A DNA stretch of 64,000 bases from Heteronotia binoei. Taxonomy: Eukaryota. The notes beneath the pieces were generated by a model, which saw only the letters and a program-made list of their open reading frames with translations, ran no database searches and was not told where the DNA came from. Below are positions 1-64,000 of the stretch, piece by piece. Position 1 is the first letter of the stretch, and each line of letters begins with the position of its first letter. The position numbers and the translations under genes are program-made. The stretch spans positions 21,266,001-21,330,000 of the forward strand of contig NC_083227.1 in assembly GCF_032191835.1 (NCBI RefSeq), in the 5' to 3' direction.

Positions 1-974
1 TCTTTCTCACTTGGACTCACAGCAGACTATGCAGTGTGAGTAACTACAGTCGACAGAATAGTTGCCACGCAGTTGCCAATCGACCCACCCACACATTCTT
101 GCAGTCTCCCAAAACTTTGGAGCAAACCAAGTTTGAGAAGGATTGGAGAAAAGCTGGGAAATGTACCACGATGCTGTAGGGAAGAATATTGCGGGGGGGA
201 CTGCTTCCCAAAAGCTTTGAACTCAGGACACATAACGAGCAGGGAAGATCCAGTGCATAAATAGTTGACACCACTAGTAAGGGGTTCTTTTTCATCTGGG
301 GAAGGAAGCTTTGGGAACCAACATTTGGAGAGCACAAGATGTGTCCTGTACTACTGGTTTGTCTTAAAGAACAGTGAAATCTCTCAGAATATGCTCTTTC
401 TGTTGCAGTTCTTGTAGAAACTCCCGTCACAGAAACCATGACTGCCAACACAGAGGAAGCTAACAAAACCGTAACCGAAGAACTGCTGGAAAGCGCAGGT
501 AATGCACATCCCAGCATTGGGAGTGGGAGCCATGTGTGCACGGGCATCAGTGATGTATGTGGAGATGGCTGTTCACATAAGACACAAGAATGCACAGACT
601 AGGGATGCCAGCCTTCAGATGGCACCTGAGGGATTCCCAACATTGCAGCTCATCTCCAGACTACAGAGATCAGTTCCCCAGGAGAAAATGAATTCTATGA
701 CATCACATCCTTGCTGAGCTCCAAACTCTGCCCCTCCCCCACTTCCACCCCCAAATCTCCCAAGAATTTCCCAATCTGGAGCTGGCAGCCAGGGGAGACC
801 TGGCAACCCTACCACAGAGAGGACTTTCTGGCTCAGGGAAGAGTGCATCTGTTGGTCTGGAAGGAAGGGAAACGGGGGACACCTCTTTCCTCAAGGACCT
901 TTACAGGGGTGGTGTGCTTGACTTCTTTTCAAACTGAAATTGACATACTGCCAATATATCAAAACGATGATGAT

Positions 975-1235
975 GACGATATTGGATTTATATCCCGCAC
1001 AATGCTCTGAATCTCAGAGTGGCTCACAATCTCCTTTATCTTTTCCCCGACAACAAACACCCTGTGAGGTGGGTGGGGCTGAGAGAGCTGTCCCAAAAGA
1101 TGCCCTTTCAAAGAAAACTCCTACAAAGCTATGGCTGAGCCAAGGCCATTCCAACAGCTGCAAGTGGAGGATTGGGGAATCAAACCCGGTTCTCCCAGAT
1201 AAGAGTCCACATATTTAACCATACACCAAACTGGC
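975..1235 (-). mobile_element. tRNA-head SINE with L2-type 3' tail (family 2)
   Basis: Reverse complement of the repeated GCCAGTTTGGTGTAGTGGTTAAG...GGGAGAACCGGGTTTGATTCCCC...CCTCACAGGGTGTCTGTTGTG unit. Confidence 0.8.
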
Positions 1236-1546
1236 TCTCATCTGCTACACGGGTGCTAATAATTTCTTGGAAACTTCCATGATGTGGTTTTGGGGAGGGG
1301 GGAACCTGCCTTTTCAGGCAAAGAATGCTGTGAGGGACTTTTTTCCAAGGAAGCTTCCAAGATCTCAGCAAGGAGAGGGCTTTCTTTCTCTACTGGGAAA
1401 AAGGAGAGTGCTTTCCATCAAGGAAACAAGCACAGTCTTGGTCCTAGCCAGGGAGGAGGGGGGTAATCTGTTTGCCACTACTGGCAAAGAACATGGTAGA
1501 ACAATTTTCCCATGGAAGTTTCTAAGATGTGGCTTTGAGGAGGGCA

Positions 1547-1775
1547 AGAGCCCTGTGGCGCAGAGTGGCAAAGCTGCAGTCCAAGCTCTGCTCCCGACCT
1601 GAGCTCGATCGCGGCAGAAGCTGGGTTCAGGTAGCCGGCTCGAGGTTGACTCAGCCTTCCATCCTTCCATGGTCGGTAAAATGAGTACCTAGCTTGCTGG
1701 GGGTAAAGTGTAGATGGCTGGGGAAGGCAATAGCAAATCACCCCGTTAAAAAGTCTGCCATGAAAATGTTGTGAA
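1547..1775 (+). mobile_element. Sauria-type SINE (Bov-B-related tail)
   Basis: GCTCGAGGTTGACTCAGCCTTCCATCCTTCC...GGTCGGTAAAATGAGTACC...GGGGAAGGCAATAGCAAATCACCCCG; homologous copies at 12285, 48325 and 59262. Confidence 0.75.
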
Positions 1776-3614
1776 AAGCTTTAAGGAGGGCATACTTGGC
1801 TGCCTGTATTTGGGAGGAATTTCCTTTTTAAAGAGAATTTTCCTTCTCTTCAGAGTCTCCGAACAGACGTGAGTGTCAAAACACTCCAACCCCACCTATG
1901 AGGAATGAGCTAGAAGGTAGGAATCATTGTTATTGTTTTATCTGCTTCTCAAGCAGACTGTTTCTGATGTTTTCACTGGTGCCCAGGAAAAAAAGCACCT
2001 CAACTCATGTTATTTGCATCTTTTTTTCCAGTGGTGGATAGTGAGGTGGGTGTTGCGCAGCTTTCACCCGCCTCTTGTCTAGCTAATACTAGGACAAAGA
2101 GGAGATGTGTCTGTGGACCACAGAGCACAGCAGAGCACTTGGTGTCACCACCCAGCAAACAGCGTGAGGAAAAGCCTGTGGGAAAAGGTGTGAGGAAAAG
2201 CCAGAGGCTCACAGGAAGGGGTGCAAGAAAGCAGGAAGAACTGAGGAGCAGAAGCACTGCCATGAAGAAATGATGGAGAAGGTGAGGGGTGACTATCAGC
2301 TTCTACAAGAAGCCCTGAAGAGAAACTCCACTGTCCTGGTGACTGCACAGAACACTTTTAAAGATGTTCATGTCACAGCAGCCTTCAGTCCCCACTCCTA
2401 CTACATGCAAGACTTTCTCCACAGTGCTAACACCACAGCATATGTCCACTCAGCTGTGAGGGTGCCACTTTACTCCCCCTGACCAGGACATGATTTTGTG
2501 TTGACACTGTTGTGGCAGAAAATAATAACTGTGGTAAAATTTAAAAAGCTGGAGGTTTGTTAACACAGCTGTAGCTTCTTTATTCAGGACAACCTTTCCC
2601 TAAGGTACCAGTTGCACAAGATGCCTATTGTACCCCCATTTTAATTATTATTGAGAATCTTCATTGATGTTACGGCTACATTGGAGAGTTTGTTACCAGT
2701 TGTGCGAGCTGGTGGTCAGTGACAACGTACTGCACAGTTGTTTGTCATAAAAAGATTTGTTGAAATAATTACTAAGTAAGATGTAGCTTGTGAGAATCTG
2801 TATTTGAATTGTATAATATAGTGTTTTTGGTTGTTTTTTGTCTAATTTTGACACTATTTCCTTGTGCTTTTGCTTATAGTTGCATAAAGAAAAAACACTG
2901 AGGCAGAACACACCCTCTGAAGAAAGAACCGGCAACATTTCTCAAAAGGCGGGAATGCCATCTCCAGACAAAAAACATATAGAAACATTTTCCTCAGGCT
3001 GAAGCAGAAGTAGTTTAGACTATATTTTGCTCACTCCAAGGCTTTCCCCTTCCCTTATCTAGCGATCTTTTATTCTTTATTTACTAATGAAACTTTGTTC
3101 TCTTCCAAAATGGCCGCTACAACACACTGAATTGAGGTTCACTTTCTAGTTCTTGTTTCAACCAGGTTATGTAGAACCTTTTGTTCTACATAAAAGTTCT
3201 GTTTTGAGATATCTGTAACTGATGTAAGTAAATAAACATTGGGCTGTCCATATATAAAGTCAGATGTATGTATGCATTTAAAACCAAACCATTTGAAATA
3301 ACTTTAACCATTAAATACCTCACATTGATGGTCCTGTTCCATTTTCTGTTTCTCAGCGCCCCCCTCCCAACAATCAGTTCATTCCCAGCTATTTTTCACA
3401 TTGTGTAAATGGCATTGCTTATTAGTGCTGAGGTAAATGAACATATATTATTGCAACAGTACATACCTTTACCTAACACAGACTGTCATAACAAAAATGG
3501 ACGTGTGACTTATGTGTGGACATTGTGTACCGTTCAAGCACATGGAGGCACTCTGACGCATCAAAGTGACAAAAAAGATTGTACCTTGAGGTTTCTGAGG
3601 ATTGTTCTACTACT

Positions 3615-3775
3615 ATAAAAGTAGGAAGCTAAGCAAGGCCTGATCTGATGAGTGCTTGCATGGGAGATGAAGGAAATCCAGGGTTGCTACACAGAGGCAG
3701 GCAATGGCAAACCACCTCTGAATATCTCTTGCCTTGAAAACCTTATGGGGTCACCATGAGTCTGTCGCAACTTGA
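3615..3775 (+). mobile_element. 5S rRNA-derived SINE remnant
   Basis: GGAAGCTAAGCAAGGCC...TGCATGGGAGA 5S-like head followed by the GGCAATGGCAAACCACCTCTG...CTTGCCTTGAAAACC tail. Confidence 0.6.
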
Positions 3776-4129
3776 CAGTTTCCTCGTCTGCCTTCCAGCT
3801 CTCTCTTCAGCATAAAAGGCACAGCAGTTCAAGTTCTAGAGAGACAGCGATCACCAAGGTGCCCAGAGGAAAGGAAGCTGGCTACGGAGAAAGGGGAGTA
3901 AAAGACACCCCGCATTGTGGCCGCCTTACTCTTTTCCCAGGTGGCTGTCATGATGCTGTTTGTTGCACTCTTTCTTCTCTGCAGCCAGCTTGCTCTTCTC
4001 CCAGTGGCTGCCTAACTGTTGGGAAGCTGTGGAGAAGAAAAATAATTTTCAGCTGCTTCCAAATAATTGAGGTAGCCAGGTGTACCTCCTTGGGGAGGCT
4101 GTTTCATAATTGTGAGGCTGCCACTGAAG

Positions 4130-4356
4130 AGAAGAAGAGATTGGATTTATACCCCGCTCTTCACTCAAGAGTCTCAGTACAGCTTACAATCTGCTTCCCT
4201 TCCTCTCCACACAACAGACGCGCTGTGAGATAGATGAGGCTGAGAGAACTTGTGACTGACCCACGATTACACCAGCAGGTTGCTTGTGGAGGAGTGGGGA
4301 ATCAAACCTGGTTCTCCCAGATTAGAGTCCACGCACTTAAACACTACACCAGATTG
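4130..4356 (-). mobile_element. tRNA-head SINE with L2-type tail (family 2)
   Basis: Homologous to the family 2 unit. Confidence 0.75.
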
Positions 4357-4497
4357 GCACTCTCACTGAAAAGGCCCTCTTTCATGTACCCCACTAATTG
4401 AGCTTCTTTGACTGATGGGACAGCCAGGAAGGCCTTTCCCTATGTTCTTAGTTCCCAGACAGGAACTTACTTGAGACTATAGCCCTTCATATCCATT

Positions 4498-4711
4498 GGG
4501 GAGGGACGGTGGCTCAGTGGTAGAGCATCTGCTTGGGAAGCAGAAGGTCCCAGGTTCAATCCCCGGCATCTCCAAAAAAGGGTCCAGGCAAATAGGTGTG
4601 AAAAACCTCAGCTTGAGACCCTGGAGAGCCGCTGCCAGTCTGAGAAGACAATACTGACTTTGATGGACCGAGGGTCTGATTCAGTATAAGGCAGCTACAT
4701 ATGTTCATATG
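4498..4711 (+). mobile_element. Young tRNA-derived SINE (family 1, Squam3-like)
   Basis: A box TGGCTCAGTGG, B box GTTCAATCC, body ending TCAGTATAAGGCAGCT...; near-identical copies at 4922, 21854, 40243 and 61881. Confidence 0.85.
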
Positions 4712-4921
4712 AGTAATTGTGCTCAGAAGAGCCTCAGGTGTCAAAGAGCCACTGAGTATCACTGGTCTATATTTCCCCCCCACACACACGTTTTTGCAAA
4801 GTGTACACAGCAAACATACAACATACATTTGTTCCCACTTCAAGCCCTGGATCTCTCTCTGTGAGATTCATACTGCTGAATTAACTGGCCCCAAACCACC
4901 AGTGTCAATAAAGTAAGAGAT

Positions 4922-5147
4922 GGGGAGGGACGGTGGCTCAGTGGTAAAGCATCTGCTTGGGAAGCAGAAGGTCCCAGGTTCAATCCCCGGCATCTCCAAA
5001 AAAGGGTCCAGGCAAATAGGCGTGAAAAACCTCAGCTTGAGACCCTGGAGAGCTGCTGCCAGTCTGAGAAGACAATACTGACTTTGATGGACCGAGGGTC
5101 TGATTCAGTATAAGGCAGCTTCATGTGTTCATTTCATGTGTTCATTT
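4922..5147 (+). mobile_element. Young tRNA-derived SINE (family 1)
   Basis: Almost identical to 4498-4711. Confidence 0.85.
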
Positions 5148-6662
5148 CTAGATAGCTGAACAAAAAACCCAGGAGAAATGTTTATTTGCTCTTAAGCAGC
5201 ACCTCTCCACATCTCCTTCCTCTACCTCCCTGAGCACAACAAAATATCCCTCTTATGTTTGTAACAACTTCTGATTTTACAACAGGGAGCTAGCAAAAGT
5301 AAAAAGGCTTTTACATTTGGCCAGAAAAGAGTTTTTGACCAGCTAGCTGCAGAATCACACACTTAAGCGATAATGAGCGCATTAAGATGGTCAATCAGGA
5401 ATTGCTTGCTTTATAAAATTGTAGAGAGCATTTAGCCAGAAAATCCAGAAGGCTTGTGCATCTGGTAAGGAAAGAGATTGTCTGGCCTGCTACAAAGAGC
5501 TTTTTTGTCATCAAAAAGAAAGGCTTGCTCTTATTATAAACAGTGCAGAGAGCATTTTGCCAGCAAAATTCCAGAAGGCTTTTGGATCTGGTTAAAAAGT
5601 TTAGTGACTGGCTTGCCCTCATAAATATTAACACTTAAGTGGTGCTGAGAGGATAAGTTTTGAAGAAAGTAAAGACACTGCAGGAAGCATTAATGATGGA
5701 ATAAGGCTGATAACCTTGGAGGAAATAGGAATACTCCCGATACTCCTGAGGAAATCTTTGGACATGACGCAATGAGCTTTTTCCTCACCGAATGGACCAT
5801 GTTGTAGAGTTGCATCTCTTTAAAATGCATATAGTATATCTACATGACTTTTAAAAGTTTTATTAAACACTGTTAGCCTGTGCATCACAGTTTTGCTTTT
5901 TTGTATTGTCTACAACAGGAATCCCATAAATTTGTAACAACTTCTAATTGTATAACAGCCTTTTTGAGATTGTGGGGACACTTGGAATTCCCACACAGGG
6001 TGGTGCTTAATCTAATTGATAAAAAGGCGTATTACAACTCACAAGGGAGACTGAAAGGAAACAGTTGGTCAAACCACTTTCAGGACACCATAAACAGCTT
6101 ATCCTGGATGTGTAAAAGGACACAGTGGAAAAGAACAAAAGTCCAGTAGCACCTTAAAGACTTAACAAAATTTGTGGCAGGGTAGGAGCTTACATGAGTG
6201 TCAATTTCTGGTCAATTTCTTGTTCTTTCCTTAGACATAGAATTAAACTTTGATTCAGGCTTTTTTGAACATTTAAGCCCAAAGGAATGTCAGCAAATCA
6301 CTTTTGTATCTTTGGAGAAACACTTCTGGAACCAAAACATCAAGTGTTTCCCAGGATAGCACTGAAAAAGTCAGAACTTTTTTGCTTCCTGACAACCTTC
6401 CAATCCATGCTGTGATTTATACAGAGATTCTAGAAAACTCCCCAGGAGTCATCTGTGATAACATGGTCATGTAAACAGAACTTCAAAGTTCTGAGTTTTG
6501 TGTTAGCTGAAGGGCCCAAAGCTGATGCAAATTTTGAACCTTTAAGAGGCTAGCAATTCTGTTGTTCTGCTGTTAGTTGAACAGTTTGATTCAAGCTGGT
6601 TTAGGACTTGAAATGATTGCCTGCATTTGCTCCAGAAGCTTCACTGGTAACTATGCCTAGGC

Positions 6663-7346
6663 CAGGGGTGTCAAGCATGTGACACAGGGGCTGAATCAGG
6701 CCCTCAGAGAGCTCCTACCAGGCCCTCGAGTGACTGGCTATCTGCTTCCTTCTCTCTCACTTCCTTCTGCATCTCAGCTTGCTTTGCAAGGCTTGCTCAA
6801 TTGCACAGGTGCAATAGAGCAAAGCCTCCATTTTCTGAGGCTTTTCCCTTGGGGAGGAAGAGAGAAATAGCACCCCTTCCCCTCCTTAAGTTCTTTTCTT
6901 CACATGGTCCTTTTCACAGTTTGGGTTTTAAAGTTCTAAGTCGAGTGCTATAACACTACACCAAAGTGGCACTTCAGTTTTATTGCAAAGGAGTTTCAGA
7001 AACAGACTGGAGCGGGAGATGGTTGAATTACAAGTTATTACAACACTCAGGACAATCGAACCCCCAGGTTCTCCCATGGGATCCAGGGAGCGGGGCAAAG
7101 GAGGCTCTGGCTCTTTCTCTCCCTCCCCAGGGGACCAGGAGGGGGAGGAGCCTCAACCAATGGAGAAAATCGAGGTTTTGCTCTGTAGCTCCTGTGTGAC
7201 TGAGCAAGCCTGGCAAAGCAAGTTGAGATACAGAAGGAAGCAAGAGAGGGGGAGAAAGAGGCAGACAAGAGCCAGTTGCTCGGCGGCCTGATAGGAGCCC
7301 TCCGGGGGCCTGGTTTGGCCTTCAGGCCGCATGTTTGACACCCCTG
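6663..7346. mobile_element. Two inward-facing left-end fragments of a hAT (Charlie-like) non-autonomous element
   Basis: CAGGGGTGTCAAGCATG at 6663 and CATGTTTGACACCCCTG at ~7346; flanks are CTAG-centred but not identical; same family as 63206-63794. Confidence 0.65.
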
Positions 7347-7774
7347 AGCTAGAAGGCCAAAAAGAGTGGGGCACAAGAAACCATGGCTGTGGCCTCTCCA
7401 TGTATGCACTACAAAAGAGAGTCAAGAGGGCCTCTTGCCATTATGTATTTTTAACTGCTGACTGGTAGTAACCTTTGGGGTTCTACGTTGGCCTATCTGT
7501 GTCCGTAATGTGCATAAATATTTTCTTCCCAAGCTAGACAGGCCAAGCTCAATTGTCCGGTTCTTGTGATGTGCTTGCACCTGCTTTCAGGGGGCCTTTG
7601 GGTATGAACTCTGGGGGGCAGGAACTGCACTTTGGCACCTAATGCTTTGAACTGTATAACGGTTATCCCAAGGTATACGTAGGGGGCATCTGCCTGCCAT
7701 TTTCAGTTTTCGCAAGAAGCATCTTGCCTGAAGTGTCTCAGTATTTCAATAAAGCTTCTTTTACCAAAGAAGGA

Positions 7775-8205
7775 GTGTGTTGGTGTAGTGGTTAAGTGTG
7801 CGGACTCTTGTCTGGGAGAACCCGGTTTGATTCCCCACTCAGAAGCCTTCCCACTGTTGCTTCCAACCCAAGCAGCAAGAAGACAGAGCATCACTACCCC
7901 AGATAAAGCGTTCCATCTATACCTTGTAGCTAGCCAGTTTGGTGTAGTGGTTAAGTGTGCGGACTCTTATCTGGGAGAACCCAGATAAGATTCCCCACTC
8001 CTCCACTTGCAGCTGCTGAAATGGCCTTGGGTTAGCCATAACTCTTGCAGAGCTGTCCTTGAAAGGGCAGCTGCTGTGAGAGCCCTCTCAGCCCTACCTA
8101 CCTCACAGGGTGTCTGTTGGGGGAGAGGACAAAGGACATTGTAAGCCGCTCTGAGACTCTGATTCAGAGAAAGGCGGGGTATAAATCTGCAGTCTTTTTC
8201 TTCTT
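7775..8205 (+). mobile_element. Composite: family 2 SINE head + CR1 fragment + full family 2 SINE
   Basis: SINE head 7775-7840, CR1 3' piece 7841-7933, complete SINE 7933-8205. Confidence 0.75.
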
Positions 8206-8735
8206 TTAAGGACAAAAAGGGCTAGCTTTTCTCCATTACAGGCACATTTATATTTTCCTTTTCAGGAAACAATATAATGGACTTTGTATAATACTAAAGC
8301 TTGGTGCAATGGACACATCATCTCCTTTATTTTAGCAAATTCTCATTCGTTGACCAAAAGTCTGATCTCCAATGACAAGTATATTTATTTAGCTTATTCA
8401 TAGACCACCTTTCTCAAGTATGCCTGTGTCACACTGCAGAACAACAGAGTATTTGTCAAATGCCCAGCAGGCTACCGTACATGGTTAGTGACTTGCATTC
8501 AGCAGGTGGATCACAGATCTTCTGACCCATTTTAGGCCCCCCACAGAAGAAGTCAGAATGGAAGATGGTTTCTGCGTGGCATGGCAGTCAGAAATTACTC
8601 TCCTCTCTCAGAGAGAAACCTTGGATTCCTGAACAAAACATTTCGGCCACATTCCGAGCCGTTCTCTTCCTCAGTGAGAGCTATCTTGCAATGAACAAGG
8701 CTCACCCTACCCCAAGAATCTGTCCCCCTCCCAAC

Positions 8736-9622
8736 TTAATCACTCATACTTTTCTCCTGGGCGTACCCTGTCAAGACCTTTAGGGGAGGAGGGGCCAGGG
8801 ACAGATCTCCCCCCTTTGGAGCAATGACACGGTTTCTCCCACCCACCATTGGTTTTTTCACGCACAACAAAGTGCAGTTTCCCAACACAACATAGCCCAC
8901 CGCAGGAGTGTTCAAATGACTTCCCTTCCCACAGGTTTCCCTCTCGTGCTGGACCAAGGAGGCCCTGCGCCGGTAACTCTTTCCACAGTCTTTGCAAATG
9001 TAAGGCCTCTCACCCGTGTGTACACTTTTGTGTTGGCTGAGGTTGGAGCTGGTGCTGAAGCTTTTCCCGCAGTCTGTGCACTTGTGGGGCCTCTCCCCCG
9101 TATGGATCTTCACATGCCTACGCAGCTGAGACTGGCATGGCCACCTTTTCCCACAGTATGAGCATTCGTAGGATTGAGTCTTTGGAGGCAGTCCAAGGTC
9201 CGGACTCGGACTGAAGCTTTTCCTGCCCTCAGCCGCGTGCTCGGGGAGTTTCACTCTGGAAGAGCGCTCATTTAAGCTTCCGCCATCTTCCTCCCTGCAG
9301 TCAAAATCCCTCTGCAGCATCTTCCCTAGAGAATTCTCTGGGGGTTGTTTTGACCCCCGATGTCTTCCCGGTGCTCCATCCCCTAAAGGAACATGGAAGA
9401 GGGTCCTCTGGGGCTTTTCCAAAGAGAGTTCACAGCCTTCCGCTGGTCTGGCTCCCTCCGGTGGATGGTTCTGTCCTTCCTTCTCACTGTCTCGGACAAA
9501 AGCAAAATCCTGATGAAGTTTCCCTCCTGCCCATTCTGTCAGCTTCATGCTGTCTTCCACATGCTCAGATTCCTTGGGAGGAAGATTCTCTGCCTCATTC
9601 TCAATCATCTGCCTATCGCATA
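8736..9622 (-). CDS. Gene A zinc-finger exon (2 C2H2 + 1 C2HC finger, frameshifted decayed tail)
   Basis: Acceptor TTTTCATTCCAG at 9623; YECSYCGKRWPCQSQLRRHVKIH, HKCTDCGKSFSTSSNLSQHKSVH, YICKDCGKSYRRRASLVQHERETC. Confidence 0.85.
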
Positions 9623-12600
9623 CTGGAATGAAAACAGAAAAACATTAGCTTTTTCTTCTTCTTCCACCCCACCCTTCTTTTAAAGATCTCAGGAAAAACA
9701 GATAGGATCTATTCGCCCCTCCTCATTTAATCCTCACATCAGTCCTATGATGTACCTCAGGCTGCGTGGATTGGATTGGCCCAAGAAGAAGATATTCGAT
9801 TTATACCACCATCCCCCTTCACTGAATCTCAGAGTCTCAGAGTGGTTCACAATCTCCTTTACCTTCCTCCCCCACAACAGACACCCTGTGAGGTAGGTAG
9901 GGCTGAGAGAGCTCTCACAGAAGCTGCCCTTTCAAGGACAATCTCCTCTATCTTCCCCCTGCCCCCAACAGACACCCTGTGAGGTAGATGGGGCTGAGAG
10001 AGCTCTTACAGCAGCTGCCCTTTCAAAGACAACTCCTACCAGAGCTATGGCTGACCCAAGGCCATTCCAGCAGGTGCAAGTGGAGGAGTGGGGAATCAAA
10101 CCTGGTTCTCCCAGATAAGAGTCTACGCACTTAACTTTACCAAACACACAGGAACTTGTATTTTTGGATGGGCATTTTTAATCGGTGTCTGGAGCGTCTT
10201 CAAGCACTGGGCTAAGAGCAAGTTCAATCTCCGCTCTACCATGGATGCTTGGCTGGGTGACCTTGGGCCAGTCACTGTCTCTCAGATTAAACTCTCTCAC
10301 AGGGTTGTCGGGAGGATAACATGGGGGAAGGGAGAATGAGGCAATAAGCTGCTTTATTTATTTCATTTATGCCACCATCTTTTCCCCCAATAGGGACCCA
10401 AAGTAGTTTACAGTTTATTCCCTTTGCGTCTCCCACCAGGGAGAACACTGGGGCAGTGACGCTCTGTCTTCTTGGTGCTTGGAGTGGAGGGGCAAAAGTG
10501 GGAGGGCTTCTAGTGTCCTGGCCCCACTGATGGACCTCCTGATGGCCTGTTTTTTTTTGGGGGGGGGCACTGTGTGACACAGAGCATTGGACTGGATGGG
10601 CCATTGGCCTGATCCAACATGGCTTCTCTTATGTTCTTAAGTGACACAGAGTGTTGGACTGGATGGGCCATTGGCCTGATCCAACTTGGCTTCTCTTATG
10701 TTCTTATGTGACACAGAGTGTTGGACTGGGTGGGCCATTGGCCTGATCCAACGTGGCTGCTCTGATGTTCTTAAGTGACACAGAGTGTTGGACTGGGTGG
10801 GCCATTGGCCTGATCCAACTTGGCTTCTCTTATGTTCTTATGTGACACAGAGTGTTGGACTGGGTGGGCCATTGGCCTGATCCAACGTGGCTGCTCTTAT
10901 GTTCTTAAGTGACACAGAGTGTTGGACTGGATGGGCCATTGGCCTGATCCAACATGGCTTCTCTTATGTTCTTAAGTGACACAGAGTGTTGGACTGGATG
11001 GGCCATTGGCCTGATCCAACTTGGCTTCTCTTATGTTCTTATGTGACACAGAGTGTTGGACTGGGTGGGCCATTGGCCTGATCCAACGTGGCTTCTCTTA
11101 CATTCTTAACATAGCCCTAATCTGACCTTGTATTTGCTACTCAAAATGTATTGGCTTTTTAAAATTTATTAAAATATTTATCATAGAATTACAGAGTTGA
11201 AAGAGACCTCATTTATATAATGTTTTTCTTATTTGTTCAAGGCAGCATAACAACAAAGAAGGAAATGCCTTCTTTTTGACTCAGGTTTATTAGCAATAGA
11301 ATAATTAACAGGCATTCTCACATTCTGATGTGTTACTGTTTTATGGTTTCCCATGCTAATGCAACCCAGATCAAAGGTTTTCTGAATTTGTTAATTTTAC
11401 TATTCTGCTATTGGATTTTAACTTTGTACCACTTGGCATTCCAAACCCCACCAGCTATACGTGGCTCTGCTTACTGCACCTCATTCCTCGTCTGAAGAAG
11501 TGTGCATGCACACGAAAGCTTACGTTCTGAATAAAACTAAGTTGGTCTTAAAGGTGCAATCGACTCCTATTTTGTTCTACTACTTCAGACCAACACGGCT
11601 GCCTACTTGGCTATAACAGCAAGGAGTTTTTGAAGAAGGGTCTCCTTTTTTCCTTCACTATCTTGTACCGTGAGATGGTGGAACAGAGTTCCACCAGAAA
11701 AGGCCTCTGGAGGACCATGGAAAGACATGGCAGCTCTTACAGTTATCAAAACATTTATACTTTCATGGCTTCAGGCAGTTTTGAATGGAACAGTATGAAC
11801 ACATGGTTCAAGGCAGTTTTGAAAGGGATACTACGAGAGCATGCCTAATCCGGTCTACTCAGATATAACTCCCATTTTATTCAACGGACTTGCTCCCGGG
11901 AAACTGTTCTTGAGATTGCAGCCTGCCACACAGACAAACCTAGAGAGCCTGTGCGGTGTAGTTGTTAAGAGCAGTGGACTCTAATCTGGAACGATGGGTT
12001 TGACCCCCCACTCCTCCTCCACAGGAAGCCAGCTGGCTGACCCTGGGCCAGTCACAATTCTCTCAGCCCCACCTGCCTCTAAGGGTGTAGGGAAAGGAAG
12101 AGAATGTGATCGTAAGCCACTGTAAGACTTCTTAAGGAAGAGGAAGGCAGAAACAACCCTAGAAGGGGAGGGTTGTTAGGTTCATGCTGCCTTCATCATC
12201 TGCTGTTTTTTTCTGAATCCTAGGAGAAGCAGCCAAGTCCCAAAAAGTCCTCGCTTTGGCCTCCTGCCCTAAACTCAATGTTAAAGTTGAAGTACTGCAG
12301 TCCTAAGCTCTGCTCACGACCTGAGTTCGATCCCTGGCAGAAGCTGGGTTTTCAGCCAGCTCAGGTTGACTCAGCCTTCCATCCTTCCAAGGTCGGTAAA
12401 ATGAGTACCCAGCTTGCTGGGGGGGAAGCGTAGATGACTTTCATGGCAAACCACCCCGTAAAAAGTCTGCCATGAAAACATTGTGAAAGCAACGTCACCC
12501 CAGAGTCGGAAACGACTGGTGCTTGCACAGGGGACCTTTCCTTTTTCCTTTCCTAAACTCAATGGCTGGCTTTACAAAAGCTGCTCTGCTCCATGGGATT

Positions 12601-15600
12601 AATAAAGCTGGCCTACTGTAAGGATAACAATTGACATATGTGAAGTGCCCTGAACCCCAAAAGCTGTATAATTGCTAAATAATCATCATATATATGCACT
12701 AGCCACAGGAACCTTCCATGTCGATTTTTTTTTAAAAAATCCATATGGGAGGGTGATTCCTGGGGAAGAAATATGGGTTTCTGCAAAAATATAAAACCTT
12801 TAAAAAGTAGGATTAAATAAAAGTTTTTAAAACCTTCATAATGCTCTGGAGACTACCTCATGAGATCTCCAACTGCCAACTGTTCTTGTCCCCCCAGAAC
12901 AACTTTGCCAAGGCCCTATGTCAAGAAGGAAGAAAACAAGGAGCGGTTGGGATTGGGGAGGGGGGTAGATTTTTTGCAGGTTCCCCTTCTTGTAAAGTAA
13001 TATATTATCATTGTGGTTTGCAGAGCCTGAGCTCTGAAGATCCAGCTGTAGTAACTAACAGTAGAAGTATCTTATTTTACTATCTGGGAAAGAGTGAGGG
13101 AGTGTGAGAGCCAGAGATTCTCCAAGATCTGTATGCATAATGGCAAATCGTACGCCATCATTGTCTGAACAGAATGCCTACAAGAGGGGACTGGATAAAC
13201 ACATGGAGCAGAGGTATAGCTGGAACACTCTGTCTGGGGCAGTGATGCTCTGTATTCTTGGTGCTTGGGAGGGGGCAACAGTGGGAGGGCTTCTAGTGTC
13301 CTGTTCCCACTGGTGAACCTCCTGATGGCACCTGATTTTTTGGCTACTGTGTGACACAGAGCATTGGACTGGATGGGCCTTTGGCCTGATGCAATATGGC
13401 TTCTCTGATGTTTTTATGTTAACCTCAGAAAACCATTTGCACAGTCTCACCCTATGGACACTTACCAAACAAGCTGGCACTTGCCTCGCCCTCGTGCTTT
13501 GCCTCCCCAGATAGCTGCATCTCCTCACCATCCGACAGATCCTGTTCTTCCTTAGGGGAATGAACAACCACCTCCTCAAAAGGCTCCAGCTCCTGAAACC
13601 AGAGAACAGAGGTGGAGAAAAGTCACAACAGGAAGGAAAGGGCAAGTGCCTGCCCCATTCTATCAGCAACGAAAGCAGTAAAGAAGCCAGCTTCCATTCA
13701 AGAGTGCCACTTCTCGAGAAGGTCAACGATGAAACAGGGTCACATTCAGATGCTCATCAACTTACTACAAAAGCTCTTTTACAGCATCATAAGGATGGGA
13801 CTTTTCTAATTTTTGTGACACAACTTAGTGTGAGATTTTTCTGTTAGTTCTGTGATATGTAAGGACCATTTGTGTTTTTATGAACTATAAAATATTTTAT
13901 GAACTATAAAATATAGAAGCCACAAATCATAGATTGCTTGTTATTCTTAGTCTGAGCACTGGTCCATCTCGCTGTCATTTTACACCAACCGCCAGCAGAG
14001 GTCCAGGAGGTTAGGCCAAGAAGGCTCCTTCCCAAAAGGTGCCAGGGAGCGAACGTGGGATACTCAGCCCGCAAGGTGGATGTCCTGCCCCCAAGTCACA
14101 GCCGCCTCCCCATTTGGACTTGCCCAATGGCAACAATGCACTCACCTGCCTCCCTTGTCTCTCTGCCTCCTCCAGCCTCCGCAAGAACGCCTCAGCCAGG
14201 GTCACTGCCTGAAGGCAGCTCTCAGGCCCTCCTTCCCGCACCCAGCTCTGCATTTCCTCTGGCAAGATGCTCAGGAACTGCTCCAAGACCAGCAAGTCTA
14301 GGATCTCTTCTTTGGTCCGTCTCTCTGGTTCCAGCCACTGACAACAGAGTCCCTGGAGTTGCTGGCAAACATCCTGGGGCCCTTTGGCCTCCCAGTAGCA
14401 GAAGCGCCTGAACCGCCGGCAGTTCACCTCCAGGCCAACATTCTCCTCCTTCAGCCTCTCTTCTTTCACTGTCACAGGGGGATCTGGGCTTCCCCAGGCC
14501 TTCCGGGGTGCTTTGTGGAGGCCTGACGGGGTCTTAGTCTCAAGCTCTCCTCTAGGCTGCTGGCTGGCACGTCTCACATCCCTGAAGGAATCCTGAAAAG
14601 ACTTTGTATCCTCCCACGACTGCGGCGGAGGCATCAGTGGGCTCCGCCATCCTGAGTGAGGGAACTCCACCGTCTTCAGGAACTCCTGCCATTGGGAGTC
14701 CCACCGCTGCTGCAGCCCCTCCTCAGGTTCCTGCTTAATTTCCTTTGGAGCCACCCCATTTGGGAGCTCCCTGCTGGTTCCTACTGGGGCAGCGCTAGGG
14801 TCCCTTGCTCCTTTTAGTGGTCCATCCGGATCCAGCTTCTCCATCTTGACATCCGCACGCTCTGTAAATGACAGCGCAAACAAGAGTTTCTGCCTCTTGC
14901 CCCAGTGATAGTCAGATCATTTATTATTACATTTCTAAACGGCTAAGCAGCTAACTAGCTAGCTAACATCTAGCTAACTGATTGGTACTTTGATCATTGG
15001 TCAAAATTCCAATCTGTTTTCAGAATTTTCCCTTCTATGCCCTGACCTGGGACAGCCCAGGCAAGCCCAGTCCCATCAGAACTCGTAAGCTAAGAAGGGC
15101 CGACCCTGGCAAGAACTTGAGATAGGAGACCAAAGAATGATGAACACGTGGAATTCACTGCCACAGGACGTGGTGGTGACTGCAAGCACAGCCAGCTTCA
15201 AGAGGGGATTGGATAAACATATGGAGCAGAGGTCCATCAGTAGCTATTAGCCACAGTGTATTGTTGGAACTCTCTGTCTGGAGCAGCGATGCTCTGCATT
15301 CTGGGCGCTTGGGGAGGAGCTATGATGCTCTGCATTCTGGGTGTTTGGGGAGGCGCTAAGGCTCAGCGGTAGGGTACTTCCCTGGCATACCAATGGTCAG
15401 GAGTGGAATTCTAGCAGGAGCTCCTTTGCACAGTGGGAAGGCTTCTAGTGTTCTGGCCCCACTGGTAGACCTCCTGATAGCAACTGGGGTTTTTTTGGCC
15501 ACTGTGTGACACAGAGTGTTGGACTGGATGAGCCATTGGCCTGATCCAACATGGCTTCTCTTATGTTCTTATGAGACCTCCAAGGAATATTATGGCCAGG

Positions 15601-18363
15601 ATGCAGAGGAAGGCAAACAAGCCACATCTTTGAAACATCCAAATCCCACTAGCAGTCACCAGAAGTTACCCACAACTTCCAGGCACACATGTACACAAAT
15701 ACACACACACAATACAAAAAAAAAAAAAGAATTCCCTTCTAGCAACAAGAAGCAACAGCTAAACGTGGCTGGAAGGGCTACAAAGAAAGCCATGAATATT
15801 TTCTGTCTGCATTTTTCACCAATTTGCTTTTGGTTTAGTTTGAATGTTTGGGGAGGAACTATGGCTCAGCAGTAGGGTGCTTGCCTGGCATACCGATGGT
15901 CAGGAGTGGAATTCTAGCAGGAGCTCCTTTGCATATAAGGCCTCACACCCCTGATGTAGCCAATCCTCCAAGAGCTTACGAGGCTCCTTTTTGTAAGCTC
16001 CAGGAGGATTGGCTACATCAGGAGGGTGTGGCCTAATATGCAAAGGAGCTCCTGCTAGAATTCCACCCCTGCCGATGGTCCCAAGTTCAACCCCTGGCAT
16101 CTCCAGTTGAAGAATCTCAAGCCCTTTGTGTTAGGGAAAACACTCTGGAGAGCCACTGCCAGTCAGAGGAGGTAAGACTGGGACCATTGTTATCATTCTC
16201 TTTGTTTATATTGTATTTATTCAAAACATTTACTAACTGCCTTTCTTCCATGTAGAGCTCAAGGCTGCTTATAATACAGATAATGCACATAAGATAAAAA
16301 CACATTAAAAACAGAGGCATTAAGATTTGAAATCACAATTAAAAACATAAGAGAAGCCGTGATGGATCAGACCATCAGTCCATCCAGTCCAACACTCTGT
16401 GTCACACAGTGGCCCAACCCAGGTGTCACCAACAGTCGGGCCAGAACTCCAGAAGTCCTCCTACACCACCCCCCAGCACCAAGAAAACAGAATATGTCTG
16501 TCCCAGACATACTGCTCTATCTATACCCTGTGGCTAATAGCCACTGATGGACATCTGCTCCATATGTTTATCCAATCCCCTGTTGAAGCTGGCTATGCTT
16601 GTAGCCACCTGCCATCACTTCCTGTGACAGGGAATTCAATGTGTTAATTACTCTTTGGGTGAAGAATTCAGGACTGCTAATAAAGGTAACCAAATTCAGC
16701 TCAAAATAAAAACTGTCTTCAGCTGCCTCCTAAAGACTGTAAGTGAGTAGGGCAGATGCACCTCTCTACAACTGTTACGGCCCCTCCTCACTGAGCTTCA
16801 AGGCCCATTACAAAATATGAAAATCAAATCCCCCTCAAACAGCAAAGACGCTGAATGCAAAAGAATTAAAAATCGGACAGGCCATTGGGGAGGGCGGCAG
16901 GTTTACAGGGGGGCAGAATTTATAGGGTTGCCTGCTCTGGGTTGGGAAATTCCTGGGATTGGGGGAGAGTGGGGCTTGAAGGGGAGGAACATCAGCATGG
17001 AGTCCACCTTTCAAAGCAGCCCTTATCTCCAGGGGAATTGATAGCTTGGAGATCAATTTCATTCCAGAAGATTTCCAGTCACTGCCCGGTGGCTGACAAC
17101 CAGTGTTCCCTCTAAGCTGAGTTAGCGTGAGCTAGCTCACAGATTTTTAGCCTCCAGCTCACAGATTTTTGCTTTAGCTCAGGAAAAAAGGCCCCAGAGC
17201 ACACTGATTTATGCAGTAGCTCACAACTTTAATACCAGTAGCTCACAAAGTAGAATTTTTGCTTACAAGACTCTGCAGCTTAGAGAGAACATTGGATACC
17301 AGCAGTGTTCCCTCTAAGCTGAGTTAGCATGAGCTAGCACACAGTTTTTTAGCCTCCAGCTCACACATTTTTTGTCTTAGCTCAGGAAGGATGATCCCAG
17401 AGCACACTAATTTATGCAGTCGCTCACAATTTTAATGCCAATAGCTTACAACTTTAATGCCAGTAGCTCAGAAGGTAGAATTTTTGCTCACAAGACTCTG
17501 CAGCTTAGAGGGAACATTGGATACCAGCACCTTTTTTTGGGGGGGGGGGGGGCTTTTCCATGTCCTGAGGAGGGAACTGGTGGAAATCAGTACAACCTTA
17601 TAGATCATAGAATCATAAAGTTGGAAGGGACCTCTAGGGTCATCTAGTCCAATTCCTCTAGATGAATGCTGACACCATTTTTGTTGCTGTTGCTTGTTTA
17701 CACACACACACACACCACAAAAAGCACTGGAACTGGAAACGATCCAACCAAAATGTGGATTGGGATTAAAATGTGGGATTTGCTGCTTGAGAACGCAATG
17801 ATGGCCACAGGAATAAACAGCTTTAAAGAGGGATTGGATAGATTTATGGAGGATAAGTCTATCGGTGGCTATTAGCCATGGTGACTCAGGGAAGCCCTCA
17901 CATTCAGAGGCACTAAACCTTTGGATCCCAGAGCCAAGAGGCAACATGGAGGAAAGGCCTCGGCCTCTATGCCCTCTTGGTAGCCATCCAGAGAACTGGT
18001 TGGTCGTTGTGTGAGACAGGATGCTGGATTAGACAGACCACTGGTCTGATTCAGCAAAGCCCTTCTTACATTCTTGAAATTGTCTAGGAGGCAATGAAAA
18101 GAATCCAAGCCAACAACCTCGCGCTTTTATGTATGCGTGGAGTGTATTTGCTCAGCAATGCATTTGGGCGCTATCTGGGCTTCCACGCTTGGAGAAAAAC
18201 CAGCATTGAGACACCTTCTCGCCGTCCCCGCCCCAAATCTAGAGGCAAGCTTGGAGGTTCCCCACTTTTGCAACCCTGCACCCTCTCTGCAGAGCTTTCC
18301 ATCTTTCCTCCACCTTCATGGTAACCGCCTGTTCTCTGCTGGAGACTCACCCTCTCTTTGCAT
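8736..18363 (-). CDS. Gene A: SCAN + KRAB-A-derived + C2H2 zinc-finger protein (~566 aa); coding exons 18363-18351, 14861-14146, 13550-13466, 9622-8736
   Basis: GT-AG introns at every junction. Exon lengths 13+716+85+887=1701 nt form a continuous frame. SCAN motif [62 protein letters not shown]; TGERP-linked fingers. Confidence 0.82.
9786..10142 (-). mobile_element. Family 2 SINE with an internally duplicated segment
   Basis: The CCCCCAACAGACACCCTGTGAGGTAG...GCTGCCCTTTCAA segment occurs twice. Confidence 0.75.
10445..10640 (+). mobile_element. CR1 LINE 3' UTR fragment
   Basis: GGGGCAGTGACGCTCTG...GCCTGATCCAACATGGCTTCTCTTATGTTCTTA terminus, same as the other CR1 tails. Confidence 0.75.
10574..11109 (+). 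repeat. Tandem array, 8 x 67 bp, built from the CR1 3' terminus
   Basis: Units start at 10574, 10641, 10708, 10775, 10842, 10909, 10976 and 11043 (GTGACACAGAGTGTTGGACTGG...CTTCTCTTATGTTCTTA). Confidence 0.95.
11489..11524 (+). ncRNA. Minimal type I hammerhead ribozyme motif of a Penelope-like element terminal repeat
   Basis: CGT-CTGAAGA-A-GTGTGCATGCACAC-GAAAGCTT-ACG: conserved core, palindromic stems II and III, 3-bp stem I; followed by the PLE tail AATAAAAC...GGTCTTAAAGGTGC. Confidence 0.65.
12285..12541 (+). mobile_element. Sauria-type SINE
   Basis: Homologous to 1547-1775, with the GGTGCTTGCACAGGGGACCTTTCC tail. Confidence 0.8.
13150..13420 (+). mobile_element. CR1 LINE 3' fragment
   Basis: AGAGGGGACTGGATAAACACATGGAGCAGAGG...CTCTGATGTTTTTATG. 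Confidence 0.75.
13466..13550 (-). CDS. Gene A short phase 0-1 exon (KRAB-A-derived remnant, 85 nt)
   Basis: TTCATTCCCCTAAG|...|GTAAGT; EEQDLSDGEEMQLSGEAKHEGEASASLF-G. Confidence 0.7.
14146..14861 (-). CDS. Gene A SCAN-domain exon
   Basis: TCATTTACAG acceptor and CAG|GTGAGT donor; full SCAN domain. Confidence 0.9.
15048..15135 (+). mobile_element. 5S rRNA-derived SINE head
   Basis: GCAAGCCCAGTCCCATCAGAACTCGTAAGCTAAGAAGGGCCGACCCTGGC...GGAGACC resembles the 5S internal promoter region. Confidence 0.6.
15140..15575 (+). mobile_element. CR1 3' fragment carrying an inserted SINE/MITE junction copy
   Basis: TGGAATTCACTGCCACAGGA...TTAGCCACAGTG...CTTCTCTTATGTTCTTATG. Confidence 0.75.
15901..16071. 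mobile_element. Palindromic hAT MITE (hairpin family), inserted in a family 1 SINE head
   Basis: CAGGAGTGGAATTCTAGC...GCTAGAATTCCACCCCTG; 8-bp TSD CCGATGGT at 15893-15900 and 16072-16079. Confidence 0.9.
17101..17519. mobile_element. Two adjacent hAT MITEs (TIR CAGTGTTCCCTCTAAGCTG): 17101-17294 and 17303-17519
   Basis: The second copy is flanked by 8-bp TSD GATACCAG (17295-17302, 17520-17527); a third copy is at 53951. Confidence 0.9.
17745..18075 (+). mobile_element. CR1 3' fragment (second subfamily)
   Basis: AAAATGTGG...AGAGGGATTGGATAGATTTATGGAGGATAAGTC...GGTCTGATTCAGC; homologs at 42960, 48625 and 52290. Confidence 0.7.
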
Positions 18364-18630
18364 GGCACCCCCTGTGGCTAGCAGCCGCTCGTCTGAAGTT
18401 GCTTCCCTGGCTGGGGGAAAGAAACACAAAATAACAAGTCCAAAAGTCAGGTTCTCATTAGGGATTGGGAGGGGGGCAGGAAGCCGGAAGGCGCCCTCTT
18501 GCTTTCTGGCACGGGTGCTCCCATGGAGCTGCTTGGACTCTCTAGGATAGGACAGCTCGGTGCCTTTAACTCTTTCCGCCACGCTTAGGTGTGAGGAGCA
18601 TAGAGAGGGCAGCAAGGAAGCAGACCACCT
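18220..18630 (-). promoter_or_regulatory. CpG-enriched 5' region of gene A, including the 60-nt start-codon exon (18410-18351)
   Basis: GC box CCCCGCCCC 18226-18234, ETS CCGGAAG 18484-18490; exon TTTCCCCCAG|...ATGCAAAGAGAGG|GTGAGT in phase with the SCAN exon. Confidence 0.5.
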
Positions 18631-18930
18631 GCCAATCCCCAGGTGGAGGCAGGGGATCCCCCGGTTTGGAAGCCCTCTCCCCCCTTCCGCGTCAGGGTCA
18701 TCAGAAAACAAGGGGAGGGAAATGTCTGATGGGCACCCCATTATTCCCTATGAATACCACTTCACATAGGGTATAATGCTGATTTGATCTGCGGCTATCT
18801 GGGGCTCTTTAGGGTAGCTGTTTTTTGAGGTAGAGGCACCAGATTTTCAGCATAGCATCTGGTGCCTCTCCCCAAAGTACCCTCCAAGTTTCAAAAAGAT
18901 TGGACCAGGGGGTTCAATTCTGTTATTGCA

Positions 18931-19032
18931 ACAAAAATATTATTGCAGAAGGAAGCTTTCTTTATCCACAAATTCCGGACCATGTCTTCTTGGGGCTTAA
19001 ACGCCTCCCTGGATCTATCGGTACTCGCTTGA
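18931..19032 (+). mobile_element. Penelope-like (Neptune-type) element, C-terminus of the GIY-YIG ORF
   Basis: TKILLQKEAFFIHKFRTMSSWGLNASLDLSVLA* fits the PLE terminal motif LxxEAxWIxxLxTxxPxGLNxxxDL. Confidence 0.6.
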
Positions 19033-20574
19033 AATTGTGTAAAAAATCATTGTAAAATGGATGTATTACTTTGTTTGGGAAAGTGTGTTGAATCTCTGTA
19101 ATTGTAACAGCTGTGTTAGACCATTTAACGCATGCCCAATGAGGCTTGGTATGGAGAACCGATCGTGCAAACAAGAAATGTAAACTATTGCGTGTGAGCC
19201 GTTGCCTTAGCACAGGATAAGAAGTTATTTCTGAGATCAATGTATATAAATACAGGTTTATTTTCATATGTTTTGGAGGGTATTATATTAATCATTTAAT
19301 TTTATGGTAAGTTCCTGACAAAAATGCAGGCGGCCAGTGGAAGTGGCAAATGAAACATGAATAGAGACTTGAATTCGTGTAGCTGCACCTGTTGGATGCA
19401 GGACTGCTACCGCTACATTATTCAATTATTATGGTACACCTGTGTCTGTCAGGAAACGGGATATACAGACAGCAGGATACTAATTTATTACAGCATTGAA
19501 TATGAACTTTTTTTACAACTAGTGAAATAATTTCTGAACATTGAGCTTGGTTGAGTCACTTGAATTTTGTTTAAAAGATATTTTGGAAAGTTCTAATGAA
19601 TTGAGTATTTCAGAAAACTGTGCATTTATTCAAAGCTTGTTAATTTCACAGTGTTCTTTCTTTTTTCTATCAACAGTGTTCTTTCTTTTTTCTATCAATC
19701 TATACACTGTGGTTTCCGGTTTGGTCTTATTCCCACCTGGGGATTGGCAACTGTATTGTCAGGTCCATGTTGGGAAACTCCTGGAGATTTGGGGACTGAG
19801 CCTGGGGAGCTCGGTGAGGTACAGTGCCCGAGAGTCCACCCTCCAAAGTATCCATTTTCTCCAGGGGAGCTGATCTCCATAGTCTGGAAATGAGCTATAA
19901 TTCCAGGGGATTCCTAGGTCACACCTGGAGGCTGGCACTCCTACATGGCAGTCCAACCTAGCTTCTGCATTCTTGGAGGAACAGTGGGATAAAAGTGTAC
20001 TTCACAAAGAGAGAGAAAATAGGAGTGTAGTACTAAGTATTATAATTACAAGTAGGTGGCAGCCCTCTTCACCAGATGGATTTCTTGTCTGTCTTGCGGC
20101 TGTCAAAAAGCACAGAGCTGCTGGTGGGGTGGGAGTCAGCCACCTGATGAACAGAGATTCTCTGAGCAGACACAGGAACTTTCACAGGACCTGAATACTC
20201 GTGAACTCGATGCTTTGCGAGGTAGTTCACGTGCCGAGTGAGAGGATGCTCACAACAGCCTGGAGCTCAGCCAAAGAGAAGGAAAGTGTCCAGGGTTGGA
20301 GGCTTCCAGAATGCTACAGGCCCTGTTACTATGGGTAACCATCACAATGGAAGGCCAGATACCAAGGTGATGGCAGGGAAAGATGGCAAATCCAGGAGTC
20401 CAAAAGGAATAAGCAGTGTAAAAATGGCCTGACAGAGCTTCATGAGATGTTTGTTTACATCCAGGCCAGGAAAAGCTTCAGCGGCCCATTTTCACATATC
20501 TGTTAATGGGACAGGACATTATTATCTAGGCAAGTTGTCTAGAGAACAACAGCCCTACCTCCTGGGATTAAGAA

Positions 20575-21200
20575 CATAAGAGAAGCCATGTTGGATCAGG
20601 CCAGTGGCCCATCCAGTCCAGCACTCTGTGCCACACAGTGGCCAAAAAACCCCAGGTGCCATCAGGAGGTCCACCAGTGGGACCAGAACTCTTCAGAAGC
20701 CTTCCCACTGTTGCTTCCACCCCAAGAAGCAAGACGACAGAGCATCACTACCCCAGATAAAGCGTTCCATCTATACCTTGTAGCTAGCAAGTTTGGTGTA
20801 GTGGTTAAGTGTGCGGACCCTTATCTGGGAGAACCGGGTTTGATTCCCCGCTCCTCCACTTGCAGCTGCTGGAATGGCCTTGGGTCAGCCACAGCTCTCA
20901 CAGGAGTTGTCCTAGAAAGGGCAGCTGCTGTGAGAGCCTTTTCAGTCCCACCCACCTCACAGGGTGTCTGTTGTGGTGGGAGAAGATATAGGAGATTGTA
21001 AGCTGCTCTGAATCTCTGATTCATAGAGAAGGGCAGGGTATACATCTGCAGTCTTCTTCTAGCCACTCATGGATCTCTACTCCATATGTTTATCCAATCC
21101 CCTCTCGAAGTGGCCTATGCTTGTAGCCACCTCCACTTCCTGTGGCAGGGAATTCCACATGTTAATGACTGTTTGGGTGAAGAAAGACTTCCTTTTATCT
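20575..21200. mobile_element. Minus-strand CR1 3' fragment interrupted by a family 2 SINE (+, ~20788-21060)
   Basis: The CR1 tail resumes at AGCCACTCATGGATCTCTACTCCATATGTTTATCCAATCCC after the SINE. Confidence 0.75.
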
Positions 21201-21806
21201 GTTCTAATCATACTGCTCGTTAATTTCATTGTGAGAAAGGGAGAAAAGTGTTGGAATTCTGAGAATTCTCCACCTTCTCTATTCCATGCATACATTTGTA
21301 AACCTAATTTTTGTTAGAAAGAGAAAGAGAGATGGTATCACTTGATGGGACATCACCACATCAAGTGATGCTCTAGGAGTTCCCCCAATCTCAATATTAT
21401 TTAGCATAGAGATTGGGGGGAAATTCCTAGAGTGTGATGGTAACATTGCCTCCAGGTCTTCACCCAGAAGAGGTGCTGTCGTATCAAGCAATGATCCCTT
21501 TCCCTATTCCCCTCTCCCCCCTCAAAATTCCTGGCATAAACCTGGCAGATAGGCAGGATATAAAGTTTGTAAAACAAAATAAAATAAACATCGCACGTGC
21601 ACTGAGTATGTACTATGGAGCACACAATTTAAATTATACATTTATCTAGGAAATATTGGCTGTTTCTTCCATAAGTGCAGGATGTATGCCTGTTCCCTGT
21701 AATGTGTGTATGGGGCTCCTTAGGACCTATGAAGCAAAGTAAACGCAGCTGGGGTTTTCCAGCTTCCGGGCCTCTGTAGCATCAGCCTTTCCACATGGGT
21801 TATGGT

Positions 21807-22479
21807 CAGGGGTCTTTTTGTAGAAAAACAGGTGGTGGAGCTCATTAGCATAACATGAAGCTGCCTTATACTGAATCAGGCCCTCGGTCCATCAAAGTCA
21901 ATATTGTCTACTCGGACTGGCAGTGGCTCTCCAGGGTCTCAAGCTGAGGTTTTTCATGCCTATTTGCCTGGACCCCTTTTAGTTGGAGATGCCGGGGATT
22001 GAACCTGGGACCTTCTGCTTACCAAATAGATGCTCTACCACTGAGCCACCATCCCTCCCATTAACTCATTAGCATATGCCGCCCCCCCCCCCCAAGCCAA
22101 AAGCAACCTGAAGCAAGAAAGGAGAGTCCTGGGTGAGCGAGGCCTGCTTCAGCTGGCTACAGATCCAGCCAGCCCAAGCAGGTCTCACTCACCTGGGGCT
22201 CTCCTGGGTCACACACCCCCAGTCAAGAGACCAGCAGGCCACCCACACCCAGAATCACATAAGAAGTCGAGAAAGGGTGGCATGGGCTTCTCCAAGGGTT
22301 AATGAGGGCTGCTGGGGCGTGGCAAAGCTCCTGGTGGCTGCCCACTCTCCTAATCCAGGGATTGTTATGCAGCTGCACCTACTATTCAAAGGACAAGGTA
22401 GGTGGGGAGGAGGAAGGGGGAACCCTCAGAAAGGTTCAGGAGCTGTGCTCCTGTGAGCTCCTGCTGAATTCAAGGCCTG
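21807..22479. mobile_element. hAT non-autonomous element containing a family 1 SINE (-, 21854-22059)
   Basis: 8-bp TSD GTTATGGT at 21799-21806 and 22480-22487; SINE flanked by duplicated CTCATTAGCATA; related copy at ~46447-46890. Confidence 0.85.
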
Positions 22480-22962
22480 GTTATGGTCCAGGTTTAGTGT
22501 TATTTTTCCCACTTTCTCACAGTACTGTGGTGCATTCTTGTGCCTCCTGGGGTTTCTCCGCCTTTCTTCCTTCTTTCTCAAACCCGCTTTGCTGCAGAGT
22601 TTGGAAAAAATTGCTGCAAAGCTTGAATGGCTGTTGTGTGGGTGGAAAAATTCAGTTTTCAATTGTTCTGTCTGAAAAGCAGCTATTTTCCCTACCTTGC
22701 AGAAGCCATTTCCTTCCCTTGCCAAGAAAGCCTTTTAGGTGTTTTATGGCAAGTGACTGCCATTGTATCATACAGAGATATAACTACCTGTATCATATTC
22801 TCTAAGTTCCAGCTTTTGTTTTTCAAAAAGTAATTGTCAAGACCTTTTCATTGCAAAGATTTCAGGGGAAAGACATATCTTTGCAGTAAAAATGGTAAGA
22901 GACTTTTTAAAAAATGAAAGCTGGGAATCTGGCACACAGATTGTTATATTTATTATTATAAT

Positions 22963-23144
22963 CAGGGGTGGAATTCTAGCAGGAGCTCCTTTGCATATTA
23001 GGTCACACGCCCCTGATGTAGCCAACCCTCCTGGAGCTTACAGTAGGCCCTGTACTAAAAGCCCTATAAGCTCTTGCAGGATTGGCTACATCAGGAAGGT
23101 GTGGCCCAATATGCAAAGGAGCTCCTGCTAGAATTCCACCCCTG
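22963..23144. mobile_element. Palindromic hAT MITE (hairpin family)
   Basis: TSD ATTATAAT at 22955-22962 and 23145-23152. Confidence 0.9.
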
Positions 23145-23348
23145 ATTATAATGATATTCTTTTGCTGCTTTTTATTTAAAAATTAAAGACCTGCTGAGGC
23201 AGAGGTTATGTATGTGTGTAATGGCAGAGACAGGGGCACAGAAAATGTAGGAGAACCTGCCATGTGGAAGCTCTGTTGGAAACTGTAGCAGCAATGGGAA
23301 AAGCATGAAAGACAGTCCTTGTGTTGAAAATGCTGTCATGAGTCAAAG

Positions 23349-23518
23349 CAGGGGTGGAATTCTAGCAGCAGCTCCTTTGCATATTCGGCCACGCCCCCTG
23401 ATGTAGCCAATCCTCCAAGAGCTTACAAGAGTCTTTTTTGTAAGCTCTTGGAGGATTGGCTACATCAGGGGTGTGTGGCCTAATATGCAAAGAAGTTCCT
23501 GCTAGAATTCCACCCCTG
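23349..23518. mobile_element. Palindromic hAT MITE (hairpin family)
   Basis: CAGGGGTGGAATTCTAGC...GCTAGAATTCCACCCCTG; TSD degenerate. Confidence 0.85.
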
Positions 23519-24002
23519 ATCAACAGATTAGTCCCATCTGTTCTCATACCTATTTACACAAGGCAGGGATTCCCAATATGCTGCCCTTGGGCGCCATAAC
23601 ACTTAACAAGTGTCTTTTTAAAAAAAGTGGGTGGGGCTAGGTGCGACTTTTGTCCAGCAAGACTTCTGATTGGCTATTTGGGTCAGTAATATTGTCCATA
23701 AATTGCAGACTTTGGGGTAAGCAGGCCAAGAAAGAAAGACATCCTTCACCCCTAGTGGGCTCTTGGGAGATGGAATATCTGGATGAGCATCATCTCTTAA
23801 ATAGTACACCATAAGAGGAGGGAGATACAGGAAAAGGCCTTTCACAAGGTATGCAAGCTAGACCTTTCAACTCAGCCTATAAGGCAGTTCTGTTCTTAAA
23901 CAAGCAGTGGTTTGCTTAAATTCAGAGTCTGCAGTCAACCATATTTGTAAAACCATACATTTTCCCATGCCTGTGAACATTAGCCGCAAAAAGGTGCTGG
24001 AA

Positions 24003-24874
24003 TCAGCATGGCTTCTTAGCCACGTGGAGTTTCTGATGTCGAAGAAGGCCACTGCGACGGGTGAAACATTTCTGGCACTCTGCACATTCATACGGCTTCA
24101 CTCCTGTGTGGGTTCTCTCATGCTGAATGAGGTACGACCTCCGGCTGAAGCTTTGTCCACACTCTGAACACTCGTAGGGTTTCTCCCCCGTGTGGATTCT
24201 TTCGTGTTCTGTAAGGACCGAGCTGTAACTGAAGCTTTTCCCACACTCTGAGCATGTGTAAGGTTTTTCTCCAGTATGCATTCTCTGATGGATGAGGAGA
24301 TGGGATTGCCTGCTAAAAGTTCTCCCGCACTCGGAACACGTGTGCTGATTCACTTTGGCGTGGATTTCCTGTGGTCTAGAAACTTCACAGGGCTGAGTAA
24401 ACCTTTCCCCAAAGTCTGACCATATAGAAGGTCTCCCTGTGGCATGTGTTCTTCCACGCATATTAAGATGCACTTTCAGCTTAAAGCTCTTGCCCCACTC
24501 GGGGGGTTTGTATGTTTTTTCTCCTGTGTCTATTTGCTGAAACTCTAGAAGGTTCAAACTCTGGCGGAGACTTTTCCCGCTATCAGCACCTGCCTTTTTC
24601 CTCTTACGTCTGCCCACTCCCTCTTCAAAGGTCCTTTTGGGAAAACGTTTCCCAGCTCCCTCACAAAGAAAAGTTTGTTCTGTTGTCTTCCTCAGATGGT
24701 TTTCCTGGTAATTTTCAGGTCCAGCCAAACTTTTGCGCATCTGCTCCCACTCAGGAACTTGGGAAAATTCCCCTTCTTTACCTTCCCGTGATGCTCCAGG
24801 GGCGCCCACTTCTTTTGGTCCTTCCAGCTGAAGATCCACCTCTTCCTCCTTTACAATGACATGCCAGTCATCTG
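24003..24874 (-). CDS. Gene B zinc-finger exon (4 intact fingers preceded by ~3 degenerate ones)
   Basis: TTTGTTTCTTCCAG acceptor; [23 protein letters not shown] ... [23 protein letters not shown]. Confidence 0.9.
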
Positions 24875-27800
24875 CTGGAAGAAACAAAATCTTTAGGAAT
24901 CCAGTCATGATTGGAGCAAAGGAAATAGGAAGCTGCCAAACACACCCACAACAAACTAAGAGCTGGTTAAGCAAACTAGGACCACGTTAAGAAAAGAAAC
25001 AGTCCATGGCAGGGCTGCCTGAAATAAAGTGAGTTCAGCCAGCTCTGAATCAACCAAGAACACTTTACTGCAAGAAGAAACAGTCACAAACAGCGCAGGC
25101 ACTTGTTTGTGTATCCTTCGGCAACTCATTATATACATTCTGGCCATGGTTAACCATGCCCCCCTAGCAGGCAACAGTTACTCCTACTGGCTTACCCCAG
25201 AATCTTTCATTTACATCTCTTTGTAACAAATTGTTACATGCCTAGCATCCTAATTGGCCATTTCTTCCAGGCTTCAGGATCCTGGTTTGCAAGGAGTGCC
25301 TGTCTCAAGTTCAGGCAATAATAACCCAGTGAGATGCAATATGATTATATTATATTAATGATTAATGTTGCAAGTACCTGAATGCTTTGTGGCAGCCTTA
25401 CCAGGAAAAGTGGTCTCTCCACTGTCCCCCTGCCTGGGTTCCATAGGAAGCTGACTTTTTATGGTCTCTGATGGATCTCTTCCAGTTATCCTTGTGGCCT
25501 GAAACACACGGTCAGGGTACAATTTAGGCATGAAGATAGGTCAAGATGGCTAGTCATTTTAGTCTGTCTGTAGCAGTAGAAAAGAGCAAGAGTTCGGTGG
25601 CACCTTCAAAACTAAAACAATTTGTAGCAGGGTAGGAGCTTTCCTGAGTCACTGCTCGCTTTTTCATAATACAGCTAGAATGTGAGTCCATCTGTTCTTA
25701 TACATTGGAGAGATTTCTGATGCCAAATGACAATAGCAGGTATGATTGGATTAGGTGTGATATGCAGAGGGGTAGTTGGCGTGGAGAAAAATCAGCAGTG
25801 GTAATGAGACAGGAAATCTGGGTCTTTATTCAGTCCAGAAGGAAACATCGTCTTGAGCTTCACTATCAGTTGCAAATCAGCAGTCTCTCTTTCTAATCCC
25901 CCTTTGAAATTCCTTTGTAAGAGAACTGCTACTTTTAGGTTAGCAACTGAATGTCCTGGAAAGTTAAAATGTTCCCTCACTGGCCTTTGAATGACATTAG
26001 CAACCACAGCATCACTCTACTCTCCAATTATAAGGACAGATGGAATCCCATTCTAGCTGTAGCCGAAGAAATAAGCAGAGACTCACAAAAACTCCAAGCC
26101 ACACACAAGTTTTGTTAGTGCTTAAGGTGCTACTGCTCTCTTCTAGGCAGGAGCTGGGAGATAAATCCAGCTATTGCTTTGCTTCTGACAGATTTGGCAC
26201 CAGGAGCAAAAAAACAAAAGCCACATACACACAAGTAAACCTTTCCTTTCTCCTTCTGCATCTTATTTATTTACTTCATCTGCCGTCTGTCTTTCTCGCT
26301 GAGACTTACAGAGTGCAAATCAGTGCAAGGAGTAGAAGGACAAATTTAAGAAGCCACACGATAAGACGAGAGTTCGGAAAGCTGAAGCAGAGCCTGACGT
26401 ATTAGACAACAGGATACGTTAAAAAATGTGATCACAGGCTTAGCAGTGCAGTGATGCCATACTAAATTATTCAGAACTGATTGTGAGCTAATTTGACAAC
26501 TCTAGGTTGGGAAACTTCTAGAGATGTTGGGAGTGGACTCTGGAAAACAGAGTCTGAAGAGGGACATCGTTGGCGTATAATGCCATACATCCCACCCACC
26601 GAAGCAATCATTTCAGGGGCACTGAACTCTACTGTCTAGCAGTCCTCCAGGCCCTGCTTGGAGGCTGGCAACCCTTTTTGCTGCCAAGTCATAGCTGACT
26701 TAAGACACCCCATGGGGTTTCCAAGGCAGGAGATGTTCAGAGGTGGTTTGCCAAAGAGTTCTCCTCCAAATTGCTGGAGCATCCCTGCATGAAACCATGG
26801 AGTTTTCTGTGATTTCCTAGAGCGTCTCCCACACTATGCGTCTGCGTAACACGTTGCTTCCGGATGATGCCATTGCGCCACATGCACTGCACGCACAGGG
26901 GGGAAAAAAGTCCCCCACCGGCAGCCAGTGGTAACTTGACAATCCTACAAAGCTAAAGGCCCATCCAGACCCAGAGTAGTCCTCACATGATGCCAACTCA
27001 CACCACTGGCTCACTTAGCCCTCTAGAGCCGGCATTGTATCTGAGACCCTGCAGATCTACTGCCAGTCTGAGCAGACAATGTCAACTTTGGTGGACCAAT
27101 TATCTGGTTCAGTATAAGGCAGCTTCCAGGGGTTTTTTTTGGCAGCAACTGCTCAGGAACTTAGGCACAGAAAGGTCTTTCCCAGCACCAGAGATCCTGC
27201 AGAGGCCAAGGATTCATTCCTGGGTAACACCTGCTTTGAGTACAAACCTAGCCCTACACCGTAGTCCTGTCCTGTTGCCTACAACCCCCAAAATAGGAAT
27301 CTGTTCCAGATTTCTTCCCCGAAAAGTTCTGTTTCTGAGGGAATACAGAAGCATCCGTTCCACATTCCGAGCCAGTCGCAACAGCCCCCCACCCCTTACC
27401 GGCTCTTTGCAGCTCTCGGACTCCTTCAGCATCAACAGGAAATCTTCGGCTAGGGTCACTGCCTGGCTGCATGTCTCCGGTCTGCGTTCCCTGACCCAGC
27501 TCTGCATTTCCTCTGGCAGGATGGTCAGAAACTGCTCCAGGATCAGCAGCTTCAAGATTTCCTCTTTGGTGTGTCTCTCGGGCTTCAGCCATCGACGACA
27601 CAGCTCCCAGAGTTGGCTGAAGACCTCTCGAGGTCCCTCGGCCTCCCAGTAGCAGAAATACCTGAAGCGCCGGCGCCAGATCTCCGATCCAACAGGGTCA
27701 TCATCTGTCGTCTCCATCAGCACTACGTTTCCAGATAGATCCTGGCTTCTGTCAGCCTGGCGGGATGGCAGTGGAATCCCCCACTCCTCACAAGGCCATC

Positions 27801-30800
27801 GTTCAGCACTTCCTGACCCTTCGAAGGAGAACTTCAGCACCTTGGCATTCTCCTCAGACTGGGACTGACTTGGTGGCTTTGGGTTTTCCCATCCTTGTTG
27901 AGGAGACTGCGTATCCTTCGGCAGCTCCCGTTCTTGGGCTTCCCAACAGTGATGTGACTCTTCCTGAGGTTCTTGCTTAATCTCACGTGTGACTGCTTTG
28001 GCCAGAAGTGTTCTGCTTGCCTCAACCTGGATAATGTGAAGGTTTCTCTCCGGTCTCTCCTCTGATTCGTCTTCTGCTGGATCTTGTTTTTCTACCTTGA
28101 TTCCTGGTGTGGTTTCTTGCTCTATCAATGAAATAAAGCAAAACAAAAATACAGTGCTGATAAGCCTCACCATGTGGAGAAATAAACCCCGCTCACAATT
28201 TTTGAAAGCTTCTAAAAGTGACCAGCATAACCCACAGGTGACAGCCAGCATGGTGTACTGCTTGAGATGAGAACTGTAGAAATAGAATAGTAGAATCACA
28301 GAGTTGAAAGGAAAGGCACAAACAGGCATAAGAAAAGGCCTGCATGGTTAACAAACAAAGTAATGGAAGCTGTAAAAGGTAAGAAGGACTCCTTTAAGCG
28401 GTGGAAAACCAGTCCAAGTGAGATTAGTAAAAGGGAACACAGGCTGTGGCAAATCAAATGCAAGACTGTGATCAGGCAGGCAAAAAGGGACTATGAGGAG
28501 CATATTGCAAAAAACATAAAGACCAACAATAAAACTTTCTTCAAATATATTAGAAGTAGGAAACCAGCCAGGGAGGCAGTGGGGCCCTTGGATGACCATG
28601 GGGTAAAAGGATTATTGAAGGAGGATAGGGAAATGGCTGAGAAGCTGAATGCATTTTTTGCCTCCTTCACTGTGGAAGATGAGAACTTTTTGCCCGCCCC
28701 AGAACCACTAATTTTGGAAGGGGTGTTGAAAGACCTGAGTCAGATTGAGGTGACAAAAGAGGAGGTCCTACAACTGATAGACAAATTAAAAACTAATAAG
28801 TCACCGGGTCCGGATGGCATACATCCAAGAGTTCTGAAAGAACTCAAAATTGAACTTGTGGATCTTCTAACAAAAATCTGTAATCTTTCATTGAAATCTG
28901 CCTCCGTTCCTGAGGACTGGAAGGTAGCAAATGTCACCCCAATCTTTAAAAAGGGTTCCAGAGGAGATCCGGGAAATTACAGGCCTGTCAGTCTGACTTC
29001 AATACCGGAAAAGTTGGTAGAAACTATTATCAAGGACAGAATGAGTAGGCACATTGATGAACACGGGTTATTGTGGAAGACTCAGCATGGGTTCTGCAAG
29101 GGAAGATCTTGCCTCACTAACCTGTTACATTTCTTTGAGGGGGTGAACAAACATGTGGACAAAGGAGACCCGATAGATGTTGTTTACCTTGACTTCCAGA
29201 AAGCTTTTGATAAAGTTCCTCATCAAAGACTCCTTAGAAACCTTGAGAGTCATGGAGTAAAAGGACAGGTCCTCTTGTGGATCAAAAACTGGCTGAGTAA
29301 TAGGAAGCAGAGAGTGAGTATAAATGAGCAGTCTTCGCAGTGGAGAACGGTAAGCAGTGGGGTGCCGCAGGGCTCGGTACTGGGTCCCATGCTCTTTAAC
29401 TTGTTCATAAATGATTTAGAGTTGGAAGTGAGCAGTGAAGTGGCCAAGTTTGCTGATGACACTAGATTGTTCAGGGTGGTGAGAACCAGAGAGGATTGTG
29501 AGGCACTCCAAAGGGATCTGTTGAGGCTGGGTGAGTGGGCGTCAATGTGGCAGATGCGGTTCAATGTGGCCAAGTGCAAAGTAATGCACATTGGGGCCAA
29601 GAATCCCAGCTACAAATACAAGTTGATGGGGTGCGAACTGGCAGAGACTGACCAAGAGAGAGATCTTGGGGTCGTGGTAGATAACTCACTGAAAATATCA
29701 AGACAGTGTGCGTTTGCAATAAAAAAGGCCAACGCCATGCTGGGAATTATTAGGAAGGGAATTGAAAACAAATCAGCCAGTATCATAATGCCCCTGTATA
29801 AATCGATGGTGCGGTCTCATTTGGAGTACTGTGTGCAGTTCTGGTCACCGCACCTCAAAAAGGATATTATAGCATTGGAGAAAGTCCAGAAAAGGGCAAC
29901 TAGAATGATTAAAGGGCTGGAACACTTTCCCTATGAAGAAAGGTTGAAACGCTTGGGACTCTTTAGCTTGGAGAAACGTCGACTGCGGGGTGGCATGATA
30001 GAGGTTTACAAGATTATGCATGGGATGGAGAAAGTAGAGAAAGAAGTACTTTTCTCCCTTTCTCACAATACAAGAACTCGTGGGCATTCGATGAAATTGC
30101 TAAGCAGTCAGGTTAAAACGGATAAAAGGAAGTACTTCTTCACCCAAAGGGTGATTGGCATGTGGAATTCACTGCCACAGGAGGTGGTGGCAGCCACAAG
30201 CATAGACAGCTTCAAGAGAGGGTTAGATAAAAATATGGAGCAGAGGTCCATCAGTGGCTATTAGCCACAGTGTGTGTGTATATATAAACATTTTTGCAGA
30301 AGGAAGCAAGAGAGAGGGAGAATGAAGCAGACGACAGCCAGTTGCTCAGGGGCCTGATTCAGCCCCCAGGCCACATGTTCGACACCCCTGATCTAGTCCA
30401 ACTTCCTGCTCAATGCAGGATTAGTTTAGAGCAGGGGTGTCAGACATGCAGCTTGAGGGCCAAATCAGGCCCACAGAGGGCTCCTATCAGGCCCATGAGC
30501 AACTCACTGTCATCTGCTTCCTTCTCCCTCTCTCTTGCTTTCTTCTGCATCACAGCTTGCTTTGCCAGGCTGGCTTTATTGCACACAAGTGACAGAGCAA
30601 AGCCTCTATTTTCTCCATTGGCTTATCAACACATGAAGCAACTTATGTACAAAAATTGCTATGCCCAGTCATTTCATGTTTTCCCCTGGGCCTTAGACTC
30701 AAAGCATTGACCATGAGATTTCTGTAATGAATGTCAATTAATCAAAAGTAGGTTTGCAACTTACAGACACACACCTGAACAATACCTGAACAGCATACTC

Positions 30801-31701
30801 AAGATTGCTACAGCACAGACATTGTCTCCAGAGTTTGATGCAATAATTCAGAGCAAGAGTGTCAGTTATCAGAAACTATTAAATAAATAAAATATTGCAA
30901 GAGTGCTAATATTTTAAGCATATTTTAATTTTTTTAAAAAAAATCTTTAATCTTGTTTGTGTCCTTTATAAAGTTTATATCTCCGCTAGCTGGCACTAGC
31001 GGACTAGATGGACTGCTGGTCTGATCCAGCAGGGCTCTTCTTATGTTCTCTCAAGTGGTCACTGGAAGGAACAGGGATTTCAGAAGGGCCACGCTGCTTT
31101 CTAGTCATGGCCAGCAGCTTTTACCAAGGAAGATCCTCAGTCCCTCTAGCTCAGTTTTATTCTCTCTGATCGGCAGTAGCTCTCCAGGGTCTTACAGTCT
31201 GAGAATAGCTATAGCAGGAGATGTGAGAGACTGATCCTTTGGCAGGTGACGCCCCAAGCCCCTCCTCGCCCATTCCAGTCCAGTGGGTTGATCCAATTCA
31301 AATAATCAGTGCGGTTCACACTGGTAGCAGACCAGGTTTTTCTTATTTTTGAACAACCAGTGGCAGAATCCAAAGGTGCCAACTTGGGCGGGGAAGGGGT
31401 ACTGCCCTCTCAGCAGGTGGCAATTTTTCACAAGCTGATGTCAAAGGCACAGGGGTGAAAGGTTGGCTCATCAGAGGCTCATCTGTGTATAATACTTTGC
31501 CTCTGGGTTATGGTTTTTTTCATGGACTGTCATTTCATGGCTGCCCCCCAGGTAGCTGCCACTCTGAAGGTGCCAGATATATATCTTTCCAATGGATACA
31601 AACCCTCCCAGCAGTGACATCCCATAAATCTCTTTTCTCCCCTGCAGATTTTCTGCTTCCAGCCAGGCCTTGAACTCACCTTCTCCTTGGGGCTTTTCCA
31701 T
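24003..31701 (-). CDS. Gene B: SCAN + KRAB-A-derived + C2H2 zinc-finger protein (~570 aa); coding exons 31701-31680, 28121-27400, 25498-25402, 24874-24003
   Basis: 22+722+97+872=1713 nt in a continuous frame with GT-AG introns; [68 protein letters not shown]; 4 intact C2H2 fingers. Confidence 0.82.
25402..25498 (-). CDS. Gene B short phase 0-1 exon (KRAB-A-derived remnant, 97 nt)
   Basis: GTGTGTTTCAG|...|GTAAGG; [33 protein letters not shown]. Confidence 0.7.
25565..26150 (-). mobile_element. Penelope-like (Poseidon-type) element 3' fragment with inverted terminal repeat
   Basis: [65 protein letters not shown] is a GIY-YIG C-terminus; degenerate hammerhead/tail repeats in opposite orientation at both ends. 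Confidence 0.8.
27400..28121 (-). CDS. Gene B SCAN-domain exon
   Basis: TTTCATTGATAG acceptor, CCG|GTAAGG donor; SCAN domain. Confidence 0.9.
28325..30270 (+). mobile_element. CR1 LINE, 5'-truncated, with an uninterrupted 633-aa ORF2 fragment (reverse transcriptase), antisense in gene B intron
   Basis: ORF 28363-30264 has [41 protein letters not shown] and the CR1 C-terminus [11 protein letters not shown]. Confidence 0.95.
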
Positions 31702-31755
31702 CGCACTCCTGGGAATAGGCTCCAGATCTTCCCAAAGAGGGGAAAATCCAGTTTT
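31680..31755 (-). CDS. Gene B start-codon exon (MEKPQGE, coding 31701-31680)
   Basis: CTGCCTTTTAG|...GGAGAAG|GTGAGT; phase 1 joins AG-CAA-GAA of the SCAN exon, which has no early ATG. Confidence 0.6.
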
Positions 31756-32113
31756 CTAAAAGGCAGGCTGAGAGGAGGAGGGACACAAAGCCAGAGCATT
31801 GACACTGGTCCTTCTCAATTTCATAGGCCTCTCTGGGCACAAAGCTCTATTTGTTTAACCCTTTCATCACCACCACCATTGTCTTTGTATTTTTAAAAAG
31901 CCACTCAGAAGTTGAGTCTGAGAGGGATGAAGGAAAAGCAACCAGAGATGCATTGGGAAATAGCCAGCTTTTTCTTCTCAGGAGAAGTTACAGAGTGGGG
32001 AAGTTTTTCTTCTCAGCTGGCTCACTGATCCTCATCAGCAAGGGAAATCAGTGTTTCTAGGCCTCATGGCTGTGGGAGATGGTTGGTTGGGGTTTTGTCA
32101 CCCTACATTAGCA

Positions 32114-32307
32114 CAGGGTTTTATTTTTTATTTTTTTGTAGCAGGAACTCCTTTGCATATTAGGCCACACACCCCTGATGTAGCCAATCCTCCTGGAGCT
32201 TACAGTAGGCCCTGTACTAAGAGCCCTGTAAGCTCTTGGAGGATTGGCTACATCAGGGGTGTGTGGCCTAATATGCAAAGGAGTTCCTACTACAAAAAAA
32301 AGCCCTG
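32114..32307. mobile_element. Palindromic MITE (hairpin family, CAGGGCTTTTTTTGTAGC-end variant)
   Basis: Same internal fold-back as 15901/22963 with different outer termini. Confidence 0.8.
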
Positions 32308-32743
32308 AATTTCTATTTTTCTCTTTCTCTTAGGATTGCCAACTCCAGGTTGGGAGATACCTGCATGGGGAGAGGGGGAGAGCCTGAGGAGGGTGGGGTT
32401 TGGGGAGGAGAGACTTCAATGGAATATAATTTTTGGGATATTTGGTTAATATAGCAGAGTTTTGCCCAGTCATAGAAGCATGATATTGAAGGCAGTAAAT
32501 AAATCTCCCAATAAGTATATTGCAAAAAAAAAAATAAACTTGCATCTGTTCAAGTAGATCTAGTTCATATTCAGGTTGCAGTCGAAACGAGAGAAAGAAG
32601 CCCGATCTAAAGAGTACTCATTTGTCCGGCATCATGCGTATATGAGTATGAGGGCATCGTTTTGACAGGAGAGACCTGCAGAGACGTGTCTCCATGAACA
32701 AAGTTTGAGTCCAGTGGCGCCTTTAAGACCAAGATAGTTTAAT

Positions 32744-33417
32744 ACTAAAAAACTAAGATCATGGCATCTGGCCCCATCACACCTTGGCAAATAGAAGAGG
32801 AAGACATGGAAGTAGTGACAGACTTCACATTTCTGAGATCCAAGATCACTGCAGATGGTGACTGTAGCCATGAAATTAAAAGAAGTTTGTTCCTTGGGAG
32901 GACAGCTATGGCGGTCCTGGGCAGTATAATAAAAAGAAGAGACATCACCCTGCCAACAAAAGTCCGTATAGTCAAAGCGATGGTATTCCCAATAGTAATG
33001 TACGGCTGTGAGAGCTGGACCATAAGGAAGGCCGAGAGCAGAAGAATAGATGCTTTTGAGATGTGGTGCTGGAGAAGACTCTTGAGAGTCCTTTGGACTA
33101 CAAGAAGATCAAATCAGTCAGTCCTAAAGGAAATTAACCCAGACTGTTCCCTGGAAGGTCAGATGCTGAAGCTGAAGCTCAAATACTTTGGCCACCAAGT
33201 GAGAAGGGAGCACTCCCTGGAGAAGACCCTGATGCTGGGAAAGATAGAAGGCAAAAGAAGGGAATGGCAAAAGATGAGATGGCTGGACAGCGTTGCTGTG
33301 ACAAACACAAAATTGAGCAGACTTCAGGGGATGGTGGAGAACAGGTGGGCCTGGCGTGACTTTGTCCATGGGGTCTCAAAGAGTTGGACTCGACTGTGCG
33401 ACTGAACAACAACAACG
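32744..33417 (+). mobile_element. Bov-B (RTE) LINE 3' fragment
   Basis: MASGPITPWQIEEEDMEVVTDF...MVFPIVMYGCESWTIRKAE...GVSKSWTRL*, (ACA)n tail, 7-bp TSD GTTTAAT; inserted in a Penelope tail. Confidence 0.95.
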
Positions 33418-34416
33418 GTTTAATTCTGGGTATAAGTTTTTGTGTGCATGCACACTTCTTCAGATGCTTTGGTCAAACTTTGTTCTGTTGTTTCAGATCA
33501 ACCTGGTACCCATGTGAATGTGTTTCCATGCAGGGGCAGCATGTAAAGTGAGCGAGAGGACAAGCAAGAGAGGAGGGGTCAGAGGGCAGCTCCCAGGTGA
33601 AGACAAAGAGGCATCCCATTCTAGGAGATAGTACCTATACCTGGGGTGGCCAAATTTACTTAATGAAAGAGCCACATAGAATAAATGGCAGATGTTTGAG
33701 AGCCACAAGACAGGAACAAACATTACACATGTCTTTCTTAAAATCCTTAATACTTTATTTGCACAGAAAGATAAAATATATATGTATGCACTTGAAAACA
33801 TGACCATTCTAGAAGGACACTTTTAAAAAAAAACAAAGGCTGGGACTACCAGTCCCCATAAGACCAGCATAGAAAAAGGTTAGGGAATTATTTTTGGCAC
33901 CAGTGAGAGAAGGAAACACACATATACTACATAAATCACTGGTCACAGTTTGCACCATTATGCATCTCTCTTTTGAAACTAAGGGGGAACCCTGAACTGC
34001 CCTCTTTAATTCCTTCCAGTAGCTACCTTACCTCTTGCGTTTTCATTCCCCACTCTAGATCTACAGGCAACCTCTGTGGTGGAAGAGAAAAGCTTGCAAG
34101 ACTACCTATTCCGCCTCCCAATGCTAAGCATAGTTATTTGAGAGTAAGCCTGCATTCAATTCCTCCTTGATCTCTGGGAGCTACACAGTATGTGTGAAGG
34201 AGTCGCATGTGGCTCTTTCCTTCCTGTCTTGTGGCTCTGAAACATCTGACATTCATGTCTTTTGGCTCTTGAACATCTGACGTTTGTTCTATGTGGCTCT
34301 TATGTTAAGCAAGTTTGGCCACCCCCTTGGTCAGTGGCTGCCAGTAGGAAAAAAGGAGAGATTAATAGTATGACTTCAGGAGACTTCCGAACAAGTGAAC
34401 ATATGAAAATATGAAG

Positions 34417-35457
34417 CTGCCAAGTCCAATTCAAGAAATATCTGGGGACTTTGGGGGTGGAGCCAGGAGCAAGGTTGTGACAAACATAACTGAAATCCAA
34501 AGAGTGTTCTGGCAACCACATTTAAAGGGACTGCACACCTTTTAAATGCCTTCCCTCCATTGGAAAAAATAAATAGGGGCACCTTTTTGGGGGCTCATAA
34601 AATTGGACCCCCTGGTCTAAACCTTTTGAAACTTGGAGGGTATTTTGGGGGGAGGCACTGAATGCTATACTGAAAATATGGTGCCTCTACCTAAAAAAAA
34701 CAGGCCCCCCAAGAGCCCCAGATACTTGCAGATCAATTCTTCATTATACCCTATGGGAATCGGTCTCCATAGGGAATAACAGAGTGCCCAGCAGCCATTC
34801 CCCTCCCCCCTCCCGCTTTCTGATGACCCTGAAGTAGGGTTGCCAAGTCCAATTTAAGAAATATCTGGGGACTTTGGGGGTGGAGCCAGGGGACTGTGGG
34901 GGTGGAGCCAGGAGACATTAGGGGTGGAGCCAAGATCAAGGCTGTGACAAGCATAATCGAACTCCAAAGGGAGTTCTGGCCATCACATTTAAAGGGACGG
35001 CACACCTTTTCAATGCCTTCCTTCCATAGGAAATAATGAAGGATAGGGGCACCTTCTTTTGGGGCTCATAGAATTGGATCCCCTGGTCCAATCTTTTTGA
35101 AACGTGGGGGGTATTTTGGGAAGGGGCACTAGATTCTATACTGAAAATTTGGTGCCTCTACCTCAAAAAACAGGCCCCCCAGAGCCCCAGATACCCGCAG
35201 ATCAATTCTCTATTATTTTCTATGGGAATAAATCTCTATAGGGAATAAAAGAGTTCCCAGCAGACGTTTCCTTCCCCTTCCCCCCCCCCCCCGCTTTCTG
35301 ACGACCCTGAAGCCGGGGGAGGGCCTCCAAACCGGGGGATCCCCTGCTCCCACCTGGGGATTGGCAACCCTACCCTGAAGAGGGGGGGAGGGCCTCGATC
35401 CCCTGCCCTGTGCCCACCTGGGGATCCTCTACCCCCACCTGGGGATTGGCAACCCTA
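34417..35457 (+). mobile_element. hAT element (TIR TAGGGTTGCCA) with a second copy of the same family nested inside (34835-35372)
   Basis: Inner copy has 8-bp TSD CCCTGAAG (34827-34834, 35373-35380); the outer copy resumes and ends GGATTGGCAACCCTAG. Confidence 0.85.
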
Positions 35458-35472
35458 GGCTGGCAGCCTTAC

Positions 35473-35890
35473 ACGGCGGGGTGCGGTCGCTGGCGTTCCC
35501 TTTGCCTGATGACAGATTTTTTGCGTTCACTCTGAACCTCTTTCCGTTTCAAAGTCCAGAGTCCTGCACACACACACCCCCACCCCCGGCTAGAATTTTA
35601 CAAGTGTGTTTCCGAGGCTCGGCGACCCTCCTATTCGCTGCATCAGAGTAAACCCCGCCCGCTGCAGTCCAACCAGTTGATCCTCGATGGCTCCGAAGGG
35701 GTTAAAGCAACCGAGTTATGCCTCCCAGAGTGGCCATATGGGAAGGAGAGGAAAAGAAAGATTCCTTCCTGTCCTTTTGGGGCAGGCAGCTGTTTGCATA
35801 GTTATTTTGCATTTTGCAGCGGGAGAGGCGGTTCTGGTTCCCGGGGATTGCCGGCAGGGGAGGCAGAGAGGGCAGGTGAGCGGAAGCGCA
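35473..35890. promoter_or_regulatory. Putative bidirectional CpG-rich promoter with divergent non-coding first exons of genes B (-) and C (+)
   Basis: CpG-rich patch, GC box CCCCGCCC 35653-35660, ETS-like GCGGAAG; + donor GCAG|GTGAGC at 35875 and - donor |GTAAGG at 35473. Confidence 0.55.
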
Positions 35891-36802
35891 TTCGGGAGAA
35901 TGGAAGATGCTGCAGGTGGGCTCGGGTTGCTTTTATTCTCGTTCCCCCAGGCTCTGAGTTCTGGGAGGAGGCTTGCCTAGAATCGCGGAGCAGTGACTCA
36001 CGAAAGCTCCTACCTGCCACACATTTTGTTAGTCTTTAAGGTGCTGCTGGACTCTTGCTCTTCTCTTTAACATGGGTAGGCTTCGGTTAAAATTGCAAGC
36101 CGCAAGCCTCTAGAATCTGTGTCGCATGATTTACTCTATCTATTTATCGGAGTCTATCAGTGCAATCCTAAGCAGGTCTACTCAGAATTCTGCTAAAGTC
36201 TGCTCAATGGGACTTACTCCCAGAAAAGTGTTCTTAGGATTGCACTGTTAGTCACTTGATTTTATCTATCATCTGTCTATCTATCATCATCTATCTACCT
36301 TCTAGAGTCTGTCACTTGATTTACTCTGCCTACCTACCTACCTATTTAGTGTCTCAATTTTTTTTCTAGTTTCACCCATTACATTGGCATACATATTTGT
36401 GTCTCAATTTCATAAGAAAAGAGAAGCCATGCAGGATCAGACCAATCACCCATTCTGTCCAGCATGCCCTGTCACAGTGGCCAAAACCAGGTGCCAAGAG
36501 GAGATACACCAACAAGGTCTGAACTCCAGAATCCCTCCCACTGTTACCCCCCCAAGCACCGTGAATACAGAGCATTACTGCCCCAGATAGAGCATTCCAT
36601 TAATACCTTGTGGGTAATAGCCATTGCTGGACCTCTGCTCCAGATGTGTATCCAATCCTCTCTTGAAGCTGGCTATGCCTGTAACCGCCACTACTTATTG
36701 CAGCAGGGAATTCCACATGTTAATGACCCTTTCTTTCTGGTTATGCCCATTAAATTGACAAAGAGATGCAGACAGCAAGCTTAAACATGCTGAATCATCA
36801 TC

Positions 36803-37078
36803 AATTTGGTGTAGTGGTTAAGTGTGCAGACTCTTATCTGAGAGAACTGGGTTTGATTCCCCACTCCTCCTCTTTCTGCTGCTGAAATAGCCTTGGGTCA
36901 GTCATAGGTCTCACAGAGTTGTCCTTGAAAGGAAAGCTGCTGTAAGAGCCCTCTCAGTTCCACCACCTCACAAGGTGTCTATTGTGTGTATGTGTGTGTG
37001 TGTGGGGGGAAAGTAAAGGAGATTGTGACCACTCTGATTCAGAGTTTAGGGTGGGATTAAAATCCAATATCGTCTTCT
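36803..37078 (+). mobile_element. Family 2 SINE
   Basis: TTTGGTGTAGTGGTTAAGTGTGCAGACTC... unit. Confidence 0.75.
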
Positions 37079-38053
37079 TCATCATCACCACCACCATCAT
37101 CATCAGAATTTATAAACTTCCCTTCCCCAAAGGGCTCAGGGCAATGAACATCAGCATAGGGCATGCAAACAGTAAAAATACAATAGATAATAAATAAAAG
37201 CAATAAACGTCTTCCAGATAATCCATGACAAACATAAGATTTCACTCTCTCCATTGGTAGATTGTGGACCAGACTTGGTGAAGGCCATTTTGAGAGTCCA
37301 TTGCTGTAGGCCTGGTGGAACATCTCTGTTCTACATGCCCTGCAGAACTGAACTAGGTCCCGCAGAGCATAGATGTCACTAGGTAGAGAGTTCCACCAGG
37401 CCAAGGCCAGGGCTGAAAATAATACTCTTTAGTATTTACAGATATTCTGAAGTAAATGCAATAATGGCATTCACTGGAAGCTTAAGAAGGGCATTTGTGA
37501 TTTAATCCAGGATCCTGTTTCCCATAGTGATTCCCCTAGGTGCCTCCAGGAAGCAGCCAGCAGGATATCAAAGGGATTATTCCTCCCTTGCTGCTATCTC
37601 CCAACACCTGGTGCTCAAGGGCACCCTGCCTCTGAAACTGGGGGTTCCATTTAGCCACCCTTAGCGATGCAATTTATATGAACTATCTAATTAATTTCTC
37701 TAATGCCATTTTAACCCCCTAAGCAGGTAGCTATTGCTGTATCATGACACACAGAATTTTTAGGTTTCACTCCAATCAACCATATCTCTATAATGGTTTT
37801 CTTTTGTCTCCATTTTTTTCCCTTGGTCCCAGAAAAGTGTAATGTTATCTGGAAGTATCATCTGGTTCCACCATTTGTTGAAGAGCCCTGATGCTTTGAC
37901 AAGATCCCACCAGCCTTGCTGGATTAGCCTTTCATCCTGATGGAGCTTCAGGGGTGCTGTGAGAAAACCAAGGATTACCACAAGGGATGGCGATAAGGGG
38001 CGTGCATTTGTCTGCGCACCACTGAGGGGTGGAACTGCCTCTTGGGGAAGGAA

Positions 38054-38812
38054 ATGGCTGCGACGCAAGAGACGACAATCACTCAGGAGTCGCTAAAGCA
38101 GGGGAATCAGATCAAAACAGAGGAACAGGAGTCAGTTGACTCTGAACCAGAGGAAGAAATGGAAGAAGCTGATGGTCTCACAACAGGGAGGACTGGTGAA
38201 GTTCTGCTGGAGGAATCTCCACAGCTCGTGAAGCAAGAGCCAGAAGAAGAGCCATCCCGAAACTGGGATGCCCAGTTGCAGGAATTCCTGAAGACACTTC
38301 AGGCTCCTCCTTCTATAGGGGATGGCCTACAATTGCCTGAACCAAGGCAATGGAATGACTGTGGAACATCTCCAGTGCCTTCCAAGGGCGTGGCAGAGGC
38401 CACCAAGTGGCCTGGTGGATTGTGGGCTTCCCAACCCCAGCTGATTCCCCTTGGAGAAGTAAAGCAAAACCACGAGGCTGAGTGCTGTGGGAAGGAGAAA
38501 GTCCAAACTGGAGATACTGTTGGGGCGGAGATGTGGCGCCAGCGCTTCAGGAAGCTCTGCTATCGAGAAGCTGAGGGCCCTCGAGAGACTTGCAGGCAGC
38601 TGCAGGAGCTTTGCTGTCAGTGGCTGAGGCCTGAGAGATGCACCAAGGAGCAGATCCTGGATCTCCTGATCCTAGAGCAGTTCTTGGCTGTCCTGCCGCC
38701 AGAGATGCAGTGCTGGCTCAGGGAGAGTGATCCGGAGAACTGCACCCAAGCGGTGACCCTGGCGGAGGATTTCCTTCAGGCGCAGCAAGGTGGCAAGGGA
38801 TGGGAACGGCAG
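38054..38812 (+). CDS. Gene C SCAN-domain exon (coding part)
   Basis: GAAATGGCTGCG start, CAG|GTGAGA donor; probable acceptor at 37832. Confidence 0.9.
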
Positions 38813-41800
38813 GTGAGAACAAGACCACCCCCCCCCCCATTTAAAAAAAAGAGATTGTCCCACATGAAGTGAAGGTCCCTGGGGAAACGAACAAAACTAC
38901 AGTAAAGTGAAGTATAAAGTCAGAACAAAGTTTGAGACGAGTGGCAACTGTAAGACCAACAAAATTTTATTGTTTGTTGGTCTTAAAGGTGCCACTGAAC
39001 TTGGACCTTTTTTTTTGCTGCTTCAGACCAACATGGCTACCCACCAGTTTGGTGTAGTGGTTAAGTGTGCAGACTCTTATCTGGGAGAACCGGCTTTGAT
39101 TCTCCACTCCTCCACTTGCAGCTGCTGGAATAGCCTTGGGTCAGCCATAGCTCTCACAGAGTTGACCTTGAAAGGGCAGCTTCTGTCAGAGCTCTCACAG
39201 GGTGTCTGTTGTGTGTGGGGAGGGGGGGGAGGTAAAGGAGATTGTAAACCACTCGGAGACTCTTTTGGAGTGCAGGACGAGATATAAATCCAATTATTTC
39301 TTCTTCTTCCTCTGATATCCAGCAGTGCACCTCTAGAATATGATATAACTGTGCAGCCCTGGAATGTGACACAGCAATGCCCACCTGAACTGGGATGGTC
39401 TCTTTTCCACAGAAGAGAGGCAAACCCAATCCAGTCTCTGAGACCCTAGGTAGGCCGGCATGACACGAAGTCTGGTTTGGTTAGGCTTGGCAGACATTTT
39501 GGCTGCACTGAAGGGCTAAGAGGCATCCATTTTCTGATCCTGGGAATGAAGACACTCAGGCCCAGAGATGGAAACATTGCGGGCAAAGCAGGAACATTAG
39601 TTCCCACTTACCTCACCTCTTGCATAAGCCTACCATTTTGATTTAAGGAAAATTAATATTCCCCAATAAAAAGCTGGTTTTCTCTCTTCCTCTGTAAAAT
39701 CAGAGCACTCAGTTTGGGGGGTTGTGTAATAGACAATAGCCCTGTCTTGGATAGCCCATGCTAGTGAGAGCTCATCAGACCTTGGCAGCTAAGCAGGGTT
39801 TGACCTGGCTAGAATTTGTATAGCAGTCCACCAAGGGGATCCAGGGTCATTACACGGAAGCAGGCAATGGCGAGCCACTTCCGAATGTCTCTTGCCTCGA
39901 AAACCCTGTGGGGTTGGTGAAATTCATCTGAGACTTGATGGTGCTTTCCACCCCCATCCTGTAATAAGGCTCTAATGCCCATGGTTGTTGGGAAATAATG
40001 CTGGTATAAAATGCCCATACGAAAAACTCCTTGTTAATGCAGTTCCCGCCAAATAAATAACCCACAAGGTGGTTAAAGTTACATGTGAAGCTGTCTTATG
40101 CTGAACCAGGAACCTAAAAGGTTAATATACAACTTAAAGACCCCAAAATTAAAAGCAAAATATAGAATTAAACCATAAGCAAAAATACATCTCTTTATTA
40201 TAGAAAGTTAAAAACATTTAGCGGCCTATCACTAGCCTCCTTATGAACATATATGAAGCTGCCTTATACTGAATCAGACCCTGAGTCCATCAAAGTCGGT
40301 ATTGTCTGCTCAGACTGGCAGCGGCTCTCCAGGGTCTCAAGCTGAGGTTTTTCACACCTCTTTGCCTGGACCCTTTTTAGTTGGAGATGCCAGGGATTGA
40401 ACCTGGGACTTTCTGCTTACCAAGCAGATGCTCTACCACTGAGCCACCATCCCTCCTTTGTAAAATAAAACAACAATGGGAAACCACTTGACCTGACATG
40501 TTTCAACCTAGAATAGTCTTCTTCAGAGGTCAAACAAGCATATACACATACAGGCTCATGATGCATGCTGTACTTTTTATTACTAAGTCAGTAAAGTTAT
40601 TTGGATTGGATTGGCTCATGATACAAAATACAATAAATCAATAAACCAATGATGGACCAAAAAGAAAGTGTTTTAATACAGTGTCAGAGGCTTAAAGATG
40701 TAATTGAGGCCTCTTATAATGCAGCCTTATGTCCTATTCAAGGGTATACGTGTCACATCATGTGTCTTATTGTATGCCTCACCAGAATGGTCCAGAATTA
40801 ATCCAAGTCATTGTCAGATCAGAGCCAGTATGCCAAGAATTGTGTGTATTGAATCAGGTCATTAGTCCATCAAAGTCTGTATTGTCTCCTCTGACCAGCA
40901 GGGACTCTTCAGGAGTTCATGAAGACAGGCCCTGCCCAAAAGAGGTCTTTCCCATCACCTCCTGCCTGGTCCTTTTATTTGGAGACACTGGGGATTGAAA
41001 CCTGAAGCTTTCTGCATGCCAAGCAGAGGCCTTCCCTCTGAGCCACAGCTTCTCCCCAATTTCCAAATCGTTGTGCAGACTGAGATACTTTTTTATTTCC
41101 GTAATTTATGGTCTGCTTTTCTCACTGAACTCAAAGCGAATTACACTGGGCGAGTCAGTACTATCAACAGAATGGGACGTTCAGTAATAATGAAGTAGGA
41201 TCAGAGAAGTCTGGAACTGATCGACCAATAGAATTGAATTTGTACTACTGTGTATTGGAGTTTGCCAGATGTACCCCCCCCCCTTTTATCAAAACAGTTC
41301 TTTGTTGCTTCCTGATTTCATTTTTAATTGCCACCCCTCCCCCTTTCAGATTAAGGGCTCTTCAGAAGACATGTTTGTAAATCTACCCAAGACAAGCAAG
41401 GAATTGCTAGGAGCAGCAAAGAGACAGTGTTTCATGGAAGCCAAGCAGTGCGTTGATGGAAGTGCAAATGTTTCAGGTAAGAGAACATGAGAAGCCATGT
41501 TGGATCAGGCCAATGGCCCATCCAGTCCAACACATCCAGTCAGTATCATGCAGTGGCCAAAACAACAACAAAAAAAACAGGTACCATCAGGAGGTCCACT
41601 AGTGACACCAGACCACTAGAAGTCCTCCCACTGTTGCCCCCCCTCAAGCACCAAGAATACAGAGTATCACTTGCCCCAAACAGAGAGTTCCATCTACGTA
41701 TTGTGGCTAATAGCCACTGGTGGACCTCTGCTCCATATGTTTATCCAATCCCCCGTTGAAGTCATCTGTGCTTGCAGCCGCCGCCACCACCTCTGGAAGT

Positions 41801-44800
41801 TAATTCCATGTGTTAATCACCTTTTGGGCAGGGCCTGTCTTCATGAACTCCTGAAGTTGTTACAGCTCTACCTGTAGTGCTGCTTTGAACTGAATGGGCC
41901 CTTTTCCAGGTCTGTGGACAGTAGTAGCAGTTATATGTTTCTGAAATTGCCCAGAAAGGGATTAACACCTGTCTCTTCTTTGCCTACTGCCTGTCTGGAT
42001 GTTTCTTTTAGTCATTGGCTGACCTGCCATGATGTCATGGATGGCTAGGGATGCTACCAGGAACAGCATATTTCTTTCAAGTACTGTGTCTTTTGCAATG
42101 GAAGCTGCTTCTGCTCTGGCTGTGTATCTATATTAGCAAAGCTTGAAGTTAGTTTTCTGGGGCATACCAGGGCAAAGAGCAACAGAAGCAGAATTACTTA
42201 GTTGTTGAAGGGGAATCTTCCCCTTATCCCTCTCCCTCCCCCTGGCCTGGTGTAGGCAGACGGTTGTAGACAGCCAACAAGGCATGGAGGCCAAGGCCTT
42301 CCCCTGATATTGCCTTCTGGCACTGGGATTCAGAGGCTTAGTGCCCTCATTCACTATGGCTTCTACCCACTGATAGATTTATCTAATCCCCTTTTATAAC
42401 AACTTAATAAAAGCTCTACAGGATCAGACCATTAGCCCATCTACTGCAACATCCCGTCTCCCACAGTGGCCAACTAAGGCCAACAACAAGGCATAGAGGC
42501 CGAGGCCTTCCCTTGATGTTGTCTCCTGGCTCTGGGATTCAGAGGCTTAGTGCCTCTGAATGTGGAGGTTCTCCTCAATCACCACCAGGACTTTTATTGT
42601 AGCAGGAACTCTTTTGCATGTTAGGCCACACCCCTCTTATGTAGCCAATCCTCCAAGAGCTTACAGGGCTCTTAGTACAGGGCCTACTGTAAGTTCTGGG
42701 AGGATTGGCTACATCGTGGAGGTGTGGCCTAATATGCAAAGGAGTTCCTGCTACAAAAAAAGCCCTGGTCACCACTGATAGACTTATCCTACACAAATCT
42801 ATCTGATCCCATTTTAAAAGTTCAGGACAGACAAAAGGAAATACTACATTACACACTGTATCTGAAGAAGTATGTTTGCACATGAAAGCTTATACATTAA
42901 ATAAAACGTCATTGGTCTTAAAGGTGCCACTGGACTCCAACTTTGTTCTGCTTTACACAGAGGATGATTAAAATGTGGAATTCACTGCCAAAGGATGCAG
43001 TGATGGCCACAGGAATAAGCAGCTTTTAAAGGGGATTAGAGAGATTCACGGCGGATAAGTCTTTAAGTGGCTCCTAGCCATGGTGACTGAGGGGAACCTC
43101 CATATTCAGAGGCACTGATCCTCTGAATCCCAGAGCCAGGAGGCAACATGAGAGAAAGGCTTTGGCCTCTATGCCGTGACGTTGACCCTCCAGAGGAACT
43201 GGTTGGCTCCTGTGTGAGACAGGATGCTGGACTAGATGGACCATTCATCTGATCTAGTAGGACTCTTCTTACGTTCAGGATTTGGAGATCTTCTTCGGCC
43301 CTCGCCTCTAAAAGATGCCAGAACTATGCTAAAAGGGGATGTTGACACCCACAGATCATGTTCAGAAAGAATCTTGAACACTGTTTCCCCTTTATCCCCT
43401 TGAACACTGTTTTCCCCTTTATCAAACAATAGGTGGCCCATCAATTAGTCTATTGACCATTGGCGACTGATGGATTTTGGCCAGCATGCAGATTTCATTA
43501 ATCTCAAGTACCATCACCTAAATTTACTTCTGGATTCTCCCCTTTTCCTATTGGCAGATAGGCAGGCCCTATATGGTCTGCCTATCTGCGGGACCACGTT
43601 TCTCCATATGTTCCCCAGAGAACACTGCACTCAGGAACACAAAATCTGTTATTTATGCCCAGACCAAGGGAGGCCAGACTGCTCTGCACGAGCTAGGGCC
43701 TTCTCAGTGGCAGCACCAACAATGTGGAATGCCCTCCCAGAGGCCATAAGGGCCCTGCGGGATCTCTCCCAATTCTGCAGGGCCTGTAAAACTGAATTGT
43801 TTCAACAGGCCTTTAATATCTAACAGAACTGCCACTCTACACAGCTGAGCAACGTCATTTATGAAGTATTATATCCACCACAAGATCACTGTCAGAGGAA
43901 AGAAAGTTATGATCCCACTTATACTGAACTTTGAGTAGAAACATGAAATGTATTTTGTTAATTTTATTGTTTTAAATTGTAATTTTAAATTGTTTTTTGA
44001 TTGATGGTTAGCTGCCCTGAGTCTGCTTGTGGAGAGGGCGGGATAGGAAACTAAAGAAAATTTAAAAAATAAAATTTTCTTCCAGCAGGCAATGGGTGGA
44101 TGAGCGAACCTGAGGAGGAGCTGAAGCCTTTCTTGGAAAACCCTGAGGAAGAGGAACCACCAAAGATGCTGTTGGAAACATCCAGAGAGAATGATTTCTC
44201 ACGTGGTAGAAAAGGGGATGAGAATCCATGCAGGGCAGAGAGTCAGAACGGAAATAACAGAGAGACGGAAGCCGCTGGGCCTGTTTTTCCTGAAGGCACT
44301 GATAAAAGTCTCACTGAAGCCATAGCCCTGCCGCAGGTGAGCAGCATGAAATGTGAGGCGCACAAGGAAAGCTTTGGTCAAAATCCGCTCCTTTTGACTT
44401 CTGAGAGGAGCCAGGCAGGAGAGAAAACTTATACGTGCTGGCATTGTGGCCAAAGCTTTGGTAGCAGCTCAGATCTCGTGTCCCATGAGAGAACCCACGT
44501 GGGGGAGAAACTGTATAAATGTGCCCACTGTGGAGAAAGTGAGAGAACCCACACAGGGCAGAAGCCCCATAAATGCTCACACTGTGGGAATACCTTTGGG
44601 TGGAACTCGCAAGAGGGAATCCATGCTGGCGAGAAGCCTTATACCTGCTCTGAGTGTGGGAAAAGCTGCAGTCAGAGATCAGATCTCCTTAAACACCAGA
44701 GGACTCACACTGGGGAGAAACCTTACAAGTGCACTGTGTGTGGGAAAAACTTCACAAACATCTCAGGTCTCAAAGTCCACCAGAGGATCCACACGGGCGA

Positions 44801-45902
44801 GAAACCGTACAAATGCTCGCACTGCGGGAAATGTTTCAGTTGGAGCTCACACTTCATGTCGCATGAGAGAATCCACACGGCGTTGTGCTCGTACTGTGGG
44901 AAAAGCTTCAGCCAAAATTCGGACCTCGTTGAGCATGAGCGAACCCACACAGTGAAGGAGTCATTTGCGTGCTTTGCCTGTGGGAAAGCTTTTGATGTCA
45001 GTGCAGAACTGGTTGCGCATGTCCGGACCCACAAAGAGAAGCCTTTTGAGTGCTCGGTCTGTGGGAAGACCTTCCGGAACAGCTTGCAACGAATTGCCCA
45101 CCAGAAAGTCCATACAGGAGAGAAGCAACATAAATGCTCCCACTGTGGGAAAAGTTTTAGCCAGAAGCAGAGCTTGATTATTCATGAAAGGATCCATACA
45201 GGAGAAAAACCATATAAATGCTTAGTCTGTGGGAAAAACTTCAGAAACCTGCCAAATCTTAAATCGCACGAAAGGACCCATACAGGAGAGAAACCATACA
45301 AATGCTCCTACTGTGACAAAAGTTTTCGCTGGAGCTCTCATCTGGTGCTGCATGAGAGAATTCACACAGGAGAGAAGCCCTATAGATGCTCAGACTGTGG
45401 GAGAGCCTTTGACCGGAGGTCAAACCTTCTTGTGCATGTGAGAATCCACACCGGGCAGAAACCTTACAACTGTTCCGACTGTGGGAAAAGCTTCACCTCC
45501 AATTCTGTTCTTCTTCGACATCAGAAAATCCACACAGGAGAGGAACCTTGTACGTGCTCTCAATGCGGGAGAATCTTCTGGCAGCGGTCAGACCAGACTG
45601 ACCAAGCTGGAGAGAAGGGCTCGAAATGTTCGGAGTGCTTGAGAAGCCGCTACCTGAGTTCTGACCTGGTGGTACGGGCGAGAAACTGTGTGGGGGAAAA
45701 GCTGTTTGAATGCTCGATCTGTGGGAAGAGTTTTCGGAATAGCTCCCACCTCCTCAACCACCAGAGCGTCCATACAGGTGTTCAGCCATATCAATGCTCA
45801 GACTGTGGGCGGAACTTTGTGAGAAGGCCCAATCTGTTAGCTCCTGTGAGCAACCCTGCAGGGCAGAAACCGTACAAGTGCTTGGATTGTGAGAAGAGCT
45901 AG
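38054..45902 (+). CDS. Gene C: SCAN + degenerate KRAB-A + C2H2 zinc-finger protein (~900 aa); coding exons 38054-38812, 41350-41476, 44086-45902
   Basis: 759+127+1817=2703 nt in a continuous frame with GT-AG introns; [59 protein letters not shown]; ~13 intact C2H2 fingers. Confidence 0.88.
39045..39307 (+). mobile_element. Family 2 SINE
   Basis: Full unit homologous to the others. Confidence 0.75.
39740..39945 (+). mobile_element. 5S rRNA-derived SINE
   Basis: CTCATCAGACCTTGGCAGCTAAGCAGGGTTTGACCTGG 5S-like head plus GCAGGCAATGGC...CTTGCCTCGAAAACCC tail. Confidence 0.6.
40243..40456 (-). mobile_element. Young tRNA-derived SINE (family 1)
   Basis: Reverse complement of the 4498 unit. Confidence 0.85.
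41350..41476 (+). CDS. Gene C 127-nt phase 0-1 exon, degenerate KRAB-A
   Basis: CCCTTTCAG|...|GTAAGA; [43 protein letters not shown] aligns without gaps to the KRAB-A consensus; canonical KRAB-A exon length and phase. Confidence 0.8.
42586..42767. mobile_element. Palindromic MITE (hairpin family) inside a CR1 fragment
   Basis: Near-TSD ATCACCAC/GTCACCAC. Confidence 0.8.
43560..44060 (+). mobile_element. L2 LINE 3' fragment
   Basis: [43 protein letters not shown]; tail GCCCTGAGTCTGC...AGGGCGGGATAG. Confidence 0.8.
44086..45902 (+). CDS. Gene C zinc-finger exon (~19 finger positions, ~13 intact)
   Basis: TTTTCTTCCAG|CAG NAGNAG acceptor; 600-aa ORF of TGEKPY-linked C2H2 fingers. Confidence 0.93.
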
Positions 45903-48324
45903 ATTCGGTGCTTGGTCAATCTCAGGAAAAACTGGAACCGTTCTTGTCAATGTTAATACCTTGGCACCGGCTGTCAGTGGGGGTAGTGGCTAGCTACGAT
46001 GCTCTTGGGTGACCTCGGGCCAGTCTCTCTTGAACATTATTATGAGAATAAAATGAAGGAGTGGGGGACTGCATATACCAAACTAAGCTCTTTGGGTTAA
46101 GCTAGCTACTTTTCCTTTCAGCGTCTCCTTGCCTTTTGAAATCCCTGTTTAACCTCCTTGGGGCAGGAATCCATGTTTCGTTTACGATTCTCTCTAAAGC
46201 GATGACTCTAAAAACGATAATCACATGTGAGAGAGAGAAAACAGATTTTAACCAGAGGGAGTACCTTCAGCCTGCCTTGGAGTTTTCTTTTTCTGCATAG
46301 AGGCTTGGGGTTAGGGAAAGGGGTGGTTTCTGACCGCTTTTATGGAGGCACATGCATGTGGTTTTGGGCGAATGGCTGATTTGTGTGACATTGTTCCTAC
46401 TGTTCCATCCCACATGTCTTTTTGGAGACTGGTAAAAGGTCACAAGCAGGCCTCAGATTCAGCAGCAGCTCACAGGAATGCAGCTCCTGAAGCTTTCTGA
46501 GGGTACCCCCTCTTCCTTCCCACCTACCTTGTCCATTGAATAGTAGGTGCAGCTGCATAACAATCCTTGGATTAGGAGAGCAGGCAGCCAGCCAGCCACC
46601 AGGAGCTTTCCCACGCTCCCTTCAGCCCTCATTAACCCCTGGAGAAGCCTGCACCACCCTTTCTCCACTTCTTTTGTGATTTTGGGTGGTGGGTGGCTTG
46701 CTGGTTTTTTGACTGGGGGGGGGGGTGGCCCAGGAGAGCCCCAGGTGAGCGAAGCCTGCTTGGGCTGGCTGGATCTCTAGCCAACCCAAGCAGGCTTCAC
46801 TCACCCAGGGCTCTCCTTTCTTGCATTAGGTTGCTTTTGGCTGGGGATAGTGGCATATGCAAATGAGCTCCGCCACATATTTTTCTACAAAACAATCACA
46901 GGTATAATCCAGAACTTCCAAAGTTCCTTTGGATTTGGTGGGAGCAGAGAGGGAAGCTCAGACACCTTTTAAAGTCTTGTTCATTACAATGGAAGAATGA
47001 AGTGCTTATTCTGGGTTGTATTTGGCTGGCTGTTTTACTAGAGAAAGGAGAGCAGTCTTCGAAGAGATCGCTAAGTTTGCTTTTATTTGCTGAAAAGGAG
47101 GTATCTCTGTCAGGGACTCCTTTTCCTACATAAATGAACAGGGAGCAACTTTAAAAAAAAAAAATGACCAAGGAATTTCTTGTTTTGTGGTTTTTGGACT
47201 CTACATCCAACCCCAGAATGCTCATTAATACCTTGCATTTATTCCTGATTGTTGGGATTTGTGTGTTCAGTATCCTTTATTATTTCAGTCAAGATTTGAT
47301 TAAAATTGAATTGTGGTATGTGTTCGTGGTCTGTATTAGGTTTTCTGAACCTGAGTATCCACAATCCACTAGATTGGTTGGCTTTAAAAAGGGTCTGGAT
47401 GAACCACATTTAGCATTTAAGGCTGTTATCTGTGACTCAGTAGACCTCCATTTTTATAAACAGTATATCTGAATACCATGTTGTTGTGGATGTAAAATGG
47501 GGAAAGCCTAATTTAATTATTTGAAAAAATTCTACACTGCCTTTCCAGGTTCCCTGCCCAAGTTGGCTTACAAAATAAAATACAATAAAAACATCAAACG
47601 TCAAAAAGGAAATAGCTTTCTGTCCTGGTTGTGGGCTTGATGGGGAAACAAGGTGCTGGCCTAGCTTGAAATTTGGTCTGCTGCAGCAAGGCTTAGATAA
47701 ATTCATGATGGACAGCAGTGAATCATTTTTCCGGAGTGGACTCAGAGGTTAGAACGCTTCTGGTTGCTGGGAGCTGGGGGGCAGACAACAGGCTCTATCT
47801 GTGGACTTCTCTATTGTCTCAGCCAATGGGGGAGCCTAAGCCAATGGAGAAAATAGAGGTTTTGCTCTGTAGCGCCTCAGCAAGCCTTGCAAAGCAAGCT
47901 GTTATGCAGAAGGAAGCAAGAGAGAGGGAGAAGGAAGCAGATGACAGTCAGTTGCTCGGGGGCCTGATAGGAGCCCTCCGGGGGCCTTATTTGGCCCCCA
48001 AACTGCATGTTTGACATCCTTACCTTAAACATTAAGCTTATCTATAGGGGCAGAAGCTTTCACAGACTAGTGCCTGCTTCCATCAGACATGTGACAGACT
48101 CTTAGCTAGCAAGTTTCTCAGTGTTAGAACATCTGCTTTGCATGCAGAAGGTCCCAGATTCAATCCCCAGCATCTCCAATTAAAAAAAAAAACAAGCAGG
48201 TGATGTGAAAGACCTCTACCCAAGACCCTGGAGAGTGGCTGCCAATCAGAGTAGATCACTTGAATCTTGATGGACTGAGGATCTAAGGCAGCTTCATATG
48301 TGTTCACTACACAGGCATAGAAAG

Positions 48325-48572
48325 TAAAGGTAAAGATAGTCCCCTGTGCAAGCACAAGTCGTTTCCGACTCTGGAGTGACACTGCATCACGTTTTCATGG
48401 CAGACCTTTTACGGGGTGGTTTGCCATTGCCATCCCCAGTCATCTACACTTTTCCCCCCAGCAAACTGGGTACTCATTTCACCGACCTCAGAAGGATATA
48501 AGGCTGAGTCAACCTTGAGCCAGCTACCTGAGCCCAGCTTCCGCCAGGATCAAACTCAGGTCATAAGCAGGT
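48325..48572 (-). mobile_element. Sauria-type SINE
   Basis: Reverse complement of the 12285 unit. Confidence 0.75.
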
Positions 48573-49929
48573 TTGTACTATTTTACTAGAGTTGACAAAG
48601 AGAATTTTTTTTCTCCCTCTCAGTTTAGGACAGACAAAAGGAAATACTTCTTTACACAGAGGTAATTAAAATGTGAGGTTTGCTGCCAGAGGATGTAGTG
48701 ATGGCCACCGAAATAAATAGTTTTATAAGGGGATTAGACAGATTTATGGAGGATAAGTCTATCAGTGGCTACTAGCCATGGTGGCTGAGGGGAACCTCCA
48801 CATTCAGAAGCAGTCAGCCTCTGAATCCCAGAGTCAGGTGGCAACATCAGGGGAAGGCCTCAGCCTCTATGCCCTGTTGGCCCTCTAGAGGAACTGGTCT
48901 CTCACTGTGTGAGGCAGGATGCTAGACTGGGTGGACCACTGGTCTGATCCAGTAGGGCTCTTCCTATTGTCCTGCTTACAAACAGTCACTGTGTGCATAC
49001 CCGAGTTGCAAATTGTACCCCTTACGTTTTAAATCCCTCTGATTGCATTATTTACCTCCGTGCCCATGTATATTTATTTCTGCCAGCATTTCACACATCT
49101 AATAAAGTCCACAAAAGTCTCTGCCACAATAAACGCAGTACGTATAGCAGTGCCGCTATTATCCTCCCGCTCTTCTGCCAAGTAAATTGCAAAGTATTAA
49201 AATGCATACCTGTACATGGCAAATTGTCCCGGCTCCTCCCAAGCTGGTTTCACTCACCTGTTCTTTGTAGCCATGGGCTAGAAAATCTGAACTGGGCAAT
49301 TTGCATCAGCGAGGTGCCAAGACAGGAACACTTGCTCTGTTCCTATTTCTCTCTAGAGGTCATATGAAATGCAGCTATATTAATACAATACTTCTGGTTC
49401 CCTGTTCAATATGCTCTCAGGTGGGGCAGCCAGTGCACAGAAATGCTAGCCTATAGGGAAATTTTGCTCCCATCTCTATTATGCCTCCGTTCCTCATAGC
49501 CTAGGGAAGCATTCAAATGAAAACCTGAAGTGAGGATTGATCCAGGGGGGCAGCTGTGTTGGTCTGAAGCAGTAGAACAAAGTAGGAGTCCAGTAGCACC
49601 TTTAAGACCAACAAAGTTTTATTCAGAATGAAATTGTTCAAGTGGACTTTTTTTTTTTAATAAAGTGAACAGGACTCTAAATTGAGAACACAGTTCGGTT
49701 CCAGTGCCACCTCAGTTTTATTCCCCTCAGGGGCAACACAGTTTTATTCAAGGTCTTTTGTGTGCATGTGCACTTCTTCAGACACCTGAATAAAACTTTG
49801 TTGGTTTTTCAAGGTGCCACTGGACTCAAACTTTGTTCTGTTGCTTCAAACTAACATGGCTACACAACCAGGACTCTAACTTGAATGTATGAAGTGTCAG
49901 GCAGTTTTTGTCTTGCATTGACCATGATG

Positions 49930-50193
49930 ACGACGACGCTGGATTTATATCCCATCTTCCACTCCAAATCTCAGAGTGGCTCACAATCTCCTTTATCTTC
50001 CTCCCCGACAACAGACACCCTGTGAGGTAGGTGGGGCTGAGAGAGCTCTCCCAAAAGCTGCCCTTTCAAGGACAACTCTGCCAGAGCTATGGCTGACCCA
50101 AGGCCATTCCAACAGCTGCAAGTGGAGGAGTGGGGAATCAAACCCGGTTCTCCAAGATAAAGAGTCCACACACTTAACCACTGCACCAAACTG
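49930..50193 (-). mobile_element. Family 2 SINE
   Basis: Reverse complement of the family 2 unit. Confidence 0.75.
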
Positions 50194-53047
50194 ACTCTGT
50201 TATGTATCATGCTTTGGATATGTTTTCTGATTTTGTACTCCAAGGTTTTCTTCTTTCAGTGTTAGTACGTATTAAACAGTTTTCATTGTGTTGGCTTCTC
50301 ATTCTGTAATTTGCCTTGAGTCTCAATGAGAGGACAGCGTATAAGTGAAGTAAGAAATGGTTCCAGACAATTTTTAAAAATGTTATTTACTGTGCCTTTC
50401 CAGGTAGGAAGACTTGTGCCTGTAAGAGTGAAAACAAAGGCAGATGTTCAACAGGTGCAGCTCCTCCACACCCTTTGTTCATATCTATGAAACATACCCT
50501 CTGATTCTTTTACATCTGAATGTAGGACTGACAACAACTTTTTTTCCCAGGCAGGGTTCATGTGCACAGTAACCAGAAGTTCGACTGGTAAAGTTTCTCC
50601 CCTCACGGAAGCTCTACTGCTGCTAAGGAGCACTGCTAGGAGGAAAGCTGGCAGCCCTATTAAGAGGCCCTATCACCCAGAATTAGATGTAACTATATCC
50701 TCAGGTGAACAAAAGGCATTCTATTCATGCTCAGATACACTCTTGCTGCTTTTAAATGTTTCATTTTTTCTAGCAACCCTACAAGCAGCTTGATGGTGCC
50801 TTTTCACAGGAAAAACAACACAGGTGGGAGTGTTTAAAATCTCCTTACTCCTACTGATCCCTCTCTAAGTCCACTATTTCAGAAACTGCAAACTGTAGGG
50901 GGGGTAGGTGGGTTGAGGAAAGACACCAGTTAATATGCTGAAAATTTGGTGCCTCTATCTCAAATAAACAGCTCCCCCAGAGCCCCAAATACCCATGGAT
51001 CGATTCTGATAACCCAGCCTCCAACTGGGGATTGGCAACCCCATGAGATCTTGAAAAACCCACCAATCAGAATTTTGGATGGGCGTGCTGGGCGATTATA
51101 TATGAGAACCAGCTTGCTGTAGAAGAGCAGTGAACTCTATTTTGGAGAACTGGGTGTGAATCTCCACGCCTCCATATGCAGCCAGCTGGGTGATTTTGAG
51201 TCACACGGTTCTCTCAGAGCTCTCTCAGCCCCACCTACCTCACAGGGTGGTTGTTGTGGGGAAAGGAAGGGAAGGTGATTGTAAGCTGCTCTGAGACTCC
51301 TTCAGGTAGTTAAGAGCAGGGTATAAAAACCAACTCTTCTTTTTCTAAAGCCCAAGGCACTACCAGTGTGATGAATGACCAGTGTTTTCAGAGCACTAAT
51401 TGTAACTGATATTTTTAATACCCAATTTTTCTTGTTTTTAAAACAAGGCTTTTATTTTTGAATGGACATTCTCATGTCAGAAAATAAAAGGGTGTTGTTT
51501 TTTTTAATTGCACTTGGGTACGGCAATGCAACTCACAGGTCACTTCCTGGCTGTGGATCTGATTCAAGCACACTGCCTGTCAGTGGAAGCAATGCACATT
51601 CTGCTGAGAACAGTGTGAACCACTCAGTCACCAAGTTGCGAGATATCCAGAGCTCTGGAATATGCAGAGATTAAAAGATTCAGCTGAGATTGTGAGGGAG
51701 CACAGGAGAAGTCGCCATTTTAAGGCAGTGTTCTTCAAACGCCTAACAGCTTTCATGCTGTTTTTCATGAAATTCAAATAATAGAAAGTATTATAAAGAG
51801 CAATAGGAAGTATTACAAAGAGCAGAACTTTGCTCAGAACTAGAAACATCACACAAGGCTTCCTTCTGAGCCAGACCCTCCTTCCATCAGGCCGGCACTA
51901 GCCCTCCAGGATCTCCAGCTGAGGCCTTTCACCTCATGTGATCCTTTTTTACGGAATACGCCAGACCCTGGAACCAAGGACAATTTGCACAAAAACAAAC
52001 ATTACAAAAGTGAATCTCAGGATAGTGAGCAGAGACATCCAGTTTAGTTTCAAGAAACATGTTCTCTCAAGTCAAATGGTTCAAAAATGGTTTATTTTTA
52101 AAATTAGGAAATGACTATGTGCTTTGTTCCTCAAAGGCCTTTCTTTAACCTGCACCCTTCTACAGACAGGATCCAATGAGCACTAACCATAGAGTTGCCA
52201 ACTGACTTAGCACTAGCCAGGCCTGTCCCTTAAAAAACCCTTTGTCTGGAAGCTAGGCCATGAGGGCCCAATCACCATGACAACAAAAGGAAATTCTACT
52301 TTACAGAGAGCGTGATTAAAATGTGGTATTCGCTGCCAGAAGATGTAGTGATGGCCACAGCAATAAATGGCTTTAAAAGAGAATTAGATAGATTTATGAA
52401 GGATAAGTCTATCAATGGCTACTAGCTGTGGTGGCTGAGGGGAACATCTACATTCAGAGGCACTAATCCCAGAACCAGAAGGGAACCTCAGGGGAAGGTC
52501 TCGGCTTCTGTACTCTGCTATTGGCTGCCCAGAGGAACTGGTTGGCCATTGTCTGAGATGGGATGCTGGATCAGATGGACCATTGGTCTGATCCGACTTA
52601 GCCACACATATCAGGGGAGAATGATGGCTGTGTGGCTAAGTGGAAGAGAATCTACTTGGCATGCAGGTCCCAGGTTCCATCCCTGGTACCTCCAGTTGAA
52701 AGCTTAAATTAGTAGGTGTTACAAAAGACCTCTGCCAGAGACCCTGGAGAGCCAGTGCCAGCCTAAATGGACAAAACTGACTTCTAGGGGCCAAAGTCTG
52801 ATTCAGTATAAGGCAGCTTCATGTGTTCATGTGTAGGGCACCCAAGCTCTTTGCAGAAGGGCAGTATAAAAAGATGATAGATTGGGTAGAAAAGACGAGT
52901 TGAGGAGTGGTAAAATTTACCTCACACCATGGCTGGCAACCTCCCCCGCCTCCTCCTTCCCCACAAGCATGAACAGTAGATCAGCATTAACCCAAAAGTG
53001 TACATTTAAAAAAGAGGCCTTCTTGGTTCAGTGAAAACCCACCATAA

Positions 53048-53749
53048 TCAAGAATCATCCATGAAGTAGTTTGCCAGGGCCTCTCGCACCAAGTTCCCGT
53101 CCTGTGTGTCCTGGGCAGATGTGGGGAACTTCAAGTGCCCCTCAGGAGGTTGGTCCCACACTCCATCTTGTGCCCACGGCCCATCGAGCAAGGCATGCCC
53201 ACGGTTCTCACAGATATTGTGCAGCACGACCGAGCCTACCACCACAGGGATGATGTTTTCCTCCGCGACCTCCAAACGGGTGGCCAGGCACCTCCACCGC
53301 CCCTTCAGCCGCCCAAAGGCATGTTCAGTCACCTTCTTGCAGTCGTTCAGGCGGGAATTGAACCGCTCTTCATGAGGATTGAGGTCGCCTGTGAAAGGTC
53401 TCATGAGCCACTTCTTCAGAGGGTAGGAATCATCACCCAAGATCAGAGGTGGAATCTCCACATCACCAAGGGTCATTGTAGGGTTCCCAGGGACGAATGA
53501 CCCCTGGTCCATTGCCTCGCAGAGAGCCAAGTTTCGAAAGAAGGAGCCGTCCTTATCTTTTCCGCACCAGCTGAGCTCAATGTCAATGAAACGGCCCCTG
53601 TGGTCCACTGTCCCTTGCATCGACATGGGGAAAAAACCCTTCTGGCTGACATTGGTTCCCTTTCGAACAGTGCAGATGATGGGGATGTGGGTCCTGTCTA
53701 TGACCCCCACACAGTTGGGAAACCCCATTTCTGCAAAGCCCTCCATAAC
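53048..53749 (-). CDS. Harbinger-derived gene, DDE catalytic-domain exon
   Basis: 233 codons plus stop; D207, D256, D295, E331. Confidence 0.9.
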   Translation of the reverse strand, partial: VMEGFAEMGFPNCVGVIDRTHIPIICTVRKGTNVSQKGFFPMSMQGTVDHRGRFIDIELSWCGKDKDGSFFRNLALCEAMDQGSFVPGNPTMTLGDVEIPPLILGDDSYPLKKWLMRPFTGDLNPHEERFNSRLNDCKKVTEHAFGRLKGRWRCLATRLEVAEENIIPVVVGSVVLHNICENRGHALLDGPWAQDGVWDQPPEGHLKFPTSAQDTQDGNLVREALANYFMDDS

Positions 53750-56700
53750 CTTCAAAATGAAAAGATTGAGAAATTAAGACATTTTCTAACGGTCCCTCTA
53801 TTTTCTTAGTGCTGTAGTCTTTGAGCTTTTCATTTTGGACTTACATTTAACCCTCACATGGGGACTAAACTATTTTTTTTAAATCCTTTTGGTTTTAATC
53901 TGCTGCTGCTTTGAGATGCAGGGGTTTTAATTTATATACGGTATTATGTGCTGTGTTCCCTCTAAACTGTTAGCATGAACTAGCTCACAGATTTTAAGCC
54001 TCCAGCTCACACATTTTTGTCTTAGCTCAGGAAAAATGGCCCCAGAGCACACTAATTTATGCAGTAGCTCCCTTCATGCCAATAGCTTACAACTTTAATG
54101 CCAGTAGCTCACAAAGTAGAATTTTTGCTCACAAGACTGTGCAGCTTAGAGGGAACATTGATTATGTGCTATCCTTTTATACATACTCTCGTAGAATCAT
54201 AGAGTTGGGTCTTCTAGGGTCACCTAGTCCAACCCTCTGTACAATGCAAGAGCTTTAGAAGTACCTCCCCCCACACCTACAGTGACCCCTGCTCCAAGCC
54301 CAGAAGATGACAAAAAAAAAAAAACCCCACCAAACCTCTCCAGGATCCCTGGCAAAACTAGCCTAGAGAAAAATTGCTGCCTGACAAAGTGGCAAACACT
54401 TCTTTCCCTGGGCGTGTAAGAAGCAGCCATGAGAACTAAGCACTGATGCAACCCTTCCTGCCTTCACTGTCATGACCTGCCTGAGTTCACGTAATCAGCA
54501 TTGCTGTCAGATGGCCATCCAACCTCTGTTTAAAAACCTCCAAAGAAGGAGAGACCACCACCTCCTGAGGAAGCCTGTTCCACTGAGGAACTGCTCTAAC
54601 AGTCAGGAAGTTCTTCATAATGTTAAGCCATAAACTCTTTTGATTTAATTTCAACCCATTGGTTCTGGTCCAACCTTCTGGGGTAACAGAAAAACTCTGC
54701 ACCATTGTCTATATGACAGCCCTTCAAGTACTTGAAGATGGTGATCATATCACCTCTCAGTTGTCTCATCTCCAGGCTAAACATACTCAGCTTCTTCAGC
54801 CTTTCCTCAAAGGACTTGGTCTCTCATGTTCATAATATTTTAGTCTGCTGCTTTTTGTCATTTCTTTGCCCTGAACTGGATAGCTTAGGCTAGCCCATTT
54901 TTTGTCAGCTAAGTCATGTTGGCCCTGCTTAATACCTGAATAATCGATCACCAAGGAAGTCCAGAGCTGCATCGCTGAGGCAGGCAAACCCCATCTCAAG
55001 AGATGAAAGCAGTGGTTTGCCATTGCCTGCCCACGTCTCTCACCTGAATACCTTGTCACTGTAAGTCACCTGGGACTTGGCAGCACTTTACACACACAAG
55101 GTTAGCATTCTGTCATTTGCTGCTGTCATTTGACAGTATGTGTATTAGAGTGTCAAGACTTAGGATCTGAGAGACCCAAGTTCAAATCCCCATGAAAACT
55201 TGCTGTGTGACTGTGGGCCAGTCAAATCATTCTCTCTCAGCCTAACTTGCCTCAGAGGGTTGTTATGAGGGTAAAATAAGGGAGAGGAGAACAAGGTAAG
55301 CCCCTTTGGGTCCTTACTGGGGAGAAAGGCCGGGGTACAAATGAAGTAAATTAAACAGTATATGTATATCTGAGTCACCTTATGTTTTGTGTCATGCTTT
55401 ATTGGTTTTTAAAAAAAATCCACTTGTGGATTCTCAAAGAGAAAAGTGGGAAATGAATTTCTTTTAAAAAATTATTGCATTGTGGGATGGAATTGCCATT
55501 TGGCCTATAGGGAGAGATCCCAGTAGGCCACTGACTTGGAAGGCCACTGACAGCCAGGAGCAAGCAGCACCAAGCCCTAATAGCTCTGCCCATGCTCAGG
55601 AACCACCCAGACTTCACCAACTGTGCCAATGGTGGGTGCTGTCTCAACTACAACCTCCTCTTTGGGGATGCAGTGGATGAGCTGATACTTATTGCTGGCA
55701 GGGTCTAAACTGAGTGGCCCCTGCAGCCCTTAGCTTGTAGCGCTGTCATTGGGGCCAGTCTCCCTGATTCACTCCTTTGTGTCATCATTTGGCAGTAGTA
55801 ATACAATACAGCTCTTCCCAGCCTATAAAGTTCTTTGACAATGTTTTTATTTGTGGAGCCCAGATAGAAAAGCGGGAAATTCACTTCCTATATCCAGGGT
55901 TCCTAAACTTTTTGAGCCTGAGGACACCTTTGCAATACTGACACAGTGTGGTGGGGGCAGTCACAAAATGGCTACCACAGGATGCAGAGTAATTGACAAA
56001 TTGGCTGCTGCAGCTTACCTTCAGTCACACTCTGAAGACCCTGGTGCTGTGGTGGCAGCTGCCACCAAAGCAACATTAAAAAAAAAACCCTGCAATCCCA
56101 GTCTCATCAGATCTCAGAAGCTAACAGGGTCGACCTTGACAAGAACTTGGATGGGAGACCTCCTTGGAATACCAGCAGTCGGGACGAGAGAGGCAGTCTT
56201 TATTCAGCCACCTCTCCAGATACCCTCCTGAAGTTACCAGAAGTTGCCATGACTTCCAGGTGCAGAGGTTGCCGAGGCTTTTTTGTAGCACAAGCTCTTT
56301 TGCATATTAGGCCACACACACCCCGATGTAGTCAATCTTGCTGGAGCTTACAGTAGGCACTGTACTACGAGCCCTGTAAGCTCTTGGAGGATTGGCTAAA
56401 TCAGGGAGGTGTAGCCTAATAGGAGAGCCAGTTTGGTGTAGTGGTTAAGTGTGCGGACTCTTATCTGGGAGAACCGGGTTTGATTCCCCACTCCTCAACT
56501 TGCACGTGCTGGCATGGCCTTGGGTCAGCCATAGCTCTGGCAGAGGTTGTCCTTGAAAGGGCAGCTGCTGTGAGAGCCCTCTCCAGCCCCGCCCACCTCA
56601 CAGGGTGTGTGTTGTGGGGGAGGAAGGTAAAGGAGATTGTGAGCTGCTCTGAGACTCTCCGGAGTGGAGGGCGGGATATAAATCCAATATCTTCTTCTTC

Positions 56701-58021
56701 TTCTAATATGCAAATGAGTTCCTGCTACAGCCAGCAGCAAGCAGAACCAAGCCCGGGTAGCTCTGCCCATGCTTGGGTCCAGAGGAGAGCGATGAAGATG
56801 GTGGTGAGGGGTCTAGAGACCAAGTCCTATGAAGGAAGGTTGAGGGAGCTGGGTATGTTTAGCCTGGAGAGGCAGCAGCTGAGAGGTGATATCATCACCA
56901 TTTTCAAGTACTTGAAGGACTGTCATATAGAGGATAGTGCAGAATTGTTTTCTGTGACCCCGGAAAATAGGACCAGAACCAATGGCTTGAAATTAAATCA
57001 AAAGAGTTTCCATCTCAACACTGTGAAGAACTTCCTGACCGTCAAAGTGGTTCCTCAGTGGAACAGGCTTCCCCAGGAGGTGGTGGGCTCTCCTTCTTTG
57101 GAGGTTTTTGAGCAGAGGCTAGATGGCCATCTGACAGCAATGAGGATCCTGTGATTTTTAGGGGGAGGTGTTTGTGAATTCCCTGCATTGTGCAGGGGGT
57201 TGGATTAGATGACCCTGGAGGTCCCTTCCAACTCTATGATTCTGACTTCCAGGTGCCTTCCTAGACAAAAGACCCACCTAGCCATACCCACTTTCTAAAA
57301 ACACTTCATGGGTGCCAGTAAAGGTGTCGCCAAACACCATGGTGCCAACGAGCACCACGTTGGGGACCTCCCCTGCTCTAAATTTAAAAAAAAATGTATT
57401 ATTAACATCAGCACAAAATGCTGGAGCCCATCCTCCTGACGCAAAAGGGCGTACCTCTTTGGGGTCTTGGAGAGCCACCACGTCCTTGAAGAGCAGCTTC
57501 TCAATGGCCAGGCAGACCTCGATGAAGACCTCCCCGACGGTGGAGCGCCCGACGCCGAAGTGGGCGGCCACGGAGCGGTAGCACTCGGTGGTGGCCAGCT
57601 TCCAGAGGGCGATGCCCACCCGCTTCTCCACGCTGAGCGGGGCCCTCATGGTGGTGGTCTGGCGCTGGAGCTCGGGGCGCAGCTTGTCGCAGAGCTCCAG
57701 GAAGGTGGCCTTGGTCATGCGGAAGCCCTGGAGCCACTGGCGGGGCTCCCACGTCTCCAGCACCACCCGTTCCCACCAGTCCTGGCTGATCTGGCGCGAC
57801 CAGAAGCGGTGGGGCCCGGCGCTGAGCTCTTCCACCAGCAGCCGGGTCTCGTTGTCCGGGCAGAGGTCGGGGAGGAGCTGGTGCAGCAGGGCCAAGTGGT
57901 TGGCCATCACCCGCCGCATGGTGCGCCGGGCCCGGGAGGCGACGGCGGTGCGGTGCAAGTGCAGGCGCACCAGGTTGTGGGTGGCCAGGATCACCAAGAT
58001 GATGGCTTCGAGGTTCTCCAT
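53048..58021 (-). CDS. Spliced PIF/Harbinger transposase-derived gene (DDE_Tnp_4, HARBI1/ALP1-like family), 422 aa; coding exons 58021-57455 and 53749-53048; probably domesticated
   Basis: 567+702 nt, phase-0 intron GAG|GTACGC...TTTTCATTTTGAAG|GTT. The junction LQDPKE-VMEGFAEMGFPNCVGVIDRTHIPI restores the Harbinger consensus. Motifs FWSRQISQDWW, FRMTKATFLELC, LSVEKRVGIALWKLAT, FGVGRSTV, LGDDSYPL, EHAFGRLKGRWRCL, VLHNICE. No stops or frameshifts. Confidence 0.9.
53951..54160. mobile_element. hAT MITE (CAGTGTTCCCTCTAAG family) in the transposase intron
   Basis: 8-bp TSD ATTATGTG at 53943-53950 and 54161-54168. Confidence 0.9.
54190..54810 (-). mobile_element. CR1 LINE 3' fragment in the transposase intron
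   Basis: WTRTNGLKLNQKSLWLNIMKNFLTVRAVPQWNRLPQEVV...LEVFKQRLD. Confidence 0.8.
56093..56176 (+). mobile_element. 5S rRNA-derived SINE head
   Basis: CCCAGTCTCATCAGATCTCAGAAGCTAACAGGGTCG...CTTGGATGGGAGACC...GGAATACC. Confidence 0.6.
56275..56730. mobile_element. Hairpin MITE interrupted by a family 2 SINE (56425-56703)
   Basis: MITE arm resumes CTAATATGCAAATGAGTTCCTGCTACA after the SINE; duplicated CTAATA. Confidence 0.75.
56790..57245 (+). mobile_element. CR1 LINE 3' fragment
   Basis: GLETKSYEGRLRELGMFSLE...QWNRLPQEVVGSPSLEVFEQRLD; CCAACTCTATGATTCT end. Confidence 0.85.
57455..58021 (-). CDS. Harbinger-derived gene, N-terminal/HTH exon (CpG island)
   Basis: 189 codons, strongly GC3- and CpG-rich; upstream acceptor TTTTTAG at 58057. 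Confidence 0.88.
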
Positions 58022-58233
58022 GACGCACGGAGGCGCACGGCAGCGTCGAGGTCTTCCTAAAAACTGGGGAGGGGGTTCTCTTTCAGAGACACGCCGGCTT
58101 GTTGATTTCTGACCGCCACTTCCCCTCTCCCCCCCCCCCAAAAGTCTCAGATCAGCGCCATAAATGAGTATTTTTTCGACACCAAAAATCGGTGGCCAAT
58201 ATTCATGCCTCCGTTCACTGTACCGGATCTCCT

Positions 58234-58272
58234 CGTCTGATGAAGTGTGCTTAGAGCGCACGAAAGCTTACA
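58234..58272 (+). ncRNA. Minimal hammerhead ribozyme motif (Penelope terminal repeat)
   Basis: GT-CTGATGA-A-GTGTGCT-TAG-AGCGCAC-GAAAGCTT-AC: canonical CUGAUGA/GAAA core with 7-bp stem II. Confidence 0.65.
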
Positions 58273-58339
58273 TTCTGGATAAAACTTGGTTGGTCTTAAA
58301 GGTGCCGCTTGACTCCCACCTTGTTCTATAAACCTGCCG

Positions 58340-58740
58340 TGATTGACGGCTAAGGGCAGGCAAACCGGGAACGCCGCACGCACCGAATTCTGCAACGAAT
58401 GCAAATCTAAGCCTTCGCAGGAGGGAATCCGGCAAAAGGATTCCCAAATCCCAATCCCGCCCTATTTTCTCTTTTTAAAAAATGCCGCTTGCAGTTCCTT
58501 TCAAAAGAAAGAGAAGAACCGCGTCGCAAAGAAGTTGCCGAGCCGTTTTCCTTCCCTCGCCTCTCTTCCTGCCAAGCTCTCTGGGCGTCTTTTTTCCGTA
58601 TCGTTGCCTTGCCTCGACTCACTGCAGTTAGAGAGCTTGAAGGGTTAACGCCATAGAGTGCTCGTTTCCTAGGAGGGTTCAAAAACATTGCAAGGGAGGG
58701 AGGGCCGGCTGATTTGGTAAGGTGGAGTGACGTCATTGTG
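58340..58740 (-). promoter_or_regulatory. Promoter and non-coding first exon of the Harbinger-derived gene
   Basis: CpG-rich; perfect CRE palindrome TGACGTCA at 58728-58735; minus-strand donor GCA|GTGAGT at 58623. Confidence 0.55.
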
Positions 58741-59261
58741 TGACCCCCCCAGCCTCTCTGTGGGGGGGGGAGGCAATAGTGAATTTTTAATTTGCTCTGA
58801 CAGCTGCCGAAATTCACAAAGCTGATCAATTTCATTGCATTTATACCAAGTAACTTTTTTTTTTTGCATTATCCTCCCCACCCCCAGCCAGGTTTAAGAC
58901 TCCAACTCTATTACCAGCTAAGCTGGAAAGGCTACTCCAGCTGAATCTGCAATGCTTTCATTAACGGAATAGTGAACGCTTTAATTAATGGAATAGATTC
59001 AGGTGGGTAGCCATGTTGATCGTAAACAACAGAACAAAGTTTCGAGTGTACAGGGGCACGTTTAAGCCCATCAAAGTTTTATTCTGGGTATAAGCTAAGT
59101 ACATACTCTTTCTTCAGATACAGTGTCGGAAGAAGCATGCCTGCAGACAAAAGCTTATACCCAAAATAAAACCGTTGGTCTTAAAGGCGCCACTGCACTC
59201 AAACTTTGCTCTGTTAATTTATAGAACTTTCTGCAGTAGGATAGGATGATGTATCTGACTC

Positions 59262-59505
59262 TGGGGTGACATTGCATCACGTTTTCATAGCAGACTTTTT
59301 TACAGGGTGGTTTGCCATTGCCTTCCCCAGTCATCTACACTTCCCCCCCAGCAAGCTGGGGACTCATTTTACTGACCAGGAAGGATGGAAGGCTGAGCCA
59401 GGAAGCTACCTGAACCCAGCTTCCGCTGGGATCAAACTCAGGTCGTGAGCAGAGAGCTTAGACTGCAGTACTGCAGCTTTACCACTCTGCGCCATGGGGC
59501 TGCTT
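59262..59505 (-). mobile_element. Sauria-type SINE
   Basis: Reverse complement of the 12285 unit. Confidence 0.75.
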
Positions 59506-59901
59506 ATAAAATGATGACGACTACCAGCTTAGGATAATTCGAATCTTACGACACTGCCACAAGGCAGGCCAAATGCTAGGGAATTGGAGATAGGCTGTGA
59601 GAAATGCTTTGTGAAATTCTTTGCAGATAAGGTCTCGTCGCTCCGCCACAACCTTCCCGCCACATTGGATACAATATGTGAACTCCAGGCCTCGTGCCTG
59701 TCTTCTAGACCAGTTTTGGATTGCTTCAACATGCTCAGCATTGAGGAAGTTGACACAATCCTCTCCACTGTACGCCCTACGATTTGTGATCTGGACCTGT
59801 GCCCCTCCTGGCTAATTAAAGCTTGCCAGAGGGAGCTTAGATGTCCTGTACGGGACATCGTAAATAGATCCCTCTTGGAAGGGCTTTTCCAATGCCTCTT
59901 A

Positions 59902-60491
59902 CTTATTTATTTATTTTATTCCACTTATATCCCGCCCTCCCCGCCGAGGCGGGCTCAGGGCGGCTCACACAGACATCCATGTGCATGATTCAACATAATA
60001 ATACAGCATTAAAATCATAAAACATAGAGTAAAATAGACATAAAACACAATGTTTTGGTACTATGATCTCACATTTTCCAATTTTATAGTTCTCTGTATA
60101 GCCGATCTTAAATTATCCTCTCTGCAACTGCTATACAGCAGATTGCTGGTGGTGGTTCACATGTTGCTATAAACTGCAGTGGCCAGCAACCTAGTTCACA
60201 AATGCCTGGTGGAAGAGTGCCATCTTACAAGCCCTGCGGAACTGTATGAGCTCTCGCAGGGCCTTTACCTCTTCCGGCAACTGATTCCACCAGCTTGGGG
60301 GCCACTACAGAGAAGGCTCTGGCTCTAGTTGACATGAGCCTGGCCTCCTTAGGGCCGGGGATTGTAAGTAGATTTTGTGATCCAGACCGAAGTGCTCTCC
60401 GGGGAACATGTGGGGAAAGGCGGTCCCTCAGGTATGCAGGCCCCTGGCCATATAGGGCCTTAAAGGTAAGAACCAACACCTTGAAACGAAC
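59902..60491 (-). mobile_element. L2 3' fragment nested antisense within L2
   Basis: TFKALYGQGPAYLRDRLSPHVPRRALRSG...RARAFSVVAP; flanked by CCTCTTA at 59895-59901 and 60492-60498. Confidence 0.85.
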
Positions 60492-61880
60492 CCTCTTAAA
60501 GAGGCCATGGTCCGCCCTCTCTTGAAAAAAGCTACATCAGATCCGACTGAATTGGCAAATTATCGACCAGTCTCAAACTTACCCTTTTTGGGCAAAATTA
60601 TTGAGAGGGCAGTAGTGTTACAGCTACAGAGTTTTCTGGATGACGCTTCCATTTTAGACCCCCACCAGTCTGGCTTTCGCCCAGGACATGGGACGGAGAC
60701 ACTGCTGGTCGCCCTGGTGGATGACCTCCAGTAGCATCTGGATCGAGGTGGCTCAGCAGTGCTGATGTTGTTAGATCTATTGGCTGCGTTCAACACAGTC
60801 AACCATCAGCTACTGATGCACCGCCTCGCCGGCGTGGGGATCCAGGGGTTGGCCTTGCAATGGCTTTCCTCATTGCTTGATGGTCGGGGACAAAGGGTGA
60901 CGATTGGAGGTGAACTGTCTCGGAGGCACCCACTTAATTGTGGGGTGCCACAGGGGGCGGTGCTCACCCCGATGTTATTTAACATCTATATGTGTCCCCT
61001 TGCCCAGATTGCCCAGATTGCTGATGACACCCAACTCTATCTACTGATGGCTGGGTGGCCTGTGTCCCAGAAAATCTGGACCTGGCATTGCAAGCTGTGG
61101 CAGCATGGCTCAGACTGAGTAGGTTGAAGTTGAATCCAGCGAAGACAGAGGTCCTTTGCCTGAGTCAGGGCGGTCTGGAAATCCCCCTACCAGCATTTGA
61201 TGGTGCGCCATTGAAAATGGCGCGCAGGGTCAAGAGCTTGGGGGTGCTGCTGGAGCCTGCCCTGGCAATGGAGGCCCAGATAGCAGCCACTGCTAAATCT
61301 GCCTTTTTTCATCTTAGGCGGGCGAGGCAGTTGATCCCCTTCCTGGAGCACAGCAACCTGGCAACAATGATCCATGCAACAGTCACCTCGAGGTTGGACT
61401 ACTGTAATGCCCTCTACATGGGGCTGCCCCTGTGCCGAACCCGGAAACTACAGCTAGTGCAGAACTCAGCAGCCAGGTTGTTATTCGGGCTCCCTAGGTG
61501 GAAGAACATACAGCTGGGGCTGCGGGAACTGCACTGGCTGCCAACAGTGTACCGGATTCATTACAAGGTGCTGGTTATTACTTTTAAAGCCCTATATGGC
61601 CAAGGACCTGCCTACCTTAGGGACCGTCTCTCCCCATATGAGCCCCAGAGGGTACTACAATCTGGTTCTCAAAACCTATTGGTAATCCCTGGGTCGAAGG
61701 AGACCAAACTGAAAGTCACCAGAGAAAGGGCCTTCTCGGTTACAGCTCCCCACTGGTGGAACCAGTTACCAGAAGAGGTGTGGGCCTTGTGAAACCTTGC
61801 CCAGTTCTGCAGGGCCTGCAAGACTACCAAAATGAACTTAGATGGTTTTAATGTATATGGTTTTAAATGTATGATTTATA

Positions 61881-62091
61881 ATATGAACATATGTAGCTGC
61901 CTTATACTGAATCAGACCCTCGGTCCATCAAAGTCAGTATTGTCTACTCAGACTGGCAGTGGCTCTCCAGGGTCTCAAGCTGAGGTTTTTCACACCTATT
62001 TGCCTGGACCCTTTTTTGGAGATGCCGGGGATTGAACCTGGGACCTTCTGCTTCCCAAGCAGATGCTCTACCACTGAGCCACCGTCCCTCC
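61881..62091 (-). mobile_element. Young tRNA-derived SINE (family 1)
   Basis: Near-identical reverse complement of 4498-4711. Confidence 0.85.
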
Positions 62092-62834
62092 TCCCACCGT
62101 ATGTATGATTTATGATTTTTAACAACTGAAGTGTCTTATATTATGTTATGCTATGTGAGCCACCCTGAGCCTGCTTCAGCGGAGAGGGCGGGATAGAAAT
62201 TAAATATTATTATTATTATTAGCTTAATAAAAATTTATCAGGAAAGATGCGTCTGGCTTGTTAATGAGTGTGAGTCACAATAATGGAAGAAAGCCTCCAT
62301 GTTTGGGGAAAGTGTACCTCAGCTAGTTGTGAGGCTTAATGAAAGGTAAAATATGGCTTTTGGAACTAAATCTGAGCCCAGCGGCACCTTTAAGATCAAC
62401 GAAATTTTATTCATGGTATAAGCTTTTGCGTGCAAGCACACTTCCTCAGATACTTTTGGGTTTATCCAGTTATTATTCATGAAAAATATAAATAAAATCT
62501 CTAGGTACAGAGGCAGTATACCTCAGTACCTGGAACAGAACCATAAAGATGGCTGCCAATACCTGAAGGAAAAAAAATGACCTATCAGGAAATGAAAAGG
62601 GTAGCTGTAGGAATCACCAGAAACTCTATGGTAAAATCAGAAACACTTACTATAGTGTCTGGCAATTCCTAGATCTTACTCTTTTCACTTCTGTGTAGCT
62701 TGAGAAATCACCAGGAATTCTATGATAAGAACTCCCTGTAAATAGGCAAGGCCTTGTTTTTCTTTTTCTCCCACAAGCAGAAGACAAAGGGACCTGACAG
62801 GCCACTAGGGGGTTGGTAGCCCTATTTTAAAGCT

Positions 62835-63110
62835 GAAGAAGAAGAAGATATTGGATTTATATCCTGCCCTCCACTCCAAAGAGTCTCAGAGCAGCTCACA
62901 GTCTCCTCTACCTTCCTCCCCCACAACAGACACCCTGTGAGGTGGGTGGGGCCAGAGAGGGCTCTCACAGCAGCTGCCCTTTCAAGGACAACTTCTGCCA
63001 GAGCTATGGCTGACCCAAGGCCATTCCAGCAGCTGCAAGTGGAGGAGTTGGGAATCAAATCCAGTTCTCCCAGATAAGAGTCCCCACACTTAACCACTAC
63101 ACCAAACTGG
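62835..63110 (-). mobile_element. Family 2 SINE
   Basis: Reverse complement of the family 2 unit. Confidence 0.8.
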
Positions 63111-63205
63111 CGGGCTTTACATCTCACAACACTTGAGTTCCATATATTTCTGCACATGGGTTGTGTGAAGAAGTATTTTCCTTTGTGTTTCCAACTCTAC
63201 TGCAC

Positions 63206-63794
63206 CGGGGGTGTCAAACATGCAGCTTGAGGGCCGAATCAGGCCCCTGGAGGGCTCCTATCAGGCCCCTGAGCAACTGGCTCTTGTCTGCTTCCTTCTC
63301 CCTCTCTTGCTTCCTTCTGCATCCCAACTTGCTTTGCAAGGCTTGCTCAATCACACAGAAGCTACAGAGCACAACCTCAATTTTCTCCATTGGTTGAGGC
63401 TCCTCCCCCTCCTGTTCTCCTGGGGAGGGAAGGAAATAGCCACAGCTTTCTTTGCCCAGTTCCCTGGATCCCATGGGAGAAATACAAAGAAAGCACCCTG
63501 AAGACCAACAAGTGCTAATGTTTGAAGCATGTTTTATTCTAAGTTTTAAAAAACCAAAAATCCTTAGTCATGTTTGTGTCCTTTAAAAAGTTTACATCTC
63601 TGCTACCTAATCTTAAATATTGAGCCCGAAAGATTCTACAAACCCTAATGATGATGCCAGCCGTGAAAACCTGAAATCTTTGATAATCTTAAATAGGTAC
63701 ATACATGGCCCGGCCTGACACAGCCCGGCCTGGCCCAACAAGGTCTCATTTATGTCAGATCTGGCCCTCATAACAAATGAGTTCAACACCCCTG
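63206..63794 (+). mobile_element. Complete hAT (Charlie-like) non-autonomous element, 589 bp
   Basis: C(G)GGGGTGTCAAAC...GTTCAACACCCCTG; 8-bp TSD TACTGCAC at 63198-63205 and 63795-63802. Confidence 0.9.
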
Positions 63795-64000
63795 TACTGC
63801 ACAGCAGTTTCACCAGGCGAACCCAAGTGTGTGTGTGTTTTTAAAACATTCACTGATATTCATTTTCTAATTTTTTTATTTACAAGGGGGGGAAATAAAC
63901 TTTCCCTGCATGACAAAAAAACCCTGCTTTTCTCAATTCCCTATGGAGGTGTCCTCACATATCAAGATCCAATTGGAAAATAAAGCCCAATGAAGCCCTT

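What the first reader, a model, noticed from the sequence alone, without database searches (positions are those of the whole stretch)
409..58021. Possible Harbinger transposase + Myb-partner pair bracketing a SCAN-ZNF cluster
Established: Harbingers encode two interacting proteins (transposase and Myb/SANT-like), and some vertebrate SCAN-ZNFs (ZSCAN20, ZSCAN29, ZKSCAN2) carry Myb/SANT-like domains of this type. Seen: a transposase-derived gene at one end, a Myb-partner-like exon set at the other, and three SCAN-ZNF genes with eroded KRAB between them. Inference: this may be a locus where Harbinger modules are recruited into a zinc-finger chromatin-regulatory cluster, with the transposase-like protein as a KRAB-independent cofactor (ALP1/ALP2-like). 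This is a hypothesis from co-location only.
Basis: inference. Interest (0 to 1): 0.7.

Follow-up and report, generated by a model that had tools for sequence, protein, structure and literature searches.

The report
Harbinger transposase and Myb genes in gecko zinc-finger cluster
A gecko zinc-finger gene cluster holds an old, well-conserved gene derived from a Harbinger transposase and, 51 kb away, two young fast-evolving Myb genes of the kind Harbinger transposons carry, but nothing yet shows that they work as a pair.

Summary
The window is Heteronotia binoei (Bynoe's gecko) CM063329.1, about 21,266,001-21,330,000.

**Observation: mostly holds.**
- At 58021-53048 (-) lies an intact two-exon, 422-aa gene derived from a Harbinger transposase.
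- Three SCAN plus C2H2 zinc-finger genes lie between the two ends.
- At 409-2273 (+) lie the last three coding exons of LOC132572205.
- A tandem paralogue, LOC132572206, lies 9 kb further upstream.
- No KRAB remnant was found.
- The two genes do not bracket the cluster. SCAN zinc-finger exons continue beyond both ends.

**Interpretation: only partly supported.**
- The transposase gene is squamate-wide, under purifying selection (dN/dS about 0.15), and flanked by SCAN zinc-finger genes in five other squamates.
- The Myb genes were found only in H. binoei. They evolve at dN/dS about 1.
- No Myb match lies within 10 kb of the transposase orthologue in those five species.
- The Myb genes show no match to the C-terminal region of a turtle transposon's Myb gene.

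Most likely these are two separate Harbinger-derived genes in one fast-turning-over cluster. Partnership is untested: no RNA run was listed and no multimer tool was available.

The parts
409..498 (+). Coding exon 2 of the Myb_DNA-bind_4 gene LOC132572205 (Myb-2, P0048). Phase 1-1, 90 nt.
   Evidence: Acceptor ttgcag| and donor |gtaatg read. The translation equals P0048 residues about 141-169. tblastn gives 100% to L003 21688-21774.
1854..1916 (+). Coding exon 3 of Myb-2. Phase 1-1, 63 nt.
   Evidence: Splice sites read. It encodes the ESPNRRECQNTPTPPMRNELE stretch of P0048 and is 80% identical to P0046 residues 134-158.
2032..2273 (+). Terminal coding exon of Myb-2, a basic tail, with the stop at 2271-2273.
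   Evidence: Translation. The exhaustive search finds P0046 at E 7.7e-23 and 78% identity. It is 100% identical to P0048 residues 191-270.
8736..9608 (-). Zinc-finger exon of SCAN zinc-finger gene A (3 fingers).
   Evidence: Pfam zf-C2H2 and zf-H2C2_2, E 1e-16.
14011..14883 (-). SCAN exon of gene A.
   Evidence: Pfam SCAN, E 2.9e-37.
24003..24974 (-). Zinc-finger exon of SCAN zinc-finger gene B.
   Evidence: Pfam zf-H2C2_2, E 2e-29.
27214..28329 (-). SCAN exon of gene B.
   Evidence: Pfam SCAN, E 4.8e-40.
38042..38872 (+). SCAN exon of gene C, which is convergent with the transposase gene.
   Evidence: Pfam SCAN, E 3.7e-39. It is 60% identical to the convergent neighbour of the Paroedura orthologue and 44% to the Anolis neighbour, against 36-39% to paralogues.
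44100..45902 (+). Zinc-finger exon of gene C. Pfam finds 11 zf-C2H2 and 14 zf-H2C2_2 matches.
   Evidence: Pfam zf-H2C2_2, E 2e-102. Its C-terminus matches the Sphaerodactylus neighbour's ZNF exon.
53048..53749 (-). Exon 2 of the Harbinger transposase-derived gene (codons 190-422 plus stop). It holds the DDE_Tnp_4 domain with the D-D-E triad present.
   Evidence: Pfam DDE_Tnp_4, E 1.3e-20. 89% identical to P0001. Acceptor ...ttttgaag|. Triad alignment.
57455..58021 (-). Exon 1 of the Harbinger transposase-derived gene (codons 1-189). This is the N-terminal helix-turn-helix region.
   Evidence: tblastn gives 89-92% to P0001 from Met1. Donor GTACGC. Orthologues carry PF26138 (DUF8040) over this part.

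Best explanation
The window is a stretch of a large squamate SCAN zinc-finger gene array in Heteronotia binoei. It contains two separate kinds of host gene related to Harbinger transposons.

(1) An ancient domesticated transposase gene. It encodes 422 aa in two coding exons. It arose no later than the common ancestor of geckos and iguanians and is kept under purifying selection. Its position is fixed: a same-strand SCAN zinc-finger gene lies upstream, and in geckos a convergent one lies downstream. I infer that it now acts mainly as a non-catalytic nuclear or chromatin adaptor, because the catalytic glutamate is replaced in two gecko lineages while the rest of the protein stays conserved. Its necessary Myb-type partner, if it has one, is more likely a conserved gene elsewhere in the genome.

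(2) Two tandemly duplicated small Myb_DNA-bind_4 genes (230 and 270 aa), seen only in this species. Their reading frames are maintained, but they evolve at dN/dS about 1. I infer that they are a young, separately acquired derivative of a Harbinger Myb gene, possibly a DNA-binding competitor or repressor of gecko Harbinger elements.

Their presence 51 kb from the transposase gene reflects residence in the same gene-birth-prone cluster, not a co-domesticated pair.

Shown: gene structures, domains, orthology, synteny and selection regimes. Inferred: all molecular functions and the independence of the two origins.
For: - Identity of the window: positions 1-3375 are 100% identical to L003 21278-24652 of H. 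binoei CM063329.1.
- Transposase gene, orthologues: they are 422-423 aa and 83-92% identical over exon 1 in Paroedura, Sphaerodactylus, Gekko, Euleptes, Sceloporus and Anolis; Podarcis muralis (88%) is represented only by a 244-aa partial model.
- Transposase gene, structure and selection: the exon 1/exon 2 junction falls at the same residues (...PKE|VM...) in H. binoei and Paroedura, and the matches and open frames in Gekko, Sphaerodactylus, Sceloporus and Anolis fit the same junction. dN/dS is 0.14-0.16, with dS 0.35 to Paroedura and 0.94 to Anolis.
- Transposase gene, expression: an uninterrupted 422-aa ORF on a 1.4-kb contig of run SRR12657023 looks like spliced mRNA of an orthologue.
- Synteny: a SCAN zinc-finger gene ends 4.5-6.7 kb upstream on the same strand in all five other species. 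Its C-terminal finger motif is visibly shared in four of them, with Anolis diverged.
- Triad: D1 and D2 are kept in all seven orthologues. E is replaced by G in Gekko and Sphaerodactylus.
- Myb genes, domain: Pfam Myb_DNA-bind_4 at E 1.5e-11 (P0046) and 1.6e-12 (P0048).
- Myb genes, link to transposons: 31-33% identity (E 2e-9) to the convergent Myb ORF of a Chrysemys Harbinger copy. That copy's transposase is related to the domesticated gene, at 56% identity over the matched 60% of exon 1.
- Myb genes, distribution: only the two H. binoei proteins were found by two word searches and one exhaustive search.
- Myb genes, selection: between paralogues dS is 0.32 and omega is 1.05 for the Myb exon. 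All indels are in frame. The chance that all four exons stay free of stops under neutral substitution is 1.5-2.6% per copy.
- No Myb tblastn hit lies within 10 kb of the transposase orthologue in five squamates.
- SCAN zinc-finger genes are markedly expanded in squamates (bioRxiv 10.1101/2025.03.03.638093). Co-location with them therefore carries little information.
Against: - A Myb_DNA-bind_4 gene within 60 kb of the only known squamate-wide gene of this transposase lineage is not what chance most readily gives. I could not measure how many such Myb genes the genome holds.
- The two genes are convergent, as are the transposase and Myb ORFs in the related turtle element.
- Myb partners evolve fast and are hard to detect by BLAST (PMC9710019). 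Missing orthologues may therefore be a detection or annotation gap.
- Synteny was tested only to 10 kb on each side, whereas the H. binoei genes are 51 kb apart.
- The paralogue dS (0.32) is close to the Heteronotia-Paroedura dS (0.35). On that figure the Myb gene should predate the split, yet no orthologue is annotated in Paroedura or Gekko.
Confidence: 0.6

Rival explanations
1. Ancient co-domestication from one insertion. Transposase and Myb genes derive from a single Harbinger insertion in an early squamate. SCAN zinc-finger gene births then pulled them apart. They still form a complex in which Myb targets and imports and the transposase acts as effector, and this complex co-operates with the neighbouring SCAN zinc-finger proteins in the manner of ALP1/ALP2.
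For: - Both module types are present.
- The orientation is convergent, as in the turtle element.
- The published model predicts same-insertion co-domestication followed by growth of the intergenic region (PMC9710019).
- The catalytic E is lost in two orthologues, which recalls ALP1 and HDP1.
- The Myb C-terminal tail is basic and looks like a nuclear localisation signal.
Against: - No Myb orthologue was found in any other annotated squamate.
- There is no Myb hit within 10 kb of five orthologues.
- Omega is about 1 for Myb against 0.15 for the transposase gene.
- The Myb genes show no similarity to the transposon Myb's C-terminal part, the region that binds the nuclease in known pairs (PMC7282668).
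- No Myb remnant lies just downstream of the transposase gene.
Confidence: 0.12
2. The Myb 'genes' are decaying remnants of a Harbinger element's Myb ORF, duplicated along with their surroundings. Automatic annotation has modelled them as proteins, but they have no function.
For: - Omega is about 1 in the Myb exon.
- No orthologues were found.
- No RNA run was listed.
- No recognisable C-terminal coiled-coil region was found.
Against: - Both copies keep four open exons with canonical splice sites, and all indels are in frame, at dS 0.32.
- In a substitution-only neutral simulation one copy stays open with probability 0.015-0.026. Both copies staying open comes to under 0.001, before counting indels.
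- The terminal exon has omega 0.56.
Confidence: 0.2
3. The Myb genes are fragments of a ZSCAN20/ZSCAN29-type gene (SCAN + Myb + zinc fingers). Rearrangement within the cluster split them off, so they are not direct derivatives of a transposon Myb gene.
For: - They lie inside a SCAN zinc-finger array.
- ZSCAN20 is reported as a putative Harbinger-Myb-derived gene (PMC9392472).
Against: - They lie on the strand opposite to the overlapping SCAN model.
- Each starts with its own Met in the Myb exon.
- No SCAN or zinc-finger exon on the + strand was found in L003.
- No sequence comparison with ZSCAN20 or ZSCAN29 could be run.
Confidence: 0.08

Closest known systems
HARBI1 / NAIF1 (vertebrate domesticated Harbinger transposase and Myb-like partner)
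   Same: The gene is single-copy, carries DDE_Tnp_4, is derived from a Harbinger transposase and is under purifying selection. In H. binoei the D-D-E triad is retained, as reported for HARBI1. A Myb-type gene exists in the same genome.
   Different: The gene is restricted to squamates and encodes 422 aa. NCBI names its orthologues variously (HARBI1, ALP1-like, uncharacterized). The catalytic E is lost in two orthologues. The nearby Myb genes are Myb_DNA-bind_4 and lineage-restricted, not a conserved partner. Identity to true HARBI1 was not tested.
ALP1 / ALP2 and HDP1 / HDP2 (Arabidopsis co-domesticated Harbinger pairs acting on chromatin; PMC7282668, PMC5339849)
   Same: It is a transposase-derived protein whose conserved role probably does not need catalysis, and it sits in a chromatin-regulator context.
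   Different: ALP1 has lost two of the three triad residues and HDP1 has lost the triad. Here the triad is complete in H. binoei. No link to PRC2 or to a histone acetyltransferase complex is known. Partnership with a Myb protein is not shown.
Insect PIF co-domestications from one insertion (DPLG7/DPM7, APLG/APM, LPLG2/LPM2; PMC9710019)
   Same: Transposase-type and Myb/MADF-type genes lie in one chromosomal neighbourhood. The criteria used there (synteny, purifying selection, loss of transposon hallmarks) are met by the transposase gene.
   Different: In insects the two genes are adjacent (for example 97 bp apart) and both are conserved and under purifying selection. Here they are 51 kb apart with three genes between them, and the Myb genes fail the conservation and selection criteria.
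ZSCAN20 / ZSCAN29 / ZKSCAN2 (SCAN zinc-finger proteins with Myb_DNA-bind_4 domains)
   Same: Myb_DNA-bind_4 and SCAN zinc-finger modules occur together at one locus.
   Different: The Myb domain is in separate small genes on the opposite strand. It is not fused to SCAN or zinc fingers.

Membership tests
Domesticated PIF/Harbinger transposase gene | DDE_Tnp_4 transposase domain | tested here: met
   Pfam PF13359, E 1.3e-20, on exon 2.
Domesticated PIF/Harbinger transposase gene | Single-copy orthologues at a syntenic position in distant species | tested here: met
   One locus was found in each of Paroedura, Gekko, Sphaerodactylus, Sceloporus and Anolis. Each has a same-strand SCAN zinc-finger gene 4.5-6.7 kb upstream.
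Domesticated PIF/Harbinger transposase gene | Purifying selection | tested here: met
   Nei-Gojobori dN/dS is 0.14-0.16 in three species pairs.
Domesticated PIF/Harbinger transposase gene | Loss of transposon hallmarks (adjacent Myb ORF, terminal inverted repeats, multiple copies) | tested here: inconclusive
   No Myb ORF lies within about 7 kb downstream or 6 kb upstream in the window, or within 10 kb in five species. An intron is present, whereas the Chrysemys transposon copy and the Rhineura paralogue are intronless. Terminal repeats and genome copy number were not tested.
Harbinger Myb-like partner-derived gene | Myb/SANT-like (Myb_DNA-bind_4 or _5, or MADF) domain homologous to transposon-encoded Myb proteins | tested here: met
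   PF13837 at E 1.6e-12 (P0048) and 1.5e-11 (P0046). Identity of 31-33%, E 2e-9, to the Myb ORF of a Chrysemys Harbinger copy.
Harbinger Myb-like partner-derived gene | Conserved orthologues under purifying selection (domestication criteria of PMC9710019) | tested here: not met
   Only the two H. binoei paralogues were found. Omega is 1.05 in the Myb exon. The searches were limited by word matching and by length range.
Co-domesticated Harbinger transposase/Myb pair | Both genes co-occur across the species that carry the transposase gene | tested here: not met
   No Myb hit lies within 10 kb of the orthologue in five squamates, and no Myb orthologue was found in their proteomes. Larger distances were not testable.
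Co-domesticated Harbinger transposase/Myb pair | Retained interaction: Myb C-terminus with nuclease N-terminus (PMC7282668) | not testable with these tools
   No multimer prediction was available. As an indirect test, the C-terminal ORF of the turtle transposon Myb gene has no match in the window or in L003.
Co-domesticated Harbinger transposase/Myb pair | Co-expression | not testable with these tools
   The look-up of sequencing runs listed no RNA run for window 1-2700, so read laying could not be used.
ZSCAN20/29-type SCAN-Myb-zinc-finger protein | SCAN, Myb and zinc fingers in one polypeptide | tested here: not met
   The Myb genes are separate 230- and 270-aa models on the strand opposite the SCAN zinc-finger model.
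KRAB zinc-finger gene (eroded KRAB) | KRAB A/B box exon between the SCAN and ZNF exons | tested here: not met
   No PF01352 hit at E<=1 in 130 coding-strand pieces. No A-box-like motif in six frames.

The most novel reading that the evidence does not exclude
The squamate transposase-derived gene and the Myb genes are the two halves of one ancient Harbinger insertion. That insertion was captured inside the expanding SCAN zinc-finger array. The Myb half evolves fast and is therefore invisible to sequence search in other species. The transposase half serves as a KRAB-independent effector or adaptor, brought to chromatin by the Myb proteins and/or by the neighbouring SCAN zinc-finger proteins. The 200-million-year linkage to the upstream SCAN gene reflects shared regulation.
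Probability: 0.1. Interest if true: 0.75.

Novelty: new member of a known kind. Interest (0 to 1): 0.45.

Why it matters
Domesticated Harbinger genes repeatedly become chromatin regulators, as with HARBI1/NAIF1, ALP1/ALP2 and HDP1/HDP2. Squamates have the largest known expansion of SCAN zinc-finger genes, and how these act without KRAB is still being worked out.

A squamate-wide, strongly conserved transposase-derived gene locked between SCAN zinc-finger genes is a concrete candidate cofactor to test. The fast-evolving Myb genes in the same array may show an early stage of capture of a Harbinger Myb module.

The genes are already predicted in public annotations but appear unstudied. The present evidence is co-location plus evolutionary pattern. 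It does not establish function.

Tried and rejected
- **Pfam on the window itself.** I scanned all stop-free pieces of 40 aa or more in 1-8700, and of 52 aa or more in 45.9-64 kb. No Myb/SANT hit appeared inside the window. The domain was found only through the orthologue and paralogue route.
- **RNA evidence.** The look-up of sequencing runs on window 1-2700 listed no RNA run, so read laying was never used. Expression and co-expression in H. binoei remain untested.
- **A frameshifted coiled coil.** I suspected that the +1 frame after the Myb-2 stop (2168-2479) was a frameshifted relic of the transposon Myb coiled-coil region. tblastn with the turtle ORF gave no match, so I rejected the idea.
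- **Word searches.** Searches with P0046 and with the Myb domain of P0048 returned only the H. binoei proteins. PDB sequence search returned nothing. The Atlas only reaffirmed the family.
- **KRAB.** The Pfam and regex searches were negative.
- **P0016 (Podarcis paralogue).** The locus look-up found no record.
- **Walking along the Paroedura chromosome.** I could not get beyond 10 kb each side, because further look-ups need exact full products of multi-exon genes.
- **The 422-aa H. binoei product.** For the same reason it was never searched as one sequence. The exons were searched and analysed separately, and only substitution counts were summed.
Full report
**Where the window comes from.** Window positions 1-3375 are 100% identical to L003 21278-24652. 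L003 is Heteronotia binoei GCA_032191835.1, CM063329.1:21244724-21269375. The window is therefore CM063329.1, about 21,266,001-21,330,000. It contains no N.

**The transposase end**
- Pfam finds DDE_Tnp_4 (E 1.3e-20) in the ORF at 53048-53755 (-).
- tblastn with the Paroedura picta protein P0001 gives two colinear, gap-free blocks covering all 422 residues.
- Exon 1 is 58021-57455 and exon 2 is 53749-53051, with the stop at 53050-53048. The donor is GT and the acceptor AG. The finding's end coordinate, 58021, is the start codon.
- A search with exon 1 found orthologues of 422-423 aa in Paroedura (92%), Sphaerodactylus (91%), Gekko (91%), Euleptes (89%), Sceloporus (84%) and Anolis (83%). Podarcis muralis (88%) is represented only by a 244-aa partial model. 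NCBI names these proteins variously 'ALP1-like', 'putative nuclease HARBI1' or 'uncharacterized'.
- Nei-Gojobori dN/dS, computed exon by exon with counts summed, is 0.155 (H. binoei-Paroedura, dS 0.35), 0.143 (H. binoei-Anolis, dS 0.94) and 0.157 (Paroedura-Anolis).
- A 1429-bp contig of run SRR12657023 carries an uninterrupted 422-aa ORF of an orthologue (87% identity). This looks like spliced mRNA.
- More distant relatives (47-67% identity over the part of exon 1 that matches) fall into three groups. Turtles hold many copies of varied length. One Chrysemys copy that I looked up (L004) is a single intronless ORF. A second squamate clade appears in Salvator, Rhineura and Podarcis.

This is a squamate-wide domesticated Harbinger transposase gene. 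It is already predicted in public annotations.

**The catalytic triad.** In an alignment with the turtle relatives, D1 (xDxTH) and D2 (LILGD) are kept in all seven orthologues. The glutamate 35 residues after D2 is kept in H. binoei, Paroedura, Euleptes, Sceloporus and Anolis. It is glycine in Gekko and Sphaerodactylus. Residues next to the triad (DGTH, GDPAYP and the HD motif) have changed throughout. A protein this conserved that tolerates loss of the catalytic E in two lineages probably has a conserved role that does not depend on cutting DNA. This is an inference.

**The zinc-finger genes**
- Three SCAN exons (E 1e-37 to 1e-40) pair with three C2H2 exons, giving genes A (-), B (-) and C (+).
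- No KRAB was detectable. Pfam at E<=1 on 130 coding-strand pieces of 30 aa or more between and around the exons gave no PF01352 hit. Loose A-box patterns matched nowhere in six frames. 'Eroded KRAB' is not supported.

**The Myb end**
- Nothing in 1-8700 hits a Myb/SANT family.
- The sequence does show good splice sites for + strand exons at 409-498, 1854-1916 and 2032-2273. All are phase 1 and in one frame.
- The exhaustive protein search with the terminal exon found P0046 (E 7.7e-23, 78% identity). P0046 is H. binoei LOC132572206, 230 aa, with Myb_DNA-bind_4 at residues 15-95 (E 1.5e-11).
- Its locus shows two tandem Myb_DNA-bind_4 genes on the + strand. The second is LOC132572205 (P0048, 270 aa, Myb_DNA-bind_4 at residues 9-99, E 1.6e-12). 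Its last three exons are exactly the window exons.
- Its Myb exon (L003 19326-19742) lies about 1.5-1.95 kb upstream of window position 1.

**Are the Myb genes of Harbinger type?**
- A Chrysemys Harbinger copy (L004) has a transposase, P0034, related to the domesticated gene at 56% identity over the 60% of exon 1 that matches.
- That copy carries a convergent Myb ORF just downstream. P0046 and P0048 match its Myb domain at 31-33% identity (E 7e-9 and 2e-9).
- This shows that the partner of the related transposon lineage is of the same Pfam family. It does not show descent from that lineage.
- The C-terminal ORF of the turtle Myb gene has no match in the window or in L003. [quoted passage not shown]

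**How the Myb genes evolve**
- The two paralogues sit in a tandem segmental duplication of roughly 9 kb. Introns and 3' flanks align at 73-80%.
- Between them, the Myb exon has dS 0.32 and dN/dS 1.05. The domain part has dN/dS 0.87 and the linker 1.57. The terminal exon has dN/dS 0.56 (dS 0.205). All indels are in frame.
- A substitution-only neutral simulation leaves all four exons free of stops in 1.5-2.6% of trials per copy. The reading frames therefore look maintained, but the protein sequence is barely constrained or is diversifying.
- Two word-based searches (all of P0046; P0048 residues 1-125) returned only these two proteins. The exhaustive search added nothing credible.
- These searches see only certain length ranges and only annotated proteins. 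Absence elsewhere is suggestive, not proven.

**Synteny**
- In Paroedura, Gekko, Sphaerodactylus, Sceloporus and Anolis, a SCAN zinc-finger gene ends 4.5-6.7 kb upstream of the transposase orthologue on the same strand.
- Four of these upstream genes end in a visibly shared finger motif; the Anolis one has diverged. Their ZNF exons are 68-83% identical among geckos and 37-51% between geckos and iguanians. They evolve much faster than the transposase gene.
- Gene C is 60% identical in its SCAN exon to the convergent downstream gene of Paroedura, against 36-39% to paralogues. Its ZNF exon C-terminus matches that of the Sphaerodactylus neighbour.
- tblastn with P0046, P0048 and the turtle Myb ORF finds nothing within 10 kb of any of the five orthologues.
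- In H. binoei, an annotated 1439-aa SCAN/zf-C2H2 model on the minus strand runs across both Myb genes and beyond both ends of the loci. The Myb genes are thus nested in the array and do not sit at its edge.
- SCAN zinc-finger genes are markedly expanded in squamates (bioRxiv 10.1101/2025.03.03.638093).

**Reading.** The co-location is real, and both modules are Harbinger-related. The two genes nevertheless have very different histories.
- The transposase gene dates to at least the gecko-iguanian ancestor, is strongly constrained and is syntenically fixed.
- The Myb genes are so far specific to H. binoei, tandemly duplicated, and evolving at omega about 1.
- In published co-domestications from one insertion, the two genes are adjacent and both are conserved (PMC9710019). 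These genes do not fit that pattern.

I therefore favour independent residence in one gene-birth-prone cluster (confidence 0.6). Points that keep the pair model alive at about 0.1:
- the orientation is convergent, as in the turtle element;
- Myb partners are known to evolve fast;
- the synteny test reached only 10 kb;
- I do not know how many Myb_DNA-bind_4 genes the genome holds.

Earlier notes of this scan report Harbinger transposons with Myb genes, and a KRAB-Myb-dead-transposase fusion gene, elsewhere in this genome. Together with the turtle KRAB-transposase model P0018, these suggest that reptiles reuse Harbinger modules often. I did not test those notes.

**Limits**
- No RNA run was listed, so expression, splicing and co-expression in H. 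binoei are untested.
- No multimer prediction was available.
The exons were handled separately.

Noticed in passing
window 28363-30264 (+): A 633-aa open reading frame with a reverse-transcriptase domain (RVT_1, E 7e-35), so a LINE copy that looks recent. It sits about 30 bp from the outer end of the gene B SCAN-exon ORF. Further RT fragments lie at 32761-33405, 56441-57154 (inside the intron of the transposase gene) and 61055-61792.
   Followed up: partly
window 10574-11109: A tandem array of 8 copies of a 67-bp unit (94% matches) in the intron of SCAN zinc-finger gene A. A 91-bp unit occurs 2.1 times at 9849-10037.
   Followed up: partly
window 7788, 7947, 20801, 36814, 39057, 50162, 56441, 63078: A SINE-like repeat whose 20-mer core occurs 8 times in the window, against 0 expected by chance. 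It produces the recurring '...[18 protein letters not shown]...' pseudo-ORFs.
   Followed up: partly
P0013, P0015, P0016; L005 10001-11341: A second squamate clade of Harbinger transposase-derived proteins (Salvator, Rhineura, Podarcis; 432-447 aa). They are about 63% identical to this gene over the matched 60% of exon 1. Both catalytic aspartates are replaced by glycine. The Rhineura gene is intronless and lies within 10 kb of an HLH gene, with no SCAN zinc-finger gene in reach. This looks like a separate domestication.
   Followed up: partly
P0018 (Emydura macquarii, 488 aa): An annotated turtle protein that combines KRAB (PF01352) with DUF8040 and DDE_Tnp_4 of the same Harbinger lineage. 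Its triad residues are present in the alignment. It is a possible KRAB-transposase fusion. P0041 (the PARP11 isoform) and P0043 in Pelodiscus also match this transposase; Pfam lists a DDE_Tnp_4 segment only for P0041. They may be annotation chimeras.
   Followed up: no
L003 10001-14652 and 19326-23550; L010: The two Myb_DNA-bind_4 genes lie antisense inside an annotated 1439-aa SCAN zinc-finger gene model that spans more than 33 kb. That model may be a chimera of neighbouring SCAN zinc-finger genes, including gene A of the window.
   Followed up: partly
result list: The H. binoei product of the transposase gene did not appear at 100% identity in the protein collection, although both Myb genes of the same assembly did. 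The gene may be missing from, or modelled differently in, the H. binoei annotation.
   Followed up: no

Follow-up and report, generated by a model that had tools for sequence, protein, structure and literature searches.

A probably domesticated PIF/Harbinger transposase gene conserved among squamates

Background

Does the intact PIF/Harbinger transposase frame that lies among zinc-finger genes in the genome of Heteronotia binoei belong to a transposon, or has it become a gene of its host, and for what might such a gene be kept? The frame sits in a stretch of 64,000 nucleotides (contig NC_083227.1, positions 21,266,001 to 21,330,000), the whole of which is referred to here as the window, and an earlier note had read it as an intact, spliced and immobile gene, independently domesticated, probably undescribed and distinct from HARBI1. 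Our analysis indicates that the gene, LOC132572210, is very likely the H. binoei copy of a squamate-wide, PIF/Harbinger-derived host gene that is no longer mobile.

Gene structure and predicted protein

The gene is encoded on the minus strand, with its ATG at 58021-58019 (Table 1). Exon 1 (567 nt, 189 codons) terminates at 57455, followed by a donor GT at 57454-57453, and the acceptor AG at 53751-53750 leads into an exon 2 of 233 codons and a TGA at 53050-53048. This GT..AG splice is in phase 0 and yields 422 amino acids with zero internal stops. Since RefSeq XP_060095036.1 (Heteronotia binoei, LOC132572210) matches this product at all 422 aa (100% identity), the gene model is one that is already annotated, as an "uncharacterized protein". 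Exon 2 matches the Pfam domain DDE_Tnp_4 (PF13359; E=1.3e-20, model positions 2-158 of 158), as does the whole 422-aa protein (E=5.1e-20), and the match of the N-terminus to HTH_Tnp_4 in Pfam is sub-threshold (E=0.13). Exon 1 has 68% GC, a CpG observed/expected ratio of 0.68 and a GC3 of 0.96; the long ORFs that overlap it in other frames or on the other strand (57467-58060, 57501-58028, 57588-58112) were set aside as by-products of 70% GC. Accordingly, the structural core of the earlier note was reproduced, namely two in-phase exons joined at 57455/53749 into a stop-free frame of 422 aa, a CpG-rich coding exon, and an FWxRxxSxDWW/FRMxKATF N-terminus, present in the protein as FWSRQISQDWW and FRMTKATF.

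Evidence for splicing comes from the RefSeq model for H. binoei and from contigs of another squamate, in which two sequencing runs (contigs L006 and L007) join the exons exactly at 57455|53749; in principle, these spliced contigs could represent a retrocopy.

Table 1 Features of LOC132572210 and its surroundings (window positions; a dot marks features listed without a strand)
Feature	Position	Strand	Remarks
Conserved upstream block	58380..58770	-	likely promoter and non-coding exon 1
5' UTR part of first coding exon (probable)	58022..58056	-	behind acceptor-like site, AG 58058-58057
Coding exon 1	57455..58021	-	codons 1-189; N-terminal helices, HTH-like region, FWSRQISQDWW and FRMTKATF motifs
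Phase-0 GT..AG intron	53750..57454	-	3705 nt, loaded with interspersed repeats
Second CR1 3'-end fragment in intron	56815..57154	.	inverted partner is 54487-54824
Two short interspersed repeats in intron	56279..56712	.	MITE-like and SINE-like units
CR1 3'-end fragment in intron	54487..54824	.	inverted partner is 56815-57154
Coding exon 2	53048..53749	-	codons 190-422 and TGA; carries DDE_Tnp_4 domain
Conserved 3' UTR start	52897..53047	-	alignments to Gekko, Paroedura, Sphaerodactylus

Beyond the coding sequence, conservation among geckos outlines further parts of the gene. An upstream block (230-390 nt) is conserved in four geckos, is 71-77% identical to its counterparts in Gekko, Paroedura and Sphaerodactylus, carries an invariant CRE-like TGACGTCA at 58735-58728, and includes candidate donors at 58622-58621 (GT) or 58607-58606 (GC). 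The CRE promoter and non-coding first exon proposed in the earlier note are thus candidates, with indirect support from this block, its CRE-like motif and the acceptor-like site before the ATG. The probable 5' UTR segment is modelled on other squamates, where similar sites, each a pyrimidine tract plus AG, precede the ATG by 20-40 nt; in contigs L006 and L007 the sequences part exactly at such an acceptor, 22 nt ahead of the start codon. Past the stop codon, alignments continue for approximately 150-190 nt in Gekko (88.6%), Paroedura and Sphaerodactylus.

The intron contains at least seven segments with further copies elsewhere in the window, among them CR1 pieces, a palindromic MITE-like unit at 56279-56421 (~140 nt; 7 related copies elsewhere in the window) and a SINE-like unit at 56424-56712 (~280 nt; 11 related copies in the window). 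To this extent the intronic insertions listed previously are upheld, but the supposed 5S-derived element at 56075-56180 is a weak, sub-threshold match (22.8 bits, where the gathering score is 38), and a tRNA-SINE copy was confirmed only directly 3' of the gene (52632-52833). An Rfam scan of the gene region gave sub-threshold matches alone, those of bacterial type being noise. The intron is partly collinear with that of Gekko, in which neither of the two CR1 pieces was found. As an argument for selection, the persistence of an intact ORF while its intron filled with repeats is weaker than the comparative data, yet points in the right direction.

Orthologues, synteny and selective constraint

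Orthologues of 422-427 aa exist in at least 18 squamates, from Gekkota, Cordylidae, Lacertidae, Amphisbaenia, Anguimorpha and pleurodont Iguania; they are 78-92% identical, and the 422-aa proteins align without gaps. Members above 75% identity are confined to squamates, the next matches being at most 50% identical, in line with the squamate gene that the earlier note envisaged. Annotated snakes, agamids, one teiid and the non-squamates yielded no orthologue, and the absence from the annotated snakes, agamids and teiid may reflect loss or merely missing annotation. RefSeq names the orthologues variously "uncharacterized", "ALP1-like" and "putative nuclease HARBI1" (e.g. LOC103278110 in Anolis, of 423 aa, LOC118081312 in Zootoca and LOC129329411 in Eublepharis).

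Each species carries a single orthologue, which lies among SCAN zinc-finger (SCAN-ZNF) genes in every species examined. Such genes flank it in Gekko, Anolis, Paroedura, Sceloporus, Sphaerodactylus, Zootoca and Eublepharis, and in the window the neighbours of LOC132572210 are SCAN-C2H2 zinc-finger genes, in flanking DNA that is collinear with Gekko. Our locus comparison comprised nine species, i.e. eight further species whose loci were fetched in addition to the window, and an intron follows nt 567 (codon 189) in 9/9 of these genomes, at lengths of 1035-3705 nt. Moreover, NG86 estimates of dN/dS range from 0.064 to 0.170 over all 28 pairs of eight species, with bootstrap upper limits of at most 0.26, values that are not near 1. 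The purifying selection and the location in a ZSCAN cluster given in the earlier note are thus borne out, the latter in the window and in eight further species, and the locus is orthologous with a shared intron position.

These data bear directly on whether the locus might be an active or recently active autonomous Harbinger copy. Its ORF and DDE triad are intact in the window, as would be expected of such an element. However, no inverted-repeat pair brackets the gene between 51000 and 60500, where only the inverted CR1 copies of the intron and short pairs at chance level were detected, in agreement with the earlier report that terminal inverted repeats (TIRs) are lacking. There is no second copy of the gene within the 64-kb window, the 90% cluster of its product contains one Heteronotia protein, and the ORF lists for the window hold no Myb/SANT-like second ORF. 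Furthermore, the orthologous locus, with the same intron, is shared by nine species spanning ~200 Myr (age from PMC12262214), and dN/dS is ~0.1. A TIR-less, syntenic and constrained locus of this kind, with one copy in the window, is extremely improbable as an active transposon, and we consider that explanation effectively refuted. In contrast, syntenic orthologues, a shared intron, low dN/dS, the lack of TIRs or of a second copy in the window, and the spliced contigs of another squamate together leave little doubt that LOC132572210 is a domesticated transposase, and so support the earlier reading of an intact, spliced and immobile host gene.

Relationship to paralogues and to HARBI1

Whether the domestication was independent, as the earlier note had it, is a separate matter. 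An exhaustive HMMER search retrieved 9306 relatives, and in our tree the clade of LOC132572210 is fully supported (100%) and sits on a long stem (0.54), while its inner branches are short and match the species tree. Yet there are several conserved clades of sauropsid paralogues, of which this is one; independence is therefore not secured, and the gene may instead have arisen when an older domesticated gene was duplicated. Under that alternative, LOC132572210 would be a paralogue within an already domesticated sauropsid family that spread by duplication, in part within ZNF-rich regions. Its sister group is a squamate paralogue clade of 25 members, with crocodilian, second squamate and turtle clades outside, and branches as short as those of conserved host genes are seen in P0195/P0200/P0201/P0215/P0216 and in P0204/P0205/P0209. 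Several paralogues also share a record with the orthologue: P0183 and P0228 lie on the same chromosome-sized record as P0156 in Sphaerodactylus, P0219 is on the record of P0159 in Paroedura, and P0186, P0187, P0190 and P0210 are on that of P0276 in Eublepharis. Nevertheless, a common macrochromosome is weak evidence of linkage, many near-identical copies in Eublepharis and turtles resemble recent transposition, and the tree has many open forks, long branches and an unclean outgroup. In addition, the codon-189 intron is absent from the one paralogue examined in this respect (P0205, Pogona), which is a new observation. We consequently regard descent from an older domesticated family as a minority prospect, if one that deserves real weight.

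The claim that the gene is undescribed also proves overstated, given that RefSeq predicts the exact protein and its orthologues, and that related Harbingers are covered in PMC3014272 and PMC12262214; Harbinger domestication in general is likewise already in print. As a separate observation, sauropsids possess several conserved Harbinger-derived genes, some of them fused to KRAB and one paired with a Myb-like gene; the Pogona paralogue P0205 adjoins a Myb_DNA-bind_4 gene.

In older NCBI annotations the orthologues of Gekko and Anolis bear the name "putative nuclease HARBI1", which raises the question whether the gene could be HARBI1 or a product of its recent duplication. Reports place HARBI1 in all jawed vertebrates (PMC9392472), whereas the orthologues of LOC132572210 are found in squamates only, and its best 120 relatives contain no mammalian or amphibian protein, the named ones being all reptilian save one bird and one fish. 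Similarly, none of ten among the 150 best representatives that were looked up by name, eight of them HARBI1-like in length, was HARBI1 (0/10), all being reptile or fish paralogues or unnamed entries. Newer annotations use "uncharacterized" or "ALP1-like", and the neighbours are SCAN-ZNF genes. Going by these comparisons, the product of LOC132572210 is very probably not HARBI1, and identity with HARBI1 or recent descent from it seems very improbable.

Catalytic residues and possible function

The DDE triad is encoded at 53698-53696 (D207), 53434-53432 (D295) and 53326-53324 (E331), and the corresponding columns in 185 relatives hold D in 161, D in 158 and E in 157. Among the orthologues, D207 and D295 are each kept in 18/18, and E331 in 15/18, having been replaced by G (GAA -> GGA) in two geckos, Gekko and Sphaerodactylus, and by K in Rhineura. 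Along the Gekko branch, the only E331-replaced lineage checked, pairwise dN/dS reveals no obvious relaxation. The alignments suggest that the three replacements are independent, and loss of the third catalytic residue in three lineages, with constraint held in Gekko, is a new finding. Conservation is also unevenly distributed along the protein: residues 71-189 form its most conserved part, with 76% of positions invariant in 18 orthologues, against 54% in the DDE core. Most of the core residues that are conserved in the family at large are kept, and changes fixed in the clade at such sites are P216T, S230P, G249S and S263L. The orthologues bear a precomputed PF26138 (DUF8040) label. An AlphaFold model (mean pLDDT 82.9) has confident helices over residues 82-196, and a Foldseek search of this model against the PDB returned weak best matches (E>=2e-3), nearly all to DDE transposases or integrases, which are consistent with a DDE fold without being diagnostic of it; a PDB sequence search with exon 2 gave nothing relevant.

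We found no functional study of LOC132572210 or its orthologues in the literature. The predicted protein would retain the architecture of a transposase, with an N-terminal, helical, HTH-like part for binding DNA or a partner and an RNase-H-like DDE core. Since E331 has been replaced three times and conservation is higher in the N-terminal part than in the catalytic core, the conserved task of the protein may well be independent of DNA cleavage. From this apparent dispensability we would propose, as the most likely role, that of a chromatin- or DNA-binding adaptor guided by sequence or by a partner, akin to HARBI1 with NAIF1, to ALP1/ALP2 and to HDP1. A Myb/SANT-like partner encoded elsewhere may act with the product; within 10 kb of the orthologue no partner gene was found in any species, and only SCAN-ZNF genes were called in the eight other species, with the exception of an 895-aa product near the Sphaerodactylus orthologue that has no Pfam match and aligns to the downstream zinc-finger exon of the window. 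The proposal of a non-catalytic function is tentative, nearly as probable as its opposite, because the window and 15/18 species have all three residues of the triad, which leaves room for catalysis.

A catalytic explanation would hold that the protein is still a nuclease or recombinase in most squamates, acting for example on the repeat-rich ZNF/TRIM region, and that the E331 changes are lineage losses or sequencing errors. The invariance of D207 and D295, the retention of E331 in most species (including the window) and of most family-conserved core residues are as such an enzyme would have them, and a contribution of a conserved Harbinger to the volatility of a TRIM locus is raised in PMC12262214. 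On the other hand, the ORF has been kept through three independent E331 replacements, with constraint held in Gekko, the N-terminal part exceeds the DDE core in conservation, and no TIR-like substrates lie nearby (51000-60500), all of which place a retained nuclease on the unlikely side. Quite improbable, although worth stating, is a broader scenario of a squamate-specific, tamed Harbinger in which catalysis is dispensable and the intron was gained after the paralogue split, tied to a fast-evolving SCAN-ZNF/TRIM immune neighbourhood, where it might serve as a DNA-targeting adaptor for silencing by SCAN/KRAB zinc-finger proteins or, as the conserved Harbinger of the harbiTRIM antiviral cluster, promote rearrangement there.

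Comparison with known systems

HARBI1 is the only vertebrate gene derived from a Harbinger transposase that we found to have been studied, and its own role is unsettled. The LOC132572210 group would be a second such gene, lineage-restricted, well conserved and dating to approximately the origin of squamates. With its clean orthologues, natural E331G (twice) and E331K (once) variants and seeming lack of counterparts in annotated snakes and agamids, it offers a tractable comparative system in which to ask what tamed Harbinger transposases are kept for. Like HARBI1 (2008; PMC9392472), it is a stand-alone host gene that descends from a DDE transposase of the PIF/Harbinger type, without TIRs and under purifying selection; unlike HARBI1, which is reported to occur in all jawed vertebrates (PMC9392472), it was found in squamates only. 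LOC132572210 further differs in its 422-aa product, its SCAN-ZNF cluster and its codon-189 intron, whereas HARBI1 has NAIF1 as a partner.

Within squamates, Novick et al. 2011 (PMC3014272) described, in Anolis carolinensis, five Harbinger ORFs that have no TIRs and are probably domesticated. These belong to the same superfamily, also lack TIRs and target-site duplications, and were likewise read as domesticated, but they are uninterrupted and 442-466 aa long, whereas the Anolis orthologue LOC103278110 has 423 aa and is split by an intron, so that it may well have escaped a screen for ORFs.

Boys, Quinlan and Elde, in a preprint (PMC12262214; 10.1101/2025.06.23.661133), reported a conserved, transcribed Harbinger in 13 squamates, at the harbiTRIM locus. 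If LOC132572210 were this endogenized, transcriptionally active Harbinger that anchors the squamate harbiTRIM antiviral locus, it would already have been described. Both are conserved, probably transcribed (the spliced contigs of another squamate in the one case) and roughly as old as squamates, with an age estimate of ~200 Myr for the harbiTRIM element, and both are present in the leopard gecko, the common lizard and iguanians. Clusters of SCAN-ZNF, TRIM and butyrophilin genes adjoin one another in the extended MHC of mammals, a proximity that would fit such an identity. However, the harbiTRIM Harbinger lies near TRIM, butyrophilin and PRY-SPRY genes, whereas PRY, SPRY and RING motifs are absent from the whole 64-kb window, and the neighbours within 10 kb on either side of LOC132572210 and its orthologues are SCAN-ZNF genes only, in nine species, Zootoca and Eublepharis among them. 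Our tree holds two or more further clades of conserved Harbinger paralogues in squamates, and gene identifiers appear neither in the preprint text nor in its 2026 version. Identity of the two is, in our estimation, unlikely. Neither Harbinger nor PIF is named in the main text of Cosby et al. (10.1101/2020.05.07.082677).

Outside vertebrates, parallels include the plant proteins ALP1/ALP2 and HDP1, which were domesticated from Harbinger transposases and belong to PRC2 and histone acetyltransferase complexes (PMC4671723, PMC7282668, PMC5339849). They too are tamed transposases, acting as components of chromatin complexes and not as enzymes, and NCBI names several of the squamate orthologues "ALP1-like". 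Nonetheless, the plant genes represent an independent lineage, the "ALP1-like" name being a best-hit label and not a statement of orthology, and the squamate gene, unlike them, mostly retains its DDE triad. LOC132572210 differs from the co-domesticated PIF pairs of insects (PMC9710019) in having no Myb-like gene beside it, and yet, together with these pairs and Drosophila DPLG (PMC9710019), it exemplifies the recurrent domestication of PIF/Harbinger transposases, sometimes in company with a Myb-like partner.

Gene structure and sequence context

We find that LOC132572210, a minus-strand gene derived from a Harbinger transposase, is real and domesticated. Its two coding exons (Table) join into 1269 nt encoding 422 aa with zero internal stops, and the exon coordinates of the in-phase, stop-free ORF proposed in an earlier note were recovered exactly, as were its N-terminal motifs, present in exon 1 as FWSRQISQDWW and FRMTKATF. 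Exon 2 is matched end to end by Pfam DDE_Tnp_4 (E=1.3e-20). The window contains 0 Ns, no further copy of the gene was found within its 64 kb, and the product is identical (100%, 422/422 residues) to XP_060095036.1, "uncharacterized protein LOC132572210 [Heteronotia binoei]", the exact gene model having already been predicted by NCBI's pipeline.

Main features of the window and their coordinates
Feature	Position	Strand	Details
Coding exon 1	58021-57455	-	ATG at 58021; 189 codons; followed by GTACGC
Intron		-	3705 nt; acceptor TTTTGAAG, ending at 53750
Coding exon 2	53749-53048	-	codons 190-422; TGA at 53050-53048
tRNA-like sequences (n=5)	4502-4574, 4926-4998, 21984-22056, 40382-40454, 62017-62089		Pro (GGG) x3, Thr (GGT) x2
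LINE reverse-transcriptase ORF	28363-30264	+	633 aa, open; directly adjoins SCAN exon
Reverse-transcriptase C-terminal fragments (n=2)	32761-33405, 61055-61792	+
SCAN-domain/C2H2 zinc-finger exons	8736-9608, 14011-14883, 24003-24974, 27214-28329	-
SCAN-domain/C2H2 zinc-finger exons	38042-38872, 44100-45902	+

Exon 1 is GC-rich (68%, with a GC3 of 0.96; exon 2 GC3 is 0.67), and long ORFs in other frames over it were discounted as by-products of this composition. Exon 1 GC3 is similar in Zootoca (0.97), Paroedura (0.96) and Gekko (0.94) and just 0.72-0.75 in Sceloporus and Eublepharis; moreover, exon 1 has diverged less than exon 2 at synonymous sites in most species pairs, including all gecko-iguanian pairs. 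Biased gene conversion or overlapping CpG-island constraint could be the cause of this pattern.

At least seven segments of the intron have further copies elsewhere in the window. Among the insertions that had been read into the intron, CR1 (two mutually inverted 3' ends) and MITE-like material (a palindromic unit) were found there, together with a SINE-like unit present in 11 copies in the window, while the 5S-like match is sub-threshold and the tRNA-SINE copy, which is degraded, lies just 3' of the gene (52632-52833) and is not intronic. Approximately 200 nt of each of the five tRNA-like sequences in the Table are 74-76% identical to this copy; the five are the heads of a single tRNA-derived SINE family, not tRNA genes. 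An inverted-repeat search gave no pair bracketing the gene, in agreement with the TIR-less structure first described. The rest of the window is filled by SCAN and C2H2 exons from at least three SCAN-ZNF genes.

Orthology, selection and splicing

With exon 2 as query, exhaustive HMMER searching returned 9306 relatives, the best match being a 423-aa Anolis protein, aligned from its residue 190 onward. Using the Anolis protein as query, we recovered a tight squamate group of 422-423 aa, followed by an abrupt fall to ≤50% identity. After cluster look-ups this orthologue group comprises 18 species, from Gekkota (Heteronotia, Gekko, Paroedura, Eublepharis, Euleptes, Sphaerodactylus), Cordylidae (Hemicordylus), Amphisbaenia (Rhineura), Lacertidae (Lacerta, Zootoca and three species of Podarcis), Anguimorpha (Elgaria, Varanus) and pleurodont Iguania (Sceloporus and two species of Anolis). 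No orthologue was seen in snakes, agamids, a teiid, turtles, crocodilians, birds or mammals in the protein database, which includes many such proteomes. Podarcis muralis has two records of the orthologue: XP_028576233.1 is full length, and the other (P0160, XP_028576340.1, 244 aa) is out of frame past approximately residue 215 and stops early, perhaps representing a different isoform or an error of the gene model.

The genomic setting is shared, as the synteny comparison proposed in the earlier note confirmed: SCAN-C2H2 zinc-finger genes neighbour the orthologue in Gekko, Anolis, Paroedura, Sceloporus, Sphaerodactylus, Zootoca and Eublepharis, and the window gene likewise lies among such genes. 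Collinearity with Gekko extends over approximately 15 kb, parts of the intron included, and the zinc-finger exon at 44100-45902 is 87% identical to a gene downstream of the Sphaerodactylus orthologue. The intron follows nt 567 in phase 0 in the window and in 8/8 other genomes, this placement being in each the sole GT..AG solution that gives the annotated protein, and its length varies from 1035 to 3705 nt across the nine. The expected purifying selection is evident in Nei-Gojobori dN/dS values of 0.064-0.170 across 28/28 species pairs (bootstrap upper limits ≤0.26), and 251/428 alignment columns are invariant among the 18 species.

Two sequencing runs of another squamate yielded contigs (L006 and L007; 2048 and 1946 nt) in which the ORF is unbroken and which align to the window as two blocks abutting exactly at 57455|53749. 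Given that the intron measures at least 1 kb in every genome examined, these contigs most likely represent spliced RNA, a retrocopy being the less probable alternative.

Upstream of the coding region, a block at 58380-58770 (230-390 nt) is conserved across four geckos and contains the invariant TGACGTCA. L006 and L007 part ways 22 nt upstream of the ATG, where one reads TTTGTATTTGTAG|GATTTC, and an acceptor similar to this site is found in the window at 58058-57. Divergence of the contigs at such an acceptor is compatible with an upstream non-coding exon, and the non-coding first exon and CRE promoter suggested by the earlier note for Heteronotia binoei are, on sequence grounds, plausible candidates. 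In the alignment of the upstream block (A1), the window has GC (58607-58606) at the GAG|GTAAC donor-like site of Gekko and Paroedura; a consensus GTGAGT lies 15 nt upstream of this GC (58622-58617) in the window and is missing from those two genera. To judge from these motifs, the donor of the 5' exon may have shifted.

Catalytic residues and potential function

The AlphaFold model (mean pLDDT 82.9) comprises an N-terminal helical part (82-196) and an alpha/beta core (202-372), and Foldseek comparison with solved structures gave weak matches, nearly all of them to DDE transposases or integrases. Across 185 relatives the catalytic columns hold D in 161, D in 158 and E in 157. Every orthologue keeps D207 and D295, and E331 is replaced by G in Gekko japonicus and Sphaerodactylus townsendi and by K in Rhineura. 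The codon change is GAA to GGA in both Gekko and Sphaerodactylus; it arose independently, since their close relatives Paroedura and Euleptes retain E. On the Gekko branch dN/dS is approximately 0.2, near the 0.15-0.16 of its neighbours (derived from pairwise values). Invariant positions make up 76% of residues 71-189 and 54% of the DDE core, and clade-fixed replacements occur at several sites conserved in at least 90% of the family.

We infer that the conserved function would draw on the fold and on contacts with DNA or a partner rather than on cleavage, in line with other domesticated Harbinger transposases. The protein may nevertheless have a catalytic role, as the triad is intact in most species. 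Harbinger transposases depend on a Myb-like partner to enter the nucleus and bind DNA (Sinzelle et al., via PMC9392472), and so a partner protein encoded elsewhere is likely.

Phylogeny, origin and paralogues

In a quick IQ-TREE search of 64 sequences the orthologues form a clade with 100% support, its stem long (0.54) and its short inner branches tracking squamate relationships. The sister group is a squamate paralogue clade of 25 members, several with an N-terminal KRAB domain; outside both lie crocodilian, another squamate and turtle clades, with fish copies further out. Very short branches in other clades suggest further conserved host genes. This picture fits the five divergent, TIR-less Harbinger ORFs (442-466 aa) reported from Anolis as probable domestications (Novick et al. 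2011, PMC3014272), and an ORF-based screen of that kind may have missed the present gene because it is split by an intron. These data are compatible with two origins: a separate domestication in the squamate ancestor, or the copying of an older gene already domesticated in sauropsids.

In the Pogona vitticeps paralogue P0205 (L008:1-19201) residues 25-485 are encoded on one exon, and the intron after codon 189 is therefore absent. P0205 is conserved, has D rather than E as its third catalytic residue, and lies directly downstream of a same-strand Myb_DNA-bind_4 gene, with a histone H2A gene also beside it; together with the Myb-like gene it looks like a co-domesticated Harbinger transposase/Myb-like pair. 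Eublepharis macularius has at least 10 paralogous Harbinger transposase genes (e.g. P0186, P0187, P0189, P0190, P0196, P0198, P0206, P0211, P0012), some near-identical (branch lengths 0.007-0.02) and several sharing a chromosome record with the orthologue, which may reflect a recently active element or local amplification.

A KRAB domain (PF01352) precedes the Harbinger transposase in P0003, P0006, P0168, P0174, P0178, P0183, P0214, P0219 and P0228. Many KRAB-Harbinger relatives occur in sauropsids, including lizards, snakes, a turtle (Emydura) and kiwi (Apteryx), and these proteins are host-transposase fusions like those in the catalogue of Cosby et al., here in PIF/Harbinger.

Relation to known genes

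The gene is very probably not HARBI1, judged by its taxonomic range, neighbours and current naming. Strictly speaking it is not undescribed: at least 17 species have RefSeq models of it, such domestications in Anolis have been in print since 2011, and a conserved squamate Harbinger is reported in a 2025/2026 preprint. We found no functional study of the gene. Nor did we meet, in the literature consulted, its squamate-wide orthology, the constant position of its intron in all nine genomes, the recurrent changes at the third catalytic site or its seeming lack in annotated snakes and agamids. The conserved, transcribed Harbinger described in that preprint from 13 squamates, for which it lists no identifiers, anchors an antiviral locus, harbiTRIM (PMC12262214), and may or may not be the present gene. 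TRIM or PRY-SPRY sequences were found neither in the window nor in the 10-kb flanks of the gene in eight other species.
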